Positions 1 through 64,000 of a stretch of 64,000 bases of DNA are shown piece after piece. Source of the DNA: Lentisphaerae bacterium ADurb.Bin242 (GTDB taxonomy: Bacteria; Verrucomicrobiota; Lentisphaeria; Victivallales; UBA1829); NCBI GenBank assembly GCA_002069785.1, contig MWCA01000004.1, forward strand, positions 18,050 through 82,049, given 5' to 3'. Positions within the stretch are counted from its first letter, which is position 1, and each line of letters starts with the position of its first letter. The notes beneath the pieces are model-generated. The model did not search any database. It was given only the letters and a program-made list of their open reading frames with translations, and was not told the origin of the DNA. The translations under genes were made by a program, and so were the position numbers.

Positions 1-251
1 GGACAGCACAGATCGAAGGCCTGTCCAAGGGGCGCGTGGATTTCGACGATGTTGAGTTCGGCGTTCCGCGCCATGCGGGTCAACTGGGACGAGAATTGCG
101 GTTCCTTTAGAATCCGGGTGGCCCAGATGTGGCTGAACACGAGGTTTTCCGCGCCATGCCAGCTGAATTCGGCCATGATGTTCGGAATCATGGAATCCGG
201 AACGTGTTCCCAGGAATAATAATACGCGAGCGGAAAGGATTTCTTTTTCAT
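1..251 (-). CDS. partial CDS (first 83 codons; the C-terminus lies beyond the window start). Hypothetical, possibly a xylose-isomerase-like TIM-barrel sugar phosphate isomerase/epimerase.
   Basis: Absent from the ORF track because it runs off the window edge. Manual reverse-complement translation from the ATG at 251-249 gives MKKKSFPLAYYYSWEHVPDSMIPNIMAEFSWHGAENLVFSHIWATRILKEPQFSSQLTRMARNAELNIVEIHAPLGQAFDLCC, with no stop down to position 3. It lies on the same strand, 127 nt downstream of the kinase-like gene. Confidence 0.45.
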   Translation of the reverse strand, partial: MKKKSFPLAYYYSWEHVPDSMIPNIMAEFSWHGAENLVFSHIWATRILKEPQFSSQLTRMARNAELNIVEIHAPLGQAFDLCC

Positions 252-378
252 TTGTCAAAATACTCCATTCATTTTGTGCGGTCGGACACGACCACACAAT
301 GTAATGCGGAGCCCGGTGTTTTTCAAGATTCCGGCTGAAAAAAAACGGGATGAAAAGAGACATTTCCGGAAAAGAATC

Positions 379-1413
379 CTACTCGAAAAAAAGGGCGGAA
401 CGGGTGTCCTTGTAGACGACGCGCAGAAGAGGGCGGTTTTCATCGGACGGATGCCGGAAGGATTCCAGCCAGATTTTTTCCGACGCCTCCGCGGAAGGAA
501 AATCCACCTTGCGCCAGGATGGATCGATTTCCATTTTTTCAGGGGAAGTGAACCAGAGCGTGTGACGCCAGGTATACTCGCCGTCCTCTTTTTGAACCGT
601 CGTGGCGAATTTGGACTTCCCGCTCAGGATGCGTCTGGAGATTTTCGGCCACCGTGTCGCGGCCTTTTTGCCGTATTGGCATACGGCCTGCTGCATCAGC
701 TCGACCGCATCGATCTTGGTCTTTGCCAGGCCGGAAGAAAGGATTCCGTTCAGAAGCTTGTCATGGGAAATGTATCCGCGCAGTTCGGTCCAGACGGTGC
801 AAAGGGCAAATTTCGACGCGTTCGTCTGAAAAGGCATTTCCCGGATTCCCCAGGGGTCCGCCAGATACAGATGGGTATCCCGCGGCGTAAAGAGGATGTT
901 ACCCAGGTGAAAGTCCGGATGACGGCAGTTCTTGTGATAAAGAATGCCCGTCAGTTCGGCCAGTTTTCCCAGAAAGTGATTCAGCAGAGCGGGATTGGAA
1001 CGGGCGGTCTCGAAAAAATACTGCCGTGCGGAAACCGCAGCCGGAATCCCCTCGGAAATGCAGAACCCTCCCTTTTGGAGCTTGCTCCACGCCAGATAAT
1101 GGATGACGGGAATTCCGTTTTTTTCCAGCCTGCAGGCGATTTCATATTCCATGGAAGGATAAAACCGGAAAATCGTGAAAGGAAAGCGCTGCTGTGCGAA
1201 AAGTTTCAGATACATGGAGTATCCGGAAGAATTGACGAGACGGTATACCTTCCGTTTCGGGTTCTGTTTGACCGGAAAAACTTCAAATCCTTTTCGGATG
1301 AAATCGCCGACGGCATCCGCATTTTCTCCATTCAGCTTCGTGAAAAGCAGCAGTTCCCGGATATCGGAAGCGGTTTTGATCTGACTGAATTTCTCATGCA
1401 TAACACGGTACAT
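379..1413 (-). CDS. lipopolysaccharide kinase (Kdo/WaaP) family kinase-like protein
   Basis: ORF 379..1569 trimmed to the ATG at 1413 (MYRVMHEKF...), which removes the overlap with the AraC gene. Kinase-like motifs are present: SMYLKLF (beta3 Lys), EYEIACRLEKNGIPV, HPDFHLGNILF (catalytic loop) and LYLADPWG. Confidence 0.7.
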   Translation of the reverse strand: MYRVMHEKFSQIKTASDIRELLLFTKLNGENADAVGDFIRKGFEVFPVKQNPKRKVYRLVNSSGYSMYLKLFAQQRFPFTIFRFYPSMEYEIACRLEKNGIPVIHYLAWSKLQKGGFCISEGIPAAVSARQYFFETARSNPALLNHFLGKLAELTGILYHKNCRHPDFHLGNILFTPRDTHLYLADPWGIREMPFQTNASKFALCTVWTELRGYISHDKLLNGILSSGLAKTKIDAVELMQQAVCQYGKKAATRWPKISRRILSGKSKFATTVQKEDGEYTWRHTLWFTSPEKMEIDPSWRKVDFPSAEASEKIWLESFRHPSDENRPLLRVVYKDTRSALFFE

Positions 1414-1468
1414 TCCCTGTAGTCTACCGTAATGTAACACCGATTCGGGGAAAAGCAAACGCCCCCGC

Positions 1469-2359
1469 TCAGGGGGTCCTCTCCCACGAACGGACCTGGC
1501 TGGGAGTGTGCCCCGTGACCCGGTGGAATTCCTGTGAAAAGTAGAGCTGGTTGCAGTAACCGAGCGCAAACGCGATCTCCTTGATGGAAAGCGCGGTGTG
1601 CGTCAGCAGATAGTGGGCGCGCGCCATTTTCCGCTCGATCCGGTAGCGGTTCGGCGTGATGGAGAGCCGGGCGCGGAACAGCCGCAGCAGCGTGATGGGA
1701 CTGATCCCGAATTTCCGGGCGGTTTCCTTCATGGAGATTTTCCGTTCCAGATCGCTTTCCAGAAATGTCTGCACTTGGGCCAGGAGCGTGGAGCGGTCTT
1801 TCCCGAGCGGGATCAGCAGCGAGAGTTTCACCAGGCATTCGTAGGCTTTTCCGAGCAGGAGCGGCAGGTCTTCCCGATTCTTTTCATGGATCATTCCGAA
1901 AAGTTCATGGGCGTAACCGATCCATTCCCGCGGGTCCGGCGCGTCCAGAATCAGGTAACGGTTCAGCTTCAGCCGTTCCGTGATGGAGGAGAGGTTGGCT
2001 CCTTTGAACTGAAACACGATCTTGTGGAACCTGCCGGCTTTGCCCGTCTGGAAGAAATAAGACCCGTTCAGCGGAATGATCAGGATTTTCCCCGCCGTGA
2101 TCAGGTGTTCCTCCTCCTGAAACTGATACAGAATCGACCCCTCCACCACCACGACCACGATCATGAAGCGGCAGAACTGTTCCGAAAACCACGAACGGTT
2201 GGTCCGGATCACCTCCTCCACGCAGAAAGGATAGAGCGGGTATTCCGTGTCCGCGGAGAATTTCCAGAGCTCCCGGCGCAGAAAGTTCAACGGAGGAAGC
2301 GGCTCCGGGTGCCGGGTGACGTTCTGCCGGCTGTATTTTGTTTTCTGTTTTCGGCCCAA
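1469..2359 (-). CDS. AraC family transcriptional regulator
   Basis: The C-terminal double HTH reads ISMKETARKFGISPITLLRLFRARLSITPNRYRIERKMARAHYLLTHTALSIKEIAFALGYCNQLYFSQEFHRVTGHTPSQ. The ORF-track start at 2359 is a TTG codon and the next in-frame Met is residue 66, so the exact start is uncertain. Confidence 0.85.
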   Translation of the reverse strand: MGRKQKTKYSRQNVTRHPEPLPPLNFLRRELWKFSADTEYPLYPFCVEEVIRTNRSWFSEQFCRFMIVVVVVEGSILYQFQEEEHLITAGKILIIPLNGSYFFQTGKAGRFHKIVFQFKGANLSSITERLKLNRYLILDAPDPREWIGYAHELFGMIHEKNREDLPLLLGKAYECLVKLSLLIPLGKDRSTLLAQVQTFLESDLERKISMKETARKFGISPITLLRLFRARLSITPNRYRIERKMARAHYLLTHTALSIKEIAFALGYCNQLYFSQEFHRVTGHTPSQVRSWERTP

Positions 2360-2365
2360 TGCTGG

Positions 2366-2399
2366 AATTCCATATATTTCTTGTTAAAATTCCGTATAT
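2366..2399. promoter_or_regulatory. direct repeat AATTCCATATAT / AATTCCGTATAT in the divergent AraC-pilin intergenic region (candidate AraC-type operator)
   Basis: The copies lie at 2366-2377 and 2388-2399. They match at 11 of 12 positions and are spaced 22 bp start to start, about two helical turns. They sit between the divergent AraC gene and the pilin-like gene. Confidence 0.3.
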
Positions 2400-2502
2400 C
2401 TTTTGAAAGGGGAATATTGCAAAACCATCCTTTTCGTTTAAAATTAGCTTTCCAGAACAATAGGTTTGCATGAGTGAAAAATCAAATGGAGGGAACTTTT
2501 TT

Positions 2503-3252
2503 ATGAAGAAAAAAATGCATGCCCGGCCAGACATCCCGGAAGCGGTTTTCACATTAATAGAACTCCTGGTGGTCGTTGCCATCATTGCCATTCTGGCGGG
2601 ATTGCTTCTGCCGTCCCTGAACAAGGCGAGGGAGAAGGCGAAGGCGATTTCCTGCGTTTCCAACCTCAAACAGACCGGAATCTCGCATGCCCTGTACCGG
2701 GGAGACTACGGGGACTGGCTGGTCAACAACCGTGACTTCACGCCCTCGAGCACCTGGAGTTATCTCCTGGTGGACAACAATTATGCGCCCGGATACAAGG
2801 CATTCAAATGCAGCTGGACGGGAAAGGATTTCCGCAAGGCGCAGGACCTGACTTACGGAACCAACTACACCACGTCCACGGTCACCGGTTTCAACCTCAA
2901 GGAGAAAAATCTCAAATATCAGGGGAAAATCAATATTGCCCTGTCGGACATCCTCCTTTTCGGGTGCTCCCGCACGGCGGTCATGGGCTCCGAGAGCCAG
3001 TATGCGTTCCTGTATATGAACTACCTTGCGACGGGCACCACCAACACCTGGGGGCTGGGAGCTCTCCACATGATCCACTCCAAAATGGCCAACGGCCTGA
3101 TGCTGGGCGGGAACGTGACGCCGGTTGCCGGAGCCGATCTGGTCGCGCGCCGGATTTATTTTCCGAACTATGAAAGCTCGTATGGAGGATATGTTTCCTC
3201 CCAGCTCCGGTGTGCGGTGCTTCCGGGAACCGCTTATTATACCGGCTACTGA
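2503..3252 (+). CDS. prepilin-type N-terminal cleavage/methylation domain protein (pseudopilin-like, DUF1559-like)
   Basis: ORF 2470..3252 trimmed to the ATG at 2503, which has a GGAGGG 9 nt upstream. The N-terminus is [51 protein letters not shown]. Confidence 0.85.
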
Positions 3253-3289
3253 TTTTAACCCGGCATTCATAAACAACAGGAGTTTTCCA

Positions 3290-5311
3290 ATGAAAAAAAC
3301 AATGCTTTGCCTTTTCGGAATTCCATTTCTGGCTGTTGCGGGAGAAGCTCTTCCCGACTTGAGAGGATACAAGGACGGAAACAAGGAATTCGATTCGTCG
3401 GCCGTGTTCGAGGAGACCTTCGACGGCCCGCTGGAGGGCTGGAACTTCAACCGGAAGAAATTCGAGATTCGGAAGGGAGAGGGCGTCAACGGCACGCCGT
3501 GTCTGTTTTACGAACGGACCGACCCGAAGGAATATGTGTTCATGATGAAACCGATCCGGCTTCAGAGCAACCTTGAATATGAGTGCGTCTTCCGGCTCCG
3601 GACGGAAGACATCCAGTTCCGCGACACCGATCAGCGTGCGTTCAAGGATCAGGTCGCCGCCATGGGAATCCAGTATCGCGGCAACGGACGGTGGATCACG
3701 ATCAGTCCCGCTTTCGCCAAACACAAGGAACTCAAGCCGGGCGAATGGCAGATCGTGCGCTTTCCCGTGCGCCAGCCGGCCGGAAAAAACGTGACCGCCT
3801 CCTTCGATATTTATCTGCGGCAGGGGATCACCGGGAAAATGTGGATCGACGACATTACGGTCCGTCCCGTGCTGAAAACCTCCGCCTTGCTTTATCCGGT
3901 TGCGTCCGGCATGCGCGTCGGCCCGGACGGACGGCTCCGTTTTCGCGCGGTCCAGCTGGGGGACCCTGTCCCCGACTCCGATCTCGGCTTGTATGTGACC
4001 GCCGGAAAAGTCACCCGGCTTCTGCGCGGCAGGGAAGGTATGTTCGAGGGGAATTTCGGTTCGTTCGCGCCGGGAAAAGTGCCGGTGAACGTCCGTCTTC
4101 TGGATACGAAGCGCAAGCTCATCCTTGCGTCCGGGGAATACACCTATGTCGTTCCTTCCGGGAAACCTCCGGCGGGAGCGGCCGTGCTGGACGATTGCAG
4201 CCGTCTGCTGGTCGACGGAAAGCCGTTTATGCCGGTGGCCGTGTTTTCGGGCTTCACCTATCCGCCGACGCGCAAGGACCTGGAACGTTTGAAGGAGGCC
4301 GGCTTCAATACTCTTCTTTACTACCACCCGTACAAATATCTCTATATCGACGGGCGCAAGCCCACAAGGAAGGAGGATCTGCTGTCCAGCCTCGACGCCA
4401 TGAAGGACTTCGGGATCAAGCTCATCTTCGCCACGTTCCGCCAGAACCTTCCCAACCAGGTGGGGGTTCGCGAGGAGTTCGACCACATCCGGGGAATGGA
4501 CAACGTCACCGAATATGTGATCGGGCTCGTGAAGGATCATCCCGCCATGCTGGCTTATTATCTTTCGGATGAGAATCCGCTCAAGGAATATCCCTCCGTG
4601 AAACGGCTCCGCGAACGGGTCAGCGCCGTCGACCCCTGGCATCCGACGGTCACGCTGACCAACCGCACGGATTATTTCACCGCGTGCGCGGCCACCGGAG
4701 ACATCCTTTCCTACGATTATTACCCTATCAATACGGTCCGGGACCAGTCCTTCCAGTATGAAGGAATCGAAAGCGCCGGGAACCTGGGAATTCCCCACTG
4801 GTTCACGCCGCAGGCCTTCCACTGGGGAGCGGCCCGGCGGCACCATCCGTTCCATACCTACCGGTATCCTTCGGAAGAAGAAATGCGTTCCCTGAACCTG
4901 GCGGCGGCCATTTACAATGCAAAGGGGTTCCTTTTCTACTCCTATGCCGACGTCCGCTTGCAGGAGGAAAAACTGGACTCCGCAAATGGAAAAATGTTCT
5001 GGAACTCCGTCCGCGGGGTATCCTCTCTTCTGCGGGAGCTGGAACCCTGGATCATGAGCGTTGAAAAAGCGCCGGAGACAGCCGTGGTTCCGAAACACGC
5101 CGGCAAAGCGAAGGTCATCGCGCGGGCTTTTTTCTCCGACGGAAAAACGGCGGTCCTGATCGTTTCCAACGGACCGGGTCCGGCCGAGGCCGTGATCACG
5201 GTGCCGGGGTGTCCCGCGCTGAAATCGAAATACGGGCATACCCGGAACCTGGGCGACGGAAAATATCTGTTCACCGGAGAGAACATTGCTTCCGATGTCC
5301 TTCTTCCGTGA
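3290..5311 (+). CDS. secreted hypothetical protein, putative glycoside hydrolase (N-terminal CBM-like beta-sandwich plus TIM-barrel-like region)
   Basis: ORF 3125..5311 trimmed to the ATG at 3290 (MKKTMLCLFGIPFLAVAGEA, a signal peptide). The central segment LLVDGKPFMPVAVFSG...LERLKEAGFNTLLYYHP...AYYLSDENP resembles clan GH-A enzymes. The family assignment is not secure. Confidence 0.75.
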   Translation: MKKTMLCLFGIPFLAVAGEALPDLRGYKDGNKEFDSSAVFEETFDGPLEGWNFNRKKFEIRKGEGVNGTPCLFYERTDPKEYVFMMKPIRLQSNLEYECVFRLRTEDIQFRDTDQRAFKDQVAAMGIQYRGNGRWITISPAFAKHKELKPGEWQIVRFPVRQPAGKNVTASFDIYLRQGITGKMWIDDITVRPVLKTSALLYPVASGMRVGPDGRLRFRAVQLGDPVPDSDLGLYVTAGKVTRLLRGREGMFEGNFGSFAPGKVPVNVRLLDTKRKLILASGEYTYVVPSGKPPAGAAVLDDCSRLLVDGKPFMPVAVFSGFTYPPTRKDLERLKEAGFNTLLYYHPYKYLYIDGRKPTRKEDLLSSLDAMKDFGIKLIFATFRQNLPNQVGVREEFDHIRGMDNVTEYVIGLVKDHPAMLAYYLSDENPLKEYPSVKRLRERVSAVDPWHPTVTLTNRTDYFTACAATGDILSYDYYPINTVRDQSFQYEGIESAGNLGIPHWFTPQAFHWGAARRHHPFHTYRYPSEEEMRSLNLAAAIYNAKGFLFYSYADVRLQEEKLDSANGKMFWNSVRGVSSLLRELEPWIMSVEKAPETAVVPKHAGKAKVIARAFFSDGKTAVLIVSNGPGPAEAVITVPGCPALKSKYGHTRNLGDGKYLFTGENIASDVLLP

Positions 5312-5379
5312 AGCCCGCTGTGGAGAAGTCCTCTCCCGGCAGGAATCCGGGATTTTCCGCTGCCGGAGAGAGCGGCTTC
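5310..5379 (+). terminator. long imperfect stem-loop immediately after the hydrolase stop codon (possible terminator or RNA-stability element; no U-tract)
   Basis: The outer stem pairs GAAGCC(C)GCT at 5310-5319 with AGCGGCTTC at 5371-5379. The inner stem pairs CTCTCC(C)GGCAG at 5331-5342 with CTGCCGGAGAG at 5360-5370. The loop is 17 nt. Confidence 0.35.
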
Positions 5380-5571
5380 CTGCCTGAATGCGATCGCCCG
5401 GATTGATTGCAACCTTATCATGCCGGATGCTTTCCGTCCCGTTTCATAAAAAAAACGGGAATATTTCACCGGTCTATTTTTTTCCGCTTGTAATTTGTCA
5501 AAAGTGAATTAGCTTATAGGGTGCGGATTCGATTGCACAAAAGATCAAAAATCTATTCACAAGGAAAAAAA

Positions 5572-5814
5572 ATGAACGAGAAGAAAGAAATCTTTGCCGA
5601 CGGAATCGGTCAAATCCATTTTGCGGGCGGCATGGTCCGCTATGACTTCATTACTCTTCAACCCACGGAAGACGGCAAAGCTCCGGAGCCGAAGTCCAAT
5701 ATTCGGATCATCATGCCTCCGCAGGGTTTTCTCGCCGCGTTCAATTCCATGCAGCAGCTGATCGACAAGCTTCTGGAAGCCGGCGTGCTTCAGAAAAACG
5801 AACGCGCGAAATAA
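5572..5814 (+). CDS. small hypothetical protein (80 aa)
   Basis: ORF 5521..5814 trimmed to the ATG at 5572, which is preceded by AAGGA. The sequence is MNEKKEIFADGIGQIHFAGGMVRYDFITLQP...LIDKLLEAGVLQ. An intrinsic terminator follows it. Confidence 0.5.
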   Translation: MNEKKEIFADGIGQIHFAGGMVRYDFITLQPTEDGKAPEPKSNIRIIMPPQGFLAAFNSMQQLIDKLLEAGVLQKNERAK

Positions 5815-5875
5815 TGCGTTTTCCAACCGGGCGCTTCCGGCGTCCGGTATATCTCGTCTTTCCCCGGGGAAGGAC

Positions 5876-5920
5876 AAAATGCAGGGCCGGCCTGAATTCC
5901 GGCCGCGCATTTTGTTTTTT
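5876..5920 (+). terminator. Rho-independent terminator
   Basis: AAAATGC at 5876-5882 pairs with GCATTTT at 5907-5913, and GGCCGG at 5885-5890 pairs with CCGGCC at 5899-5904. The loop is 8 nt and is followed by GTTTTTT. Confidence 0.6.
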
Positions 5921-5944
5921 CAAAGGTGAGGGTCACAGGCAGGA

Positions 5945-7459
5945 ATGGAGCGGACTATGCTGAAATCGTGTTTCATGTTTTTGGGGATCACAGGCGCCTT
6001 GGGAATCTTGCTGCTCTCCGGATGCAAAACCGAAGAGGACTACCGGCGGGAACGAGCGGAAAAAGCGGTCCGTTACTTTGAAGTGTCCAAATTCCAGGTG
6101 CTGGATTCGGATGTCCGCCTGACCTTGCCGGAATGCGTCTCCATCGCATTGAAGAACAACCTGGACATCAAGGTGTTCAACCTGGAAGAGGACATCGCGT
6201 ATGAGATGCGGACGGCGGAAGTCCTCGGCATGCTCCCCGAACTCAACATCAATAACAATTTCAGCGGACGCAGCAATGTTCCCGCGTCCAGCAGCGAAGC
6301 CTATGCGGGCGACGGAGCCACCTATGGCGCCAGCCAGAACCAGGACAAGAACATCAACTTCTTCAATATCGATCTGGCTCTCAGCGTCATGGATTTCGGG
6401 CTGGCCTTCTTCAATTCCCAGCAGGCGCAGGACCGTCTCCTCCTCCGGAAACAGCATACCGAACGCATGGCGCAGAACCTGACCCTGGATGTGGTCCGCG
6501 CCTATTGCCGGGTGGCCGCCGCCCAGCGTGCGATCGACATCACGCGCGGGCTTCTGGAAACCTGCCGCGACCGCTACACGCTGATCTCGAATCTTGCCAA
6601 AGCCAAGCAGATCACTCCTTTCCGCGCGTTCGATGAAACCCGCAAATTCATCGAGATGGAACGCCGTCTCACAGCGTATATCCTCGACTACCAGAACTCC
6701 TGCGTCGAGCTGCGTTCCCTCCTCGGATATTATCCTTCCGCGAACATCACCGTGGATGATTCCTTCCTCGATGCGACGCCCGCTTTCCACCTGCCCGACC
6801 TGGAAGTCATGGAACAGATCGCCCTGATCAAGCGCCCGGAACTGCGGAAAACGGATATCCAGCGCCACATCAACGTGATCGAATGCCGCAAGGCGATCCT
6901 CACCATGTTCCCGACGGCCCGCGTCTTCCTGGATTACGACCATAGCAACAACTCCTTCCTTTACAAGCAGAACTGGATGGAATTCGGCATTCAGGCCACG
7001 TTCAACCTTCTGAAACTGCCGCAGAAAGTGTCTCAGGCGATGGCTTATTCCAGGCAGGCCGACGCGGAACTGATCCGTTCTTTCGGAGAGTCCATCACGA
7101 TCATTGCCGAGGTCCGGATCGCCCATTCCGACATCATGGCGAACAAAGACCTCCTCGAGCAATGCAAAAAATCGTATGAAAACTTCAAGAACACTTTGGT
7201 TGCCGCCCAGAAGAACAGGAATATCTCCGCCGGCGATCTTTCCCGGCTCGAGATCGACCACATGCGTCTTACGACCGCGGAAGCCAATATCGAACAGACA
7301 CTGGCGCTGGGAAATTATTATATTTCCTTCTACCGTCTCCTGAATTCGCTCGGAATGCGGGATGTCACCCCGAAGTCATTCGACAAACTCTCCGAGGAAC
7401 TCAAGTCCGCCCAGAAGGAGGCGGGAGTCATCCTGGCGAACGCCGCGGCGGCGAAGTAA
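5945..7459 (+). CDS. TolC-like outer membrane efflux protein (OEP family) lipoprotein
   Basis: It has a signal peptide with the lipobox LLLSGC and the OEP-type opening LTLPECVSIALKNNLDIKV. Its 504 aa are coiled-coil-rich. The start could instead be the ATG at 5957, which has GGAG 6 nt upstream. Confidence 0.8.
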   Translation: MERTMLKSCFMFLGITGALGILLLSGCKTEEDYRRERAEKAVRYFEVSKFQVLDSDVRLTLPECVSIALKNNLDIKVFNLEEDIAYEMRTAEVLGMLPELNINNNFSGRSNVPASSSEAYAGDGATYGASQNQDKNINFFNIDLALSVMDFGLAFFNSQQAQDRLLLRKQHTERMAQNLTLDVVRAYCRVAAAQRAIDITRGLLETCRDRYTLISNLAKAKQITPFRAFDETRKFIEMERRLTAYILDYQNSCVELRSLLGYYPSANITVDDSFLDATPAFHLPDLEVMEQIALIKRPELRKTDIQRHINVIECRKAILTMFPTARVFLDYDHSNNSFLYKQNWMEFGIQATFNLLKLPQKVSQAMAYSRQADAELIRSFGESITIIAEVRIAHSDIMANKDLLEQCKKSYENFKNTLVAAQKNRNISAGDLSRLEIDHMRLTTAEANIEQTLALGNYYISFYRLLNSLGMRDVTPKSFDKLSEELKSAQKEAGVILANAAAAK

Positions 7460-7467
7460 GAACAGAC

Positions 7468-8340
7468 TCAGTGTCTGTCCCCGACCAGCCGGAGGAGGTA
7501 GCGTCCATAATCGGTTTTGACCATGTCCGCGACGCTTTCCCGAACCTGCTCCGCGGTCATCCATTTGTTTTCGTAGGCGATTTCCTGAAGGCACGCCACC
7601 TGGAGTCCCTGCCGTGTTTCGATGGTCCGGATGAAATTCCCGGCGTCGAGCATGCTTTCATAGGTACCGGTATCCAGCCATGCGTAGCCGCGTCCGAGTT
7701 TTTCCACATGAAGCAGTCCCCTTTGGAGATACTCGTTGTTGACGGTGGTGATTTCGAGTTCTCCGCGGGCGGAGGGACGGATGTTCTCCGCGATGGAAAC
7801 CACGGAATTGTCATAAAAATACAGACCCGTGACGGCATAGTTCGACTTGGGAACCGCCGGTTTTTCCTCGATGGAGACCGCCTTTCCCTCCGCGTTGAAC
7901 TCCACGACCCCGAACCGTTCCGGGTCACGGACATAATAACCGAAGACCGTTGCGCCGGCTTCGCGGTCGATCGCCCGTTTCAGGAGAACCTGGAGACAGG
8001 CGCCGTAGAAAATGTTGTCCCCGAGGACCAGGGAAACGGAATCGGAGCCGATGAATTTCTTCCCGATCAGGAAAGCCTGCGCCAGACCGCCGGGGAAGGG
8101 CTGCACCTCGTAGGCGAAGCGGACTCCGAAGCGGGAGCCGTCGCCGAGAAGACGGACGAAATTGGGCTGGTCTTCGGGGGTCGTGATGATAAGGATGTTG
8201 CGGATTCCGGCCAGCATCAGCACGGAGACCGGATAGAAAACCATCGGCTTGTCGTAGACCGCCAGAAGCTGTTTCGAGACGCCGCGGGTAATGGGGTGCA
8301 GACGCGTGCCCGCCCCGCCGGCCAGAACGATTCCTTTCAT
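7468..8340 (-). CDS. rfbA: glucose-1-phosphate thymidylyltransferase
   Basis: The ORF was trimmed to [55 protein letters not shown]. Its start forms an ATGA overlap with the rfbB stop at 8337-8340. Confidence 0.93.
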
Positions 8341-9413
8341 GGTTTTTTTCCTCCGATTCCGAGCCGTTCCCGGTTGTAGTTGCCTTCCTGAACATTCTTG
8401 CACCATCCGAAGCGGTTTTTCAGATACCACTCGACGGTTTTGCGCATTCCCGAATCAAAGGTTTCCCGGGGCGCCCAGCCGAGTTCCCTTTTGATCTTTC
8501 CGGCATCGATGGCATACCGCAGATCGTGTCCCGGACGGTCCTCCACGAACGTGATCTGCTCCCGGTAGGACTGGCCGTCGGGGCGCGGCTGGAGCTCATC
8601 CAGAAGGGCGCAGATCCGCTGCACGACCTCGATGTTCTTTTTCTCGTTGTGTCCGCCGATGTTGTAGGTTTCGCCGGGGATTCCCTGCGTGGCGACCAGA
8701 TACAGGGCCCGCGCGTGATCTTCCACGTAAAGCCAGTCGCGGATCTGTTCCCCTTTTCCATAGACGGGAAGGGGTTTGCCGTCGAGCGCGTTGAGGATCA
8801 TCAGGGGGATCAGTTTCTCGGGAAAATGGTAGGGACCGTAGTTGTTCGAACAGTTGGTTACGAGTGTCGGCAGCTGGAACGTGCGTTTCCAGGCACGGAC
8901 CAGGTGATCGCTGGAGGCCTTGCTGGCGGAATAGGGGGACGAGGGCGCGTAGGGGGTGTTCTCCCGGAAGAAGTCCTCCGGCCTTTCCAGGTCGCCGTAG
9001 ACTTCATCGGTGGAAATATGATGGAAGCGGAAGCCGGCCTTTTCTTCGGGCGGCAGGGCGGAAAAATAGGAACGGGCGGCTTCCAGAAGCGTATAGGTGC
9101 CGACAATGTTGGTTTGAATGAAATCTCCTGGGCCGTCGATCGAGCGGTCCACGTGGGACTCCGCGGCGAGATGCATGACGATGTTCGGATGGAATTCGGT
9201 GAAGACGCGGTTCATTTCCGCACGGTCGCAGATATCGGTTTTTTCGAATTGGCAGCGCTCGTTCGAGGAGATTTCCGCAAGGGATTCCAGGGTTCCGGCG
9301 TAGGTGAGCTTGTCCACGATGCAGAGGCTGTCGGAGGTGTTGCGGATGATGTTCCTTGCAACGGCGGAGCCGATGAATCCCGCTCCGCCCGTGACTAAAA
9401 TTCGATTTGCCAT
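8337..9413 (-). CDS. rfbB: dTDP-glucose 4,6-dehydratase
   Basis: [23 protein letters not shown]...[12 protein letters not shown]...[15 protein letters not shown] is the typical RmlB SDR signature. Confidence 0.93.
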
Positions 9414-9436
9414 ATTGATCCCTGTCTGACGTTTTT

Positions 9437-9982
9437 TCAGCGAGGCGGAAGCAGATTTTTAATCGTGGAGATGATGGTGGAAACTTCGGACATGCGGCCG
9501 GTTCCATCATCACCACAGGCCAGTCTTCCGGTTTCGGGGCCGATGAAGCCAACGCCGCGGTCCCGGAGGATCCGGCAGTTTTCCTGAACGGCGGTGGCGT
9601 TCCACATGCGGGTGTTCATGGCGGGAGCCAGCAGGACGGTCCCGGCGAATGCCAGCGCCGTGGTGGTCAGGGCGTCGTCCGCGATGCCGTGCGTGAACTT
9701 TCCGATGAAGTTGGCCGTGCACGGAGCGACCACAAGCAGATGGGCGTTCGCGGAAAGCTCGATGTGCTCCGGCTTCCATTCGGGAACGTCCCAGAGACTA
9801 CAGATCACGGGATTGCGCGACAGCGTCTGGAAGCAGCGCTCGGTCATGAGTTTCTGCGCGCTGAATGTCATGATCACATGAACGTCGTAGCCTTCCGCGG
9901 TGAGCTTGCTGCACAGATCGGCGCTCTTGTAGGCGGCGATTCCGCCGGTGACTCCCAGGATGATTTTCTTTTTAGTACTCAT
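9437..9982 (-). CDS. coaC: phosphopantothenoylcysteine decarboxylase-type flavoprotein (standalone CoaC domain, 181 aa)
   Basis: Trimmed to [27 protein letters not shown]. The motifs PAMNTRMW and [13 protein letters not shown] are present. No CoaB (synthetase) domain follows. Confidence 0.8.
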
Positions 9983-10604
9983 AAAACGGCGTCTCCTTGA
10001 ATCTCGCACTCGATTGCCGGAGTGCATGGATGATATTTGAAAGCGTATTTTGAGCGGCGGTCAGATCGTCATTGACAATCACATACTTGTATTCCTTCCA
10101 GAAAGCCATCTCTTTTTTCGCGTTGGCCAGGCGGCGCGCAATGGCTTCCTCGGAATCGGTGGCGCGTCCGCGCAGACGCCTTTCCAGTTCGGAACAATTG
10201 GAGGGCGCCACGAAAACCGATTCCATGCAGCGGGCGGCCAGCGGATTTTCCTGTGCCAGTTTCTTGATGGAAAGCGCTCCCTGAACGTCGATGTCCAGCA
10301 GGACGTCGATCCCTTTTTCGATCCGGCCGAAAATCTCGGACTTAAGGGTCCCGTAGAAATTGCCGTGAACGCTGGCGTATTCGATGAAAGCGTCGCGGCG
10401 GATCAGTTCTTCAAACTGTTCCGGCGTCCGGAAATAATATTCGACGCCGTCCCGTTCCCCGGCCCGCGGCGGGCGCGTGGTACAGGAAACGGAAAATTCG
10501 ATTCCGTCGAACTTCCCGAATATTTTCCGGCACAGGGTGGATTTGCCGGACCCGCTCGGACCCGAAACGATCAGGATCATGCCGTAGCGCAGCGGAGCAT
10601 TCAT
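9972..10604 (-). CDS. gmk: guanylate kinase
   Basis: Trimmed to MNAPLRYGMILIVSGPSGSGKSTLCRKI...TTRPPRAGERDGVEYYF. Its start forms an ATGA overlap with the stop of the upstream glycerate kinase gene at 10601-10604. Confidence 0.9.
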   Translation of the reverse strand: MNAPLRYGMILIVSGPSGSGKSTLCRKIFGKFDGIEFSVSCTTRPPRAGERDGVEYYFRTPEQFEELIRRDAFIEYASVHGNFYGTLKSEIFGRIEKGIDVLLDIDVQGALSIKKLAQENPLAARCMESVFVAPSNCSELERRLRGRATDSEEAIARRLANAKKEMAFWKEYKYVIVNDDLTAAQNTLSNIIHALRQSSARFKETPFYEY

Positions 10605-11746
10605 GAGGCAAGCCCTCCCCGTGCGATAAGTTTCGCCAGATTCACGGCGGTGAAGCGGAGATCGGTTTTCCCGGCGCGAACGGCGTCCGCGAGGGAGGCA
10701 TGGGCTCCGGTCGAGGTGCTGAAGGCGAAATCGAAGGTGCGGTTGAAGTCGTCCGGGTCGCCTTTGAGCGCGCCGGAAAGCAGAAGGACCGGCACCTTGT
10801 GTTGTTTGCATACGGCGGCGATCTCCGCGCAGAGCTTGCCCGATTCCGTCTGGGAGTCGGTGCATCCTTCCCCGGTGATGAGAAGGTTTGCTCCGGCAAG
10901 ATGTTTTTCCAGCTCCAGCATGGACATGACCAGCCGGGCGCCGGAGGTGGGAGTCGCCTTGCAGAAGGCGCGGAGTCCTGCGCCGAGACCGCCGGCTGCG
11001 CCGTCGCCGGGACGGTCCACGGACTCCAGGAAAGAGTTCAGCAGCCAGAGATCGGCAAGGTTTGTCAGGCCTTTTTCGAGTTCATCGATCATTTCCCGGG
11101 TTCTGGCCCCCTTCTGCGGACCATAGACCGCGGCGGCTCCGTCGGGACCCAGCAGCGGGTTCGTGACGTCGCACGCGACCCGGATCCGGGTTTCAAACAG
11201 GCGGCGGTCCGCCCCGGAAGCATCGATTTTGGACAGGTCCTTCAAATATTTCGCGCCGCGCGGAAGCTCCTGTCCGTCTTTGTCCAGCAGACGGTAGCCG
11301 AGCGCCTGCGCCATTCCGGCGCCGCCGTCGACCGTGGCGCTGCCGCCGATTCCGATCGTCAGCTCATGAATGCCGCAGTCCAGCGCCGCACGGATGAGTT
11401 CGCCGGTTCCGTATGTGGTGGCGGCGAGCGGGTCGAGCCGCGCGGGGTCCAGCAGGGCCAGTCCGCTGGCGGAAGACATTTCCAGCACGGCGGAGCGACC
11501 CTGATGGTAAAGCCCGAACCCGGCTTTGACTTTGTCGCCGAGCGGTCCGGACACTTCCACGAAACGGAGTTCTCCGCGATGGGCGGTCACCACCGCCTCC
11601 ACCGTGCCTTCTCCACCGTCGGCCATGGGCAATGAAATCATCTGCGCGGAAGGCATGACGGACAGAAAAGCGTCCTGGAGGAGGGCGCACACCTCCGGAC
11701 TGGTCATATTTCCTTTGAATTTATCGGGCGCCAGAATGATTTTCAT
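10601..11746 (-). CDS. glycerate kinase
   Basis: MKIILAPDKFKGNMTSPEVCALLQDA...PMADGGEGTVEAV...GIGGSATVDGGAGMAQALG matches the GlxK/GarK family. Confidence 0.88.
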   Translation of the reverse strand: MKIILAPDKFKGNMTSPEVCALLQDAFLSVMPSAQMISLPMADGGEGTVEAVVTAHRGELRFVEVSGPLGDKVKAGFGLYHQGRSAVLEMSSASGLALLDPARLDPLAATTYGTGELIRAALDCGIHELTIGIGGSATVDGGAGMAQALGYRLLDKDGQELPRGAKYLKDLSKIDASGADRRLFETRIRVACDVTNPLLGPDGAAAVYGPQKGARTREMIDELEKGLTNLADLWLLNSFLESVDRPGDGAAGGLGAGLRAFCKATPTSGARLVMSMLELEKHLAGANLLITGEGCTDSQTESGKLCAEIAAVCKQHKVPVLLLSGALKGDPDDFNRTFDFAFSTSTGAHASLADAVRAGKTDLRFTAVNLAKLIARGGLAS

Positions 11747-11752
11747 GGGAGG

Positions 11753-12964
11753 TCACCAGGCCTTTTCCAGAATTTTCAAAAGGATGTCCGACGCGCCGGA
11801 CGGATCCAGCGGCCGCGGAGAGGTCTGAAGCTTGACCGGATTGAGCAGGGCGTCCCGCGCCGTTTTCGCAAGGATTTCGCGGGGACATTTCAGGTCGGAC
11901 AGACGGGCCGGACCGCCGCAGGAAGCAATGAACGCGGCGCAGGAGGCAACCACCTGTTCCGGCGTCTTTTCCGGTATTTTCGAGAAGATGCCCGCCATTT
12001 TCATCGTGGCCTCCCGGACGGCGTCGTCGCCGAGATAGTAGTTCCAGAAGGGAGGAAGAAGGGCGGCGACGGCAAGCCCGTGGGGAACCTGCCCGTAAAA
12101 CGAAAAGCTGCAAAGGTGCGGCAAAGAGGTCGGGCGGTTTTTGATGCACATTCCCCCCAGTGTCGCCGCCGCGGAAAGATACTGGCGGGCCAGCTCGTTT
12201 TCCGGTTTCTCCAGCGCGGCCGGAAGCGCGGCCGAAATCAGGCGGATCCCCTGAATCCCCCAGGCGGCCGCGGACGGATGCGCGTTCTCCGCGCGGATGT
12301 TCAATTCGCTTTCGACGCAGTGGACCAGCGCATCGAGCGCGGTCGTGAGCGTCAGTTCCCGGGGCATGGTGAGACCGAAATGCGGATTCACGAAGGCGTA
12401 TTCCGGGATGATCTGCGGTTCCACGATCAGTTTCTTGACCCTGGTTTCCGGATCGACGATGTTGGCGTAGGGCGTGACTTCCGAACCGGTTCCCGCCGTG
12501 GTCGGGACGCAGATGATCCGTTTAAATTTCTTCCCCGGCGCTTTCTGAGAAGCCCGGCTGACGCCGAAAAGTTCGGTGACGTCCATGCCGGATTCGACGC
12601 TGAGGCAGGCCGCTTTCGCCGCGTCCATGACGCTCCCGCCTCCGACGGCGACTATGATGTCCGGCTGTTCCTTCGCAATGACGTCCCGCATGGCGCAGAT
12701 GTCCGCGACGGTCGGCTCCGGCGGGATGTTCATATAGGACGGCACCTCGAAATCGGTACTGGAAAAGAGCGTGAAAAGAGTCGGAACCGCTTTGTTGAGG
12801 GACCCGGAACGGGAGCCTCCGGCAAAGACAAGCGCGGAGTTGACCTGTTCTTTGATCAGAAAACCATTGAGCTGGTTATGGGCGGACTCCCCGAAAATGA
12901 TCGCGGTATCGGGATATTCGTCCAGCATGGATTCATATTTGAACTCGGGAGAAGAGACGCTCAT
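11753..12964 (-). CDS. iron-containing alcohol dehydrogenase family protein
   Basis: Trimmed to MSVSSPEFKYE. The motif VAVGGGSVMDAAKA and conserved His residues (ALVHCVE) are present. Its start forms an ATGA overlap with the stop of the upstream epimerase gene. Confidence 0.85.
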   Translation of the reverse strand: MSVSSPEFKYESMLDEYPDTAIIFGESAHNQLNGFLIKEQVNSALVFAGGSRSGSLNKAVPTLFTLFSSTDFEVPSYMNIPPEPTVADICAMRDVIAKEQPDIIVAVGGGSVMDAAKAACLSVESGMDVTELFGVSRASQKAPGKKFKRIICVPTTAGTGSEVTPYANIVDPETRVKKLIVEPQIIPEYAFVNPHFGLTMPRELTLTTALDALVHCVESELNIRAENAHPSAAAWGIQGIRLISAALPAALEKPENELARQYLSAAATLGGMCIKNRPTSLPHLCSFSFYGQVPHGLAVAALLPPFWNYYLGDDAVREATMKMAGIFSKIPEKTPEQVVASCAAFIASCGGPARLSDLKCPREILAKTARDALLNPVKLQTSPRPLDPSGASDILLKILEKAW

Positions 12965-13941
12965 GACCGGCCTCCATTGTTCTTTGAACGGATGAATTCG
13001 ATCACATCGTCGATGATCTGTTCCAGTTCGATTTCCGGTTTCCAGCCGCAAAGGGTCTGAATGGCGTTGCAGTCCGGCGCCCGGTTCATCATATCCTCGA
13101 ATCCGGGTTCGTATGCCTCCTCGTAGGGGACCATGCGGATGCCGGAGGCGCTGTGCGCCCGCTGCATCACCAGGTCCGCAAGCGCGCGGATGGAAATCCG
13201 CCTCGCCGTTCCGATGTTGAAAACCTTGCCGTAAGAGGCTTCCAGCGGAATGATCAGCCGCAGGGCGCGGATAACGTCCCTGACATGACAGAAGCAGCGG
13301 GTCTGCTCTCCGGTGCCGTATACCGGAAGCGGAGTGTTTTTCAGGGCGGCGGTCACGAAACGGGGCAGGACCATTCCGTAGCGTCCGGTCTGGCGCGGCC
13401 CGACCGTGTTGAAGAAGCGGACCACGGTTCCGGGCAGTTTCCTGTCGCGGTGGAACGCCATGAGGAAAAACTCATCCAGCAGTTTGCTGCAGGCATACGA
13501 CCAGCGCGCGTTGGTGGACGGTCCGATGCAGAGGTCGTCGGTCTCCTTGAAGAAAGCCTTGGCCGATTTTCCGTATACTTCGCTGGTGGACGCAATGAGG
13601 CAGCGTTTGCCGGACTGAGCCGCGAATGTGAGGACGCGTTCCGTTCCGTGCACGTTGGTGACCAGCGTGCGGACCGGGTCATGCACGACCAGTTCCACGC
13701 CCACCGCCGCGGCAAGGTGAATGACGCAATCCGCGGCCTCCACCTCTTTTTCGAGATGGGAGCCGGAAAGGATGTTTTCTTCGATCACTTTCAGACGGGG
13801 ATGTTCCGCCACGGCGGAAAGGTTCTCCGGAGATCCCGTGGAAAAGTCGTCAATGACCGTGACGGAATAGCCGTCGGCAAGAAGAGATTCCGTCAAATGA
13901 CTTCCGATAAAACCGGCCCCGCCGGTAATCAAATATTTCAT
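12961..13941 (-). CDS. NAD-dependent epimerase/dehydratase (extended SDR, UDP-sugar decarboxylase/epimerase-like)
   Basis: [21 protein letters not shown] and the catalytic YACSKLLDE motif. Confidence 0.88.
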   Translation of the reverse strand: MKYLITGGAGFIGSHLTESLLADGYSVTVIDDFSTGSPENLSAVAEHPRLKVIEENILSGSHLEKEVEAADCVIHLAAAVGVELVVHDPVRTLVTNVHGTERVLTFAAQSGKRCLIASTSEVYGKSAKAFFKETDDLCIGPSTNARWSYACSKLLDEFFLMAFHRDRKLPGTVVRFFNTVGPRQTGRYGMVLPRFVTAALKNTPLPVYGTGEQTRCFCHVRDVIRALRLIIPLEASYGKVFNIGTARRISIRALADLVMQRAHSASGIRMVPYEEAYEPGFEDMMNRAPDCNAIQTLCGWKPEIELEQIIDDVIEFIRSKNNGGRS

Positions 13942-14027
13942 AATGTCCTTTCATTTCGCGAGTCAACATGGAAACATACACTTGCAAAGGGGATTTTTCA
14001 AATCGGAGGCGGAAAAATCCCGGCCTG

Positions 14028-14648
14028 TTACAAAATTTCAAAGTCGGTATCCGCTTCTTGAGTATCCTTCATGGGAAGGGTGGTGGTTTTGAAAGGAACC
14101 AGCAGCACGACCCAGTTCTTATAATGGGAGCTGGCGTTGATCATGGGAATGCACTCGATGGGTTTTCTGGTCTTTGCCTCGAAAATATTGAATGCCAGCC
14201 GTCCGTATGCGCTCCGGTGATAGATCTTGAAAAGCGGAATTTCCGGAATGACGATGTTCAAAGTCGTATAAGGGACCGGGATCGGGAGCGTGGGGGTGCC
14301 GATCAGGAAGGTGTTGAAGTCGGTGGCGAGAACTCCGCAGAGCGGCTGGATCATGACGTCGGCCTCCTCCTGCTTCCCGACGATGATCCCCCTGGCCCTG
14401 GCGATTTCCATTTCCAGGCGTCCCTGAAGATACTGTTTGTCATCCTGGGGAACCAGATACGAGTAATCGAAGAATATTTTTTGCCCGGCATATTTTCCAA
14501 GTCCGGCCTGTACCGCCGCCTGTTCAATCGTATGGGCCAGAAGATATTGTTCGACGGCGGAACGTTTTGTGTTGGTGGTCCAGGGATTGGCGCAGCTGCA
14601 AAGCAGCAGTGCGGAGGCGAGAAGAATGGCTCCGGAAAGGGCTTTCAT
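14028..14648 (-). CDS. hypothetical lipoprotein
   Basis: Trimmed to MKALSGAILLASALLLCSC (lipobox). I recognise no family. Confidence 0.6.
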   Translation of the reverse strand: MKALSGAILLASALLLCSCANPWTTNTKRSAVEQYLLAHTIEQAAVQAGLGKYAGQKIFFDYSYLVPQDDKQYLQGRLEMEIARARGIIVGKQEEADVMIQPLCGVLATDFNTFLIGTPTLPIPVPYTTLNIVIPEIPLFKIYHRSAYGRLAFNIFEAKTRKPIECIPMINASSHYKNWVVLLVPFKTTTLPMKDTQEADTDFEIL

Positions 14649-14835
14649 GGCGGTTTCCTTACGGTTGACATGGTTATGGGCATCAAAACAAAATAACTGC
14701 TGCACTATACCCTCTCTTTGAGGCAATGAAAAGGGGGAGGCGTCTTTTTTTCGGATTTTTTGTTTGATTTATGGGAAAAGACCCCGTATTGTAAGAAAGT
14801 TTCGCTGTTTTTCAATGAAACGACAGGAATTTCTT

Positions 14836-15933
14836 ATGGGATCAAAAGTATATTTCGGTTCGGTGGCGGTCTCCAAGCCGTCCGCGCCCTCCACCCTTCC
14901 CGGAAAGCTGATGCGGATTCTGGGGAAAATCGACCTGCCGGCGCTTTGTTCCGGGGACTGGGTTCCGATCAAGATGCACCTCGGCGGAGGCCTGGGATAC
15001 TCCACCGTGCATCCGCTGTTCGTACGGGTGATTGTCGACGCGGTCCGCGCGGCCGGGGGAAGGCCGGTGGTGACGGAAGGGTCCTTCGAGGCGGTCGCGG
15101 ACGCCGCGAAGCATGGATACACAATGGAAACGGTCGGATGCCCAATTGTGGCCGCCGGAGGCGTGTTCAACTCACACGTTGCGGAAAAGAAGGCCGGTTT
15201 CCTCACCTACGACAAGGCCCGTATTTACGGTCTGCTCCAGGATGCGAAATGCCTCATCAACCTGTCCCACGTCAAAGGGCATGGCGTCTGTGCCTACGGC
15301 GGAGCCTGTAAAAACATCGCCATGGGCTGTGTGGACCCGAAGACCCGGAGCAAGATTCACGCGCTCCAGGGAGGGATCGACTGGGATGCGTGCAAATGTG
15401 TGTACTGCGGCAAATGCGCCGCCGCCTGCGACCGTCGCGCCATCCGGATCGACCGCGCCAAAGAATCCTTGAACATCAATTTCCACGACTGCCGCTTCTG
15501 CCGTCATTGCGTGCTGGCCTGTCCCGGGCATGCGCTCTCCATGAACACGGGGACCTCTTATCGCAATTTCCAGGAGGGCATGGCGATTACGACCCGCCTC
15601 GTGCTGGAACATTTTGCTCCCGAACGTCTTCTCCACATCAACCTGATGACGAACATCACCATGTTCTGCGACTGCTGGGGGATCACCACCCCGAATCTGG
15701 TCCCGGATATCGGCCTTACGGCTTCGCAGGACATCGTTGCCATTGAACAGGCCACGCTGGACCTCATCAAAGCGGAGAATTTCATTCCGGGCAGCCTGAT
15801 CGGGGATGCCGAACTGGGACCCGGAAAACATCTGTTGGAAAAAGTCCACGGAAAGGACCCGTTCATTCAGGTGGACGCCCTCGAACGCCATGGCCTCGGC
15901 TCCCGTCGGTACGAACTCGAAGAAGTGTTCTGA
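14836..15933 (+). CDS. DUF362 domain protein with two 4Fe-4S ferredoxin-type clusters
   Basis: Trimmed to the ATG at 14836 (MGSKVYFGS). The cluster motifs are CVYCGKCAAACDRRAI and CRFCRHCVLACPGHAL. Confidence 0.8.
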   Translation: MGSKVYFGSVAVSKPSAPSTLPGKLMRILGKIDLPALCSGDWVPIKMHLGGGLGYSTVHPLFVRVIVDAVRAAGGRPVVTEGSFEAVADAAKHGYTMETVGCPIVAAGGVFNSHVAEKKAGFLTYDKARIYGLLQDAKCLINLSHVKGHGVCAYGGACKNIAMGCVDPKTRSKIHALQGGIDWDACKCVYCGKCAAACDRRAIRIDRAKESLNINFHDCRFCRHCVLACPGHALSMNTGTSYRNFQEGMAITTRLVLEHFAPERLLHINLMTNITMFCDCWGITTPNLVPDIGLTASQDIVAIEQATLDLIKAENFIPGSLIGDAELGPGKHLLEKVHGKDPFIQVDALERHGLGSRRYELEEVF

Positions 15934-16020
15934 CGGAACCGTTTCCGCCGGTTTGCATTTTCCCGCCCGGCGGGATATATTGGCCGGAAAGATTCATGAA
16001 ATGAACAGAAAGATGTTTCC

Positions 16021-17106
16021 ATGTCATCCAATGTGATCGCCATCGACGGACCCGCCGCCTCCGGGAAAAGCACGGTTGCCCGGGCCCTTTCGGAGCGTCT
16101 CGGAATCCCGTATGTCAGTACCGGCTCGCTGTATCGCGCCCTCGCCTGGAAAATGCTGAACCGGAAACTGGACCCCGCCGCGATCTCCGCAGAAGAACTT
16201 GCCGTATTTCTTGCGGATACCTCCATCGCGTGCCGGCGCCCGGAACCACAAGCCCCGCTCGACATCGAGATCGACGGTGTCTTCCCCGGCGGGAAACTCC
16301 AGACCGCGGAAATTTCAGCGGCGGCCTCGAAAGTCGCCACCTATCCGGAAGTCCGGACGTGGCTGCTGGACGTTCAGCGCTCCCTGGCCGGGAAAACCCG
16401 GATCGTCATGGAGGGCCGCGACATCGGGACCGCCATTTTTCCGGACGCGAAATACAAGTTTTTCCTGACCGCCTCCCCGGAGGTCCGCGCAAAGCGGCGT
16501 CTCCTCCAGAGCGGCCGCCCCTTCGACCGGCAGACGCTCGACACGGTGGCTAGGGAAATCGCCGCCCGCGACGAACAGGACCGTTCCCGCAAGACCGCCC
16601 CCCTCCGCCAGGCGGAAGATGCGGTCTGTCTCGACAACAGCGGCATGGATCTGGAACAGACTCTTCAATTCATCCTGGAAACCATACAAAGAAAGGACAT
16701 TCTCATGGGCAAGGAAACCGTTCTCCAGTATCGCGTCCCGTATGCCGACACGGACCAGATGGGCGTGGTCTACTATGCGAATTACCTCAAATATTTCGAA
16801 ATGTTCCGCACGGAGATGCTGATCGCCGCCGGAGAAAGCTATCAGAAAATGGAGGAGCACGGCTACTCGCTCCCCGTGATCGAGGCGGTCTGCCGCTACA
16901 AAAGTCCCGCGCATTTTGAAGACATCCTTTCCGTGACCGGCTGTGTTGCGGAATGCAAAGGCGTCCGGGTCCGCATCGAATGCCGGATTCACCGGGGCGA
17001 TACCCTCCTCGCGGAAGGCTATACCGTCCATGCCTGTATCAACCGGGACGGCCGTCCCGTCCGGGTTCCCGCGACGATCTCCGGCCTCATGACGGAAAAG
17101 GAGTGA
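16021..17106 (+). CDS. cmk: cytidylate kinase fused in frame to a 4HBT/YbgC-type acyl-CoA thioesterase
   Basis: The N-terminal part is IAIDGPAASGKSTVARALSERLGIPYVSTGSLYRA (Cmk). From residue 229 (ATG at 16705) the sequence is MGKETVLQYRVPYADTDQMGVVYYANYLKYFEMFRTEML (hotdog thioesterase). No stop codon separates the two parts. Confidence 0.85.
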   Translation: MSSNVIAIDGPAASGKSTVARALSERLGIPYVSTGSLYRALAWKMLNRKLDPAAISAEELAVFLADTSIACRRPEPQAPLDIEIDGVFPGGKLQTAEISAAASKVATYPEVRTWLLDVQRSLAGKTRIVMEGRDIGTAIFPDAKYKFFLTASPEVRAKRRLLQSGRPFDRQTLDTVAREIAARDEQDRSRKTAPLRQAEDAVCLDNSGMDLEQTLQFILETIQRKDILMGKETVLQYRVPYADTDQMGVVYYANYLKYFEMFRTEMLIAAGESYQKMEEHGYSLPVIEAVCRYKSPAHFEDILSVTGCVAECKGVRVRIECRIHRGDTLLAEGYTVHACINRDGRPVRVPATISGLMTEKE

Positions 17107-17109
17107 ATC

Positions 17110-17682
17110 ATGGATTTTCAGGAAATTCTTCTCCGCCGCACGATCCGCCGGTTTCAGCAGAAGCCGTTGTCCGAAGCGGATTTCCGCGCCCTGCTGAACG
17201 CCGCCCGTCTGGCCTCCTGCGCCTCCAACCGGCAGCGGCTGCGCTATATCGTGGCGCGCGAGCCCGGACGGGTCGCCGCGATCCTGCCGCATACCGCGTA
17301 TGCCGCGCTTGTCAAGCCGCACAGGGACCCTGTTCCGGGCGTAAATTCACCGGTGGCGTTCATTGCGGTGACGGCCACGGAAGAGCCGTCGTCCCATCTT
17401 TATGCCGACGCGGGAGCGGCGATCCAGAGTCTCGAGTTTGCCGCGTGGGAACGTTCCATCGGCTGCTGCTGGCTGGCCTCGTTCGACCGGGAAAAGGCAG
17501 CGGCTCTTCTGGAGGTGAAAGACGCTGACCGCCTCCTGTATCTGGTGGCGCTCGGGTATCCCGCGGAATCGCCGGTCCGGGAAGATATCCGGGGCGATGG
17601 AAGCCCCCGCTACTACCTTGACTCGGACGATGTTCTCCACGTGCCCAAATGGACGGTGGACTCCATTACCGAATGGAAATGA
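17110..17682 (+). CDS. nitroreductase family protein
   Basis: MDFQEILLRRTIRRFQQKPLSEADFRALLNAARLASCASNRQ. Confidence 0.85.
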   Translation: MDFQEILLRRTIRRFQQKPLSEADFRALLNAARLASCASNRQRLRYIVAREPGRVAAILPHTAYAALVKPHRDPVPGVNSPVAFIAVTATEEPSSHLYADAGAAIQSLEFAAWERSIGCCWLASFDREKAAALLEVKDADRLLYLVALGYPAESPVREDIRGDGSPRYYLDSDDVLHVPKWTVDSITEWK

Positions 17683-17698
17683 CCGGAAAGGGAAAAAC

Positions 17699-20089
17699 AT
17701 GAAAAAATTTGTCACCCGGAATTTCACCGTCGGTTTCAAGGAAGCGGATACGAATGGTTTTCCGGAGCATCTGTTTCTGCCGGACTTGTTCGGGGAACGC
17801 GATCTTTTCGCGGAACGGCCCGGACTTTTCATCACGCTGGCCGACGGCGTCCGGCTGACAGGAACCCTTCTTCCGGAATCCGGCTGCGAGATGTATAAGA
17901 ACGACTCCGGCGCGGACATCCTCGAATTCCAGAAGCTCGGGTTCACCGACGGCCGCCGCACGTCAGACTTCTCCCTCAGCATCCGGCATGAGATCTATCC
18001 CGACGGCACCGTTTTCAGCAATGCGTTTTTGGTAAGTCAGACCGGGACCCCGCCCGACATCGCCGGGTTCGAGGTCCGGTACGTCCTTGCCCTGCGTTCA
18101 TTCCGGACCGTCCGCTGGGCGCTCTCCTGCCGTCCGAAGGAAATCGACGGCACCATTATCCAGACTTCCGCCCCGGAACGGGGGCTGGAGGCCGGGGAAG
18201 ACCGGACCGTCGAAAACGGAATCTTCCCGCTGGCCGGATTCAACTGTTACGAGGCGGACGGCCCCTCGCTGTATGCGGAGTTTTTCATGGAGGGCGACAA
18301 CGTCCTTTCCAAAAACAAGTCCGACAATTGTTCCTCCGTCCGCTGGAAGGACGGCAATGCCGAACTGACCTGGAATTTCCAGAAGAAGCCCGCAAACTCG
18401 GGAAGCCGCCCGTGGCAGTGGCGCAACCAGTGGGGCTTCACGGTCGCCGCCGCGCCGCGGAAGCGGCATCGTCCCCCCTTTGTCATGTATCATTATTTCG
18501 ACAACTTCAAGCGCTATCCGACGGACGAGGCGCTGAAGGCAATCGCCGATTCCGGGGCGTCCGTGCTGGCGATCCATGAGAACTGGCGGACCGATCCCCA
18601 GAACGGGGGAATGCCGTTCGACCCGGTCCGCATGCGGGAGGTCGTCGACTTCATGCACACGCGGGGAATTGCCGTGGCGCCGTATATCCGCGGAAACGAA
18701 GAGTCGGTAGCGGACCAGGGCTGCGACTGGTTCCGGAAGTATTTCAAAAAGGATTTCGACGGGCTCTACATGGATTACGGCGGACCTTTCCACTATGTCG
18801 CTCCGGCGGACGAAAGTTTTCATTCGGGCCGGATTCTGTTCCGGAAGCACTATCTCCTTTCGAAGATGCGCCGCGACGTCGTGGGGAAGGACGGCCTGAT
18901 CCTTTCCCACACGGGTCCGCTCTTTTCCGCGCTCGGTATGCTCGACGACCGGATCGACGGCTATGTCTCCGGCGAAGGGGAGCGCGGACTTCTGATCCGG
19001 AGCCGTCTCGACCACGCCTATTACTCGATGTCGTGCGTCTGCCCCGGGACGATGTGGACTGCCGCATTTCCCGAATACAGCGAAGAGCGTATGATTCCGT
19101 TCCTGGCCGCGACAGGGCAGAGCCCCCACAGCACGCTCGGCGTTCAATTTCCGTCTTCCTCGCTGGCGCATCCTCCGCAGCCTGGCCTCAACGATGTGAA
19201 TTTCCGTCCGCTTTGGAAACTGTGGAATCTTTTCCGGAACGAACGGGATGTTTTTGTCTATAGCGATTACAACTGCCGGGGCGTGTTCCCTGTTTCGGAA
19301 ATGGTCGGGCATTACCTGATGATCTCGAAGGACGCGAAACGCGCACTCCTGATCTTCTCCAATTTCATGGATGCCGAGGCGGAGGTGTCCACTGCCGCCG
19401 CATGGGAGGAGACCGAATTCGGCGGGATTTCCGGGGCGGACGTCTGGCTTTGCCGTCCCGACGGGAAGGCGCCCGGAAAACCGGAACGCTTCCAGGCGGG
19501 CACTTCGTTCCGCCTCCGCCCGTACGGCGTGGCGGCCCTGTGCGTTTCAAGAGCTCCGTTCGAGTTCGGCGAATACAGCCATCCGTATCCCGTCCCCGGA
19601 AAAGGATTGAAGGCATACATGAAGGAAACCGAAGAACAGTTCCGGGCGAGATACCGGCGCGGTTCCGCCCCCGACTGGTTCCTGCGCGTGGCCGTTCCGA
19701 AAAACGAACTGGCGTATGAGGAATCCATGATATGGGACCTCTACGACAACCGTTTCGAGCTGGGGGAGATCATGGAAAAAGGATTCGTCAGTCTCGGTTT
19801 CATCGGAAAAAACGGGTTCCGGAAGAACCCGACGGAACGGCCCGATTTCGTCTGGCCGGGGGAACAGTCCGTCTGGATCGGATTGAAGGAAATCGTGGGA
19901 CCCGGCAAAAAGAAACTGGCGATTTTCAGCACGCACCGCGGGGAACTGTATTATGCGGGCGTTCCGTTCTATTCGTTCCTGACGGCCTCGCTGGCAAGGA
20001 CGCCGGACGGAGAGGCTTCGGTCGTCGAATTCCGCAACGAGCTGGAATCCGACCGGGCTTACCTGCATTTCGACGTCGAGATCGAATAA
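17699..20089 (+). CDS. large hypothetical protein (796 aa, no signal peptide), possibly glycoside-hydrolase-like
   Basis: Trimmed to the ATG at 17699 (MKKFVTRNF). Segments such as VLAIHENWRTDPQNGGMPFDP, GLYMDYGGPFHY and ILSHTGPLF suggest a TIM barrel. The family is unknown to me. Confidence 0.7.
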   Translation: MKKFVTRNFTVGFKEADTNGFPEHLFLPDLFGERDLFAERPGLFITLADGVRLTGTLLPESGCEMYKNDSGADILEFQKLGFTDGRRTSDFSLSIRHEIYPDGTVFSNAFLVSQTGTPPDIAGFEVRYVLALRSFRTVRWALSCRPKEIDGTIIQTSAPERGLEAGEDRTVENGIFPLAGFNCYEADGPSLYAEFFMEGDNVLSKNKSDNCSSVRWKDGNAELTWNFQKKPANSGSRPWQWRNQWGFTVAAAPRKRHRPPFVMYHYFDNFKRYPTDEALKAIADSGASVLAIHENWRTDPQNGGMPFDPVRMREVVDFMHTRGIAVAPYIRGNEESVADQGCDWFRKYFKKDFDGLYMDYGGPFHYVAPADESFHSGRILFRKHYLLSKMRRDVVGKDGLILSHTGPLFSALGMLDDRIDGYVSGEGERGLLIRSRLDHAYYSMSCVCPGTMWTAAFPEYSEERMIPFLAATGQSPHSTLGVQFPSSSLAHPPQPGLNDVNFRPLWKLWNLFRNERDVFVYSDYNCRGVFPVSEMVGHYLMISKDAKRALLIFSNFMDAEAEVSTAAAWEETEFGGISGADVWLCRPDGKAPGKPERFQAGTSFRLRPYGVAALCVSRAPFEFGEYSHPYPVPGKGLKAYMKETEEQFRARYRRGSAPDWFLRVAVPKNELAYEESMIWDLYDNRFELGEIMEKGFVSLGFIGKNGFRKNPTERPDFVWPGEQSVWIGLKEIVGPGKKKLAIFSTHRGELYYAGVPFYSFLTASLARTPDGEASVVEFRNELESDRAYLHFDVEIE

Positions 20090-20099
20090 ACTGCTTTTT

Positions 20100-20297
20100 A
20101 TGAGACTGGAACGCGGGGAAAGGGAACCCTTTCTAAAGATTTTCAATGAGTGGAACTGTTTCGTTATTGTGTTCGACGATAGTCTTGAAGTTGAGTATGA
20201 GTTTAAAAATGGTTCCCTTGAAAAAGTCTCAAAAAACTCATCTCCGATTCCTGATAAGAACTTTAACTGGGATCTTTATAACGCAAAGGAGACCTGA
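20100..20297 (+). CDS. small ORF (65 aa), possibly real or a gene remnant
   Basis: The sequence is MRLERGEREPFLKIFNEWNCFVIVFDDSLEVEYEFKNGSLEKV.... Its stop lies 2 nt before the next ATG, a coupling-like arrangement. It has no clear RBS of its own and lies in low-G+C DNA. Confidence 0.3.
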   Translation: MRLERGEREPFLKIFNEWNCFVIVFDDSLEVEYEFKNGSLEKVSKNSSPIPDKNFNWDLYNAKET

Positions 20298-20299
20298 TC

Positions 20300-21511
20300 A
20301 TGGGCGCGGAAGCATATACATGGATTACGAAATACAGAAAGAATCTTGGCGATGCCCTCGCGGCGGCGCGGGAGGAGACTTTTGCCGCCGGAAAGTTCAT
20401 CGGAGCGGGAGAAAAAACGGCGACTATTGAGAAGGCCATTGAACTTGGCGCGGAATGCGGCACGGGATCACTGCTGGACATCGTTTCCGTGAGCGACAGT
20501 CCGGAGCTTTGTTCCGTCTGTCCGGTTTCCAGGGAGGATTTGCTCGAATTTTTCGGTACGGAACGCCCCTCGTTCGCCGAGATCGAAAAGTGCATGCCGT
20601 TCTGGGAGTCCTTCGACCGCGGCGAAGCCCGTGCCGTTACGCTTTACGAAAACGGCAAGCCCGCGAAAATCTGTTTTGCCGGTTGGACCATCGACGTCCC
20701 CGCCGCCGGAAGCGGTGGATTATCGGTTGAGATTCCCGCAGGTATCATCGAAACTCCGGTAAGCCTACCTGATAACGGTTGGCCGGTATGGAATCTGGTC
20801 GCATCATATCGCACGATATGTATTATTGTTGCGGAAGTCCTTCGGGAACCCGCAAACGAAGTCCTGAAAAAAGCTCAGGAACAATTTTCACCGGAAAGCG
20901 GTGTGTCGTTTGCGTTGTTGAATCACGGTCGGGACTTTCTTTTTGCCTTTCCTCCTCGAAATACAGCTTCTGCCGCCAAAGACGCGGAAGAGAAGATGAA
21001 TCAATTTCTTCGCAGTGTCGAAGAGATAGATCGCGCCGGATTTATGGCAAGAGGAGATACTGGTTTTCCCAATGAGAAGGATTGGCTTAATATGGTCGCT
21101 CCCTTTTGCGAATCCGATTCCTGCAATCAGGTTTTGATAAAAGTAAAACACGCCGATACGATTGTCCTGAATCACCCCATGACGGTTACTTTGAAATTTC
21201 ATCCTCGGAAATGGTATTTGAATGAAGGAGAAGTTCCGAATTTCTCACTGGCAATAGAAAAAGCGGATAAAATCATCAATGAATGGTTTTATGAAGCAAA
21301 AATGGTCGGCTTTCAGAACGAATTCGTCTTTAACGACGATTTTTATATTGAACGGGTGTCAAATGGATGTAAATTCAAGATAACTTGCAAAGAGCCGGTG
21401 CAATTTCCTTTTTGGGAATTGTATCTGCGCCTGCGTTCCGGTCTGACGGCGGAAGAACGCTACAGCACCTTGTCTTTTTCCGGCTCCCGTGCAAAAAAAG
21501 CAAAGGCATGA
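20300..21511 (+). CDS. hypothetical protein (403 aa), compositionally chimeric
   Basis: AAGGAG lies 8 nt upstream of the ATG. Residues 1-132 (to GWTID) lie in higher-G+C DNA than the rest of the gene. I recognise no catalytic family. Confidence 0.65.
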   Translation: MGAEAYTWITKYRKNLGDALAAAREETFAAGKFIGAGEKTATIEKAIELGAECGTGSLLDIVSVSDSPELCSVCPVSREDLLEFFGTERPSFAEIEKCMPFWESFDRGEARAVTLYENGKPAKICFAGWTIDVPAAGSGGLSVEIPAGIIETPVSLPDNGWPVWNLVASYRTICIIVAEVLREPANEVLKKAQEQFSPESGVSFALLNHGRDFLFAFPPRNTASAAKDAEEKMNQFLRSVEEIDRAGFMARGDTGFPNEKDWLNMVAPFCESDSCNQVLIKVKHADTIVLNHPMTVTLKFHPRKWYLNEGEVPNFSLAIEKADKIINEWFYEAKMVGFQNEFVFNDDFYIERVSNGCKFKITCKEPVQFPFWELYLRLRSGLTAEERYSTLSFSGSRAKKAKA

Positions 21512-21563
21512 ACCATGGGAATCTTTGAGAAAGTGAAATCGTGGCTGCGATACCGAAAGAAGC
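21507..21563 (+). repeat. copy 1 of a 57-bp direct repeat spanning the RBS/start and first 16 codons
   Basis: The sequence is CATGAACCATGGGAATCTTTGAGAAAGTGAAATCGTGGCTGCGATACCGAAAGAAGC. It matches 21871-21927 with 3 mismatches. Confidence 0.9.
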
Positions 21564-21862
21564 CTGATTGGTTCGTGGCAAGACTGCCTGTTGGGATGGC
21601 AATGCTGCTGTTTCCGTTTTGTCTGATGGCACAAGAATCGGTAACCAAAAGCAACAAGCAGAATCATCCGTTATCGTGGTGGTTTCTCGGAGGGTGTGCC
21701 GTTTGGTGGCTCGCGTGCGCGATCATTGAGCTGAAACTGCGAAAAAACGAGGAGGATCACAATTTTCCGACCACCGCCTCTTTCACGGTGCGCTGGCTCG
21801 GCATTCTTGTCCCGGTGATGGTAATGGCGGCATATCTCATCTATATGGTTATGGTGTCTTGA
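21515..21862 (+). CDS. small hypothetical membrane protein (115 aa, about 3 hydrophobic segments)
   Basis: The N-terminus is MGIFEKVKSWLRYRKK. Hydrophobic stretches follow: LPVGMAMLLFPFCLMA, LSWWFLGGCAVWWLACAIIEL and WLGILVPVMVMAAYLIYMVMV. Confidence 0.55.
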   Translation: MGIFEKVKSWLRYRKKPDWFVARLPVGMAMLLFPFCLMAQESVTKSNKQNHPLSWWFLGGCAVWWLACAIIELKLRKNEEDHNFPTTASFTVRWLGILVPVMVMAAYLIYMVMVS

Positions 21863-21870
21863 AAAGGAGA

Positions 21871-21927
21871 CATGAACCATGGGAATCTTTGAGAAAGTAA
21901 AATCGTGGCTGCGACACCGAAAAAAGC
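21871..21927 (+). repeat. copy 2 of the 57-bp direct repeat
   Basis: The sequence is CATGAACCATGGGAATCTTTGAGAAAGTAAAATCGTGGCTGCGACACCGAAAAAAGC. It lies 364 bp downstream of copy 1. Confidence 0.9.
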
Positions 21928-23360
21928 TCCGACGCCAAGTTAAGATTTATACGCATTTGCGTGAATTGTCGGAGGGATTACGGAAAGCCGGTCACTCGCA
22001 ATGGGCCGATAAGATCGATAATGCTTTCTATGGTTCGACCTCCGGAGAAATCCTTGATGCTCAAGCCTTCTTATTGCGGAATATTGTGAAACAGGAAAAA
22101 CTTTCTCCGGCGCTTAAATCCAAAATACGCAGAATCGAGCTTGAAATATGGGGACTTTGGCACGGTCTGTTCGCCATTGCGTCATCCGAAGTCGGTAATA
22201 CAAAGGCCATCCTATATCCGTCCGCATTCTGTTCCACACGAACGGATGCCCGACTGCCGCTTGATTATAAAAGAATTGTGGCACATGGCGGCGATCCTTA
22301 CGGCGATTTTGAAATGTGGAAGTGCGGTCATTGCGGAGCTTTCGCGCTTTATGACGATGAACATTGCATGATTTATCTGAATCCGCATGATTTTTCAAAG
22401 CGGTATTTATACGGACCGGAAGACCCGCCAAATCTTTGTCGGCATTGCAATTTGCCGGATGCCTTCAAGCCCGCGACTGAATCCGACGCGGAGGCCATCC
22501 GCAACAGCGTATGGGCAAAATTTCTCCGTGACGGCACTCGCATGCTATTCGTGATTGCTGGAAATCCAAACTCTCCCGCTGAAATTTTGTTTGCCGATTA
22601 TACCATCCAAGCTGAATTTACGGACTTGCAGTATGACCGCACATGGAGGCTCTCCGCCGACACATTCACTTGTTCGGTGCTTCCGGAAAACGGCCGTCTG
22701 GTAGGCATAGACGCTTATACTCCGCCGACGTGCTGGATTCCCGTTCCTGAATTGAGAATGCCGGAAACCTCTGAGACATACCAGTGTTATTTTTCCGCCG
22801 ACTTTGATTCGAACGGCATTGCGCCGTTGTGCAGTAACTCGGCCAAGCGAATTATCTGGCAATATTCCCGTCCAAACAAGGTTCTCCGCGCCGTATTTGA
22901 AGATCGGACGGAGCGTTTTTATTCCGTTGCTCCGAATCTGGCAATCGGCGTGTGCGACGTTAATATCTTAAGCGAAGTCCGGTTCGGCGATATTGAAACG
23001 AAAATGAAAAATTGGCATTTTGATGATAAATGTCTTCTGGTTTATGATGCCGTAGTTGCTACGTTTCCTTATGCAATAAAAATGGCAAGAGAATTTGGAC
23101 AGACGATCATATTGATCTTGGATGTTCCTCCCAATGTTGTTTTTTCCGACAATGCTTATGGATATGTGATTCCGGAAAAGCGGTTGTGGCAAATCGAACA
23201 TAATGGTTATTATCCGGCAGAAGAGCAAGCTGGTATTGTGATTATTGATTTTGCCGGATGCTCTGATGCGACAACGCCTGTTCTGTGGTCGTGGACTTGC
23301 TTCGCCATTTGGGTCGATCCTTACAGCGGCAAAGTCATTAAAACAAAATTCTTAAAATAG
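21879..23360 (+). CDS. hypothetical protein (493 aa) with a Cys-rich putative zinc ribbon
   Basis: AAAGGAGA lies 9 nt upstream of the ATG. The N-terminus MGIFEKVKSWLRHRKK is shared with the preceding gene. The Cys cluster is CGHCGAFALYDDEHC...CRHC. Confidence 0.65.
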   Translation: MGIFEKVKSWLRHRKKLRRQVKIYTHLRELSEGLRKAGHSQWADKIDNAFYGSTSGEILDAQAFLLRNIVKQEKLSPALKSKIRRIELEIWGLWHGLFAIASSEVGNTKAILYPSAFCSTRTDARLPLDYKRIVAHGGDPYGDFEMWKCGHCGAFALYDDEHCMIYLNPHDFSKRYLYGPEDPPNLCRHCNLPDAFKPATESDAEAIRNSVWAKFLRDGTRMLFVIAGNPNSPAEILFADYTIQAEFTDLQYDRTWRLSADTFTCSVLPENGRLVGIDAYTPPTCWIPVPELRMPETSETYQCYFSADFDSNGIAPLCSNSAKRIIWQYSRPNKVLRAVFEDRTERFYSVAPNLAIGVCDVNILSEVRFGDIETKMKNWHFDDKCLLVYDAVVATFPYAIKMAREFGQTIILILDVPPNVVFSDNAYGYVIPEKRLWQIEHNGYYPAEEQAGIVIIDFAGCSDATTPVLWSWTCFAIWVDPYSGKVIKTKFLK

Positions 23361-23504
23361 TCGTGGAATCATGCCGTTGATATTTATACGGCGAAATAAA
23401 ACATGAAAAGAAACCGTGCCATTCACGGGAAGAGAAAAGCAAATAGAAGAAATCGAAAAGTTGCACTTGAATTTTTAATCTAAGGTTTTTGGAAAAAGAT
23501 TTCT

Positions 23505-25514
23505 TCAGCGCTTCTCCTCCGAAAGCATCCGGAGAAGCTGTCGGGCGGGCGCACAGTCCGGGTCGGCCGCCAGCGCCCGGTTCAGCGTGGCGAGGGCGCT
23601 CTCTTTTTTCCCGGAGAGGGCCTGCGCCAGCGCCAGATTCACAAGAAGGCGTGCGTTTCCGGGTTCCAGCATTACGGCTCTCTCAAAGAAGGGAAGCGCT
23701 TCCGCCGGCCTGTTTCCGCGGATCAGCAGGGTTCCCGCATTGTTCAGCGCCTTGCGGTGGGCGGGCAGGAGCGAGACCGCTTTCCGGTAGTGTTCCAGCG
23801 CGGGACCCGGTTTGCCCGTGCGTTGCGCGATCTCGCCGAGATTGAATTCGATGTCGGCCAGAAGTTCGCTCCGCGCGGTTCTGGAACGGGCTTCGTTCAG
23901 GTATTTTTCCGCCTCGGCGAAACGGTTGGAGTCGGACAGCAGCGAGGCGTAATCCACATACCCTTCGGCCTGGGACGGATAATTCCGGATCAGTTCCAGG
24001 AAATATTTTTCCGCCCGGTCACGGTCCCCGATGTCATAAAAGGCGCGTCCGAGAATACCCGCCTTGCGGTCGGGGAAGGCGTCGCTCCGGGGAGCGTCCG
24101 CATATACCGCAATCGCGGCTTTCGGATTGCCCGCGCGGACAAACGAACCGGCCAGCAGGCTGCGGGCGTACTCTTCCTCGGGCTCCCGCGCAATGGCATA
24201 CGGATACAAGGCCGCGGAACAGAGAACGATCATCGCCATCAGCGTGTACGCGGTCCTGCGGGGGCTTCCGATGAACTCCCTCCACGCGCAGAAAAAATAA
24301 ACGGCGAACACCGCCAGCGGAACGGTCAGCGGCAGACGGTAGCGTCCGGCCGTCAGGAAGAAGACCTGTCCGGCGAACACCGAGGCGAACAGGAGAAGTT
24401 CCAGGCTCATCGACCGCCGGAAGCGCCGCCGGAACAATCCGATGGTCAGCGCCGTTCCGCCGAAAAGAAGAAGCGGGAGAAACCAGCCCTGGTAGAGGTG
24501 CCGGTGCCAGAAGATCAGCTTCAGCGGCGTCGCGTCCGACCAGGTTGTGAATTCGCGGGCGCTCAGGGACATGGCTCCTTTCTTGAACAGCTTTGCCGCA
24601 AACCGGAGCGGCTGTTCCGTGAGATAGGAGAAGGATTCTCCTAGAAAGAAGCGGTCCGTGGAAATCCCCTGCTTTTTCGCCCGGTAGCCGGCATAGGCGT
24701 GCTCCTTTTCCCAGCGGGCGCCGGGGGAAATGTAGCAGGTGCCCGTGGAAGCCGGATTATTGCCCAGATAATAGTTGAACGCCCCGTTCTCCTGGATGAA
24801 GACGAGGCGTGAGGCAAGGTGCGTATTCCAGGCGCAGACGGGAAAGACCATTGCCGCGGTTCCGGCCAGAAACACGAGAGTCCGGAGAATGCATTTTTTC
24901 CAGGCGGAGCGGTCCCGCAGCAGCCACCAGAGGGCCGCGGCCGGAACGAAAAAGACGCAGCCGGGATGCGCGATCAGCGCGGCTCCGCAGAAAAGTCCGG
25001 ACCACACGGAAGCGGATTTGGAATGAAGGGTAAAGCACCAGAGAGACCAGAGCAGCAGGACAAGCATCAGGTTTTCGCTGTAGAAGTCGCACTGATAGAT
25101 CACCAGCGGGGGGTAGAGCGCCAGCAGAAGACAGGCGCCGTACGGAATCAGGCGTTTTGCACAGGACAAACCGCCGTAACGCCGGTGCAGAATCCGGAAC
25201 AGCGGGAGGAGAAGGAGCCCCAGGAACAGGGAACTCTGAAGCAGCCGGACAGGGAACAGATTCTGCGGACAAATCCACAGGAAAAACGCCAGGACCCACG
25301 AATACAGGGGTGCATGGATTTGAAGCTCCGGGGGAAGCCATTCTCCGGCGCGGACCCTCCGGGCGGCCGCCAGATATTCCGAAACGTCCGGACCGGTCAC
25401 ATGTTCCAGCAGCGGCAGGGAAGCGAAGTCGAGAAGATACCACAGCCGCACGGCGAACCCGGCGCAAAAAATCAGAAAGAAAAGGAAAAACGGATTTTTC
25501 CACCGGGCGTTCAT
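23505..25514 (-). CDS. polytopic membrane protein, GT-C (PMT_2/ArnT-like) glycosyltransferase N-terminal region with C-terminal TPR repeats
   Basis: The N-terminal ~450 aa contain many hydrophobic helices, with an early DVSEY loop motif. The C-terminal part has TPR-like repeats (AEKYFLELIRNYPSQAEGYVDYASLL, ALEHYRKAVSLLPAHRKALNNAGTLL). Confidence 0.8.
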   Translation of the reverse strand: MNARWKNPFFLFFLIFCAGFAVRLWYLLDFASLPLLEHVTGPDVSEYLAAARRVRAGEWLPPELQIHAPLYSWVLAFFLWICPQNLFPVRLLQSSLFLGLLLLPLFRILHRRYGGLSCAKRLIPYGACLLLALYPPLVIYQCDFYSENLMLVLLLWSLWCFTLHSKSASVWSGLFCGAALIAHPGCVFFVPAAALWWLLRDRSAWKKCILRTLVFLAGTAAMVFPVCAWNTHLASRLVFIQENGAFNYYLGNNPASTGTCYISPGARWEKEHAYAGYRAKKQGISTDRFFLGESFSYLTEQPLRFAAKLFKKGAMSLSAREFTTWSDATPLKLIFWHRHLYQGWFLPLLLFGGTALTIGLFRRRFRRSMSLELLLFASVFAGQVFFLTAGRYRLPLTVPLAVFAVYFFCAWREFIGSPRRTAYTLMAMIVLCSAALYPYAIAREPEEEYARSLLAGSFVRAGNPKAAIAVYADAPRSDAFPDRKAGILGRAFYDIGDRDRAEKYFLELIRNYPSQAEGYVDYASLLSDSNRFAEAEKYLNEARSRTARSELLADIEFNLGEIAQRTGKPGPALEHYRKAVSLLPAHRKALNNAGTLLIRGNRPAEALPFFERAVMLEPGNARLLVNLALAQALSGKKESALATLNRALAADPDCAPARQLLRMLSEEKR

Positions 25515-26257
25515 CAGGTATAAATGCTTATCATGGTGATGTTGTCTTTGGCGCCGCGGTGCAGAGTCAGCCGGAGAAGAGTCTTGACCGCATTTGCGGC
25601 CGAATCCTCGTTTTCGAGCGCGTCGGAGATCTCGAAATCGCGTACATGCGATGTGAGTCCGTCGGAACAGACAAGATATCGGTCACCGCTCATGCGTTCC
25701 TCGATGGAGATTTCCGGTTCGACCTCCGAATTCGGACCGAGGGACTGGGTCAGCATCCGTCCGTACGAGGTGTCGTCAAGATATTTCGGGACGGTTTCCC
25801 CGCTCCGGACAAGATCGTTGACGATGTTGTGGTCGCAGGTCATGCGGGCAAGCGTCTCCTTGCGCAGACGGTAAATCCGGCTGTCGCCGGCATGGGCGGT
25901 CACCACGGAATCATTCAGGAAAATGAGAACGGCAATCGTCGTTCCCATGGGGCTTTTCCCTTCGTACAGGTTGTTGATCGTGAATATTTCAGTGTTGATC
26001 CGCAGGATCGTGTCCTTCAGGAAATCCTCCATGGCTTTGGAGGGATTCTGACGGGGAAGCCGGAAGAAACGCCACCCCTGGAGGAGCATTTTGAGCGCGA
26101 GATTTCCGGCAATGTCCCCGTTGTTGTTTCCGCCGATTCCGTCCGCGACCGCCGCCAGCAGGTATTGGCCGGTGCTGTCCAGCGTATACAGGAAGCTGTC
26201 TTCGTTGCGGGGGCGGAGCAACCCTTTATGGGAATCCGCGGCAATATCCAAATACAT
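25514..26257 (-). CDS. PP2C-family serine/threonine protein phosphatase
   Basis: Trimmed to MYLDIAADSHKGLLRPRNEDSF. The motifs AVADGIGG, VCSDGL and GAKDNITMI are present. The stop overlaps the start of the downstream GT-C/TPR gene by 1 nt. Confidence 0.85.
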   Translation of the reverse strand: MYLDIAADSHKGLLRPRNEDSFLYTLDSTGQYLLAAVADGIGGNNNGDIAGNLALKMLLQGWRFFRLPRQNPSKAMEDFLKDTILRINTEIFTINNLYEGKSPMGTTIAVLIFLNDSVVTAHAGDSRIYRLRKETLARMTCDHNIVNDLVRSGETVPKYLDDTSYGRMLTQSLGPNSEVEPEISIEERMSGDRYLVCSDGLTSHVRDFEISDALENEDSAANAVKTLLRLTLHRGAKDNITMISIYT

Positions 26258-26440
26258 TTCGTCGTTTTCCGACGGCTTCCGGAGGGCACCCAGAAAAATA
26301 GAACGCTCTGTCTTAGCTTTTTTCACGAACCACCTGCTTCTCTTTTCACCGTAATATAATGCTTCCGTCGATGAATTCCACCCCCTCCGGCGGATTCCCG
26401 GCGGAGAACCGGCCCGCACCCGTACAGATGGATGGAAGAA

Positions 26441-29113
<2,673 letters not shown>

Positions 29114-29157
29114 TTTGAATACTCCGTATGATCATTGGATTCATGATTTCGAAGGTG

Positions 29158-30336
29158 TCATCCGGCTTTGCGGATCACGAAAAACCAACTGTAGAGAACG
29201 AAAACGACCGTGGGCGCGAGGCCTCCGATGTAGGGAGGAACGAACCCTTGTTTTCCGAGCACCAGAAAGATTTCCGTAAGCAGTTGGTAGACAACGATCA
29301 CCACGACCGCCGTGACGATGGAAAGAAAAATGCCGCCGCGTTCGTTTTTGGCGGCGAGGGGAAGCCCGAGGAACACGCACAGGAAGCAGACGGTCGGGAA
29401 CGCCAGCCGGTAGTAAAGAATCGTCTCATACATGCCGCGGAGGGAGGGGACCATGGCGGTGTTGTCGTGAAGCATGTCGTAGATCACCCAGGAGGGAAGC
29501 TCCTCCGGCGGCTTGACGGCGTTGACGATGTCTTCGGGATATTCGGGAATGTCCTTGCTGCCGATCTTCAAGATATGGATCTTCTGCGGGTTCCCGGGCA
29601 GTTTCAGCTGATGGTGATACGGCGTCCGGACGACATTGAAAAAGCTCCATCCCTCCCCGGGCACATACTTTGCTTCCGCGGCGCGGATATCCCAGTCCAG
29701 GACTTTTTTGCCGTCCTTGTCGAAGAAATATTTTTTGAGGATGACATTGTGCTGGGTTCCGTTCTGGTCGAAGTTCTGGAAAAGCCAGTCCCGTTCCTTG
29801 TCCGGGCTCCGGTACTGAAGCATGCTGTACATGGTCTCCTCATACTTCGGATTCTTGAGCTTTTCCATGATGAGCGTGGATTTCTGTTCGGTGAAAGGAA
29901 CGAAATGCTCGTTGAACCAGAAGTTGACCAGCATGACGACGAAGCCGACACAGTAGATGGCGAATCCGCAGCGGATCAGGGAAAGACCGGAGGAGCGCAT
30001 GGCGGTGATTTCCCGGTTGCGTCCGAAGTTGGCCAGCGTATACATGCAGGCCAGCAGGACGGAGATCGGAAGGACGAAACGGATGTTGCCCGGCATCTTC
30101 AACATGAAGTAACGGAAGCTCGTCTGGAGCGTCGCCTTGTGTTCGAGGAGGTCTCCGAGATCATTGAACACGTCTCCGATGAAAAACAGGAAGATGAAGG
30201 CGAAAAGAAGGATCGAAAACGGGATCATGAACTCCCTGAAAATGTAGAAGTCAAGGGTCGGCAGAAAAAAGAAGGTCCGCGGACAGGTTTCTTTCTGCGC
30301 ATTGGATAGGGCTTGAATGGTCTTCGGCATTTTCAA
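29158..30336 (-). CDS. LptF/LptG (YjgP/YjgQ) family permease
   Basis: LDFYIFREFMIPFSILLFAFIFLFFIGDVFNDLGDLL, followed by a periplasmic insert and C-terminal TM helices. Confidence 0.85.
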   Translation of the reverse strand: MKMPKTIQALSNAQKETCPRTFFFLPTLDFYIFREFMIPFSILLFAFIFLFFIGDVFNDLGDLLEHKATLQTSFRYFMLKMPGNIRFVLPISVLLACMYTLANFGRNREITAMRSSGLSLIRCGFAIYCVGFVVMLVNFWFNEHFVPFTEQKSTLIMEKLKNPKYEETMYSMLQYRSPDKERDWLFQNFDQNGTQHNVILKKYFFDKDGKKVLDWDIRAAEAKYVPGEGWSFFNVVRTPYHHQLKLPGNPQKIHILKIGSKDIPEYPEDIVNAVKPPEELPSWVIYDMLHDNTAMVPSLRGMYETILYYRLAFPTVCFLCVFLGLPLAAKNERGGIFLSIVTAVVVIVVYQLLTEIFLVLGKQGFVPPYIGGLAPTVVFVLYSWFFVIRKAG

Positions 30337-30355
30337 CTTTCATTTTACCGGGATG

Positions 30356-31396
30356 TCAGGGAAGCTTTTCATACGCCGCCAGAATGGCGTTTTCCGTTTC
30401 CGCCCAGCCGAGGCAGGGATCGGTCAGAGAAATTCCCGGAATGATTTTTCCGGTGGAGACGATATCCTGGCGGCCGGTCTTGATGTAGCTTTCGAGCATG
30501 GCGCCGCACAGGGCGGTCTGTCCATGGGCGATCTGGGAGATCACATCCTCCAGAATTTTCGGCTGGAGAAGCGGATCGCGCAGCGAGTTCGCGTGGCTGC
30601 AATCGACCATCACCGAAGGAACGAGGTTGAGCTTTCTCATCAGTTCGACCGTGTAGGCGACGTTCTCGGAGCCGTAGTTGGGAAGGTGCTGTCCTCCGCG
30701 GAGGACCACATGGCAGCAGCAGTTGCCCTTGGTCCGGAAGACGCCGGTCCGGCCGTCGTCGATCACGCCCAGGAAAGAGTGCTTCGTGCGGGCGGTCCGG
30801 ATGGCGTCCACCGCCACATGGATGGAACCGTCCGTGGCGTTCTTGAATCCGACCGGCATGGAGAGGCCGCTTGCCAGCTGGCGATGGGTCTGCGACTCCA
30901 CCGTGCGGGCGCCGATCGCCGCCCAGGAGATGAGGTCCGCAATATACTGGGGCATGATCGGGTCCAGGAATTCGGTGGCGGCCGGGAGTTCCATCCGGGC
31001 CAGATCCAGCAGGAGTTTCCGGGCCAGCCGCATGCCCTTTTCGATGTTGAAGGACTGGTTGAGGTCGGGATCGTAAAGCAGGCCTTTCCAGCCGACGGTG
31101 GTCCGGGGTTTTTCGAAGTAGGCGCGCATCACCAGCAGGATCTTGGAGGACACCCTGGCCTGGAGTTTCTTCATGGCGGACGCATATTCCAGCGCGGCCG
31201 GAATACTGTCGACGGAACACGGTCCGGCGATCACGAGGATTCGTTTGTCCTTGCGCAGGATGATGGATTCGATTTCCTTCCGGAAACGGTAGATCGTATC
31301 TTCCTCCACGAATGTGACGGGCAGTTCTTCCTGAATTTCCTGCGGCGTCGGCAGGGGATACTGTTTTTCGATGTTGACGTTTGAAATCTTGCTCAT
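30356..31396 (-). CDS. 3-deoxy-7-phosphoheptulonate (DAHP) synthase, class I (AroF/G/H type)
   Basis: RILVIAGPCSVDSIPAALEYA...MRAYFEKPRTTVGWKGLLYDPDL...DCSHANS. Confidence 0.93.
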   Translation of the reverse strand: MSKISNVNIEKQYPLPTPQEIQEELPVTFVEEDTIYRFRKEIESIILRKDKRILVIAGPCSVDSIPAALEYASAMKKLQARVSSKILLVMRAYFEKPRTTVGWKGLLYDPDLNQSFNIEKGMRLARKLLLDLARMELPAATEFLDPIMPQYIADLISWAAIGARTVESQTHRQLASGLSMPVGFKNATDGSIHVAVDAIRTARTKHSFLGVIDDGRTGVFRTKGNCCCHVVLRGGQHLPNYGSENVAYTVELMRKLNLVPSVMVDCSHANSLRDPLLQPKILEDVISQIAHGQTALCGAMLESYIKTGRQDIVSTGKIIPGISLTDPCLGWAETENAILAAYEKLP

Positions 31397-32646
31397 GTTG
31401 AAATCACCTTTTCCAGAGAGTCAATGGGAATGGTTTGCCGGGAACCATCCGACATGGATTGCAGCACCGCGCTGCCGGATTCCAGTTCCGCGTCCCCGAC
31501 GATGAATACATTTTTCGCTTTCAGGCGGTCGGCCGAACGCATCTGCGACTTCATGCTTTTCTCCTCCGCCTCCAGCGCGACCGCGATTCCCCGGCGACGC
31601 AGCGCATCGGCCAGCTTCCGGTTGCGGACCAGCGCCTTCGCCCCCAGCGAAACCAGATAAAGGGTCGGACCGGGAACCGTCTCTTTCGGGATATTCATGG
31701 CGTCCAACACCATCAGGAGGCGTTCCATCCCGGCGGCGAAACCAACCCCGCACACGGGACGGTTGAGTCCCGGCAGATTCAGTTCATACCTTCCGCCGCC
31801 CGCGATGGCGTTCTGTCCGCCCAGTCCGGGATGGGTCAGCTCGAAAACGGTATGGACATAGTAGTCGAGTCCGCGGACCAGCCGCGGCTCCACGGTGAAA
31901 TCGATGTTCTGGTCCGTCAGGATCGAACAGACCTTGTCGAAATATTCCCGCGACGGCGCGGCGAACAGCGACGCGGCGTCGGGAGCGCCCGCAATGTGCG
32001 CCTGGCATTCCGGCTGCTTGCAGTCCAGAATCCGCCAGATGTTCCGCTCCAGACGGTTCCGGCAGTCTTCGCACAGGGAGCCGATCCGCGGCGCAAAGTA
32101 TTCGCGGAGAGCCTCTTCCGCCGGCTTCCGGTCTTCCGGGACGCCCCGTGTGTTCAGAAGAAGCTGGAAGCCGGACGCTCCGATCTCGTTCAGGAAATGG
32201 CAGAGCATGGCGATGGATTCCGCATCTAGCGCGGGAGCCACGCGGCCCACATTTTCCACGCCGATCTGGTGAAACTGGCGGCGGCGGCCCGCGGCGGGTC
32301 GTTCTCCGCGGAACATCGGGCCGATGTAGTAGACGCGGTTTTCCACTCCGTTCATGGCGTCCGTTCCGGACAGTGCGCGCATGACCCCGGCGGTTCCTTC
32401 CGGACGCAGGGTGAGGGAGCGTCCGCCGCGGTCTTCGAACGTATACATCTCCTTCTGAACCACTTCGGTATCATTTCCGAGGCCGCGCTGAAACACTTCC
32501 GTGTATTCAAAAACAGGAGTGCGGATTTCTCCATACCCATATAGGCTGAAAATACGGCGCGCGGTAGTCTCCAGAGCGAGCCATGAGACAGCTTCCTCCG
32601 GAAAGATATCGCCGGTTCCGGGCGGGGGTGCCGAATTCGTTGACAT
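31393..32646 (-). CDS. hisS: histidine--tRNA ligase
   Basis: Class II motifs are present: LRPEGTAGVMRAL, YYIGPMFRGERPAAGRRRQFHQIGVE and GGGRY. The stop forms an ATGA overlap with the DAHP synthase start. Confidence 0.95.
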   Translation of the reverse strand: MSTNSAPPPGTGDIFPEEAVSWLALETTARRIFSLYGYGEIRTPVFEYTEVFQRGLGNDTEVVQKEMYTFEDRGGRSLTLRPEGTAGVMRALSGTDAMNGVENRVYYIGPMFRGERPAAGRRRQFHQIGVENVGRVAPALDAESIAMLCHFLNEIGASGFQLLLNTRGVPEDRKPAEEALREYFAPRIGSLCEDCRNRLERNIWRILDCKQPECQAHIAGAPDAASLFAAPSREYFDKVCSILTDQNIDFTVEPRLVRGLDYYVHTVFELTHPGLGGQNAIAGGGRYELNLPGLNRPVCGVGFAAGMERLLMVLDAMNIPKETVPGPTLYLVSLGAKALVRNRKLADALRRRGIAVALEAEEKSMKSQMRSADRLKAKNVFIVGDAELESGSAVLQSMSDGSRQTIPIDSLEKVIST

Positions 32647-32788
32647 AAGACCGACTGCTTTCTAACTGATTGAAATCTGAAATCACCGTTCAAAAAAAAA
32701 CGCCCTGCGGTCAAGAAACAGCAAGGCGCGTATTCATGAAAAAATCCAACAGCAAACCGGGGTCCGAAAGGATTCCCGTCATAAGCAT

Positions 32789-33079
32789 TCAGCGGATGGC
32801 CAGTTTGGAAATGCGCTCCCTGAGTTCTTTACCCGCTCTGAACTTTACTACGATGCGCTCGGGGATCGCGACCGTGATCTCGGGTTTGTTCGGATTGCGC
32901 CCTTTCCGGCTCTTGCGGACCTTGATCTCGAAAACGCCGAAGTTCCGCAGCTCGATATTCTTTCCGGCGACCAGCTCGTCGGCGATATAGTCAAGAGTCT
33001 TCTGAACCACTACAGCCACATCGCTTTGAATCAAATTGGTATCCGCGGCGATCTTGACAACCAAATCTCTTTTCGTCAT
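32789..33079 (-). CDS. HU/IHF family DNA-binding protein
   Basis: Trimmed to MTKRDLVVKIAADTNL...ELRNFGVFEIKVRKSRKGRNPNKPEITVAIPERIVVKFRAGKEL. Confidence 0.9.
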   Translation of the reverse strand: MTKRDLVVKIAADTNLIQSDVAVVVQKTLDYIADELVAGKNIELRNFGVFEIKVRKSRKGRNPNKPEITVAIPERIVVKFRAGKELRERISKLAIR

Positions 33080-33231
33080 TTTATTACCAACTCCTTTGTG
33101 AGCACCGGAAATGAAAAAATCCGTCTCATTTCCCATACTGTTGACTTTGAATTAAAATCCTTTCCGCAAGGGCAAGGAAAATCACTTTATATACCATTTT
33201 TAAAATAGCCCGTTTTTCCGTGAATACAAAT

Positions 33232-36200
33232 TTAAAACGTTTTTTTCATGAAAATTTTTTCGAGCATCCCTTTGAGAATACGGAGTTTCGATTCCGGCGC
33301 GCAGCCGCCCGGCAGCAGGGGAATTTTCCCTTCGTGTTTCACCAGTTCCTGACCGCGCTCCATCAGGATTTTCCCCCCGGAGCAGGTGATCGAATTGACC
33401 CGGGCCTGGACCCCGATGATCCGGATCTGGGCGCAGAGGAAAAGATTTTCCGCAGGGGGCGGCAGACGGCCGAAACGATCCGACAGTTCCTTCCGAAACT
33501 CTTCCAGCAGAAACAGATCCGATGTCATTGCAAGCCGACGGTAGGCATCCAGGCGGAGCCTCGGGGAGTTGATGTATTCTTCCGGGAAGGCCGCCGGAGC
33601 TTTGCCCGGCGCCGCTTTGATGGCATAGTCCACGAAGTCCAGATAGACGTTGCATTCCCTTCGCAGCATCGTTTCCTCCCCTTTCAGCTGGGCGGTGACG
33701 GTCCGGAGCAGCTGGCAGTACAGGGTGAAACCGATCGCATTGATGTGTCCGCTCTGTTCCGCGCCGAGGATATTGCCCGCGCCCCGGATCTCCAGGTCGC
33801 GCAAGGCCAGCTTGAAGCCGGCTCCCAGATGGGTGTACTTGCGCATCGCGGTGATCCGCTTGCGGGCGTCTCCCGAAAGGATGGCGTTCCCCGGCAGCAG
33901 GAGATAGGCGTAAGCCTGTCGGCTCCAGCGGCCTACGCGTCCCCGGAGCTGATACAGCTCCGCCAGGCCGAAACGGTCCGCGCGTTCGATCAGGATGGTA
34001 TTGGCGTTGGGAATGTCCAGTCCGGACTCGATGATCGTCGTGCAGACCAGGACATCCGTTTTGCCTTCGATGAATCTTTCCATGACGTCTTCCAGCGCAT
34101 GCTCTTCCATCTGTCCGTGTCCCACTTCGATCCGGGCGGAGGGCAGAAGGACGCGCAGGCGGTCGGCGGTTTCGTCGATGGTCTGGACGCGGTTGTGGAG
34201 GTAGTAGACCTGTCCGCCGCGCTGGAGCTCCCGGGAAATGGCGGCCGTGACGATCGACTCATCATATTGGGAAACAACGGTTTGCACCGGAATCCGCTGG
34301 ACGGGGGCGCTCATGATCGTGCTGAGGTCCCGCATCCCGGACATGGAGAAATACAGGGTGCGGGGGATCGGCGTGGCCGTCATGGTCAGCACGTCCACGA
34401 GGGTCCGCAGGTTCTTGAGCTTCTCCTTGTGGATCACGCCGAACCGCTGTTCCTCGTCGATGACCACCAGTCCCAGGTCTTTGAACATGATGTCGTTCTG
34501 GAGGAGGCGGTGCGTCCCGATCACGATGTCCGCTTTTCCCTCCTTCAGCCGCCGGACGATTTCCGCCTGCTGGGCCTTGGTCTTGAAGCGGCTGAGCGTT
34601 TCGATGATCACCGGATATTCCGCGAACCGTTCCAGAAAATTGTAGTAGTGCTGCTGCGCCAGGATCGTGGTCGGGACCAGAATGGCGGCCTGACGCCCGG
34701 TCATCACGCATTTGAAGACGGCGCGCATGGCCACTTCGGTTTTGCCGTAGCCGACGTCGCCGCAGAGGAGACGGTCCATCGGACGCGGCGACTCCATATC
34801 TTTTTTGATCTCCTCGGCGGCGTGGAGCTGGTCTTTGGTTTCGGTGAACGGAAACGCCTTCTCGAAAAGATGCTGTGCCAGGTCGTCGGGAGGGAAGGTT
34901 GTGCCCTGGGCCCGGCTGCGGATCGCATGAATCCGGAGCATGTCCAGCGCCAGCGTACGCACCGATTCGGCGGCTTCCGCCTTGATCTTGCTCCACCGGG
35001 AGCCTCCGATCCGGCTGAGCTTCACCAGGCCTTTCTGCGCGCCGATGTAGCGGGAGACGCAATGCGCCTGCCAGACGGGGACGTACACGATCGAATCGTT
35101 GTCGAATTCCAGTTCGAGCGCTTCGTACGTGCTGTTTTTGTCCGTGATGGTTTTCAGTCCGCGGTAGATACAGATGCCATAGTTCAGGTGAACCGCGTGG
35201 TCGCCTTCCTCCAAGTCCGCGGAGAGGCTGTCTTCGATCGCGTCGGGAAAGGATTCCTCCGGCGGGCTGACTTCATTGACGATCGTCTTGTGGCGGGTCA
35301 GACGCCGGGGCGAGGAGAAAAGCTCATACTCCGAAAAGAAGGCCAGTTTGGGACCCGGAAGAAAAACCCCGCAGGGAATCTCCGCATGCACGCACCCCAG
35401 ATTGGGAAGGGAGGTCAGCCCTTCCTCCGCCAGCCATTCCTCCAGGCTGGCGACATCCCCTTCCGTCCGGCCCGCCACCATGATGTGATACGATTCGTCG
35501 GAAAACTGCCGGATCAGGCTGGAACTGATCTGGCGCACCAGGTCCGCCAGATTTTCCTCCGTCCCCTCCGGGATCAGTTTCAGGATGTGCTGCGCGGAAG
35601 GAAAAAGAGGGGACATCACGACCTCTTCCGGGCGATATTTGGCGCTTTCGGCTTCATCCAGAAGTTTCAGGGAATTTTTCCAGAGAGGCTCCTCTTCATG
35701 GAGGCGCATCCAGCTTTTCTGAATTTCCGTGGAAAAGAAACGCTCCAGCGTTCCGCGGCATTCTTCGGGGAAAAGGGTCACGACGCGCGGAGAATAGAAC
35801 TTGGCGTAGTCCGAAAAATTCCCCGTCTCCCGGAGGGATTCCTCTTCGCCGGAGCCGGAACGCATGATGAGCTTGCAGTCGGAAATCTCCCCCACCGAGA
35901 TCTGCGTGCGTTCCGAGAATTTCCGGATGGATTCCACCGTGTCTCCGAAAAATTCGATCCGGACCGGATAATCCAGGGCGGGCGAAAAGACATCGACCAG
36001 ACCGCCCCGCCGGGAAAATTCGCCTTTCTGGGTGACCTCCGGTTCGTCATCGTAATCCATGCCCACGAGGAGTTCCGCGAGCTTTTCCGGAGAAAGTTCC
36101 ATTCCCTTGCGGATCGTGAACTCGGAATTCCGCATCTGTTCCGGAGATGGCGCCGGAGACATTTCGGCCGCCGCGGAAACGATCAGAATTCGAGGCGGAT

Positions 36201-36522
36201 CGTTCAGGACGCGATCCAACAGCTGCGCCCGGGGGATTTCGGATTCCGCCAGCCTTTTTTCGCAGGAAGTGCCGTCGGGCAGGACCGCGGCCGAAAGCTC
36301 CAGCCCCAGAAACCTTGCCCATACTTCCATTTCGTTCCGGATCTTTTCTCCCAGGGCGAAACCGGGGACTTCCAGAAGGATTTTCTGCGGCGTCCGGGCG
36401 GAGATCGCGAGAACCAGAAGAGAAGCGATATTTTCATCCACCGATGAAATCCGTTCCTTGGACAACGGCAGGTCATTCAGCCATTTTTTCAGACTTTTTT
36501 CATAGGGGAAATGCTTGTCCAC
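33232..36522 (-). CDS. mfd: transcription-repair coupling factor
   Basis: 1096 aa. It has a CarD-like region, the helicase motifs LLCGDVGYGKTEVAMRA and VIDEEQRFG, and a TRCF C-terminal domain. The start codon at 36522 is GTG. Confidence 0.95.
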   Translation of the reverse strand: MDKHFPYEKSLKKWLNDLPLSKERISSVDENIASLLVLAISARTPQKILLEVPGFALGEKIRNEMEVWARFLGLELSAAVLPDGTSCEKRLAESEIPRAQLLDRVLNDPPRILIVSAAAEMSPAPSPEQMRNSEFTIRKGMELSPEKLAELLVGMDYDDEPEVTQKGEFSRRGGLVDVFSPALDYPVRIEFFGDTVESIRKFSERTQISVGEISDCKLIMRSGSGEEESLRETGNFSDYAKFYSPRVVTLFPEECRGTLERFFSTEIQKSWMRLHEEEPLWKNSLKLLDEAESAKYRPEEVVMSPLFPSAQHILKLIPEGTEENLADLVRQISSSLIRQFSDESYHIMVAGRTEGDVASLEEWLAEEGLTSLPNLGCVHAEIPCGVFLPGPKLAFFSEYELFSSPRRLTRHKTIVNEVSPPEESFPDAIEDSLSADLEEGDHAVHLNYGICIYRGLKTITDKNSTYEALELEFDNDSIVYVPVWQAHCVSRYIGAQKGLVKLSRIGGSRWSKIKAEAAESVRTLALDMLRIHAIRSRAQGTTFPPDDLAQHLFEKAFPFTETKDQLHAAEEIKKDMESPRPMDRLLCGDVGYGKTEVAMRAVFKCVMTGRQAAILVPTTILAQQHYYNFLERFAEYPVIIETLSRFKTKAQQAEIVRRLKEGKADIVIGTHRLLQNDIMFKDLGLVVIDEEQRFGVIHKEKLKNLRTLVDVLTMTATPIPRTLYFSMSGMRDLSTIMSAPVQRIPVQTVVSQYDESIVTAAISRELQRGGQVYYLHNRVQTIDETADRLRVLLPSARIEVGHGQMEEHALEDVMERFIEGKTDVLVCTTIIESGLDIPNANTILIERADRFGLAELYQLRGRVGRWSRQAYAYLLLPGNAILSGDARKRITAMRKYTHLGAGFKLALRDLEIRGAGNILGAEQSGHINAIGFTLYCQLLRTVTAQLKGEETMLRRECNVYLDFVDYAIKAAPGKAPAAFPEEYINSPRLRLDAYRRLAMTSDLFLLEEFRKELSDRFGRLPPPAENLFLCAQIRIIGVQARVNSITCSGGKILMERGQELVKHEGKIPLLPGGCAPESKLRILKGMLEKIFMKKTF

Positions 36523-36551
36523 TTGACAAATCCATATTTACGTGTTATAAT
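36523..36551 (+). promoter_or_regulatory. consensus sigma-70 type promoter upstream of rpoD
   Basis: TTGACA at 36523-36528, an exact 17-nt spacer, then TATAAT at 36546-36551. It lies about 100 nt upstream of the rpoD ORF start. The -35 element directly abuts the mfd GTG start on the other strand. Confidence 0.6.
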
Positions 36552-36650
36552 AACAATCTATTTTGTCACGCTTTCATGACGAGATTGTTTTTATCATTCG
36601 GGATGGTCCGCCGGGTGATAAAAATTGCAGCTTAACAATATAACGGAATC

Positions 36651-38561
36651 GTGAAAAAGTCAATAGCAAATTCACATACGGAGGCGCTTGCGCAGATGAA
36701 ATCTTCAAAAGTTTCAAAAAAGAAGAATGTGATTCGTAAAATTGTCTCCTCTTCTGTAAAGGCTGTATCAAAAAGTATGAAAAAATCCTCCCCCGCCTCC
36801 GCGTCCAATAAAAATAGTCAGAAAACCATCCCCCCCGCCGCTTCCAAATCCGGTTCCAGAAAAACGGCGGCTCCCGTGAAATCCTCTTCCCCCGCGGAAA
36901 AGGAAAAGAAGAATCAGCCGAAAAAAACTCCGGCCGCTGCAAAACCGCCTGTGAAAAAAACACCGTCCGTTCCGGCTAAAAAGGCCGCTCCGGTGAAAAA
37001 GACGGCGGCTCCCGTGAAGAAACCCGCTTCCGCGAAAAAACCTGTTCCGGTCAAAAAACCCGTTCCGGTTTCCGGGCAGAAGGCGACGCCTCCGGTGAAA
37101 AAAACGGTGGCTCCGGTGAAAAAGACGGCGGCTCCCGTGAAGAAGGCCGCTCCGGTGAAGAAGGCCGCTCCGGTGAAGAAGGCCGCTCCGGTGAAGAAAG
37201 CGCCGCCCGTTCCGGTCAAGAAGACCGTTCCGGCTTCTGCGAAAAAACCGGCGACCCCGGCGAAAAAGACGGCGCCCCCGGTAAAGAAACCGGCTCCTGT
37301 GAAGAAACCCGTCCCGGTGAAAAAAGCGCCGCCCGTTCCGGTTCCTGCGAAGAAACCGGCGGCCCCGGCAAAAAAGACGGCGGTTCCTTCCGGAAAGGCG
37401 TCTGCCGTTGCGCCGGGAAAGAAACCGGTTCCCTCCAAAGAATTGCTTCCGGCCGCGCCGGGGAAAAAGAACGCTTCCGCCGCGAAAAAAGCGGCTCTAC
37501 AGGCACGCGAAGCCATCGATGCCGCGGGGAAGAAGAAGGGCAAGAAGGAACCGGCTGTTCCCGAAGAGGACAAGGCGGATGCCTCGCTGGTTCCGGAAAA
37601 CTCCCCGGAGGCCCAAGAACTTGCGGAAAATTCCGACAATCTGGAAGGTGCTGATCTCTCCGGTGATCTGGAAGGGGACGAGGAAAAGAAGAATGCCCTC
37701 GCCGCCGGAAAACTGGGCGCCGTCACGAAAAACGACACCATGAAGACCTATATGAATGAGATCGGCCAGATCTCCCTTGTGACGAAAGAGCAGGAAGTCT
37801 TTCTGGCCGCCGCCATTCATGGCACCGACAATTCCGCGCACGACGAGGCCCGCAAGACGCTGATCAAGGCGAACCTGCGGCTGGTCGTCAAGATCGCGCA
37901 CGACTTCAAAGGACTTGGCCTTCCGCTGCTGGACCTCATTTCCGAGGGAAACATCGGGCTCATGCGCGCCGTGGAGAAGTTCGACCCCGCCAAGGGCGCC
38001 AAGTTCAGTTCCTACGCCGCCTGGTGGATCAAGCAGTCCATGCGCCGCGCCCTGGCCAACCAGAGCCGGATCATCCGCATTCCCGTGCAGTCCGCCGGAA
38101 AAATCAACAAGATCAAGTCCATCCGCACGAAACTGGCGGAAAAGCTCGGACGCGAGCCCACCGACGCGGAAATCGCAAAGGACCTCGATTTCAGCGAACG
38201 GACCGTGGCCGGCCTCCGGCTGGCGGATCTCCGCACCTTCTCCCTTCACGATCCGATCCAGCAGGGCGAGGACGGCGAATTCCAGGACATCATCCCGGAC
38301 CGCGGCGCCATGACTCCCGACCGGATCCTGAGCGACGTCGAATCCGTCAGCCGTCTGGTCGATCTCCTTCAGGAACTGGACGAGCGCGAGCGCATGATCC
38401 TGAAAATGCGTTTCGGCCTGGACGGCACCCGCTCCCGCACGCTGGAGGAAGTCAGCCAGGAAATCGGACGCACCCGCGAACGCGTCCGCCAGATTCAGAA
38501 TCAGGCCCTGAGCAAATTGCGCGACCTGCTGGTGGACGAGGCCGGGTTCGCAAACGAATAA
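36651..38561 (+). CDS. rpoD: RNA polymerase sigma factor RpoD (sigma-70) with a long Lys/Pro/Ala-rich N-terminal extension
   Basis: The C-terminal ~290 aa carry regions 1.2-4: DLISEGNIGLMRAVEKFDPAKGAKFSSYAAWWIKQSMRRAL, RIPVQSAGKINKI and LEEVSQEIGRTRERVRQIQNQALSKLR. The start is either GTG at 36651 or ATG at 36696. Confidence 0.93.
   Translation: MKKSIANSHTEALAQMKSSKVSKKKNVIRKIVSSSVKAVSKSMKKSSPASASNKNSQKTIPPAASKSGSRKTAAPVKSSSPAEKEKKNQPKKTPAAAKPPVKKTPSVPAKKAAPVKKTAAPVKKPASAKKPVPVKKPVPVSGQKATPPVKKTVAPVKKTAAPVKKAAPVKKAAPVKKAAPVKKAPPVPVKKTVPASAKKPATPAKKTAPPVKKPAPVKKPVPVKKAPPVPVPAKKPAAPAKKTAVPSGKASAVAPGKKPVPSKELLPAAPGKKNASAAKKAALQAREAIDAAGKKKGKKEPAVPEEDKADASLVPENSPEAQELAENSDNLEGADLSGDLEGDEEKKNALAAGKLGAVTKNDTMKTYMNEIGQISLVTKEQEVFLAAAIHGTDNSAHDEARKTLIKANLRLVVKIAHDFKGLGLPLLDLISEGNIGLMRAVEKFDPAKGAKFSSYAAWWIKQSMRRALANQSRIIRIPVQSAGKINKIKSIRTKLAEKLGREPTDAEIAKDLDFSERTVAGLRLADLRTFSLHDPIQQGEDGEFQDIIPDRGAMTPDRILSDVESVSRLVDLLQELDERERMILKMRFGLDGTRSRTLEEVSQEIGRTRERVRQIQNQALSKLRDLLVDEAGFANE
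37137..37190 (+). repeat. three perfect tandem copies of the 18-bp unit GTGAAGAAGGCCGCTCCG (VKKAAP), inside a wider degenerate PVKK/AKK repeat region (about 36850-37400)
   Basis: Read directly from the sequence. The units span 37137-37154, 37155-37172 and 37173-37190. Imperfect copies flank them on both sides. Confidence 0.9.
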
Positions 38562-38615
38562 TGACAAGTTGAAACTCAAATAAGCCCAATTTATGGAAGA
38601 AAGGGGGTGAACATC

Positions 38616-38780
38616 ATGGAAGCTACGGAAATCCGTTTGAAAAAAGGCGAACCGATCGACAGAGCTCTTCGCCGTCTCAAAAAGAAGCTTGACAAAGAAG
38701 GCACCCTCAAGGAACTTCGCAACAGAAGGCATTTTGAGAAGCCGAGCGAAAAAAAGCGCCGCACTTTGCGCCATCGCTGA
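38616..38780 (+). CDS. rpsU: 30S ribosomal protein S21
   Basis: Absent from the ORF track because it is shorter than 60 aa. Manual translation gives [61 protein letters not shown] lies upstream of the ATG. Confidence 0.85.
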
Positions 38781-38804
38781 GCGATTGAGACATTTGTGAT
38801 TGTC

Positions 38805-38843
38805 GGGGACGGTTCTTTTTCAGGGCCGTCCTCTTTTATTTTT
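38805..38843 (+). terminator. putative Rho-independent terminator after rpsU
   Basis: GGGGACGG at 38805-38812 pairs with CCGTCCTC at 38826-38833, including one G-U pair. TTTTATTTTT follows. Confidence 0.5.
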
Positions 38844-38871
38844 ACGGCCGTTTCACGCGGAGCGGCGCAAC

Positions 38872-39474
38872 ATGGGACAGGAGACCATGGAAGCAGCGTA
38901 TTGGAAAAAACTGTGGATTCTCTTCTTCACCTTCGCCAGGATCGCGGCCCTGGTGGTGGGAGGCGGTCTCGCCATCCTGCCCGTGGTGGAGGAGACCTTC
39001 AGCCGCAGGAACAAATGGCTGACTCAGGAGGAACTGCTGGAAATGACGGCCCTGGCCCAGACGATTCCCGGCATCATCGCCTGCAATGCGGCCGTCTATG
39101 TGGGCATGAAGATCGCCGGAATCGGCGGGATGATCGCCGCCGCGCTCGGTGTCTGTTTCCCCTCGGTGACGATTATTCTGGTCATTGCGGCGTTCTTTCC
39201 GCATCTGGAGCCTTCCAATCCGTATGTGCTGGGGGCGTTCGCCGGAGTCCGCGCCTGTATCACGGGACTGATTCTTGTCACAGCATACCGGTTTGCGAAA
39301 AAGACGCTCACCGGCCGTTTTGAAGTGATTGCGGCCATCCTCGCCCTCTTGCTGCTCCTGATGAAAATCAATCCGGTCTATGTCATTCTCGGAGCCATGC
39401 CGCTGGGCGTCGTTTACGCTTTCTGGCACAAGGCGCGCGGAGACGCCCCGCTCGGGGAGGAGGACCCGAAATGA
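38872..39474 (+). CDS. chrA: chromate transporter family protein (short-chain CHR, first half)
   Basis: Trimmed to the ATG at 38872. FFTFARIAALVVGGGLAILPVVEETF...LAQTIPGIIACNAAVYVG. Confidence 0.85.
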   Translation: MGQETMEAAYWKKLWILFFTFARIAALVVGGGLAILPVVEETFSRRNKWLTQEELLEMTALAQTIPGIIACNAAVYVGMKIAGIGGMIAAALGVCFPSVTIILVIAAFFPHLEPSNPYVLGAFAGVRACITGLILVTAYRFAKKTLTGRFEVIAAILALLLLLMKINPVYVILGAMPLGVVYAFWHKARGDAPLGEEDPK

Positions 39475-40070
39475 ATCCTTTCGTCCTGTTTCTGCTTTTT
39501 GCCAAATTCGGATGCGTCAGCTTCGGCGGCGGATATGTGCTGATTCCCCTGATCATCAGTGAACTGGTGGAAAAAAGAGGACTCATCGGCATGGAAACCT
39601 TCGGCAATCTGGTCTCCATCGCGCAGGTGACCCCGGGTCCGGTCGGCATGAACGCCGCCACTTATGTGGGATACCTCCAGAGCGGATTCTTCGGGGCGCT
39701 GTCCGCCAGTTTCGGATTGATCGCCCCGTCTCTGGTCCTGGGGTTCCTGGCGTTTTACTCCATTTCCCGCTGGCGTGAGAGCGTATGGGTCCGCGGCATT
39801 CTGGAGGGAGTGCGGCCGGTATCCCTTGCGATGATCTTTTTTGCTGCGTTCCTGTTTCTCGGCATGTCGGTTTTCACCGCGCCGATCCCATGGGGCGAGC
39901 TCCTGAAGACCCTGACCGGACAGGGCGCGGGCTTGCCGGAAAACTTCCGGTTTTCGTTCGGCGGATTCATCATCTGCGCGACTGTGACGATCCTGTTTCT
40001 GAAGACGAAAATTTCCACGACGCTGCTGATTTTCCTGTCCGCGATCGCCGGAGCGCTCCTCTGCCGCTGA
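39471..40070 (+). CDS. chrA: chromate transporter family protein (short-chain CHR, second half)
   Basis: FAKFGCVSFGGGYVLIPLIISELVEKRG...IAQVTPGPVGMNAATYVG. Its start forms an ATGA overlap with the preceding gene. Confidence 0.85.
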   Translation: MNPFVLFLLFAKFGCVSFGGGYVLIPLIISELVEKRGLIGMETFGNLVSIAQVTPGPVGMNAATYVGYLQSGFFGALSASFGLIAPSLVLGFLAFYSISRWRESVWVRGILEGVRPVSLAMIFFAAFLFLGMSVFTAPIPWGELLKTLTGQGAGLPENFRFSFGGFIICATVTILFLKTKISTTLLIFLSAIAGALLCR

Positions 40071-40160
40071 ATCCCGTACAGAGCCGGAAAAATTCGGAAA
40101 ACATCGATCATATCAGGAAAAAGTCAAGTCGCCACAAACAACCTGACCTGAAGCAAAATT

Positions 40161-42545
40161 TTATTCCTCAAGGCCGTTTACTTTCCAGAATCGCCATTTC
40201 CCGGAATGAGGCGCAATGCGTATCGTTTGGAGCGCAAAAGCAGAAAGTTCTATAACTTCGTCTATTTTGAATACTGCGGAGAAAATTCTCGCGGTGCCCG
40301 GCATCCCGCTGCTTTCCTGCAAGCGTAAAATAAATCCTAATTGATTTTCCGCTTTTTTCCATGCGCAGAATATAGAACCCGAGGATTCCACCTCGAAAAA
40401 CGAAACATGATCCGGTAATGAACCCGGATGCATGGTTTCCATCAACGCGTGTGCCGGATGTTGAAATTCCATAGTCAGTTTATCGAGACGGACCGAATCA
40501 AAAGGCGCCCGCATGACGACCACGAGAATCCGCAGCGCGAAGGCTCCTTGATCAAGGTATTTTTTCCCTTCTTCCAGGCTGTATCTGAAAGCATGATAAC
40601 TGGGGCCCTCCACAGAACGGCGCAATGTCAGGCGGATGCTGGAGTCGGTTGTATCAAAACTGTAAACGCCGCTGTTTATGAGCCCGACAGTACATGGTTC
40701 GCCTTCGTAATCCCCGTTCAAGGCACACCAGCCATGCCCTGAAACTTCCTGCCTGTCCATTGGCCGGACAATGTGTCCATAAGGAGTTTGATATACGGCA
40801 CGCAGATGGCTCATCGCCACGGGAAGCTCGAATTTAAGCAATTGATCCGTTTCCCGCCACTGCCCGTAAATGCTCAGTTCGGTGAGATCGGAACCGGGGA
40901 GCGTGATCATTTCCAGGTTCAGTTCACTTTTCTCGAAAACCCCGCATCTTCTGGTTCTAAACCTGACGGGCCCGCGTTCAAGCACAAATTCATTCTCGAA
41001 GACAACCGGTTTCCACTCTGTCCGGAATGAATCAAGGCCATGGGCGAACACATCGGAGTTATCCGATCCGACAATCAATCCCGGTGGTTTCAGGAAAGCA
41101 CAGCGATCCCACACCGGGGAATGCGGCAGCGGCTCCGGCGGCGGCATTTTCTCCGAACTCAATTCAAGCAATGTATATCCGTACGGAGGCAGAACCGTTT
41201 TGACCAGAAGCTTTTCCCACGGTTTCAGCCACGGGCCGTATGGAGAATCAGCCGGAGCAAACTGAACAGGCATCCTTTCTCCCGAGGAACAGTCCATAAC
41301 GGAGTTTATTGCCGGTCCGCCGGCTCCATCTATCGCCGTGAACATATCGAGCGCCACAATGCTTTCCCGCGGCCATGGCAACGGATTGAAAATAAAAATC
41401 GCATTGTTTTTGAGTTTTGAAGTGTTTACCGCATACGATATCCGGTGAAGGTTTTCGGCCACGATTGTCCTGGCGGCATGAAGAGAAGCGCCCAGCGCTT
41501 CCTCCGCCTCATCATAGCATGCGGCGATGCAAGTGCCGGCAATAATATCATGGAACTGATTGAAGAGCAGGTTTTTCCACGCTTCCTCGAGTTTTTCGCC
41601 AGGGTATTCGACATATCCGAGCTGTTCGGAGAGGACTGCCAGCGTTTCCGCTTCCCGCATGGCGATTTCCGTTCGGCGATTGAGCTCCTTGATCCTGCCG
41701 CATGCGGAATAACACCCGATGTTGTGGGGAACCAGCTCTCCGCGGAACCGCGGCAATACGGAAAGAACGCCATCCTTGTGCAGTTCGGCGAAGAATCCGT
41801 CGAGAGTGCTGAATTTTATAACCGGCAAATCGCGGCAATCGGATAATTCGATTACTTTTCTGATTTGTTCCTCGCCGGGACCGCCGCCATGATCGCCCAA
41901 CCCGATAAAGAGCGCCGTGTGACGGCAGTCCGCCGCGAAATTGTTTTTCGCCGACTGCCGGATCAGAACCTCCAGCGACTGCCGGGTATCATTCGGACCG
42001 GTGGCATAGCCGCCGTACATACGCCAGGTCACAATCTCGGAGCCGTCCGAGGCACACCATCGGAAAAGATGGGGAAAATCCTCGTTCAGCCGCGGTTTGG
42101 AAAATACATAATAATCATATCCGGTACTTTTCAGGATTCGGGGCAGTTCCGCACAGTGCCCGAATGCATCGGGACAGTAGCCGATTTTGACATCGCGGTC
42201 GAAATGATCCCGAATGAACCTCTTCCCGTAAAGCGCTTGCCGGACCAGGCTTTCGCCCGACGGCAGATTGCAGTCCGCCTCCACCCACCATCCGCCGACA
42301 ACTTCCCAGCGTCCCTGACGCACCAGCGTCTGAATCTCGCGGAACAATCCGGGCGCCGATTCCTTGACCCATTGATAGATTACGGCGTTGGAATAGGAGA
42401 ATGTGAGTTGCGGATATTTTTCCATCAGCCGGACGACGGTGGTTACATTATTTAACGCTTCCGACCAACTTTCCCGCCAGCGCCAGAGCCAGGCCAGATC
42501 CAGATGGGCCTGACAAATGACATGAATGGTGTCGGTTTCATTCAT
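40161..42545 (-). CDS. glycoside hydrolase family 38 alpha-mannosidase (no signal peptide)
   Basis: VICQAHLDLAWLWRW, GGWWVEADCNLPSGESLVRQALYGKRF and GYCPDAFGH. Confidence 0.88.
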   Translation of the reverse strand: MNETDTIHVICQAHLDLAWLWRWRESWSEALNNVTTVVRLMEKYPQLTFSYSNAVIYQWVKESAPGLFREIQTLVRQGRWEVVGGWWVEADCNLPSGESLVRQALYGKRFIRDHFDRDVKIGYCPDAFGHCAELPRILKSTGYDYYVFSKPRLNEDFPHLFRWCASDGSEIVTWRMYGGYATGPNDTRQSLEVLIRQSAKNNFAADCRHTALFIGLGDHGGGPGEEQIRKVIELSDCRDLPVIKFSTLDGFFAELHKDGVLSVLPRFRGELVPHNIGCYSACGRIKELNRRTEIAMREAETLAVLSEQLGYVEYPGEKLEEAWKNLLFNQFHDIIAGTCIAACYDEAEEALGASLHAARTIVAENLHRISYAVNTSKLKNNAIFIFNPLPWPRESIVALDMFTAIDGAGGPAINSVMDCSSGERMPVQFAPADSPYGPWLKPWEKLLVKTVLPPYGYTLLELSSEKMPPPEPLPHSPVWDRCAFLKPPGLIVGSDNSDVFAHGLDSFRTEWKPVVFENEFVLERGPVRFRTRRCGVFEKSELNLEMITLPGSDLTELSIYGQWRETDQLLKFELPVAMSHLRAVYQTPYGHIVRPMDRQEVSGHGWCALNGDYEGEPCTVGLINSGVYSFDTTDSSIRLTLRRSVEGPSYHAFRYSLEEGKKYLDQGAFALRILVVVMRAPFDSVRLDKLTMEFQHPAHALMETMHPGSLPDHVSFFEVESSGSIFCAWKKAENQLGFILRLQESSGMPGTARIFSAVFKIDEVIELSAFALQTIRIAPHSGKWRFWKVNGLEE

Positions 42546-42555
42546 TTTTGACGAC

Positions 42556-43482
42556 TTATTTCAGTGCAAGCGATTCAAATGCGCGCCAGTTGTCTATCGT
42601 CAGCCGGATCAGGTCGCGGCAGGTCAGACGGCCTTTGAAAATAGTATTTTTTTCGTTGCCGACAGAAGCCAGCACGCCTTCAAACATAATCGGGCCGGAA
42701 TACTTAATCTCATCAAGCGCCATACATATTTCCGGCCAGTTGATCAATCCCAATCCCGGTGGTAAATGCAAGTCAAAGCGATAAGGAGACGGACTGGTCG
42801 ATATGCACGGCGGCAGGAAGCGGCCGAAATTGTCGTGAAAGTGAGTTTCCCTGAGCCGGGAACCTGCTTTTCTGATGCTGTCGGCGGGATTGCCGCCGGC
42901 CAGAAAGGCGTGGCCGGAATCAATACATATCCCGGTATTGGCGGTTGATGCCATTTCAAGAACTTTTTTCAAAAAATCGAACGATTCGGAATACGTACTG
43001 AAATAGATGTTTTCAAAAACAGGAACGATATTCATTTCTGCGGCATACTCCGCCAAGGCGCTGACTGCGGCGGCATAGTGCGTCATGAATTTTTTCTCTC
43101 CGGCCACTGCGATGGCCTGATCTGTTTCAGGAAAAGGACAATCCCTGAAATGACAGGAATGATAAACAATTCTGGAACTTTCCAGTAATTGCCCCTTCCG
43201 CAACTCCTGTTTTTGAGCGGAGAACAGTTCTTCCGGCAATGGTTGTCCAGGCACGGCGAGAACCGGCAGACAAGAATGCATCGAATACAACTTCAATCCA
43301 TATTCCTTCATTTCATTTTTGAATTCCAGAATCCGGGCTTTGTCCTGTGCCGCGTGCCACGATGTCCCGTCAATCCCCAGCCATCGGACGCCGCCGGCCG
43401 ACAAGTTCTGCATAATCCGGCGACGTTCCCGACTATGGGGATTGATGTAAAACCCTAATTCGCGGTTCATTTGAGGCTCCAT
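42556..43482 (-). CDS. sugar phosphate isomerase/epimerase (xylose isomerase-like TIM barrel)
   Basis: 308 aa. CIDSGHAFLAGGNP and ETHFHDNFG fit the AP_endonuc_2-type fold. Confidence 0.85.
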   Translation of the reverse strand: MEPQMNRELGFYINPHSRERRRIMQNLSAGGVRWLGIDGTSWHAAQDKARILEFKNEMKEYGLKLYSMHSCLPVLAVPGQPLPEELFSAQKQELRKGQLLESSRIVYHSCHFRDCPFPETDQAIAVAGEKKFMTHYAAAVSALAEYAAEMNIVPVFENIYFSTYSESFDFLKKVLEMASTANTGICIDSGHAFLAGGNPADSIRKAGSRLRETHFHDNFGRFLPPCISTSPSPYRFDLHLPPGLGLINWPEICMALDEIKYSGPIMFEGVLASVGNEKNTIFKGRLTCRDLIRLTIDNWRAFESLALK

Positions 43483-43507
43483 AATTTAAGACGATCCTCT
43501 CACAAAA

Positions 43508-44344
43508 CTAATGAGACGAAGCGTCTATTTTGACATCATCAACCGCAAGTTTTGCATTGTTGTCCTGCTTGTAATTGACCAGAATCATCACTCGGGCGTA
43601 TTCGCACCCGGCCCACCACTTTCCGGGCTCGATGCGCCCGGGAGAAGACATGCCTTTGATCGTTCCCTTTGCTTCCTGCCATTCCTGCGGGACATGCTTG
43701 TCCGAAACAACATAAATCGCGGACGGGCCATACGAATGTTCCCGGACAGCCGTCCCTTTCGGAAAACCGTCCTTCAGGTTTCGGGTCAGTTTTATGCTCC
43801 AGACGCCATTTTCATTCGTTATGCTCTCGATTCCCATAATGACTTTATTGTTGGGAAGGTCGGCCATCTTTCCCGATGCGTCGATGTCGAAAGCAACGCC
43901 GAATCCCTGTCCTTTTTTCCATTTTTCCGCATTCCGGACTTTGATGGCGTTTGAGCCCGCTGTGCAAGGTTCCAGCAATACGGTTTCAGTTCCCTTGACC
44001 CCATTCACAAACTGAGACTGAATTCGCTCTTTATTCTTGTCGTACGGCACCACGCCGAGAAATACTCTGCTGTTGTCCGAACCAAATGATTTCAACCATG
44101 CCGAAACAATATAGGTTTTTTCTTTATTTACGGGTATGAAAATTTCTGAAATGACTTCCTTGTACCCCCGAACATGAAAACAAAATCGGCCGGAACGGGG
44201 AGCAGAATCGCTGATGCGGTCAAAGCCGGACCATCCTGACAAATTCCCCGTTTCCGCATCCATATTCCCTTCTGCGCCTGGAGCACAAACCGCCGCACAC
44301 ATCCAGGCAAACATCAGCCACGGTTGAAAAATGGATCGTATCAT
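43508..44344 (-). CDS. secreted hypothetical protein, CBM-like; paralog of 57798..58625
   Basis: The track ORF starts at a TTG (44365). I prefer the ATG at 44344, with AAGGAGG 8 nt upstream, giving MIRSIFQPWLMFAWMCAAVCAPGAEG (signal peptide). GNLSGWSGF...FCFHVRG is CBM4/9-like. Confidence 0.7.
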   Translation of the reverse strand: MIRSIFQPWLMFAWMCAAVCAPGAEGNMDAETGNLSGWSGFDRISDSAPRSGRFCFHVRGYKEVISEIFIPVNKEKTYIVSAWLKSFGSDNSRVFLGVVPYDKNKERIQSQFVNGVKGTETVLLEPCTAGSNAIKVRNAEKWKKGQGFGVAFDIDASGKMADLPNNKVIMGIESITNENGVWSIKLTRNLKDGFPKGTAVREHSYGPSAIYVVSDKHVPQEWQEAKGTIKGMSSPGRIEPGKWWAGCEYARVMILVNYKQDNNAKLAVDDVKIDASSH

Positions 44345-44358
44345 CTTCATAACCTCCT

Positions 44359-46176
44359 TCACCAATTGATATAATTGAACGTTTCTTCGAGTATTCGGAT
44401 CCGTTCCATCTGTTTCCGGTCGACTCCGGCATTTTTAGCACGGTTCAAGTTGTCCTTGAAAGCTGCAATGACTTGCGGCGTGTAGACCTTTCCGCTCGGC
44501 TCGACGATGTCTTTGTATTGATTGTCGGGCACCCAGTCGGATTTTTCAACAGCATTCTCGATTGCAAGAAAGATATTCTTCACATAAGGAGCGGCATTGC
44601 CATACATATTCCGGCAATAGTCATCCAGCAGCACGTCGAAATTCTGTCGCGGGTTCCACAACATGCGGGCGCAAAGATAATATTGGAATGTATTGTGCTT
44701 CCAGTATTTGTTATTCGCCTGAGTGTAATACCATTTTACCCCATTATCATTCAAATATCTGAACATATCCCGTATGCGGTATAACACGGGGAGCCAGGCC
44801 ATTTCGTCACCGGTTGCGGACTTCCATTTGCCGTTCTCCCATCCTCCTTCCTTTCCAAGCATGAAATATTCCCATACGCCAATACATCTTGCCGCCTTGC
44901 GCCATTCCAGCAAATCGCGGTTTCTCTCTATGCTTTTGATGGATTTTGTTTTATCGATCGACCTTGCATAATCCACATGGAGACAAAGCTGCACGACAAT
45001 GTTTTTTTCCAGTGGAATATCGGTAACGGGTTTTTTGTACTCATGATACGACGGCATAAGGATGAATTTTCCGGGATGTTTCCGGCCGACGCGCCTGGCC
45101 ACTTCATTGACAAAAACCACCAGCCGTCTGGTCATGGAACCCTGTTCGCCTTCCACATCATTGATTCCGCCATATTTTGAACATTCGGCGCATTCGCACC
45201 ATTTGATGTTTCCATCCATGGGCCACATGGGAACAACAAGTCCGTCGGGATGTTTGTCAAACCAGTCCATGGCAAATTGGGAACACAAGTCAATCACATC
45301 CGGATTGGTCAGGCACAAATTGCCTCCGTGCCAGGTGATCCTGGTCGGAGTGTCCTGGGGAATGCGTTTGCCTTTATATAATGCAAAGTACTCCGGATGG
45401 GATGAAAAATATTTATCCGAAGAAATGATCACGTCGAAATTATGGACATTTGACTGCCATTTCTGCATCCGGAGCACGTCAAGCAAGTCCCGGTCTTCGA
45501 CAGACAACTCTTTCAAATGCTCGGGCCGTATATGCGCGTTACAGTTCAAGCGGTTTCTTGCGGACCACAATATCGCCTCTTTCAGCCCGAATGGATTGTT
45601 CGGGCTTATGTGAAGCTCCCGCTGTATGAATGCCGGAGAATTCTTAACAGTTCCTGCCGGAAGCGTTATGCTCTTCAGGGCCGGAATGACTTCTCCCGCC
45701 GCGCCGGGAAAATACCAGCGGACGCCGCATTTTTCCAGAAATTCATAGACGCTGTAGAGTGTCCCGCGGTCACCTCCGCCGACAAAAATTGCCGCGCCGG
45801 GACCTATATCGATCACAAAACTGTCATTGTTCTCTTCGAGTTGAGCACAATCCGCGACCTCTTTGTTCCATTGTGAATGGAAGGCTTCGGCCCGGACCGT
45901 TTTTCCCAGAAATATCGTAAATCCATTTCCAGCCCCTTCCTTTCCGGGTCCTTCCGCCTCCCGGATAACCGGCACTTCCCGCCCCGTCATTTTACCGATA
46001 TACTGCCGCAATTCACCCGCTGCAAACACTTCCGTTTTCGAAGGAGCGGCAGGGATACATATCTTGATTCCGGCAAGATCTATTTTCTGCAACGGGGGTT
46101 CGGCTGCAAACATATTGCAGCAAAAAACAGTCATGGCTCCTGTTGATAAAATCGCACCGAACAATAAAGACCTCAT
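44359..46176 (-). CDS. secreted DUF4838-like putative glycoside hydrolase
   Basis: Trimmed to the ATG at 46176, with GGAG upstream (MRSLLFGAILSTGAMTVFCCNMFAAEP). The motif GDRGTLYSVYEFLEKCGVRWYFPG recurs in 59277..62240. Confidence 0.8.
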   Translation of the reverse strand: MRSLLFGAILSTGAMTVFCCNMFAAEPPLQKIDLAGIKICIPAAPSKTEVFAAGELRQYIGKMTGREVPVIREAEGPGKEGAGNGFTIFLGKTVRAEAFHSQWNKEVADCAQLEENNDSFVIDIGPGAAIFVGGGDRGTLYSVYEFLEKCGVRWYFPGAAGEVIPALKSITLPAGTVKNSPAFIQRELHISPNNPFGLKEAILWSARNRLNCNAHIRPEHLKELSVEDRDLLDVLRMQKWQSNVHNFDVIISSDKYFSSHPEYFALYKGKRIPQDTPTRITWHGGNLCLTNPDVIDLCSQFAMDWFDKHPDGLVVPMWPMDGNIKWCECAECSKYGGINDVEGEQGSMTRRLVVFVNEVARRVGRKHPGKFILMPSYHEYKKPVTDIPLEKNIVVQLCLHVDYARSIDKTKSIKSIERNRDLLEWRKAARCIGVWEYFMLGKEGGWENGKWKSATGDEMAWLPVLYRIRDMFRYLNDNGVKWYYTQANNKYWKHNTFQYYLCARMLWNPRQNFDVLLDDYCRNMYGNAAPYVKNIFLAIENAVEKSDWVPDNQYKDIVEPSGKVYTPQVIAAFKDNLNRAKNAGVDRKQMERIRILEETFNYINW

Positions 46177-46208
46177 ATTCTTCTCCGCCGTGTTTTTGTT
46201 TGAGTTCA

Positions 46209-46904
46209 TTACCAGCCCGTCCCATACCATTCCGGGTATTTGGAGTATTGGCCTCCTCCTCCGGATTGATACGGTAGATTTTTATAATGACAGCTCCGGC
46301 AAGAGCCATCCCATGTCAAAACATTTACATGTCCCTGATGAAATCGGGAAGGATTCCACGAATTCCACCAACTGACATCCCCTGGTGCGCCGCTCCCTTT
46401 CGTCCTGGAGTCCATATATGCGATCGTCTGGGATGGCCTGGATAGTCCAACTCCGCCCAAAACCGGATAAGGAAATTGCATTCGGTCGTTTATGCCGTAG
46501 CTGAAATAGAAACTCCCTGTGTTGGCCTTGTCTTTATTATGGCCCTGCGGATTTGCGTCGCTTGGACACACCAAAAGGTTTTTGGGGGAAATATTCGTTA
46601 TCTGCCCGTTAACCAGGCTGGGCTGTCCCATATAGGGCGTCAGTAAAGTCAAAAAAATCTGGTCGCTCAACGAGGTCCAGGAATTGGTTCCGTTTGTATA
46701 TTGTCTCGCAAGGACTATGCCCTTGAAGTCATCGGCATACATATTTGCAGCAATGCCGATCTGCTTTACTTTGTTGATGCATGCGATTTCTTTCGCTTTC
46801 TCCCGTACCCTGTTCAGGGCCGGCAGTAATAATGCGGCAAGAATGGCAATAATCGCGATCACAACCAGAAGTTCGATCAATGTGAAACATCTTCCCTTTT
46901 TCAT
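46209..46904 (-). CDS. prepilin-type N-terminal cleavage/methylation domain protein (pseudopilin-like)
   Basis: [42 protein letters not shown]. Confidence 0.85.
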
Positions 46905-46922
46905 TTTTGTTTTTCCCTTGCG

Positions 46923-47990
46923 TTAAGCCTGAGTCGTTAATAGCAAACTCGATTCATTTATTTTTTTAACACTCTCCCGTTCAATAACTTCCACGGGGAT
47001 CTGCGCCGATTCCTCCGGTTGACCGTTCATGATTCCGAGCAGTTTCTCCGCCGTTATTTTCCCGATTGCGCCATGATCAAAGCCAATCGTCGTCAGCGCC
47101 GGATGGGCAAAAACCGCGTGGCTGCGGTTATAAAATCCCATCAGGGCAACCTGTGCCGGGACTTTCACCCCTAACGCCCGGAGACGATTGTTGATGTCAT
47201 ATGCCGTGGCATCATTGGGAATATAGAGGGCCGGGGGAATTTTCGAGGCGTCGCGTTTGATCTTCTGCAGAAGGCTATCGACCTGCGAAAAGCGGTAAAC
47301 CGACCTGGGATCAGAGGCCATGCCGTTGCGTTTCATCCCCTGGAGATATCCTTCCAGGCATACCTGACTGCGCCGGTTATCTTCATTTTCCGCCTGAATG
47401 AAATAAATCCTCGTATACCCGCATTTGACCAGATAATCCACTGCCAGTTGGCTTCCCTGGAAATAATCCGGATATATTTCGCAGATGTTTTTCAACCCGG
47501 TCACTTTTCCGTATACGGCGCAAGGTATTCCGCCGGCTGTCAGATCGGCAATCACGTCATTGCCGATCGTACTGGAAATAACGACACTGGCGTAATTTGC
47601 TCTTATCTTTTCCATCTCGGTTTCCGCCGTTAAATCCACGACAAACCCCTCTGCCTGGAACTTCCTGCATACCTGTTGAAACACCTGAAAATGATACGAT
47701 TCTTCGATGTTGCGGTTGGTCTTGAACAAAAATGCAACTCGCCGGAGCGGGCCATCCTGCCCTTTTCTGACGAAAGTTCCGCTGCCGTGACGGCATTCGA
47801 TCAACTTTTTCGTTTCCAGCAGCTGGAAGGCATCCTGAATCACTTTAATGCTGACCGCGAATTGCCCGGAAAGTTTTCTTACGCTCCGAATGCGGGCTCC
47901 GGGAATCAACTCTTCTTCCCGGATTTCCTTTTCCAGAATCTCTGCAATTTGCAATGATTTCGTTTTTTCCTGTTCAAAGTTCATTGCCAC
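46923..47990 (-). CDS. GntR-type HTH regulator fused to a LacI-type periplasmic-binding-protein-like sugar-sensing domain
   Basis: The N-terminal part is IAEILEKEIREEELIPGARIRSVRKLSGQFAVSIKVIQDAFQLLETKKLIECRHGSGTFV. The C-terminal part has PBP fold features. The start codon is GTG. Confidence 0.8.
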   Translation of the reverse strand: MAMNFEQEKTKSLQIAEILEKEIREEELIPGARIRSVRKLSGQFAVSIKVIQDAFQLLETKKLIECRHGSGTFVRKGQDGPLRRVAFLFKTNRNIEESYHFQVFQQVCRKFQAEGFVVDLTAETEMEKIRANYASVVISSTIGNDVIADLTAGGIPCAVYGKVTGLKNICEIYPDYFQGSQLAVDYLVKCGYTRIYFIQAENEDNRRSQVCLEGYLQGMKRNGMASDPRSVYRFSQVDSLLQKIKRDASKIPPALYIPNDATAYDINNRLRALGVKVPAQVALMGFYNRSHAVFAHPALTTIGFDHGAIGKITAEKLLGIMNGQPEESAQIPVEVIERESVKKINESSLLLTTQA

Positions 47991-48132
47991 CTTCTACGGC
48001 GTTAAAGAATGATACACTAGAATACACTATCTTATTATAACCCTTCTTCTATATTTGTCAATATACCAACCGGAAAAATAATAAAATTTTTTTTCACTGA
48101 CAATTGAAAAAGCAATTTTAAATGATATTATA

Positions 48133-48150
48133 TTGTTACTCGAGCAACAA
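48133..48150. promoter_or_regulatory. imperfect 18-bp palindrome TTGTTACTCGAGCAACAA, 12 nt upstream of the LacI-family gene (candidate operator)
   Basis: Read from the sequence. 16 of 18 positions are symmetric around the central CTCGAG. A direct repeat ATACACTA also occurs nearby, at 48012-48019 and 48022-48029. Confidence 0.3.
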
Positions 48151-48161
48151 AGGATCATTTT

Positions 48162-49163
48162 ATGGCAGCAAACATAAAAGACATCGCGAAAATGGTCGGC
48201 GTCTCGCGCCAGGCCGCGGCATCCGTTCTGAACAGCAGCCCGGTCTGCCATGTTTCCAGAGAGAAACGCGACAAGATTCTCTGTCTTGCGCGCGAGCTTC
48301 ATTACCAGCCCAATGAAGCGGCAAAGATTCTCAAGGGAAAGCCCGGACGTTTGATCGGAGTCATCATGGACTCTTACGCCAATACGCCCGTCGTGGAGAT
48401 TTTTGCCCGGCTGGAAGAATACCTGGCGCAGGAGGGGTACCGGCTTCAGGTCGGCCTGACTCACGAGAACAAGGAGCGCTTCCTGGCGCACCTGGAGGAC
48501 TTTCAGCGATTCAAGGCGGCCGGCATAGTGGCGCTGGCCCATACGTACGCCGGACCGGATTTCAACCTTTACGAAGAATTGGCAAGGTATCCGAATACGG
48601 TCCTGTTCGGACATCCCAGTTCGCCCGTCCGGGCCTTCCCCCGGGTGGAACTGGACTGGGCCGGCGTTTACAGTTCCCTGGCGACCCGTCTTGCCGCTTC
48701 GGGCGCCCGCCGGATTGCTTTGCAGGTGACGTGGCCGGGATATTCCGCCGAAATCATGGAAGGATACCGGCAGGGCTTGCGGCTGGCGGGGCTTCCCTTC
48801 CGCAAGGAATTGCTGATGGACGTCCGCGAACTGAAATCCCTGTCGGCTGCGGAATACGCCCGGCGGCTGATTGCCCTTCGAACCGATGCCCTGTTGACCA
48901 CCGACAGTTACGGGGTGCGCCTGATTTCGGAGTTCACGCGGCTCGGGGTGCGCATCCCCGATGAAATCCAGATCATCGGCCGTTACAATCTGGCGTTTGG
49001 AACGTACGTGTATCCCGGAATTACCACCCTGGACTGCTGTACGGACGACGTGGCCCGCCGGCTCGGACGGAAAATCCTTTCGCTGATCGCCTCCGAGCCG
49101 GTCGCGGAATGCGATACCGTGACTCCAAAACTGATTCAGCGGGAGTCAAGCAAATCTCTTTGA
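48162..49163 (+). CDS. LacI family transcriptional regulator
   Basis: MAANIKDIAKMVGVSRQAAASVLN...LARELHYQPNEAAKILKG, followed by a PBP domain. Confidence 0.88.
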   Translation: MAANIKDIAKMVGVSRQAAASVLNSSPVCHVSREKRDKILCLARELHYQPNEAAKILKGKPGRLIGVIMDSYANTPVVEIFARLEEYLAQEGYRLQVGLTHENKERFLAHLEDFQRFKAAGIVALAHTYAGPDFNLYEELARYPNTVLFGHPSSPVRAFPRVELDWAGVYSSLATRLAASGARRIALQVTWPGYSAEIMEGYRQGLRLAGLPFRKELLMDVRELKSLSAAEYARRLIALRTDALLTTDSYGVRLISEFTRLGVRIPDEIQIIGRYNLAFGTYVYPGITTLDCCTDDVARRLGRKILSLIASEPVAECDTVTPKLIQRESSKSL

Positions 49164-49174
49164 AAGGAGAAATC

Positions 49175-51622
49175 ATGACAAAATGCGGCTTCCTTTTTTT
49201 GGTTTTCCTGGGAGGACTGTGTTCCGGGAAAGAAAACCGGATTCTGAACGGAGACTTCCAGTCAAAGGAGGGGGAGTTCCCGCTCTATTGGATGTTCCGT
49301 TCCCATTCCAACGGCACGGCGGAGCATTTTTCTTCCGGGGGGCCGGACGGAAAAAGTTTTCTCCGGCTCCGGAGCACAGAGGGAGCCTTCCGGGTGGAAC
49401 AGCGGAACCTCAAACTGATTCCCGGGGAATCGTATAAACTCTCCGGTTTTTTCCGCACCAGAAATGTGAAAGATCCCGCGACCGGCGTATTCCTGGAAAA
49501 GGAAAAAGGAATTCAGAACCTTCCCGCCGACTGTCCGGAGTGGCAATACCGCGAAGTTCAGCTTTCCGTTCAGGGCGACACGGTCGGCGTCCGGATTTGC
49601 GTCGACCGGAACGGCGGCGAACTGGATGTCGCCGGTTTGAAACTCCTTCCGATTGAGGGAAAAGACAAGGGACGTTCCCTGACCCAGCGCGAAAACCGGG
49701 AACCGGCCTTTGTTCCATTATCCAATCTGCGGTATCTCTCGCCGCATTCGAACCGATTGAGTTTTTACTGGGCAGGAATCTTTCCCGCCGATCCGGACAA
49801 AATCGAATGTGTCTTTTCGTTCGACCGATCCGCGAAAACGATCCGGCGTCCTTTCGGAGACGGAGAAGTCACGCTCGATTTGAACGGAATCGGGCTGGGG
49901 GAAGACGTGTTGACGGCAAGGGTGCTGGAGAAGGAAACCGGACGGGAATTCCATGCGGGGAAATATGAAGTCAGGATGCTGGACATCCCGCCCCTGCCGT
50001 CCTCTTTAAAACGCCTGAACAACCTCGTGACGGAAATCTTTCACGGAAAGGTCCGGAGCGGAGAAGAGGTGATTCTTCCGAATCCGCGTTACGGATGGAT
50101 GTTTTTCCGGTACCGCGGGGAATCCCCGGCGCCTTTCGAGGCGGTCCTTGACGGGAAGAAAATCCTGGATGAAAAAAGTCTCCGCGGAGAGACGGCGCGG
50201 CTGCTGGAACCGGGGAAATACACGTTGAAAATCAACGGTTCTCCGGGGACGCTCACGGTCCGGCTGATTCCGGACATCCTGAACTTTCCGTTGGGAAGCT
50301 CGAGGTGGCCGGGCAACGGCCGCTACGACTGGACATTTGCGAAAAAATACATGCTGCCCGCACTGACCACGATCGATGTCGGGGGCGCTTCTCCCGAAGA
50401 ACGGGCGGAACTCAAGTCCATGGGACTGCAATGGTTTTCCAACTTCGGCGTGCTCAATCCGAAGAAGAAAAACGACCGGGCGGACCTCCTCGAACGGCTG
50501 GGCGCTTCCGGAAGCTATACCGATCCGCAATACGACGGAATGACGCTGGATGAAACGGAATACCGGGACGCTCCGGCGCTCGATCCGTATGCGTGGGCGC
50601 TCCGGGAGTTCAAAAATCCGCGGAACATTCCGCTGCATTCCTGGGTGATCGGCCCGCCTTCGCCTTCCTATGCCAACTTCATCTCCGCGGCCATCAACGT
50701 TTCAGGCGGACGCGGACGGATTCTGTATGAGGTCTACAACCGGGGGCAGAGGACGGAACGGGAGGCGGAAGACTATTTGCGGCAGATGCCGGTTCATGCG
50801 GGAATTTACCGGGCTATCGCACCGGACATCTTCGCGCAGAACCTGAGCATCATTCTGGGAAATTTCAGCGAAAATCCTTCCATTTCGCTGGCCAGTTTTC
50901 CCCATGTGGACTTCAAATATTACCTTGAAATGCAAGTGCGCCTTCTGGCGGCCGATCCGGCTTTCCGGGGGCTGGGCGGAGTGGGCTGGTGGGGAACGCA
51001 CGCCGCCAACGAGGAAATTGTCCGCTGGTCGTTCGCCCTGATGAAACATTACGCGGTCGAAGGCCGCGCCGACAGCCTGTCCGCGCGTTACGGATTCCGA
51101 TATGCTCCCGGTCATGTGAAAAATCCGGATTTCGAAGAGGGACTGACCGGTTGGCAGGCCAATTCCCTTGTAAGAACCGGAACCTTCAAGGGATTCGGCG
51201 AGAAAAGCGAGAAGCGCTACGGGAGTGTTTACCATCCCGGAGATATGTTCGCGATCCTGGCGCGGACCCCGGACGGCCATGCAGAATTGCGGCAAACCGT
51301 CACCGGGCTTGTGCGGGGCAAAACCTATTCGCTGACCTTCTTCACAGCGGATGCCAATGACATGAAAAACCATGTCGTCGCACCGCGCCGCCACAAAATG
51401 GAGTATGAACTCGGCGATGTGGAAATCCTGCGCCGGGTCTGTGCGGTCGACTATCGGAAAGCCCGGGATGAAAAAGATACCTTTGCGCGGATCAATGCCT
51501 ATCGGATCATTTTCCGGGCGGAAAAAGAAGAAGCCGGACTGGTCTTCCGGAACAAAACAGCCGAACCGGGAGCCGAACTTGCGCTCAATTATGTTTCCGT
51601 GATGCCCTATTTTGAGCCATAA
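49175..51622 (+). CDS. secreted hypothetical protein (815 aa) with CBM-like modules at both ends; paralog of the next gene
   Basis: Trimmed to the ATG at 49175, with AAAGGAGA upstream (MTKCGFLFLVFLGGLCSG). ILNGDFQSKEGEFPLYWMF is near the N-terminus and GHVKNPDFEEGLTGWQ is near the C-terminus. Confidence 0.75.
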   Translation: MTKCGFLFLVFLGGLCSGKENRILNGDFQSKEGEFPLYWMFRSHSNGTAEHFSSGGPDGKSFLRLRSTEGAFRVEQRNLKLIPGESYKLSGFFRTRNVKDPATGVFLEKEKGIQNLPADCPEWQYREVQLSVQGDTVGVRICVDRNGGELDVAGLKLLPIEGKDKGRSLTQRENREPAFVPLSNLRYLSPHSNRLSFYWAGIFPADPDKIECVFSFDRSAKTIRRPFGDGEVTLDLNGIGLGEDVLTARVLEKETGREFHAGKYEVRMLDIPPLPSSLKRLNNLVTEIFHGKVRSGEEVILPNPRYGWMFFRYRGESPAPFEAVLDGKKILDEKSLRGETARLLEPGKYTLKINGSPGTLTVRLIPDILNFPLGSSRWPGNGRYDWTFAKKYMLPALTTIDVGGASPEERAELKSMGLQWFSNFGVLNPKKKNDRADLLERLGASGSYTDPQYDGMTLDETEYRDAPALDPYAWALREFKNPRNIPLHSWVIGPPSPSYANFISAAINVSGGRGRILYEVYNRGQRTEREAEDYLRQMPVHAGIYRAIAPDIFAQNLSIILGNFSENPSISLASFPHVDFKYYLEMQVRLLAADPAFRGLGGVGWWGTHAANEEIVRWSFALMKHYAVEGRADSLSARYGFRYAPGHVKNPDFEEGLTGWQANSLVRTGTFKGFGEKSEKRYGSVYHPGDMFAILARTPDGHAELRQTVTGLVRGKTYSLTFFTADANDMKNHVVAPRRHKMEYELGDVEILRRVCAVDYRKARDEKDTFARINAYRIIFRAEKEEAGLVFRNKTAEPGAELALNYVSVMPYFEP

Positions 51623-51640
51623 GAAAACGGAGGAGGGAAG

Positions 51641-54127
51641 ATGTCCATACGAAAAACATTTGCTTCATCGGTCGCCATGACAATGTTCGGTTTGGCCGCC
51701 GGAGAAACCCTGATCGTGAACGGAGATTTCAAGGCCGACGGCATGCGCTTTCCGCCGTACTGGATGTTCGTCAATTACTTCGGGGGACGGGTCGACTATT
51801 TCCGTTCCGGAGGTCCGGACGACCGGGCGTTCGTCCGGCTTTCCTCGAGCGGCGGAACGACCCGCCTTCAGCAGAACAACCTGCGTCTGGTCCAGGGGGA
51901 GAAATACCGTGTCGGCGCCTGGTTCCGAACGCAAAATGTTCTCAACAAGACCTCTGGAATCCGGGTGGGGCCGGGTTCGTTCGCCCAGCCGGGAGAAAAT
52001 TCCCTGACCGGCCTGCCCGCAAACACCGGCGAATGGAAATATTATGAACGCGAGATCACGCTGAACGAGGAAGAAAAACCCCATTACCGGTATTACACGG
52101 TGGACATTGTGCTGGATTCGGGCGGCGGCGTGCTCGACGTGGCGGGCGTGCGGCTTGATCCCGTTACGGAAAAAGCAAGGAAAGAATCGTTGTCCCAGAT
52201 GGACGCCATGGAGCCGCATCTTGTGCCGGTCAGTCCCCTGTGGCATATTCCGAAGGACAAGCCCGCGCTCGACTTCTTCTGGGTCGGCCGTTTTCCCGGC
52301 GATCCGGACAGCGCGGACTGCGAATTCATTTTCAGCCGGGACGGACGGTCCGGAAAAATTCCCTTCCGCCTTTCGCGCTTTACAGCAGACTTTTCCGGCA
52401 TACTGAAGCCGGGCGAACAGACCATGACCGTGCGGATTCTGAGCCGTGCCGGGCAGAGGGTCTGGCATGAGGAGACCTTTCCCGTCCGCTGCACGACCGT
52501 TCCGGAAGTCAAAAACGCCAAAGTCCTGAACAACTTCGTGACGGAACTGTATAACGGCGCGCTCGGCACGGGCGAAAAGATCACCCTTCCGAATCCGCGT
52601 TACGGTTTTCTCCTTTTCCGGTTCCTTCCCGAAAACAAGGAAAAATTCACGATCCTGCTGGACGGCAAGCCGTTGTTTACGGAAAAAGCTCCTCGGTCGG
52701 AAACGATCCGCGCGCTGGAACCCGGAGAATATTCCCTTGAAGTCAAAGGAGCGCGGGGAACGTTCATTGCGAGGCTGATCCCGGATGTCATGACCTTTGC
52801 TTTGATGACGCCCCGCGCGCCCGGCAACGGCGTCTACAACTGGGAATTCGCCAGAAAATACATCGTCCCCGGGATGACCACCCTTACGGTGGCCGGTCTT
52901 TCCAAAACGGAATATGCCGAGCTCAAGGAACTCGGACGGCAATATCTGGACAACTACGGCATTCAGAACTGGAATCATCCGAACATTGCCGAAGACAATC
53001 TGGCGCGGATGGAAAAAGACAAGGTTTTTTCCAGTCCGCAAAACGACGGAACCACCATGGATGAGTCGGAATGCTGGTATCCTCTCATGCTCGATCCGTA
53101 TGCCTGGGCGCTCAAGAAATTCAAAAATCCGCATGACAAGCTGATCGTGACGTACCAGACCGGGCCGGTTACCCCCTCCTACTTGAACGTGATCTCCGCC
53201 GCCGCGAACGTCTCGAAGGGACGCGGCTGGCTGGCCTTCGAAGTCTATCCGCGGGAGCCCGACAACGAGAAGGATGCGGAAAAACAGCTTTTCCAGCTCG
53301 GACAGCATTGGGATATTTTCCGCGATGCGGCGCCGGGGCTGTTCGGCAAAGCCGGGCTTCTGCTGGGGAACTTCTCCATGCATCCCCAGATTTCGCTGGC
53401 GCACCATCCGGGAGTCGACTACAAATATTACCTCGACATGCAATTGTGCGCCGCGGCGAATCAGCCTTCGTTCCAGGGACTGGGCAAGCTGGGTTTCTGG
53501 GGCACCTACGCCGCGGACGAGGAAATCGTGCGCTGGTCTTTCCGGCTGATGCGGCATTATGCTTTCGAGGGCAACAGGAACATGCTTTCCGAAAAATACG
53601 GCTTCCAATTCCTTCCGGGACACCTCCGGAACGGAGATTTCACGGAAGGCTTGAAATTCTGGCAGGGCGCCGGAGGGGTTCATGTCGACCGCTTCCCGGG
53701 ATATGGGAAAAATTCACTGCGGTTTCATGGCTCCGCGGGAACCGGAGATGTTTTTGCCGTGTTCCCGCGCACAAAAGAATCCCATGCCGAACTCACCCAG
53801 GCCGCCCGGGGGCTTGTCAAAGGGAAAAAATATCTTCTCTACTTTTACGCGGGGGACCTGGACGACATCATCAACAACCGGCAGATCGCCCGCCGGATCG
53901 GGATCGAACTGGAACTGACCGGCGCCGAGATTCTCCAGTCCACGCGTTACACCGGGAACAACACCAAGTCGAAACATGCGTGGATCAACACCCATAAAAT
54001 CATTTTCAGGGCGCTTCGGGACTCGGCGGAACTCCGGTTTTCGAACCGGAAGTCGGAGCCGGGTTCTTCCTCCGTGCTGAATTACATTTGCCTGCGGCCG
54101 TATTACGATGTGGAACCCGTAGAATAG
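51641..54127 (+). CDS. secreted hypothetical protein (828 aa); paralog of 49175..51622
   Basis: It is collinear with the preceding gene: IVNGDFKADGMRFPPYWMF, LPNPRYGFLLFRF, GNGVYNWEFARKYIVPGMTT, DPYAWALKKFKNP and GHLRNGDFTEGLKFWQ. Confidence 0.75.
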   Translation: MSIRKTFASSVAMTMFGLAAGETLIVNGDFKADGMRFPPYWMFVNYFGGRVDYFRSGGPDDRAFVRLSSSGGTTRLQQNNLRLVQGEKYRVGAWFRTQNVLNKTSGIRVGPGSFAQPGENSLTGLPANTGEWKYYEREITLNEEEKPHYRYYTVDIVLDSGGGVLDVAGVRLDPVTEKARKESLSQMDAMEPHLVPVSPLWHIPKDKPALDFFWVGRFPGDPDSADCEFIFSRDGRSGKIPFRLSRFTADFSGILKPGEQTMTVRILSRAGQRVWHEETFPVRCTTVPEVKNAKVLNNFVTELYNGALGTGEKITLPNPRYGFLLFRFLPENKEKFTILLDGKPLFTEKAPRSETIRALEPGEYSLEVKGARGTFIARLIPDVMTFALMTPRAPGNGVYNWEFARKYIVPGMTTLTVAGLSKTEYAELKELGRQYLDNYGIQNWNHPNIAEDNLARMEKDKVFSSPQNDGTTMDESECWYPLMLDPYAWALKKFKNPHDKLIVTYQTGPVTPSYLNVISAAANVSKGRGWLAFEVYPREPDNEKDAEKQLFQLGQHWDIFRDAAPGLFGKAGLLLGNFSMHPQISLAHHPGVDYKYYLDMQLCAAANQPSFQGLGKLGFWGTYAADEEIVRWSFRLMRHYAFEGNRNMLSEKYGFQFLPGHLRNGDFTEGLKFWQGAGGVHVDRFPGYGKNSLRFHGSAGTGDVFAVFPRTKESHAELTQAARGLVKGKKYLLYFYAGDLDDIINNRQIARRIGIELELTGAEILQSTRYTGNNTKSKHAWINTHKIIFRALRDSAELRFSNRKSEPGSSSVLNYICLRPYYDVEPVE

Positions 54128-54140
54128 AATTCAAGAAGAA

Positions 54141-54299
54141 AGGAGCGTGTCATCATGAAAGGGAAAAGCGGAAACCCGATTCGGTGGAATTTTACATTGA
54201 TCGAACTCCTGATCGTTATTTCCATCATTGCGATTCTGGCGGCGCTGCTGCTGCCCGCGCTGAGCAAGGCAAAAGAAAAAGCGGTCGGGATTCAGTGCC
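54141..54299 (+). repeat. copy 1 of a ~159-bp near-identical direct repeat (RBS plus the first ~48 codons of the tandem pilin-like genes)
   Basis: The first 118 nt are identical to 54952-55069. Only 2 mismatches occur across 159 nt. Confidence 0.9.
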
Positions 54300-54949
54300 T
54301 GGGGCAGCTCAAACAGATCGGTCTCGGCATCCTGAATTACCGGAGTGACTACAATGAATTCTGGATGAGCCATAATCTGAATTCATCGGCGGCGGCGGGC
54401 ACCTCCGGCGAACTTGCCGGGTACCGGTGTTATCCCTGGAGCCTGAAGTTGACCGAGGAAAAATATCTGCCGGAAAATTTCTGCGCGCTCATGTGTCCGG
54501 ATGCCTATAAATTCATGTCATCGTATGAAAAGACACATCACCAGTACGTGTATGGTGCTCCATATGCGGACGTGATTGCGTTTGATTTCAAAGCCAAGGC
54601 TTTTCTACGGTTCGGCCTGAGCAAAATTGCTGTCGTCATGGATTCGGCAATGTATGCGGAAAAAATCAACAACTATATTCCCGGCACGGAAATCAACCGT
54701 ATTTTTGGCGCGTATCATTCGACCAACTACGGGCACGTATATTTGAAACACAGCGGAAAAGCCAATCTCTGGTTTGCCGACGGACACGCCGGTTCGGTTC
54801 AAGGTGTGGAACTTGCACGGGAAATCGGGTTTCCGGGATATACCCCCAGTTACGGTTTTCTGGTTTCCAATATCCCGCACTCCGCTGTCGGCCCGTGGGG
54901 CAATGTCCATTGCAAAGTTTATTCATCTGAGGTCATCTGGGAAAAATAG
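54155..54949 (+). CDS. prepilin-type N-terminal cleavage/methylation domain protein (pseudopilin-like)
   Basis: [48 protein letters not shown]. Confidence 0.85.
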
Positions 54950-54951
54950 AG

Positions 54952-55110
54952 AGGAGCGTGTCATCATGAAAGGGAAAAGCGGAAACCCGATTCGGTGGAA
55001 TTTTACATTGATCGAACTCCTGATCGTTATTTCCATCATTGCGATTCTGGCGGCGCTGCTGCTGCCCGCCCTGAACAAGGCAAAAGAAAAAGCGGTCGGG
55101 ATTCAGTGCC
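54952..55110 (+). repeat. copy 2 of the ~159-bp direct repeat
   Basis: See copy 1. The offset between copies is 811 bp. Confidence 0.9.
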
Positions 55111-55745
55111 TCGGCAAACTCAAACAGATCGGGTTTGCGATCATCTCCTACCGGAGCGACTACAATGATTTCTGGATAAGCAACAATTGTTCGTCCGCGC
55201 CGGTTCTTCCGGCCTATCCGTGGGCGCTGAAACTGGCCGAATGCGGCTACATGGCCAATGATGCGAAAGGCTTCATGTGTCCGGACATGCTGAAACGTTC
55301 CGGACAGATCAACTTTTCTTATGCGAACACCTACGGGGCGCCCTACCTGAATCCGGCTTCTTCGGATCCCTCCGCATACGCCTTCAACCTGAAGGCAAAG
55401 CCGGTCCAGGAAGTCGGACAGAGCCGGATTGTCCTGGTCATGGATTCGGCGCGTTTTGCCGGCTATATTTCCGGATATGTCGAAGGATCGGAAGTCAACC
55501 GGATTATATCGGACGGAGATGTGAGCAATTACGGACACGTCTATCTGGCGCATACCGGACGGGCCGGTCTGCTGTTTGCCGACGGTCATGTGGAAATGGG
55601 CGGTTCGTATGACCTGCGCCAGAAATTCGGCACCCTCCGATTCTTCAGCGGCACGCTGTCCATCGTGAACTTTTCCCACATCGCCGTGGGAAGATGGGGC
55701 TCGGTGCAATGTCAGGCCGCTTCAAAAATCACATACGCACAATAA
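54966..55745 (+). CDS. prepilin-type N-terminal cleavage/methylation domain protein (pseudopilin-like), tandem paralog
   Basis: ORF 54774..55745 trimmed to the ATG at 54966. The N-terminus is nearly identical to the preceding gene and the C-terminal domain diverges. Confidence 0.85.
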   Translation: MKGKSGNPIRWNFTLIELLIVISIIAILAALLLPALNKAKEKAVGIQCLGKLKQIGFAIISYRSDYNDFWISNNCSSAPVLPAYPWALKLAECGYMANDAKGFMCPDMLKRSGQINFSYANTYGAPYLNPASSDPSAYAFNLKAKPVQEVGQSRIVLVMDSARFAGYISGYVEGSEVNRIISDGDVSNYGHVYLAHTGRAGLLFADGHVEMGGSYDLRQKFGTLRFFSGTLSIVNFSHIAVGRWGSVQCQAASKITYAQ

Positions 55746-55770
55746 ACCAATTCGGAGGGAAACAGTATTT

Positions 55771-57801
55771 ATGAATCATGAAATGTGGATTTGGACGGAA
55801 CTTCTGGCGTTTGACCGCGAGAAGCCGGACTACGGAGTGGAAGAATATCTGGAACGGATCGGATTTCCGGTGAACGGAATTACGTTTCTGCTTTCCAGCA
55901 TGGATTTCATCCTGCTTCACGACGGCATGGAAAAAGAGCATGTCCTTTTTCCGGACGTCTGTTCGCGTCAGGGGCATGAGGAAAACGAGGAGCGCAAACG
56001 CCAGGAGTGGACGAATTACGAGCTGCGCGGCCTGATTGCCGGACTGAAGAAACACGGGATCAAAGTGTTCTGCTCCATTTTCATCCTGAACATGCACGAC
56101 CGTTACCACAAGGAATGGGGGACGGCCCATCCCGAACTCCGGATGGGCGATAAAATCCACGGGATCGACAACGCGTTTTCCATGCTGGCGCGCCTGAAAG
56201 ACGGAACCCTGTTCGAAGACTTCTTTCTCGAAAGACTTTCCAAAGTCATCCCGGACTACGATTTCGACGGCTGGCACGGGCCCGACGGGCAGGGACCGGG
56301 CTGGAACCTGACGCATTCCGACAGTTCGGACCAGTTCGTTTTCCAGTTCGCGGAATATCTCGGGGACGGGGTCCTGCCCGCCGAATTCCTGCGGGAAATG
56401 GACAACTCCGAGGCGGAAATGGCGCGAAGGCTGGACTACATCTGGAAGAACTTCAACCGCGAATGGGCGGACTTCACCTCGAAACGCTGGGTTTCTCTGT
56501 GGACGAAGGCCGCCCATGCCATGCACGCCCTGGGCCGGGAAATCATGATCAACTCGCCGTTCGCCAAATCGATCTTCGAATCCATCTTTTATTTCGGGCT
56601 GGACTACCGTGCGCTCGCCGGCGTCGGAATCGACTACGTAGTCGTGGACACGGTCTCCACAAGCATGGCGCTGATTGCGGGCGAGCCGGAAAGGATTTTC
56701 GATTACCGGGGCTCGCTGGCCGAGTTCAAAGCCTGTATGCCGGACGCCAAACTGATTTTTCTCGATCCCGTCAAAGACGTGCTGGAAAACTGGGACGCCC
56801 TGCGGCACGCCCCCGCCCGGCTCGAACGGGACACGTGGCTGCTTGCCAACGAAACGATCCTCCGGCACGGAGAACTGGTCCGATGCGCCGACGGACTCCT
56901 GACCTGTGTGGGGGATGGAATCAACCGCTATGAATGGGCCCAGCTCGGGAAGATGTATGCCAACGCCTATTCGATGGAAAGCCGTGAAAGCGGGGAGATG
57001 CTCTGGCTCTGCGATCCCGGAATTTTCGATCCGCTGCGGGACGACCACCGGAAGCACGGCACATGGCCGCCCTATCACATCGTTTCGCAGCTGGTGGAAA
57101 CACAGGGGCTCGACATCTCCAGCGCATGCACCCCGGAAAGCCTCGATTCCCTGGCGCGTCCGCTGTTGGTGCCAGGCTTCGATCTGCTGGGGGACTCCGT
57201 CAAACGGACACTTCTGTCCAAAAAGGGAATGCCGGTCGTGCTGATCGGAAACTTCCTCTCCGAAGCCGTGCCCTCGGACGCCGACGGCGTGTTCTGCACG
57301 CTTCATGACGGATACCGGATCGGATGCGTCATCCTGAACGGAACGGGTATTCGCATTCCGATGGAACCGGCGGAAGGACTTCCTGAATTCAGCTGGCTGG
57401 AATACAACCGTTTTGTCCGCAACCGCTGTCCGCGGATGAGCATCCCGGAAGCCTTCTGGGATGCCGCCGGCAAACTGATCCGCTCCCGTCTGCCGGAAAG
57501 CCCCCTGCGCAACGGCGGCAAAGGCATCCGCATGGCGCGGCTGAAAAACGCTTCCGGCGTCGAACAGATCGCTTTGTATTCCACGAAGGAGATCTATACG
57601 ACGCCCGAATACAGTCTGCCGGAGGGCGTCCGCATCCGGAAACGGTGCGGGTTTCCCTTCTCTCCCTTCGAGAGAAGGGGCGGGCGGCTTTCCCTGCCGG
57701 ATTCCCGCTGGAAAATCTGCATTCCGCCGTTTGGAATGATTCTTTTTGAAACCGATTCAACCAATGGAAACAACGACGTTTCACAAGGGAGAGAACCATG
57801 A
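55771..57801 (+). CDS. hypothetical protein (676 aa, no signal peptide), possibly a glycoside-hydrolase-like TIM barrel
   Basis: MNHEMWIWTELLAFDREKPDYG...GLKKHGIKVFCSIF...DFDGWHGPDGQGPGW. The amino-acid composition is protein-like, unlike the antisense ORF 55729..57306. Confidence 0.7.
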   Translation: MNHEMWIWTELLAFDREKPDYGVEEYLERIGFPVNGITFLLSSMDFILLHDGMEKEHVLFPDVCSRQGHEENEERKRQEWTNYELRGLIAGLKKHGIKVFCSIFILNMHDRYHKEWGTAHPELRMGDKIHGIDNAFSMLARLKDGTLFEDFFLERLSKVIPDYDFDGWHGPDGQGPGWNLTHSDSSDQFVFQFAEYLGDGVLPAEFLREMDNSEAEMARRLDYIWKNFNREWADFTSKRWVSLWTKAAHAMHALGREIMINSPFAKSIFESIFYFGLDYRALAGVGIDYVVVDTVSTSMALIAGEPERIFDYRGSLAEFKACMPDAKLIFLDPVKDVLENWDALRHAPARLERDTWLLANETILRHGELVRCADGLLTCVGDGINRYEWAQLGKMYANAYSMESRESGEMLWLCDPGIFDPLRDDHRKHGTWPPYHIVSQLVETQGLDISSACTPESLDSLARPLLVPGFDLLGDSVKRTLLSKKGMPVVLIGNFLSEAVPSDADGVFCTLHDGYRIGCVILNGTGIRIPMEPAEGLPEFSWLEYNRFVRNRCPRMSIPEAFWDAAGKLIRSRLPESPLRNGGKGIRMARLKNASGVEQIALYSTKEIYTTPEYSLPEGVRIRKRCGFPFSPFERRGGRLSLPDSRWKICIPPFGMILFETDSTNGNNDVSQGREP

Positions 57802-58625
57802 AAATTCAACTGATGGCCGCAGGGCTTATGGTATGGCTGGGGATGTGCGTCGGACAGGAAATCCGGCTGGATACGCCGGGAGCATGGCGCAAGGGAGAAG
57901 GAAATCTTGTGAAGACGTCCGATGGTTCCCTGCGTGTGAGCGGAACCATGTTGTTCGCCGCGATGGACCCGGTGCCGGTATCGGCCCGGAAAAGTTATAC
58001 GTTCCGGCTGAAGGTCCGTCAGGCGGATGGTTCGCCCGTGTCGAGCTTTTACTTCGGCCTGATCCCGCTGAACGATGAGGGTGTTTCCATTTCCATGAAT
58101 ACGGCGACGATCGTAAGGAAGACGGAAGGCGAACTCGCCGCCGGGGTGAATGCCGGAGACGCCGTGGTCAAAATCAAACCGGTCGAGGCAAAACGCTGGG
58201 CCGTTTATCCCGGCGGAGTGGTTTGTTTCGGCGCCCGCGACGACTTATGCGATCTGCCGAACCGTCAGGTCACTTCGCCGATGAAATCCATCGTGGATCG
58301 GAACGGCGTCCTTGAAGTCACCTTCAAATCCGACATCCAGTACAAATTTCCCGCCGGAACGAAAGTGCGAATCCAGATCGGGAGCGGCCGTTACCTCTAC
58401 ACCGGTTCCGCGGACAAGCTTTCCCGGGACTGGAAAGAGTACTCGGGCACGGTTCAAGGGCTCCTGCCTCCGGGAGAATGGGACGGAAAGAGCTTTCCGC
58501 ACGGAACCGCGTATGCGCAGCCGTTCCTGATGGTGAACTGGAACCGGAAGGAAGCCGCCCTTGAACTCAAGGATTTGCAGTTGAAAGTGGAGCCGGCGAA
58601 TGCCTCCGGTTCCGTGCAAAAGTAA
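57798..58625 (+). CDS. secreted hypothetical protein, CBM-like; paralog of 43508..44344
   Basis: The signal peptide is MKIQLMAAGLMVWLGMCVG. Its start forms an ATGA overlap with the preceding gene. Motif order is shared with 43508..44344 (DLPN, FP.GT.VR, W.E..GT..G, a final KV/KI acidic tail). Confidence 0.7.
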   Translation: MKIQLMAAGLMVWLGMCVGQEIRLDTPGAWRKGEGNLVKTSDGSLRVSGTMLFAAMDPVPVSARKSYTFRLKVRQADGSPVSSFYFGLIPLNDEGVSISMNTATIVRKTEGELAAGVNAGDAVVKIKPVEAKRWAVYPGGVVCFGARDDLCDLPNRQVTSPMKSIVDRNGVLEVTFKSDIQYKFPAGTKVRIQIGSGRYLYTGSADKLSRDWKEYSGTVQGLLPPGEWDGKSFPHGTAYAQPFLMVNWNRKEAALELKDLQLKVEPANASGSVQK

Positions 58626-58734
58626 GACAGAACAGCAACACGCGTCCCGGATATTTTCGGACTCCGATGCCGGATGCACGAAAACGCTTTCCGTGACACC
58701 GGATGAAAATTTTTGATTTTTTTTCATTGCGGTA

Positions 58735-58762
58735 TTGACAATCTATCCGATTATGGTATAAT
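58735..58762 (+). promoter_or_regulatory. near-perfect sigma-70 promoter with an extended -10 element
   Basis: TTGACA at 58735-58740, a 16-nt spacer ending in TGG, then TATAAT at 58757-58762. It lies 26 nt upstream of the ATG at 58788. Confidence 0.55.
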
Positions 58763-58787
58763 ATAATTAAACCAAATATCGGAAGTT

Positions 58788-59216
58788 ATGGAAAAATCAA
58801 CGAAAAAAGACCAGAAAGCCAAGCTGCGGAAGAATCTCCTGACGCTCATCAACGAGTATTCTCTGGCGGGCCGGCTTCCTTCGGAACGCGATCTGGCGGC
58901 TACCTTGGGAGTCACCCGTTATCTGCAAAGCCGGGATTTTCTTCTCGGTAAACTGATTGAAGCCGGATGTTCCCGGATTGCCTATGTTGCCATCGATTCA
59001 TGTTACCGGGACTCTCTCAAACGCGCGCTTTCGTCCCTGGGGGTTGAGTGGGACGATTCCATGTGGGTCAGCAATGTGGCGGATATTGATGAAAAACTGT
59101 CGGGGATTTTCCGGGCCGCCGGACCGGATACAGAACAGTTTCTTTTCCGTCGCATCCGTACAAAAGAAGTGGAGCCGGGGAAAAACAATCAGGGTGAAGA
59201 AGTCGCCCGGCCTTGA
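58788..59216 (+). pseudogene. probable remnant of a GntR-HTH/PBP hybrid regulator (142 aa with an internal deletion and C-terminal truncation)
   Basis: RLPSERDLAATLGVTR is the first half of a GntR HTH. The sequence then jumps directly into a PBP-like segment (LGKLIEAGCSRIAYVAIDS...LSSLGVEW). That segment aligns with the middle of the 355-aa regulator at 46923..47990 (LVKCGYTRIYFIQAEN...MKRNGM). Confidence 0.45.
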
Positions 59217-59276
59217 CCGGGCCGCCAGCCCTCGTTCTTTCCCCGGCACAGTTCCAAGTCCCTAAGAAAACGGATC

Positions 59277-62240
59277 TTAATGTCCAGCGCTTGATCCGGA
59301 TTTCTTCTTCGGAAGAATTTCTTTTGTCGATACCGATACCCGGACTTCCTTCACGCAGAGCCGGGATTCTTTGTCCACCCCGAAAAACGGCCGGAAATCC
59401 GTGACGACCTCGTTTTTCGTGTCGGGAACCGGAATGGAAACGATGTAATCCGCGGATTTCTCCGTCAGCGTAATCCGGCGGTTCTGAAACACCGGTCCCC
59501 CCCGGGGGGAATCCGGGAAATGCGAATATCCGATGAGCCCGGCAAACGCCGTCCCTTTCCCGTATGCGCCGATCAATTGGATCGTGACGGTGTTGAGCGA
59601 AGAAACGGGAAAAGTCCGGGATGAAAAAAGATAGGTGAGGGCCGGCGGATCCGTGGACAGGCGCAGGCCGGCGGAAGTCGATTCGATCTTCGTATTCTTT
59701 GCAGCGGCGTTCAGCGGATACCAGTATTTGCGCACATCAAAAGACTCCGTGAATACGCTGGAAACCTCCTTCACCCCGGGAGCCCCCCCCGCAAGCCGGA
59801 CACGCCCCATCCGGTAGATTCCTTCCAGATACGAATCCGTGAAGAGCGGACTCCATGACAGATTCGGAGCTTCGCATCTTGTCCGCAGGATGTTCATGAA
59901 GAAGGAGTCCCCAGAACCCGTCTTCCGGTCCGGAATGAGCCTGTCCAGCGGCAGGGCAAGGAGAAAACTCCAGTCTTTTCCGCACTCATTGGAGAGGAGC
60001 TTTGCCCCGATGTCGCTGCGCCCGGTTCTGACCACTCCGTTGACCGTCTCGCTGCGATAATTTTCCACAAGCCCGGCGGGCGTGACCAAAAGATGGTTGT
60101 AAGGCATTTGCCTCTGTGCTGCAAGGAAGATTTCCACGTTGTTACGCCACTTATCGTCAGACATCTTTCCGGAACGGATGTTTCTCTCATGAAATCCGAC
60201 ATACAGGAAGGAACTGTCATGAGCCATGGAAATCTCTATATCGTCATTTCCCGCCTCATTGTCCAGGGTTCTCAGCCGGACCGGCTGGCCGGGAAACACC
60301 GTCCGTGCCATTTTCGGAGAGGCCGGGTCGGCATTTCCGACCTCGGGGACAAAGCACTCCGGAGTCGGGACTTTTCGCAGGAGCTCGCGTTTCTCGAAAT
60401 CCTTGCGTCCCTCCATCATCTGCCGGTGAATTGTTCTGTCGAACCATTCAAGCCGCTTTTCCGCCGGAGTTCCCTTCGCCTTCCTCTGCGCCGTCCGGAA
60501 AAGCGCATCCAGCGCGGCAAGCCGGGAAGGGGTTCCAAGGGACCAGTTCACGGCCTCCTTCTGCATGTAAAGCATATAGGCGGTGTCCGGCCGGACCGGG
60601 ATCATTCCGGCATAAGAATCCGACCAGAATGCTTTGTTTATAATGGTAAAGTATTCCTTCATCTCATCGGCGGCAGGGCCGTAATACAGGGGATAGAACT
60701 CATCCAGAGCTTTTTTCCCATCGATCGAGGGATCGTCGCAAACCTTGGCCGCAAAGTACGCTTCAAGGAAATTGTACTGAACAAAAATCTCGCCGAACCA
60801 GCCCCGGATTCCGTCCTTCGCGAATTTCTTGAAAATGTCGATCGTCTGAGCCGGATAAAAAGACGGGAAGAACTTATGATAAGCGTTATGTCCGTTGGCC
60901 TCGAAGGCTGGACTCAGCATATATGTCCAGAGGAAAAGTTCTCCGTCCTTTTTCGCATAGTTTTCCAGCCAGGAGTCATAAATCTTCATCGCCTCCTCCC
61001 GGAACTTCGGATGGTAGAACCCCTGGACTCCGATGCAGAGCTGCACCGTGACGTTTTTCGCGATGGAGAGGTCGGGATACCACGGGACCCCGTATGCCAA
61101 GGTCGCGATCCCGATTTCCGGATGCTTCTTCGCGGCTTCGCCCGCAACGGAATTCACCCATGCGAAATGATAACGGACTTTTCTTTCGAGTTCGCTTTTA
61201 TCCTTCCAACAGTTCATCAGCGAGGCGCAGTTTCCGCACAGGCAGATCAAGTGGTTGTCATCCTCCTGGATCATGTACGTGAACCGGCAGCCGGGAAGCT
61301 TTCTGGGAGAGAAAGGAGCCCCCTTCACCGGCTTTCCCTCATAAAAGGAAACCGCTTCCTCCGCATAATAGCGGATCGTTTCCGGATTCGTCTGGCACAG
61401 TTGCGGCGGCAAGTCCGGGTCATCCGGCCAATGCCACTTCCGAAGGCCCATCGGAGCGAACTTTCCCTGATACCCCTGCGCAAAAAGTTCGGGACGGCTC
61501 CGGATGAAAAGGTCCGCGTAGTACTTTGAGGCGGAGGGTTTCCAGTAACGGAAATAAATGCTGAAAGTGTTGTGGTTGACCTGTCCGTAAAGAATGTTGG
61601 CGCGCCAGCGCAGAAGAGTGAGGTGCTTATCCCGTGCGGAAAACCCGTGCCGCTCGCCTCCTGACCAGTTCGGATAACGCATGGCTTCCATGAAGGGATG
61701 TCGACGGATATTGTACGGCTGTACTATGAGAGTCGGGTTTTTCCGGAAAGCAATCCCCATATCTCCCGGCTGATAGAAACGTACTCCGCAACACTTCTCC
61801 AGGAAATCATAAACCGCATAAAGGGTCGAGTGCAAGTCGTATTGACAGGACGGAAAGGTTTTCTCGTCGGAATAGGAAACGGTTCCGAAATCCGGGAGAT
61901 CGTTTCCGACCATGGCGATCCAGTCCAGCCCGAACTTCAATTCGTATTCTTCCCGGCTGAAACCCTTCGGATCAATTCCGGACATTTCCGTGAAGGAGGA
62001 ATTCCCCACGAAGATTTTCAGCCCGGACGCCGGCAGCTTTCCTTTCAGGATTGGAAGTTCCGCTCCGGTTATAAGCTGGACGACATGCCGGAGTTCATAC
62101 GCTCCCAGCTGTGCCGCCCGGGTCGGTTTTTCCGCAAGGACAATGGACGCCTCCGTTTTGCCGTCCATTACCAGCGAATAGTCCGTGGCCGAAACCGCTG
62201 AGGAAAGAATCGCCATCCAAGTCAAACACAAACGCAACAT
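59277..62240 (-). CDS. secreted DUF4838-like putative glycoside hydrolase with C-terminal beta-sandwich/CBM-like extensions (987 aa)
   Basis: Trimmed to the ATG at 62240, with GGGAGG 4 nt upstream (MLRLCLTWMAILSSAVSA). STLYAVYDFLEKCCGVRFYQPG parallels the motif in 44359..46176. Confidence 0.8.
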   Translation of the reverse strand: MLRLCLTWMAILSSAVSATDYSLVMDGKTEASIVLAEKPTRAAQLGAYELRHVVQLITGAELPILKGKLPASGLKIFVGNSSFTEMSGIDPKGFSREEYELKFGLDWIAMVGNDLPDFGTVSYSDEKTFPSCQYDLHSTLYAVYDFLEKCCGVRFYQPGDMGIAFRKNPTLIVQPYNIRRHPFMEAMRYPNWSGGERHGFSARDKHLTLLRWRANILYGQVNHNTFSIYFRYWKPSASKYYADLFIRSRPELFAQGYQGKFAPMGLRKWHWPDDPDLPPQLCQTNPETIRYYAEEAVSFYEGKPVKGAPFSPRKLPGCRFTYMIQEDDNHLICLCGNCASLMNCWKDKSELERKVRYHFAWVNSVAGEAAKKHPEIGIATLAYGVPWYPDLSIAKNVTVQLCIGVQGFYHPKFREEAMKIYDSWLENYAKKDGELFLWTYMLSPAFEANGHNAYHKFFPSFYPAQTIDIFKKFAKDGIRGWFGEIFVQYNFLEAYFAAKVCDDPSIDGKKALDEFYPLYYGPAADEMKEYFTIINKAFWSDSYAGMIPVRPDTAYMLYMQKEAVNWSLGTPSRLAALDALFRTAQRKAKGTPAEKRLEWFDRTIHRQMMEGRKDFEKRELLRKVPTPECFVPEVGNADPASPKMARTVFPGQPVRLRTLDNEAGNDDIEISMAHDSSFLYVGFHERNIRSGKMSDDKWRNNVEIFLAAQRQMPYNHLLVTPAGLVENYRSETVNGVVRTGRSDIGAKLLSNECGKDWSFLLALPLDRLIPDRKTGSGDSFFMNILRTRCEAPNLSWSPLFTDSYLEGIYRMGRVRLAGGAPGVKEVSSVFTESFDVRKYWYPLNAAAKNTKIESTSAGLRLSTDPPALTYLFSSRTFPVSSLNTVTIQLIGAYGKGTAFAGLIGYSHFPDSPRGGPVFQNRRITLTEKSADYIVSIPVPDTKNEVVTDFRPFFGVDKESRLCVKEVRVSVSTKEILPKKKSGSSAGH

Positions 62241-62364
62241 GCTGCCTCCCAAATCGTTTTTATACGGATACTTGCAGAGATCCACCCGCAGGACCTCCTG
62301 TCTCCAGCCTTGTTTTTCACATTCATTCCGCGCTTCCCGCTTCCGGACTGCTCTGGATACCGGA

Positions 62365-63063
62365 TCACATGTTGAAATTCGGGATCAGGATATCGGAAGC
62401 AAAAACAGTGTTCAGGATTTTTCCTCCCCAATACCCCGATGCCGGAAAAGAGCCCGCCTTTCTGGATTCGGAATGACCGTCGTTGAAGAGGACAGTCGCA
62501 TAAAGGCTGTGCCGGCTGAAGCACGGGGCATGCGCCACATTCTTGGCCCCCACGTATGTTTCCGGATGTTTCCCGTTTTCGATCAGCATGTATGACTGGG
62601 AGGGACTCTTCAGGTCAGAGAAACGGAGATAGTCCCGCGAGGCCCCGTTATTTTTGAGCGAATCTGCGAAAAGATATGGGTTCAGGCCGTAGTAAACATG
62701 CCTGTCGTTGTAGTCCAGAGAGAACAGCGGAGGCGGAATCAGCGGACACTGAAAAACACGGAAATAAGCGGAAGTGCTGGTCGACCCGGACCGGATATAT
62801 GTGACAAGAAGATCGTTGAAATAATAAGCTTTCGCGGGATTGGAAAACCTGCCTGCCAGATGTCCTCCGTTGTCGCTTGCATAGAGGATCTGTGCTTTCC
62901 CGATTTGAATGGAGTTGTTCATGCATGAAATCTTCTGAGCGACGGCACGGGCCTTCTGCAGCGCCGGCAGCAGCAACCCCGCAAGAATGGCAATGATTGC
63001 TATAACGATCAGGAGCTCGATCAGTGTGAATGGAGACATTTGTCCGGTTTTCATTTCATTCAT
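62365..63063 (-). CDS. prepilin-type N-terminal cleavage/methylation domain protein (pseudopilin-like)
   Basis: [47 protein letters not shown]. Confidence 0.85.
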
Positions 63064-64000
63064 GGCGCAGAATCCTTTTGTTGTTGATGAAGTTCACATC
63101 GAGTTTTTCCTTAAGTTTGGGATGATCACATGGCGGAATCGCAGACTCCCCCTTGATGAATTTTGCTTCGAAAAAGCACGTAAAGTCGGAGGTATGCTGC
63201 TCCGAGCCTTTCGTGAAAAGGTATTTCAGCATGGCTTGCACCGTTTTCTCCGCCGGGACCTCCCTCAGACAGGTGAACCTTGGCGTACGCTCAAAAAGGA
63301 AACTGCCGTCTCCGTAAACAATCATCGAGATATCCTCGGGAATTCGGACACCCGCACGAAGCAGGGCGGACTCCGTAAGGATTGCCACGGACGGATCGAC
63401 ACAACAAAGCGCGGTCGGCAGGGTACTCCTGAGAAAATCCAGAAATTCGACCGCATTGAAATTCTTGCGGAAGACCTGCCGCGGACCGCACCGGAGTCCG
63501 TGCCGCTTCATCCCCTCCAGAAATCCCCTGTAGCGAAGAATGGTTGTCTCATGCACGCATTCGCCGCAGGCAAAGGCAATACGCCGATGCCCCAGGTCAT
63601 GCAGATAATCAACCATCTTGCCCATATTCAGGACATTGTCACTGTCGACAACCGGAAAATCCAGAAACCGCTGGATCGAATCGTTGAAAATCATTTTCAT
63701 TCCGTAACGCCGGGCAATCCCAGCCAACCGGGAGCAGTCCGGCTCCTTGTTACAGTAGCAGATGACATATTGAATCTGATTCGCATTGATCTCCCGGAAA
63801 ATCTGCTCGAAGTCCGTGCCACAGTAGACCCTCACCCCGTATCCGGCCTGATTGACAGCCCGGATGGACTGAAACAGATAGCTCTGATAGGAATAGTTGT
63901 AAGGATTCACATCGACGGTGATGGCAGCGATCGTGGAGGTGTTGATTCCCTTGCGGATGGTGGCCGCGGAGATGTTGGTTTGATATCCCATTTCGGCGGC
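63056..64000 (-). CDS. LacI family transcriptional regulator, partial (the N-terminal HTH lies beyond the window end)
   Basis: The frame stays open through 64000 (..[31 protein letters not shown]). This is the LacI hinge (elgY.pN..Ar.L) and is followed by a PBP domain. Confidence 0.8.

What the first reader, a model, noticed from the sequence alone, without database searches (positions are those of the whole stretch)
40161..64000. Recurrent regulator + pilin-like protein + large hydrolase cassettes with no transporter: a possible pilin-dependent glycan utilisation system
Seen: three contiguous loci share one architecture. Locus B (minus strand) runs GntR/PBP regulator 46923-47990, pilin-like 46209-46904, DUF4838-like 44359-46176, CBM-like 43508-44344, sugar-phosphate isomerase 42556-43482 and GH38 40161-42545. 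Locus C (plus strand) runs LacI 48162-49163, secreted paralogs of 815 and 828 aa, two pilin-like genes (54155-54949 and 54966-55745), a 676-aa cytoplasmic protein and a CBM-like protein at 57798-58625. Locus D (minus strand) runs LacI 63056-64000, pilin-like 62365-63063 and a DUF4838-like 987-aa protein at 59277-62240. A minimal version lies at 1469-5311 (AraC, pilin-like, secreted hydrolase). Across these ~24 kb I see no ABC, MFS, PTS, TonB-dependent or SusCD-type transporter. Yet GH38, the isomerase and the 676-aa protein lack signal peptides, so substrate must enter the cell somehow. The only membrane-anchored component in each locus is the pilin-like protein. Established: the FTLIELL...Glu5 N-terminus is the signature of type IV pilins and T2SS pseudopilins, and large expansions of such genes exist in PVC phyla. 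Inference: each pilin-like paralog could be a substrate-specific module of a shared pilus or pseudopilus machine. It might capture or import the glycan, or it might secrete the neighbouring hydrolases. As far as I know this role has not been characterised mechanistically.
Basis: partly seen in the sequence, partly recalled or inferred. Interest (0 to 1): 0.75.

Follow-up and report, generated by a model that had tools for sequence, protein, structure and literature searches.

The report
Pilin-like genes inside sugar-regulated enzyme operons
A Lentisphaerae genome repeatedly places a pilin-like gene from a very large family of unknown function between a sugar-sensing regulator and secreted glycan-degrading enzymes, which gives that family a testable role in glycan capture or enzyme handling at the cell envelope, though not as a replacement for a membrane transporter.

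Summary
Window 40161-64000 holds three tightly packed operon-like cassettes, and 1469-5311 holds a fourth. Each combines a LacI, GntR or AraC regulator, one or two pilin-like genes, and secreted proteins. The secreted proteins include two DUF4838 enzymes (the catalytic domain of glycoside hydrolase families GH163 and GH185). Cassette B also has a cytoplasmic GH38. No transporter lies in this stretch, and two more cassettes lie just outside the window.

The pilin-like proteins belong to the known but uncharacterised DUF1559 / H-X9-DG prepilin-like family, found in Planctomycetota, Verrucomicrobiota, Lentisphaerota and a few other phyla. Their first ~60 residues match type IV pilins and the secretion pseudopilin GspG. 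Their heads are near-orphans, rich in Trp, Tyr and Asn, with no fold match in the PDB.

Across 80 loci, regulators sit immediately upstream of the pilin-like gene (16/72 against 4/216) and large proteins immediately downstream (22/63 against 19/216). The full regulator-pilin-enzyme pattern is specific to Lentisphaerota.

Related cassettes carry sodium:solute symporters in the same gene string. One close orthologous cassette lacks the pilin-like genes entirely.

Pilus-linked glycan uptake already has precedents in Akkermansia and in planctomycetes. I rate this a new variant of a known kind, interest about 0.6.

The parts
1469..2359 (-). AraC-family regulator of the minimal cassette, divergent from the pilin-like gene
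   Evidence: Pfam HTH_18 1e-21, HTH_AraC, AraC_binding
2470..3252 (+). Pilin-like gene (FTLIELL N-terminus, no exact H-X9-DG motif)
   Evidence: TIGR02532 21.2 bits against cut-off 16.3; motif scan
3260..5311 (+). Secreted protein of about 683 aa, function unknown; start codon uncertain
   Evidence: Signal-peptide-like N-terminus; no Pfam, NCBIfam or PDB sequence hit
40161..42545 (-). GH38 alpha-mannosidase, no signal peptide; last gene of cassette B
   Evidence: Pfam Glyco_hydro_38N 4e-64, Alpha-mann_mid, GH38C; no hydrophobic N-terminus
42556..43482 (-). Xylose-isomerase-like TIM-barrel protein, cytoplasmic
   Evidence: Pfam AP_endonuc_2 2e-24
43508..44344 (-). Small secreted protein; weak CBM_4_9 hit; paralog of 57798-58625
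   Evidence: CBM_4_9 19.6 bits, below cut-off 25.9; 28% identity over 201 aa to 57798
44359..46176 (-). Secreted DUF4838 protein (catalytic domain type of GH163/GH185)
   Evidence: Pfam DUF4838 5e-52; the domain is catalytic in GH163 BT1035 and GH185 Sp_0475 (PMC10570127)
46209..46904 (-). Pilin-like DUF1559 / H-X9-DG protein of cassette B
   Evidence: SBP_bac_10 40.7 bits (cut-off 23.3) and N_methyl 29.1; [12 protein letters not shown] motif; AlphaFold2 model with helix 9-59 plus a small beta-sheet
46923..47990 (-). GntR helix-turn-helix plus LacI-type sugar-binding domain regulator; first gene of cassette B
   Evidence: Pfam GntR 5e-13, Peripla_BP_3 3e-20; 18-nt gap to the pilin-like gene
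48034..48150 (.). Divergent control region: a 12/12 sigma-70 consensus promoter on the minus strand (48061..48034), a 10/12 promoter on the plus strand (48104-48131), and an operator-like palindrome TTGTTACTCGAGCAACAA (48133-48150)
   Evidence: consensus matches only, function not shown
48162..49163 (+). LacI-family regulator; first gene of cassette C
   Evidence: Pfam LacI 8e-9, Peripla_BP_3 1.5e-18
49172..51622 (+). Secreted protein of about 816 aa, function unknown; paralog of the next gene
   Evidence: 44% identity over 793 aa to 51641-54127; only a weak CBM_4_9 hit
51641..54127 (+). Secreted 828-aa protein of unknown function, from a small family
   Evidence: Only 24 homolog clusters, those named being Lentisphaerae; no PDB sequence hit
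54155..54949 (+). Pilin-like DUF1559 / H-X9-DG protein, first of a tandem pair
   Evidence: SBP_bac_10 26.1 bits; H-X9-DG motif
54966..55745 (+). Pilin-like DUF1559 / H-X9-DG protein, second of the tandem pair
   Evidence: SBP_bac_10 25.6 bits; first 60 codons 93% nucleotide-identical to 54155, the rest about 52%
55771..57801 (+). 676-aa protein of unknown function, without a signal peptide
   Evidence: No Pfam, NCBIfam or PDB hit; orthologs follow the pilin-like gene in L087 and follow the 828-aa ortholog directly in L088
57798..58625 (+). Small secreted protein, paralog of 43508-44344
58788..59216 (+). Truncated copy of a GntR-type regulator gene (probable pseudogene remnant), preceded by a 12/12 consensus promoter at 58735-58762
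   Evidence: First ~45 aa nearly identical to the 371-aa GntR just beyond the window; promoter scan
59277..62240 (-). Secreted 987-aa DUF4838 protein of cassette D
   Evidence: Pfam DUF4838 1e-17
62365..63063 (-). Pilin-like H-X9-DG protein of cassette D
   Evidence: TIGR02532 21.6 bits; [12 protein letters not shown] motif; start overlaps the regulator's stop by 8 nt
63056..64000 (-). LacI-type regulator of cassette D, cut by the window end (full length 357 aa)
   Evidence: Peripla_BP_3 1.4e-19; full gene with LacI helix-turn-helix seen on the source contig

Best explanation
**What it is.** These are sugar-inducible catabolic operons of a Lentisphaerae bacterium. A one-component sugar-binding regulator (LacI, GntR or AraC type) heads or faces each operon. 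In cassettes B and D and in the minimal cassette the first structural gene is a pilin-like protein of the DUF1559 / H-X9-DG family; in cassette C the pair sits mid-operon. Secreted glycan-active proteins follow or flank it, and in cassettes B and C also enzymes or proteins without a signal peptide.

**How it most likely works (inferred).**
- The invariant type IV pilin-like helix alpha1 (F1, E5, P22) inserts the protein into the inner membrane.
- This helix most likely lets the protein enter a shared type-4-filament machine, either a type II secretion pseudopilus or a type IV pilus-like fibre.
- The head is specific to each cassette. It is disulfide-braced and rich in Trp, Tyr and Asn. I propose that it binds the cognate glycan and holds or hands it over at the cell envelope, where the co-expressed secreted enzymes act.
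- Entry into the cytoplasm is by ordinary carriers. Some related cassettes encode sodium:solute symporters in cis; for the window's cassettes the carrier must be encoded elsewhere.

**Shown here:** family membership, operon-like packing, enrichment and fixed gene order of the neighbours, and conservation of the N-terminus against near-orphan heads.

**Inferred:** filament incorporation, glycan binding, co-induction.
For: - N-terminus: a family profile matches solved type IV pilins and GspG over alpha1 only (6xxd PilA E=9e-17, 5wda GspG 5.5e-8).
- F7 to L30 is invariant in 47 sequences from several phyla. P22 is present in 90 of 91 copies.
- Structure: AlphaFold2 gives a helix of about 51 residues plus a small beta-sheet.
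- A conserved Cys42 / Cys113-Pro pair fits an extracytoplasmic, disulfide-bonded head (the disulfide is inferred).
- Head composition: Trp+Tyr 8.4% against 4.3% in background proteins, Asn 6.7% against 3.4% (p about 1e-39 and 1e-37).
- Head sequence: only 6 relatives at E<=1e-3 among 1.84 billion representative proteins. The full-length protein has more than 7,900 relatives.
- Operon packing: gaps of -8 to 32 nt, with one of 124 nt. Promoters and an operator-like palindrome lie in the divergent region.
- Context over 80 loci: regulator immediately upstream in 16/72 against 4/216 distal genes (p=1e-7), and 0/63 downstream. The downstream neighbour is >=600 aa in 22/63 against 19/216 (p=2e-6), and signal-peptide-like by a crude hydropathy test in 34/63 against 64/216 (p=5e-4).
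- Independent Pfam check of neighbours against distal genes: Peripla_BP_3 in 10/98 against at most 1/149.
- In Lentisphaerota, 14 of 31 pilin-like genes have a regulator immediately upstream (p=2.5e-7).
- Genes downstream in the operons include DUF4838 (four times), GH43, rhamnosidase, polysaccharide lyase, GH123_N, a heparinase-like protein and CBM9.
- Position is conserved at 43-53% identity: in L087 one pilin-like gene sits between the orthologs of the ~816-aa and 676-aa proteins.
- Seven pilin-like genes, all in such cassettes, lie within about 90 kb of the source contig and a near-identical contig.
- Precedents for pilus-mediated glycan binding or uptake in related phyla.
Against: - No experiment or expression data.
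- I could not check whether the source genome has a prepilin peptidase, an assembly ATPase, a platform protein or a secretin.
- The residue before Phe is C, N, N, P or V in the window. It is Gly or Ala in only 2 of 33 Lentisphaerota copies, against 55 of 58 in other phyla. Canonical cleavage, and hence filament assembly, is therefore doubtful in this very lineage.
- The head models are only moderately confident (pLDDT 72-75). They match no lectin, carbohydrate-binding module, solute-binding protein or pilin head in the PDB.
- Aromatic-rich composition is only suggestive of sugar binding.
- The orthologous cassette L088 works without any pilin-like gene.
- Pilin-like genes next to DUF4838 enzymes do not cluster with one another, so there is no visible co-evolution between head and enzyme.
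Confidence: 0.4

Rival explanations
1. Secretion adaptor. The pilin-like protein is a cassette-specific pseudopilin of a type II secretion system. It recognises the co-encoded enzymes, which carry Sec signal peptides, and pushes or carries them through the secretin, possibly tethering them on the surface. It does not bind glycans.
For: The N-terminus is GspG-like. Downstream neighbours are enriched for large proteins with signal-peptide-like N-termini. One neighbour in the 98-protein sample is a T2SS protein F. A per-operon adaptor would address how hundreds of unrelated enzymes are recognised for secretion (inference).
Against: Known type II systems use one generic major pseudopilin. Scores are far below the GspG cut-off (24-32 bits against 88.85). 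Heads next to the same enzyme family (DUF4838) are unrelated. In L087 and in the window, the pilin-like gene directly precedes the 676-aa protein, which has no signal peptide. L088 keeps both secreted paralogs without a pilin-like gene.
Confidence: 0.2
2. Membrane-anchored binder that is not in a filament. In Lentisphaerota the leader is not cleaved, or is cleaved unconventionally. The protein then stays as an inner-membrane-anchored periplasmic glycan-binding or scaffold protein. This would resemble the sugar-binding proteins of the Sulfolobus bindosome, which carry class III signal peptides.
For: The canonical Gly/Ala before Phe is lost specifically in Lentisphaerota (2/33 against 55/58, p=1e-18). 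Pfam and an older paper label DUF1559 as a solute-binding protein family. The bindosome precedent is PMC3047682. Sodium:solute symporters occur in the same operons in relatives, so a binder could feed a carrier.
Against: A plain membrane anchor would not need F1, E5 and P22 to stay invariant across phyla and paralogs. The head shows no solute-binding-protein fold in the PDB search. The bindosome proteins work with ABC transporters, and none is adjacent here.
Confidence: 0.2
3. The pilin-like protein or pilus replaces a transporter and brings the glycan into the cell for the cytoplasmic enzymes.
For: No transporter lies in about 45 kb of cassette DNA, including the flanks outside the window. 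GH38, the TIM-barrel protein and the 676-aa protein lack signal peptides.
Against: Type-4 filaments do not move cargo across the inner membrane (established knowledge: in DNA uptake a separate channel, ComEC, does that). Related cassettes encode sodium:solute symporters beside the pilin-like gene. Transporters can simply be encoded elsewhere, and 132 kb of this contig plus the rest of the genome were not seen.
Confidence: 0.03
4. Incidental adjacency. An abundant, fast-evolving surface-protein family and the enzyme cassettes both pile up in accessory genome regions, with no shared function. The heads might vary under pressure from phages or predators.
For: The heads are near-orphans. The tandem pair shows homogenisation of the 5' end. 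A regulator remnant shows that the region is rearranged. L088 lacks the pilin-like genes.
Against: The gene order is fixed: regulators are upstream in 16/72 and downstream in 0/63. Stop and start codons overlap or lie within 32 nt. The position is conserved in L087 at about 50% identity. Regulator frequency falls with distance in genes: 11% at one gene, 4% at two, about 1% at five or more.
Confidence: 0.07

Closest known systems
DUF1559 (Pfam PF07596 'SBP_bac_10') / TIGR04294 H-X9-DG prepilin-like family of Planctomycetota, Verrucomicrobiota and Lentisphaerota
   Same: Prepilin-type N-terminus followed by a head of about 170-250 aa with a Cys...Cys-Pro pair and H-X9-DG near the C-terminus. There are dozens of paralogs per genome: 68 in Planctopirus limnophila and 74 in Rhodopirellula baltica. 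Three window copies pass the Pfam cut-off.
   Different: Nothing structural; the window genes are members. What is added here is a consistent genomic context in Lentisphaerota (regulator, then pilin-like gene, then glycan-active enzymes). I found no paper describing it in the searched library.
Type II secretion major pseudopilin GspG and type IVa major pilins
   Same: Helix alpha1 with F1, E5 and P22; profile matches to PilA and GspG structures.
   Different: The head is unrelated and about twice as large. Scores are far below the equivalog cut-offs. The genes are scattered in catabolic operons rather than in gsp or pil operons. The residue before Phe is not Gly in Lentisphaerota.
Akkermansia mucin utilisation loci (pili implicated in mucin import) and the type IV-like pilus MUL2 of Akkermansiaceae
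   Same: The phylum is related. A pilus-like system is tied to binding or uptake of complex glycans.
   Different: That is one dedicated locus with PilM and an archaeal-type pilin (Amuc_1099-1102), not one paralog per enzyme operon. No PilM lies in the window. Homology of the proteins was not tested.
Planctomycete crateriform-structure fibres that bind dextran (Boedeker et al. 2017)
   Same: Related phylum rich in DUF1559. Pili-like fibres bind a polysaccharide that ends up in the periplasm.
   Different: The fibre subunits are unknown, and no link to DUF1559 or to enzyme operons was made.
Sulfolobus bindosome (sugar-binding proteins with class III signal peptides)
   Same: A pilin-type signal is used to deploy sugar-handling proteins at the cell surface (PMC3047682).
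   Different: It is archaeal. The proteins are true solute-binding proteins that function with ABC transporters. Here no solute-binding fold was found and no ABC transporter is adjacent.
Bacteroidota polysaccharide utilisation loci (SusC/SusD type)
   Same: The logic is the same: regulator, envelope glycan-binding component and enzymes in one inducible locus.
   Different: No SusC/SusD pair and no TonB-dependent transporter. The anchoring principle is different.
Caldicellulosiruptor bescii type IV pilus regulated by xylan
   Same: Pilus expression responds to a polysaccharide in a bacterium that degrades plant biomass (bioRxiv 10.1101/614800; title and abstract only).
   Different: It is a Gram-positive organism with a single canonical pilus.

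Membership tests
Type IV pilin / pseudopilin superfamily (class III signal peptide) | Phe at +1 and Glu at +5 of the mature protein | tested here: met
   FTLIELL in all 5 window copies; Phe in 120 of 120 homologs; E11 invariant in alignment A1
Type IV pilin / pseudopilin superfamily (class III signal peptide) | Hydrophobic alpha1-N of about 20 residues with Pro22, homologous to solved pilins | tested here: met
   Pro22 in 90 of 91 copies; profile against PDB gives PilA 9e-17 and GspG 5.5e-8; TIGR02532 at 20.3-22.1 bits against cut-off 16.3
Type IV pilin / pseudopilin superfamily (class III signal peptide) | Gly (rarely Ala) at -1, the prepilin peptidase cleavage site | tested here: not met
   Window copies have C, N, N, P and V. 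Lentisphaerota copies have Gly or Ala in 2 of 33, other phyla in 55 of 58
Type IV pilin / pseudopilin superfamily (class III signal peptide) | Long alpha1 helix packed against an antiparallel beta-sheet head | tested here: inconclusive
   AlphaFold2 gives helix 9-59 plus 5-6 short strands at pLDDT 72-75. Foldseek finds no significant PDB match; the best is a type IVb pilin at E=0.42
Type IV pilin / pseudopilin superfamily (class III signal peptide) | Processing by a PilD/GspO peptidase and assembly by an ATPase, platform protein and secretin encoded in the same genome | not testable with these tools
   Only about 85 kb of the source genome was reachable. None of these genes lies in the window
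DUF1559 (PF07596) / H-X9-DG (TIGR04294) | Score above the Pfam PF07596 gathering cut-off (23.3 bits) | tested here: met
   46209: 40.7 bits; 54155: 26.1; 54966: 25.6. The copies at 62365 and 2470 give no hit, so they are assigned by N-terminus and motif only
DUF1559 (PF07596) / H-X9-DG (TIGR04294) | H-X9-DG motif near the C-terminus, C-terminal to the prepilin domain | tested here: met
   Exact motif in 4 of 5 window copies and in the copy just beyond the window. The TIGR04294 model scores 16.8-17.0 bits, just under its cut-off of 19. In the model the motif forms a beta-hairpin with high pLDDT
GspG (TIGR01710, major pseudopilin equivalog) | Full-length match above the 88.85-bit cut-off | tested here: not met
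   24-32 bits, covering the first ~55-60 positions of the model only
Bacteroidota-type polysaccharide utilisation locus | Adjacent SusC-like TonB-dependent transporter and SusD-like protein | tested here: not met
   No such Pfam hits in any window gene
Akkermansia MUL2-type pilus locus | PilM plus an archaeal-type pilin, in synteny with Amuc_1099-1102 | tested here: not met
   No PilM hit among the window genes. Direct comparison with the Amuc proteins was not done
Bindosome-type class III sugar-binding proteins | Solute-binding-protein fold working with an ABC transporter | tested here: not met
   No solute-binding fold among the Foldseek matches. No ABC transporter genes in the cassettes

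The most novel reading that the evidence does not exclude
The hundreds of DUF1559 / H-X9-DG paralogs in Planctomycetota, Verrucomicrobiota and Lentisphaerota could be interchangeable, substrate-specific subunits of one retractile type-4 filament. Each sugar-responsive operon would load its own glycan-binding head onto the shared machine. The filament would then reel the cognate polysaccharide, or enzyme-glycan complexes, through a secretin into the periplasm. This would be these phyla's counterpart to SusCD / TonB-dependent uptake in Bacteroidota. It would also explain planctomycete fibre-mediated dextran uptake and the purpose of the largest paralog group in Planctopirus limnophila.
Probability: 0.18. 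Interest if true: 0.88.

Novelty: new variant of a known kind. Interest (0 to 1): 0.6.

Why it matters
DUF1559 / H-X9-DG proteins are among the largest paralog families in Planctomycetota, Verrucomicrobiota and Lentisphaerota. There are 68 in Planctopirus limnophila, its biggest paralog group, with two of them essential. Their function is unknown.

These phyla are major degraders of complex and sulfated glycans. The loci examined here show no Sus-type outer-membrane uptake genes. How large glycans cross the outer membrane remains unresolved in planctomycetes.

In Lentisphaerota these genes are wired behind sugar-sensing regulators and in front of glycan-active enzymes. That turns a vague family into a testable hypothesis, because each cassette names its own regulator, head and enzymes. 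It also links to the pilus-dependent mucin and fucoidan handling reported for Akkermansiaceae.

The loss of the canonical cleavage-site residue in one phylum is a second concrete puzzle, about how these proteins are processed.

Tried and rejected
- **Fold searches.** Foldseek against the PDB gave no significant match for either the full-length model or the head-only model. The 'solute-binding protein' label of PF07596 therefore could not be confirmed, nor could a lectin-like, carbohydrate-binding or GspG-like head.
- **Head-only sequence search.** A search of 1.84 billion representative proteins gave only 6 hits. This was useless for building a deeper alignment, though informative in itself.
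- **PDB sequence searches** with the 828-aa, 676-aa and ~683-aa proteins and the 987-aa DUF4838 protein gave no hits.
- **Head-enzyme co-evolution.** Pilin-like genes beside DUF4838 enzymes are barely more similar to each other than to the rest (p=0.049, driven by one tandem pair). None has another DUF4838-adjacent copy from a different genome as a clear best hit. I rejected this as evidence.
- **Closest homolog.** The nearest relative (P0002, 52% identity) lies on a 4.3-kb contig with unrelated neighbours, so it is uninformative for synteny.
- **PADLOC** scan of the unannotated ORFs at 17.6-23.4 kb and two others found nothing.
- **Operator search.** The palindrome at 48133-48150 occurs only once in the window.
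- **Literature.** Searches for 'H-X9-DG', 'DUF1559', Victivallis plus prepilin, and 'prepilin-type N-terminal cleavage' plus polysaccharide found no paper on this family's role in glycan use.
- **Secretion or pilus machinery.** I could not reach the rest of the source genome to look for it.

Full report
**1. Source and layout**

The window is part of a 195,846-bp contig (JAKJHI010000010.1, assembly GCA_022703945.1). It corresponds to record positions about 18,948-82,947. The 100%-identical protein is named in NCBI as coming from the MAG 'Lentisphaerae bacterium ADurb.Bin242'.

Positions 5.9-40 kb hold housekeeping genes and no sugar transporter. They include ValRS, HisRS, Mfd, sigma-70, DAHP synthase, LptF/G and GDP-mannose dehydratase-type genes. 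The finding's region and the minimal locus at 1.4-5.3 kb are the only places in the window with pilin-like genes.

**2. Check of the observation**

Pfam confirms the following:
- GH38 at 40161-42545.
- A xylose-isomerase-like TIM barrel at 42556-43482.
- DUF4838 at 44359-46176 and at 59277-62240.
- A GntR-HTH / Peripla_BP_3 regulator at 46923-47990.
- LacI at 48162-49163.
- A LacI-type binding domain at 63056-64000, cut by the window end. The full protein is 357 aa and has the LacI helix-turn-helix.
- AraC at 1469-2359.

DUF4838 is the catalytic domain of GH163 and GH185, and is distantly related to GH20 (PMC10570127). GH163 is represented by BT1035, an endo-hexosaminidase that cleaves GlcNAc-beta-1,2-Man in complex N-glycans. 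GH185 is a 6-sulfo-GlcNAcase. Cassette B (DUF4838 plus GH38 plus a TIM-barrel enzyme) is therefore plausibly aimed at N-glycan-like or mannose/GlcNAc-containing substrates. That is an inference.

- 'CBM-like' rests on CBM_4_9 hits below the cut-off.
- The secreted paralogs of about 816 and 828 aa are 44% identical. They, the 676-aa protein and the ~683-aa protein have no significant Pfam, NCBIfam or PDB sequence match. Calling them hydrolases is unproven.
- The 828-aa family has only 24 clusters in 5.8 billion proteins; the few that carry an organism name are Lentisphaerae.

A simple hydropathy scan finds no protein with several membrane-spanning segments in 40161-64000. It also confirms signal-peptide-like N-termini on the DUF4838 proteins, the two large paralogs and the two small paralogs. 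GH38, the TIM-barrel protein and the 676-aa protein have none.

Gaps between genes inside the cassettes run from -8 to 32 nt, with one of 124 nt. The 171-nt divergent region between cassettes B and C contains three features:
- a perfect 12/12 sigma-70 consensus promoter facing the GntR gene;
- a 10/12 promoter facing the LacI gene;
- a unique 18-nt palindrome between that promoter's -10 element and the LacI start codon.

These are consensus matches, not proof of function.

**3. More cassettes outside the window**

Just past the window end, the source contig carries a GntR-type regulator (371 aa), then a 235-aa pilin-like protein with H-X9-DG, then a 994-aa DUF4838 protein.

Just before the window start, a near-identical 60-kb Logan contig carries an AraC gene, then a GFO_IDH_MocA oxidoreductase, a 267-aa pilin-like protein and a 1,459-aa GH42-like secreted protein.

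So at least seven pilin-like genes lie in about 90 kb. All sit in such cassettes, and still no transporter appears.

**4. What the pilin-like proteins are**

*Family.* Three of the five pass the Pfam cut-off for DUF1559 (PF07596, 'SBP_bac_10'). All five pass TIGR02532, the prepilin-type N-terminal domain. Four have an exact H-X9-DG motif, and the TIGR04294 model scores just under its cut-off. Public sources name close homologs 'prepilin-type processing-associated H-X9-DG protein' or 'DUF1559 domain-containing protein'.

Published counts are 68 paralogs in Planctopirus limnophila (its largest paralog group, function unknown, two essential; PMC10632474) and 74 in Rhodopirellula baltica (PMC2754498).

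*N-terminus.* An alignment of 47 members shows F7 to L30 invariant. Nearly everything else varies, apart from Cys42, Cys113-Pro, Tyr56, Asp59, and His189, Asn194 and Gly200 of the H-X9-DG motif. A profile of this alignment matches solved type IV pilins and GspG only over helix alpha1 (Thermus PilA E=9e-17, GspG 5.5e-8). Scores against the GspG equivalog model are far below its cut-off.

*Structure.* AlphaFold2 models have pLDDT 72-75. They show a helix of about 51 residues and a small beta-sheet, with H-X9-DG forming a well-predicted beta-hairpin. Neither the full model nor the head alone has a significant structural neighbour in the PDB.

*Head.* The head alone (176 aa) has only six relatives at E<=1e-3 among 1.84 billion representative proteins. 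Heads of paralogs in this genome are essentially unrelated to each other, except for the tandem pair at 41% identity. Heads are strongly enriched in Trp, Tyr, Asn and Gly and depleted in charged residues. That composition is compatible with sugar binding but is not proof.

**5. Is the genomic association general?**

A scan of one genome per species returned 80 loci (1.06 Mb). They come from Lentisphaerota, Verrucomicrobiota, Planctomycetota, Omnitrophota and a few other groups. I called genes with a self-trained codon model: 789 genes, of which 91 are pilin-like.

*Pfam on neighbours.* Among 98 immediate neighbours, Peripla_BP_3 occurred in 10, GntR in 8, Laminin_G_3 in 5, DUF4838 in 3, sulfatase in 2, heparinase-like in 2 and AraC in 2. 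Among 149 genes at least five genes away, none of these families reached two members. Fisher's test gives p=5e-4 and 3e-3 for the two regulator domains.

*Gene order.* I built my own iterated profiles for the regulators and scored positions:
- A regulator is the upstream neighbour in 16 of 72 cases, against 4 of 216 distal genes (odds ratio 15, p=1e-7). It is never the downstream neighbour (0 of 63).
- The downstream neighbour is at least 600 aa in 22 of 63 cases, against 19 of 216 (p=2e-6).
- The downstream neighbour is signal-peptide-like in 34 of 63 cases, against 64 of 216 (p=5e-4). This used a crude hydropathy test.

*Phylum specificity.* In Lentisphaerota, 14 of 31 pilin-like genes have a regulator directly upstream and 14 of 26 have a large protein directly downstream. 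In other phyla the figures are 2 of 45 and 8 of 37.

*Operon content.* The 34 proteins downstream of pilin-like genes in Lentisphaerota operons include DUF4838 (four times), GH43, an alpha-rhamnosidase, a polysaccharide lyase, GH123_N, a heparinase-like protein and CBM9. They also include two sodium:solute symporters. Two cases are verified:
- L015 reads regulator, pilin-like gene, a 1,047-aa Laminin_G_3/GH123_N protein, DUF4838, then an SSF symporter.
- L003 reads two pilin-like genes followed by an SSF symporter.

**6. Conservation and dispensability**

Orthologs of cassette C tell two stories.

In L087 (43-53% identity), one pilin-like gene sits between the orthologs of the ~816-aa and 676-aa proteins. 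This is the same relative position as in the window.

In L088 (67-74% identity), the order is LacI, the ~816-aa ortholog, the 828-aa ortholog, then the 676-aa ortholog. There is no pilin-like gene and no ortholog of the small secreted protein.

The association is therefore conserved over long distances, but the pilin-like component can be lost from a cassette.

**7. An unexpected feature**

In 58 pilin-like genes from non-Lentisphaerota loci, the residue before the invariant Phe is Gly (35) or Ala (20). That is the canonical prepilin peptidase site.

In 33 Lentisphaerota copies it is Arg, Ser, Lys, Thr, Pro and others. Only two are Gly and none is Ala (p=1e-18). Their leaders are often just 'MKK' or 'MKRKP'. 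The window copies have C, N, N, P and V.

F1, E5 and P22 remain invariant. Either the Lentisphaerota peptidase has relaxed specificity, or these proteins are not cleaved. The data cannot decide between these. The question bears directly on whether the proteins can enter a filament.

**8. Interpretation**

The best-supported reading is that these are sugar-inducible operons in which a cassette-specific pilin-like protein is co-expressed with extracytoplasmic glycan-active proteins.

The contrast between an invariant alpha1 and a near-orphan, aromatic-rich, probably disulfide-braced head fits a common handle on a variable working end. The handle would serve membrane insertion and, probably, a shared type-4-filament machine. 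I favour glycan capture or hand-over at the envelope (confidence about 0.4).

The rivals are:
- a secretion adaptor for the neighbouring enzymes (about 0.2);
- a membrane-anchored binder that is not in a filament, as in the Sulfolobus bindosome (about 0.2; PMC3047682);
- incidental adjacency (about 0.07).

- Type-4 filaments act in the periplasm and across the outer membrane. This is established knowledge; in natural competence, for example, DNA needs ComEC to cross the inner membrane.
- Relatives encode SSF symporters in the same gene strings.
- Most of the genome was not visible.

**9. Comparison with what is known**

Membership in DUF1559 / H-X9-DG is met. Membership in the type IV pilin superfamily is met for the alpha1 features, fails for the Gly at -1, and is untestable for processing and assembly. 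The proteins are not GspG equivalogs. The loci are not Sus-type loci and do not have the Akkermansia MUL2 synteny.

Functionally, the nearest precedents are:
- the pilus-linked mucin import of Akkermansia;
- the type IV-like pilus reported to mediate attachment to fucose-rich glycans in Akkermansiaceae (PMC13174399);
- dextran-binding fibres of planctomycetes (PMC5394234);
- the xylan-regulated pilus of Caldicellulosiruptor.

In the searched library I found no paper tying DUF1559 / H-X9-DG paralogs to regulator-enzyme cassettes. The library does not cover most subscription-journal papers.

**10. Verdict**

The feature is real and statistically supported. It is a lineage-specific variant of a known theme, involving a known but functionally blank family. 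Interest is about 0.6.

The most novel reading not excluded is that the paralogs are exchangeable glycan-specific subunits of one retractile filament, serving as this group's alternative to SusCD uptake. I give that about 0.18 probability.

Noticed in passing
L002-L081 pilin-like genes; window 46887-46889, 54188-54190, 54999-55001, 63028-63030, 2545-2547 (codons for residue -1): The canonical Gly/Ala before the invariant Phe of the prepilin motif is present in 55 of 58 copies from Planctomycetota, Verrucomicrobiota and other phyla. It is present in only 2 of 33 Lentisphaerota copies, where leaders are often just MKK or MKRKP. F1, E5 and P22 stay invariant. This suggests a lineage-specific change in processing.
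   Followed up: partly
window 54128-55745: The tandem pilin-like pair shares an identical ribosome-binding region. The first 60 codons are 93% nucleotide-identical, with 93% identical codons among identical residues, while the rest is about 52% identical. This looks like gene conversion or homogenisation of the 5' end with divergent heads.
   Followed up: yes
window 58735-59216: A 142-aa ORF is a truncated, rearranged copy of the 371-aa GntR-type regulator that lies just beyond the window end (first ~45 aa nearly identical). A perfect TTGACA-16-TATAAT promoter precedes it. It is a remnant of cassette rearrangement.
   Followed up: partly
window 48133-48150: A unique 18-nt palindrome, TTGTTACTCGAGCAACAA, lies between a promoter-like -10 element and the LacI start codon. 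It is a candidate operator, and no second copy occurs in the window.
   Followed up: partly
window 17597-23360: Four consecutive plus-strand ORFs (830, 403, 115 and 493 aa) have no Pfam or PADLOC hits. They partly coincide with a dip in G+C (0.49 at 20-24 kb, against 0.54-0.60 in the five preceding 4-kb windows and 0.59 in the next). This may be a horizontally acquired island inside the housekeeping stretch.
   Followed up: partly
window 38800-40070: Two adjacent genes for a split chromate-transporter (ChrA-like) pair lie directly next to the end of cassette B. They are the only polytopic membrane proteins near the cassettes and are unlikely to carry sugars.
   Followed up: no
window 51641-54127 and 49172-51622: The two large secreted paralogs belong to a very small family: 24 clusters in 5.8 billion proteins, and the few with an organism name are Lentisphaerae. 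They have weak CBM_4_9-like ends and an unannotated core, so they are candidates for a new glycan-active enzyme family. One distant relative carries PF14307.
   Followed up: partly
L042 (contig CAZMAZ010000247.1): A 2.3-kb contig binned as 'uncultured Clostridium sp.' encodes a typical FTLIELL pilin-like protein of the kind found in Planctomycetota, Verrucomicrobiota and Lentisphaerota. It is probably a binning error.
   Followed up: no
L083 1-10000 (source contig beyond window end) and L085 10900-20550 (before window start): Two further cassettes flank the window. One reads GntR, 235-aa H-X9-DG pilin-like protein, 994-aa DUF4838 protein. The other reads AraC, GFO_IDH_MocA, 267-aa pilin-like protein, 1,459-aa GH42-like secreted protein.
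   Followed up: yes
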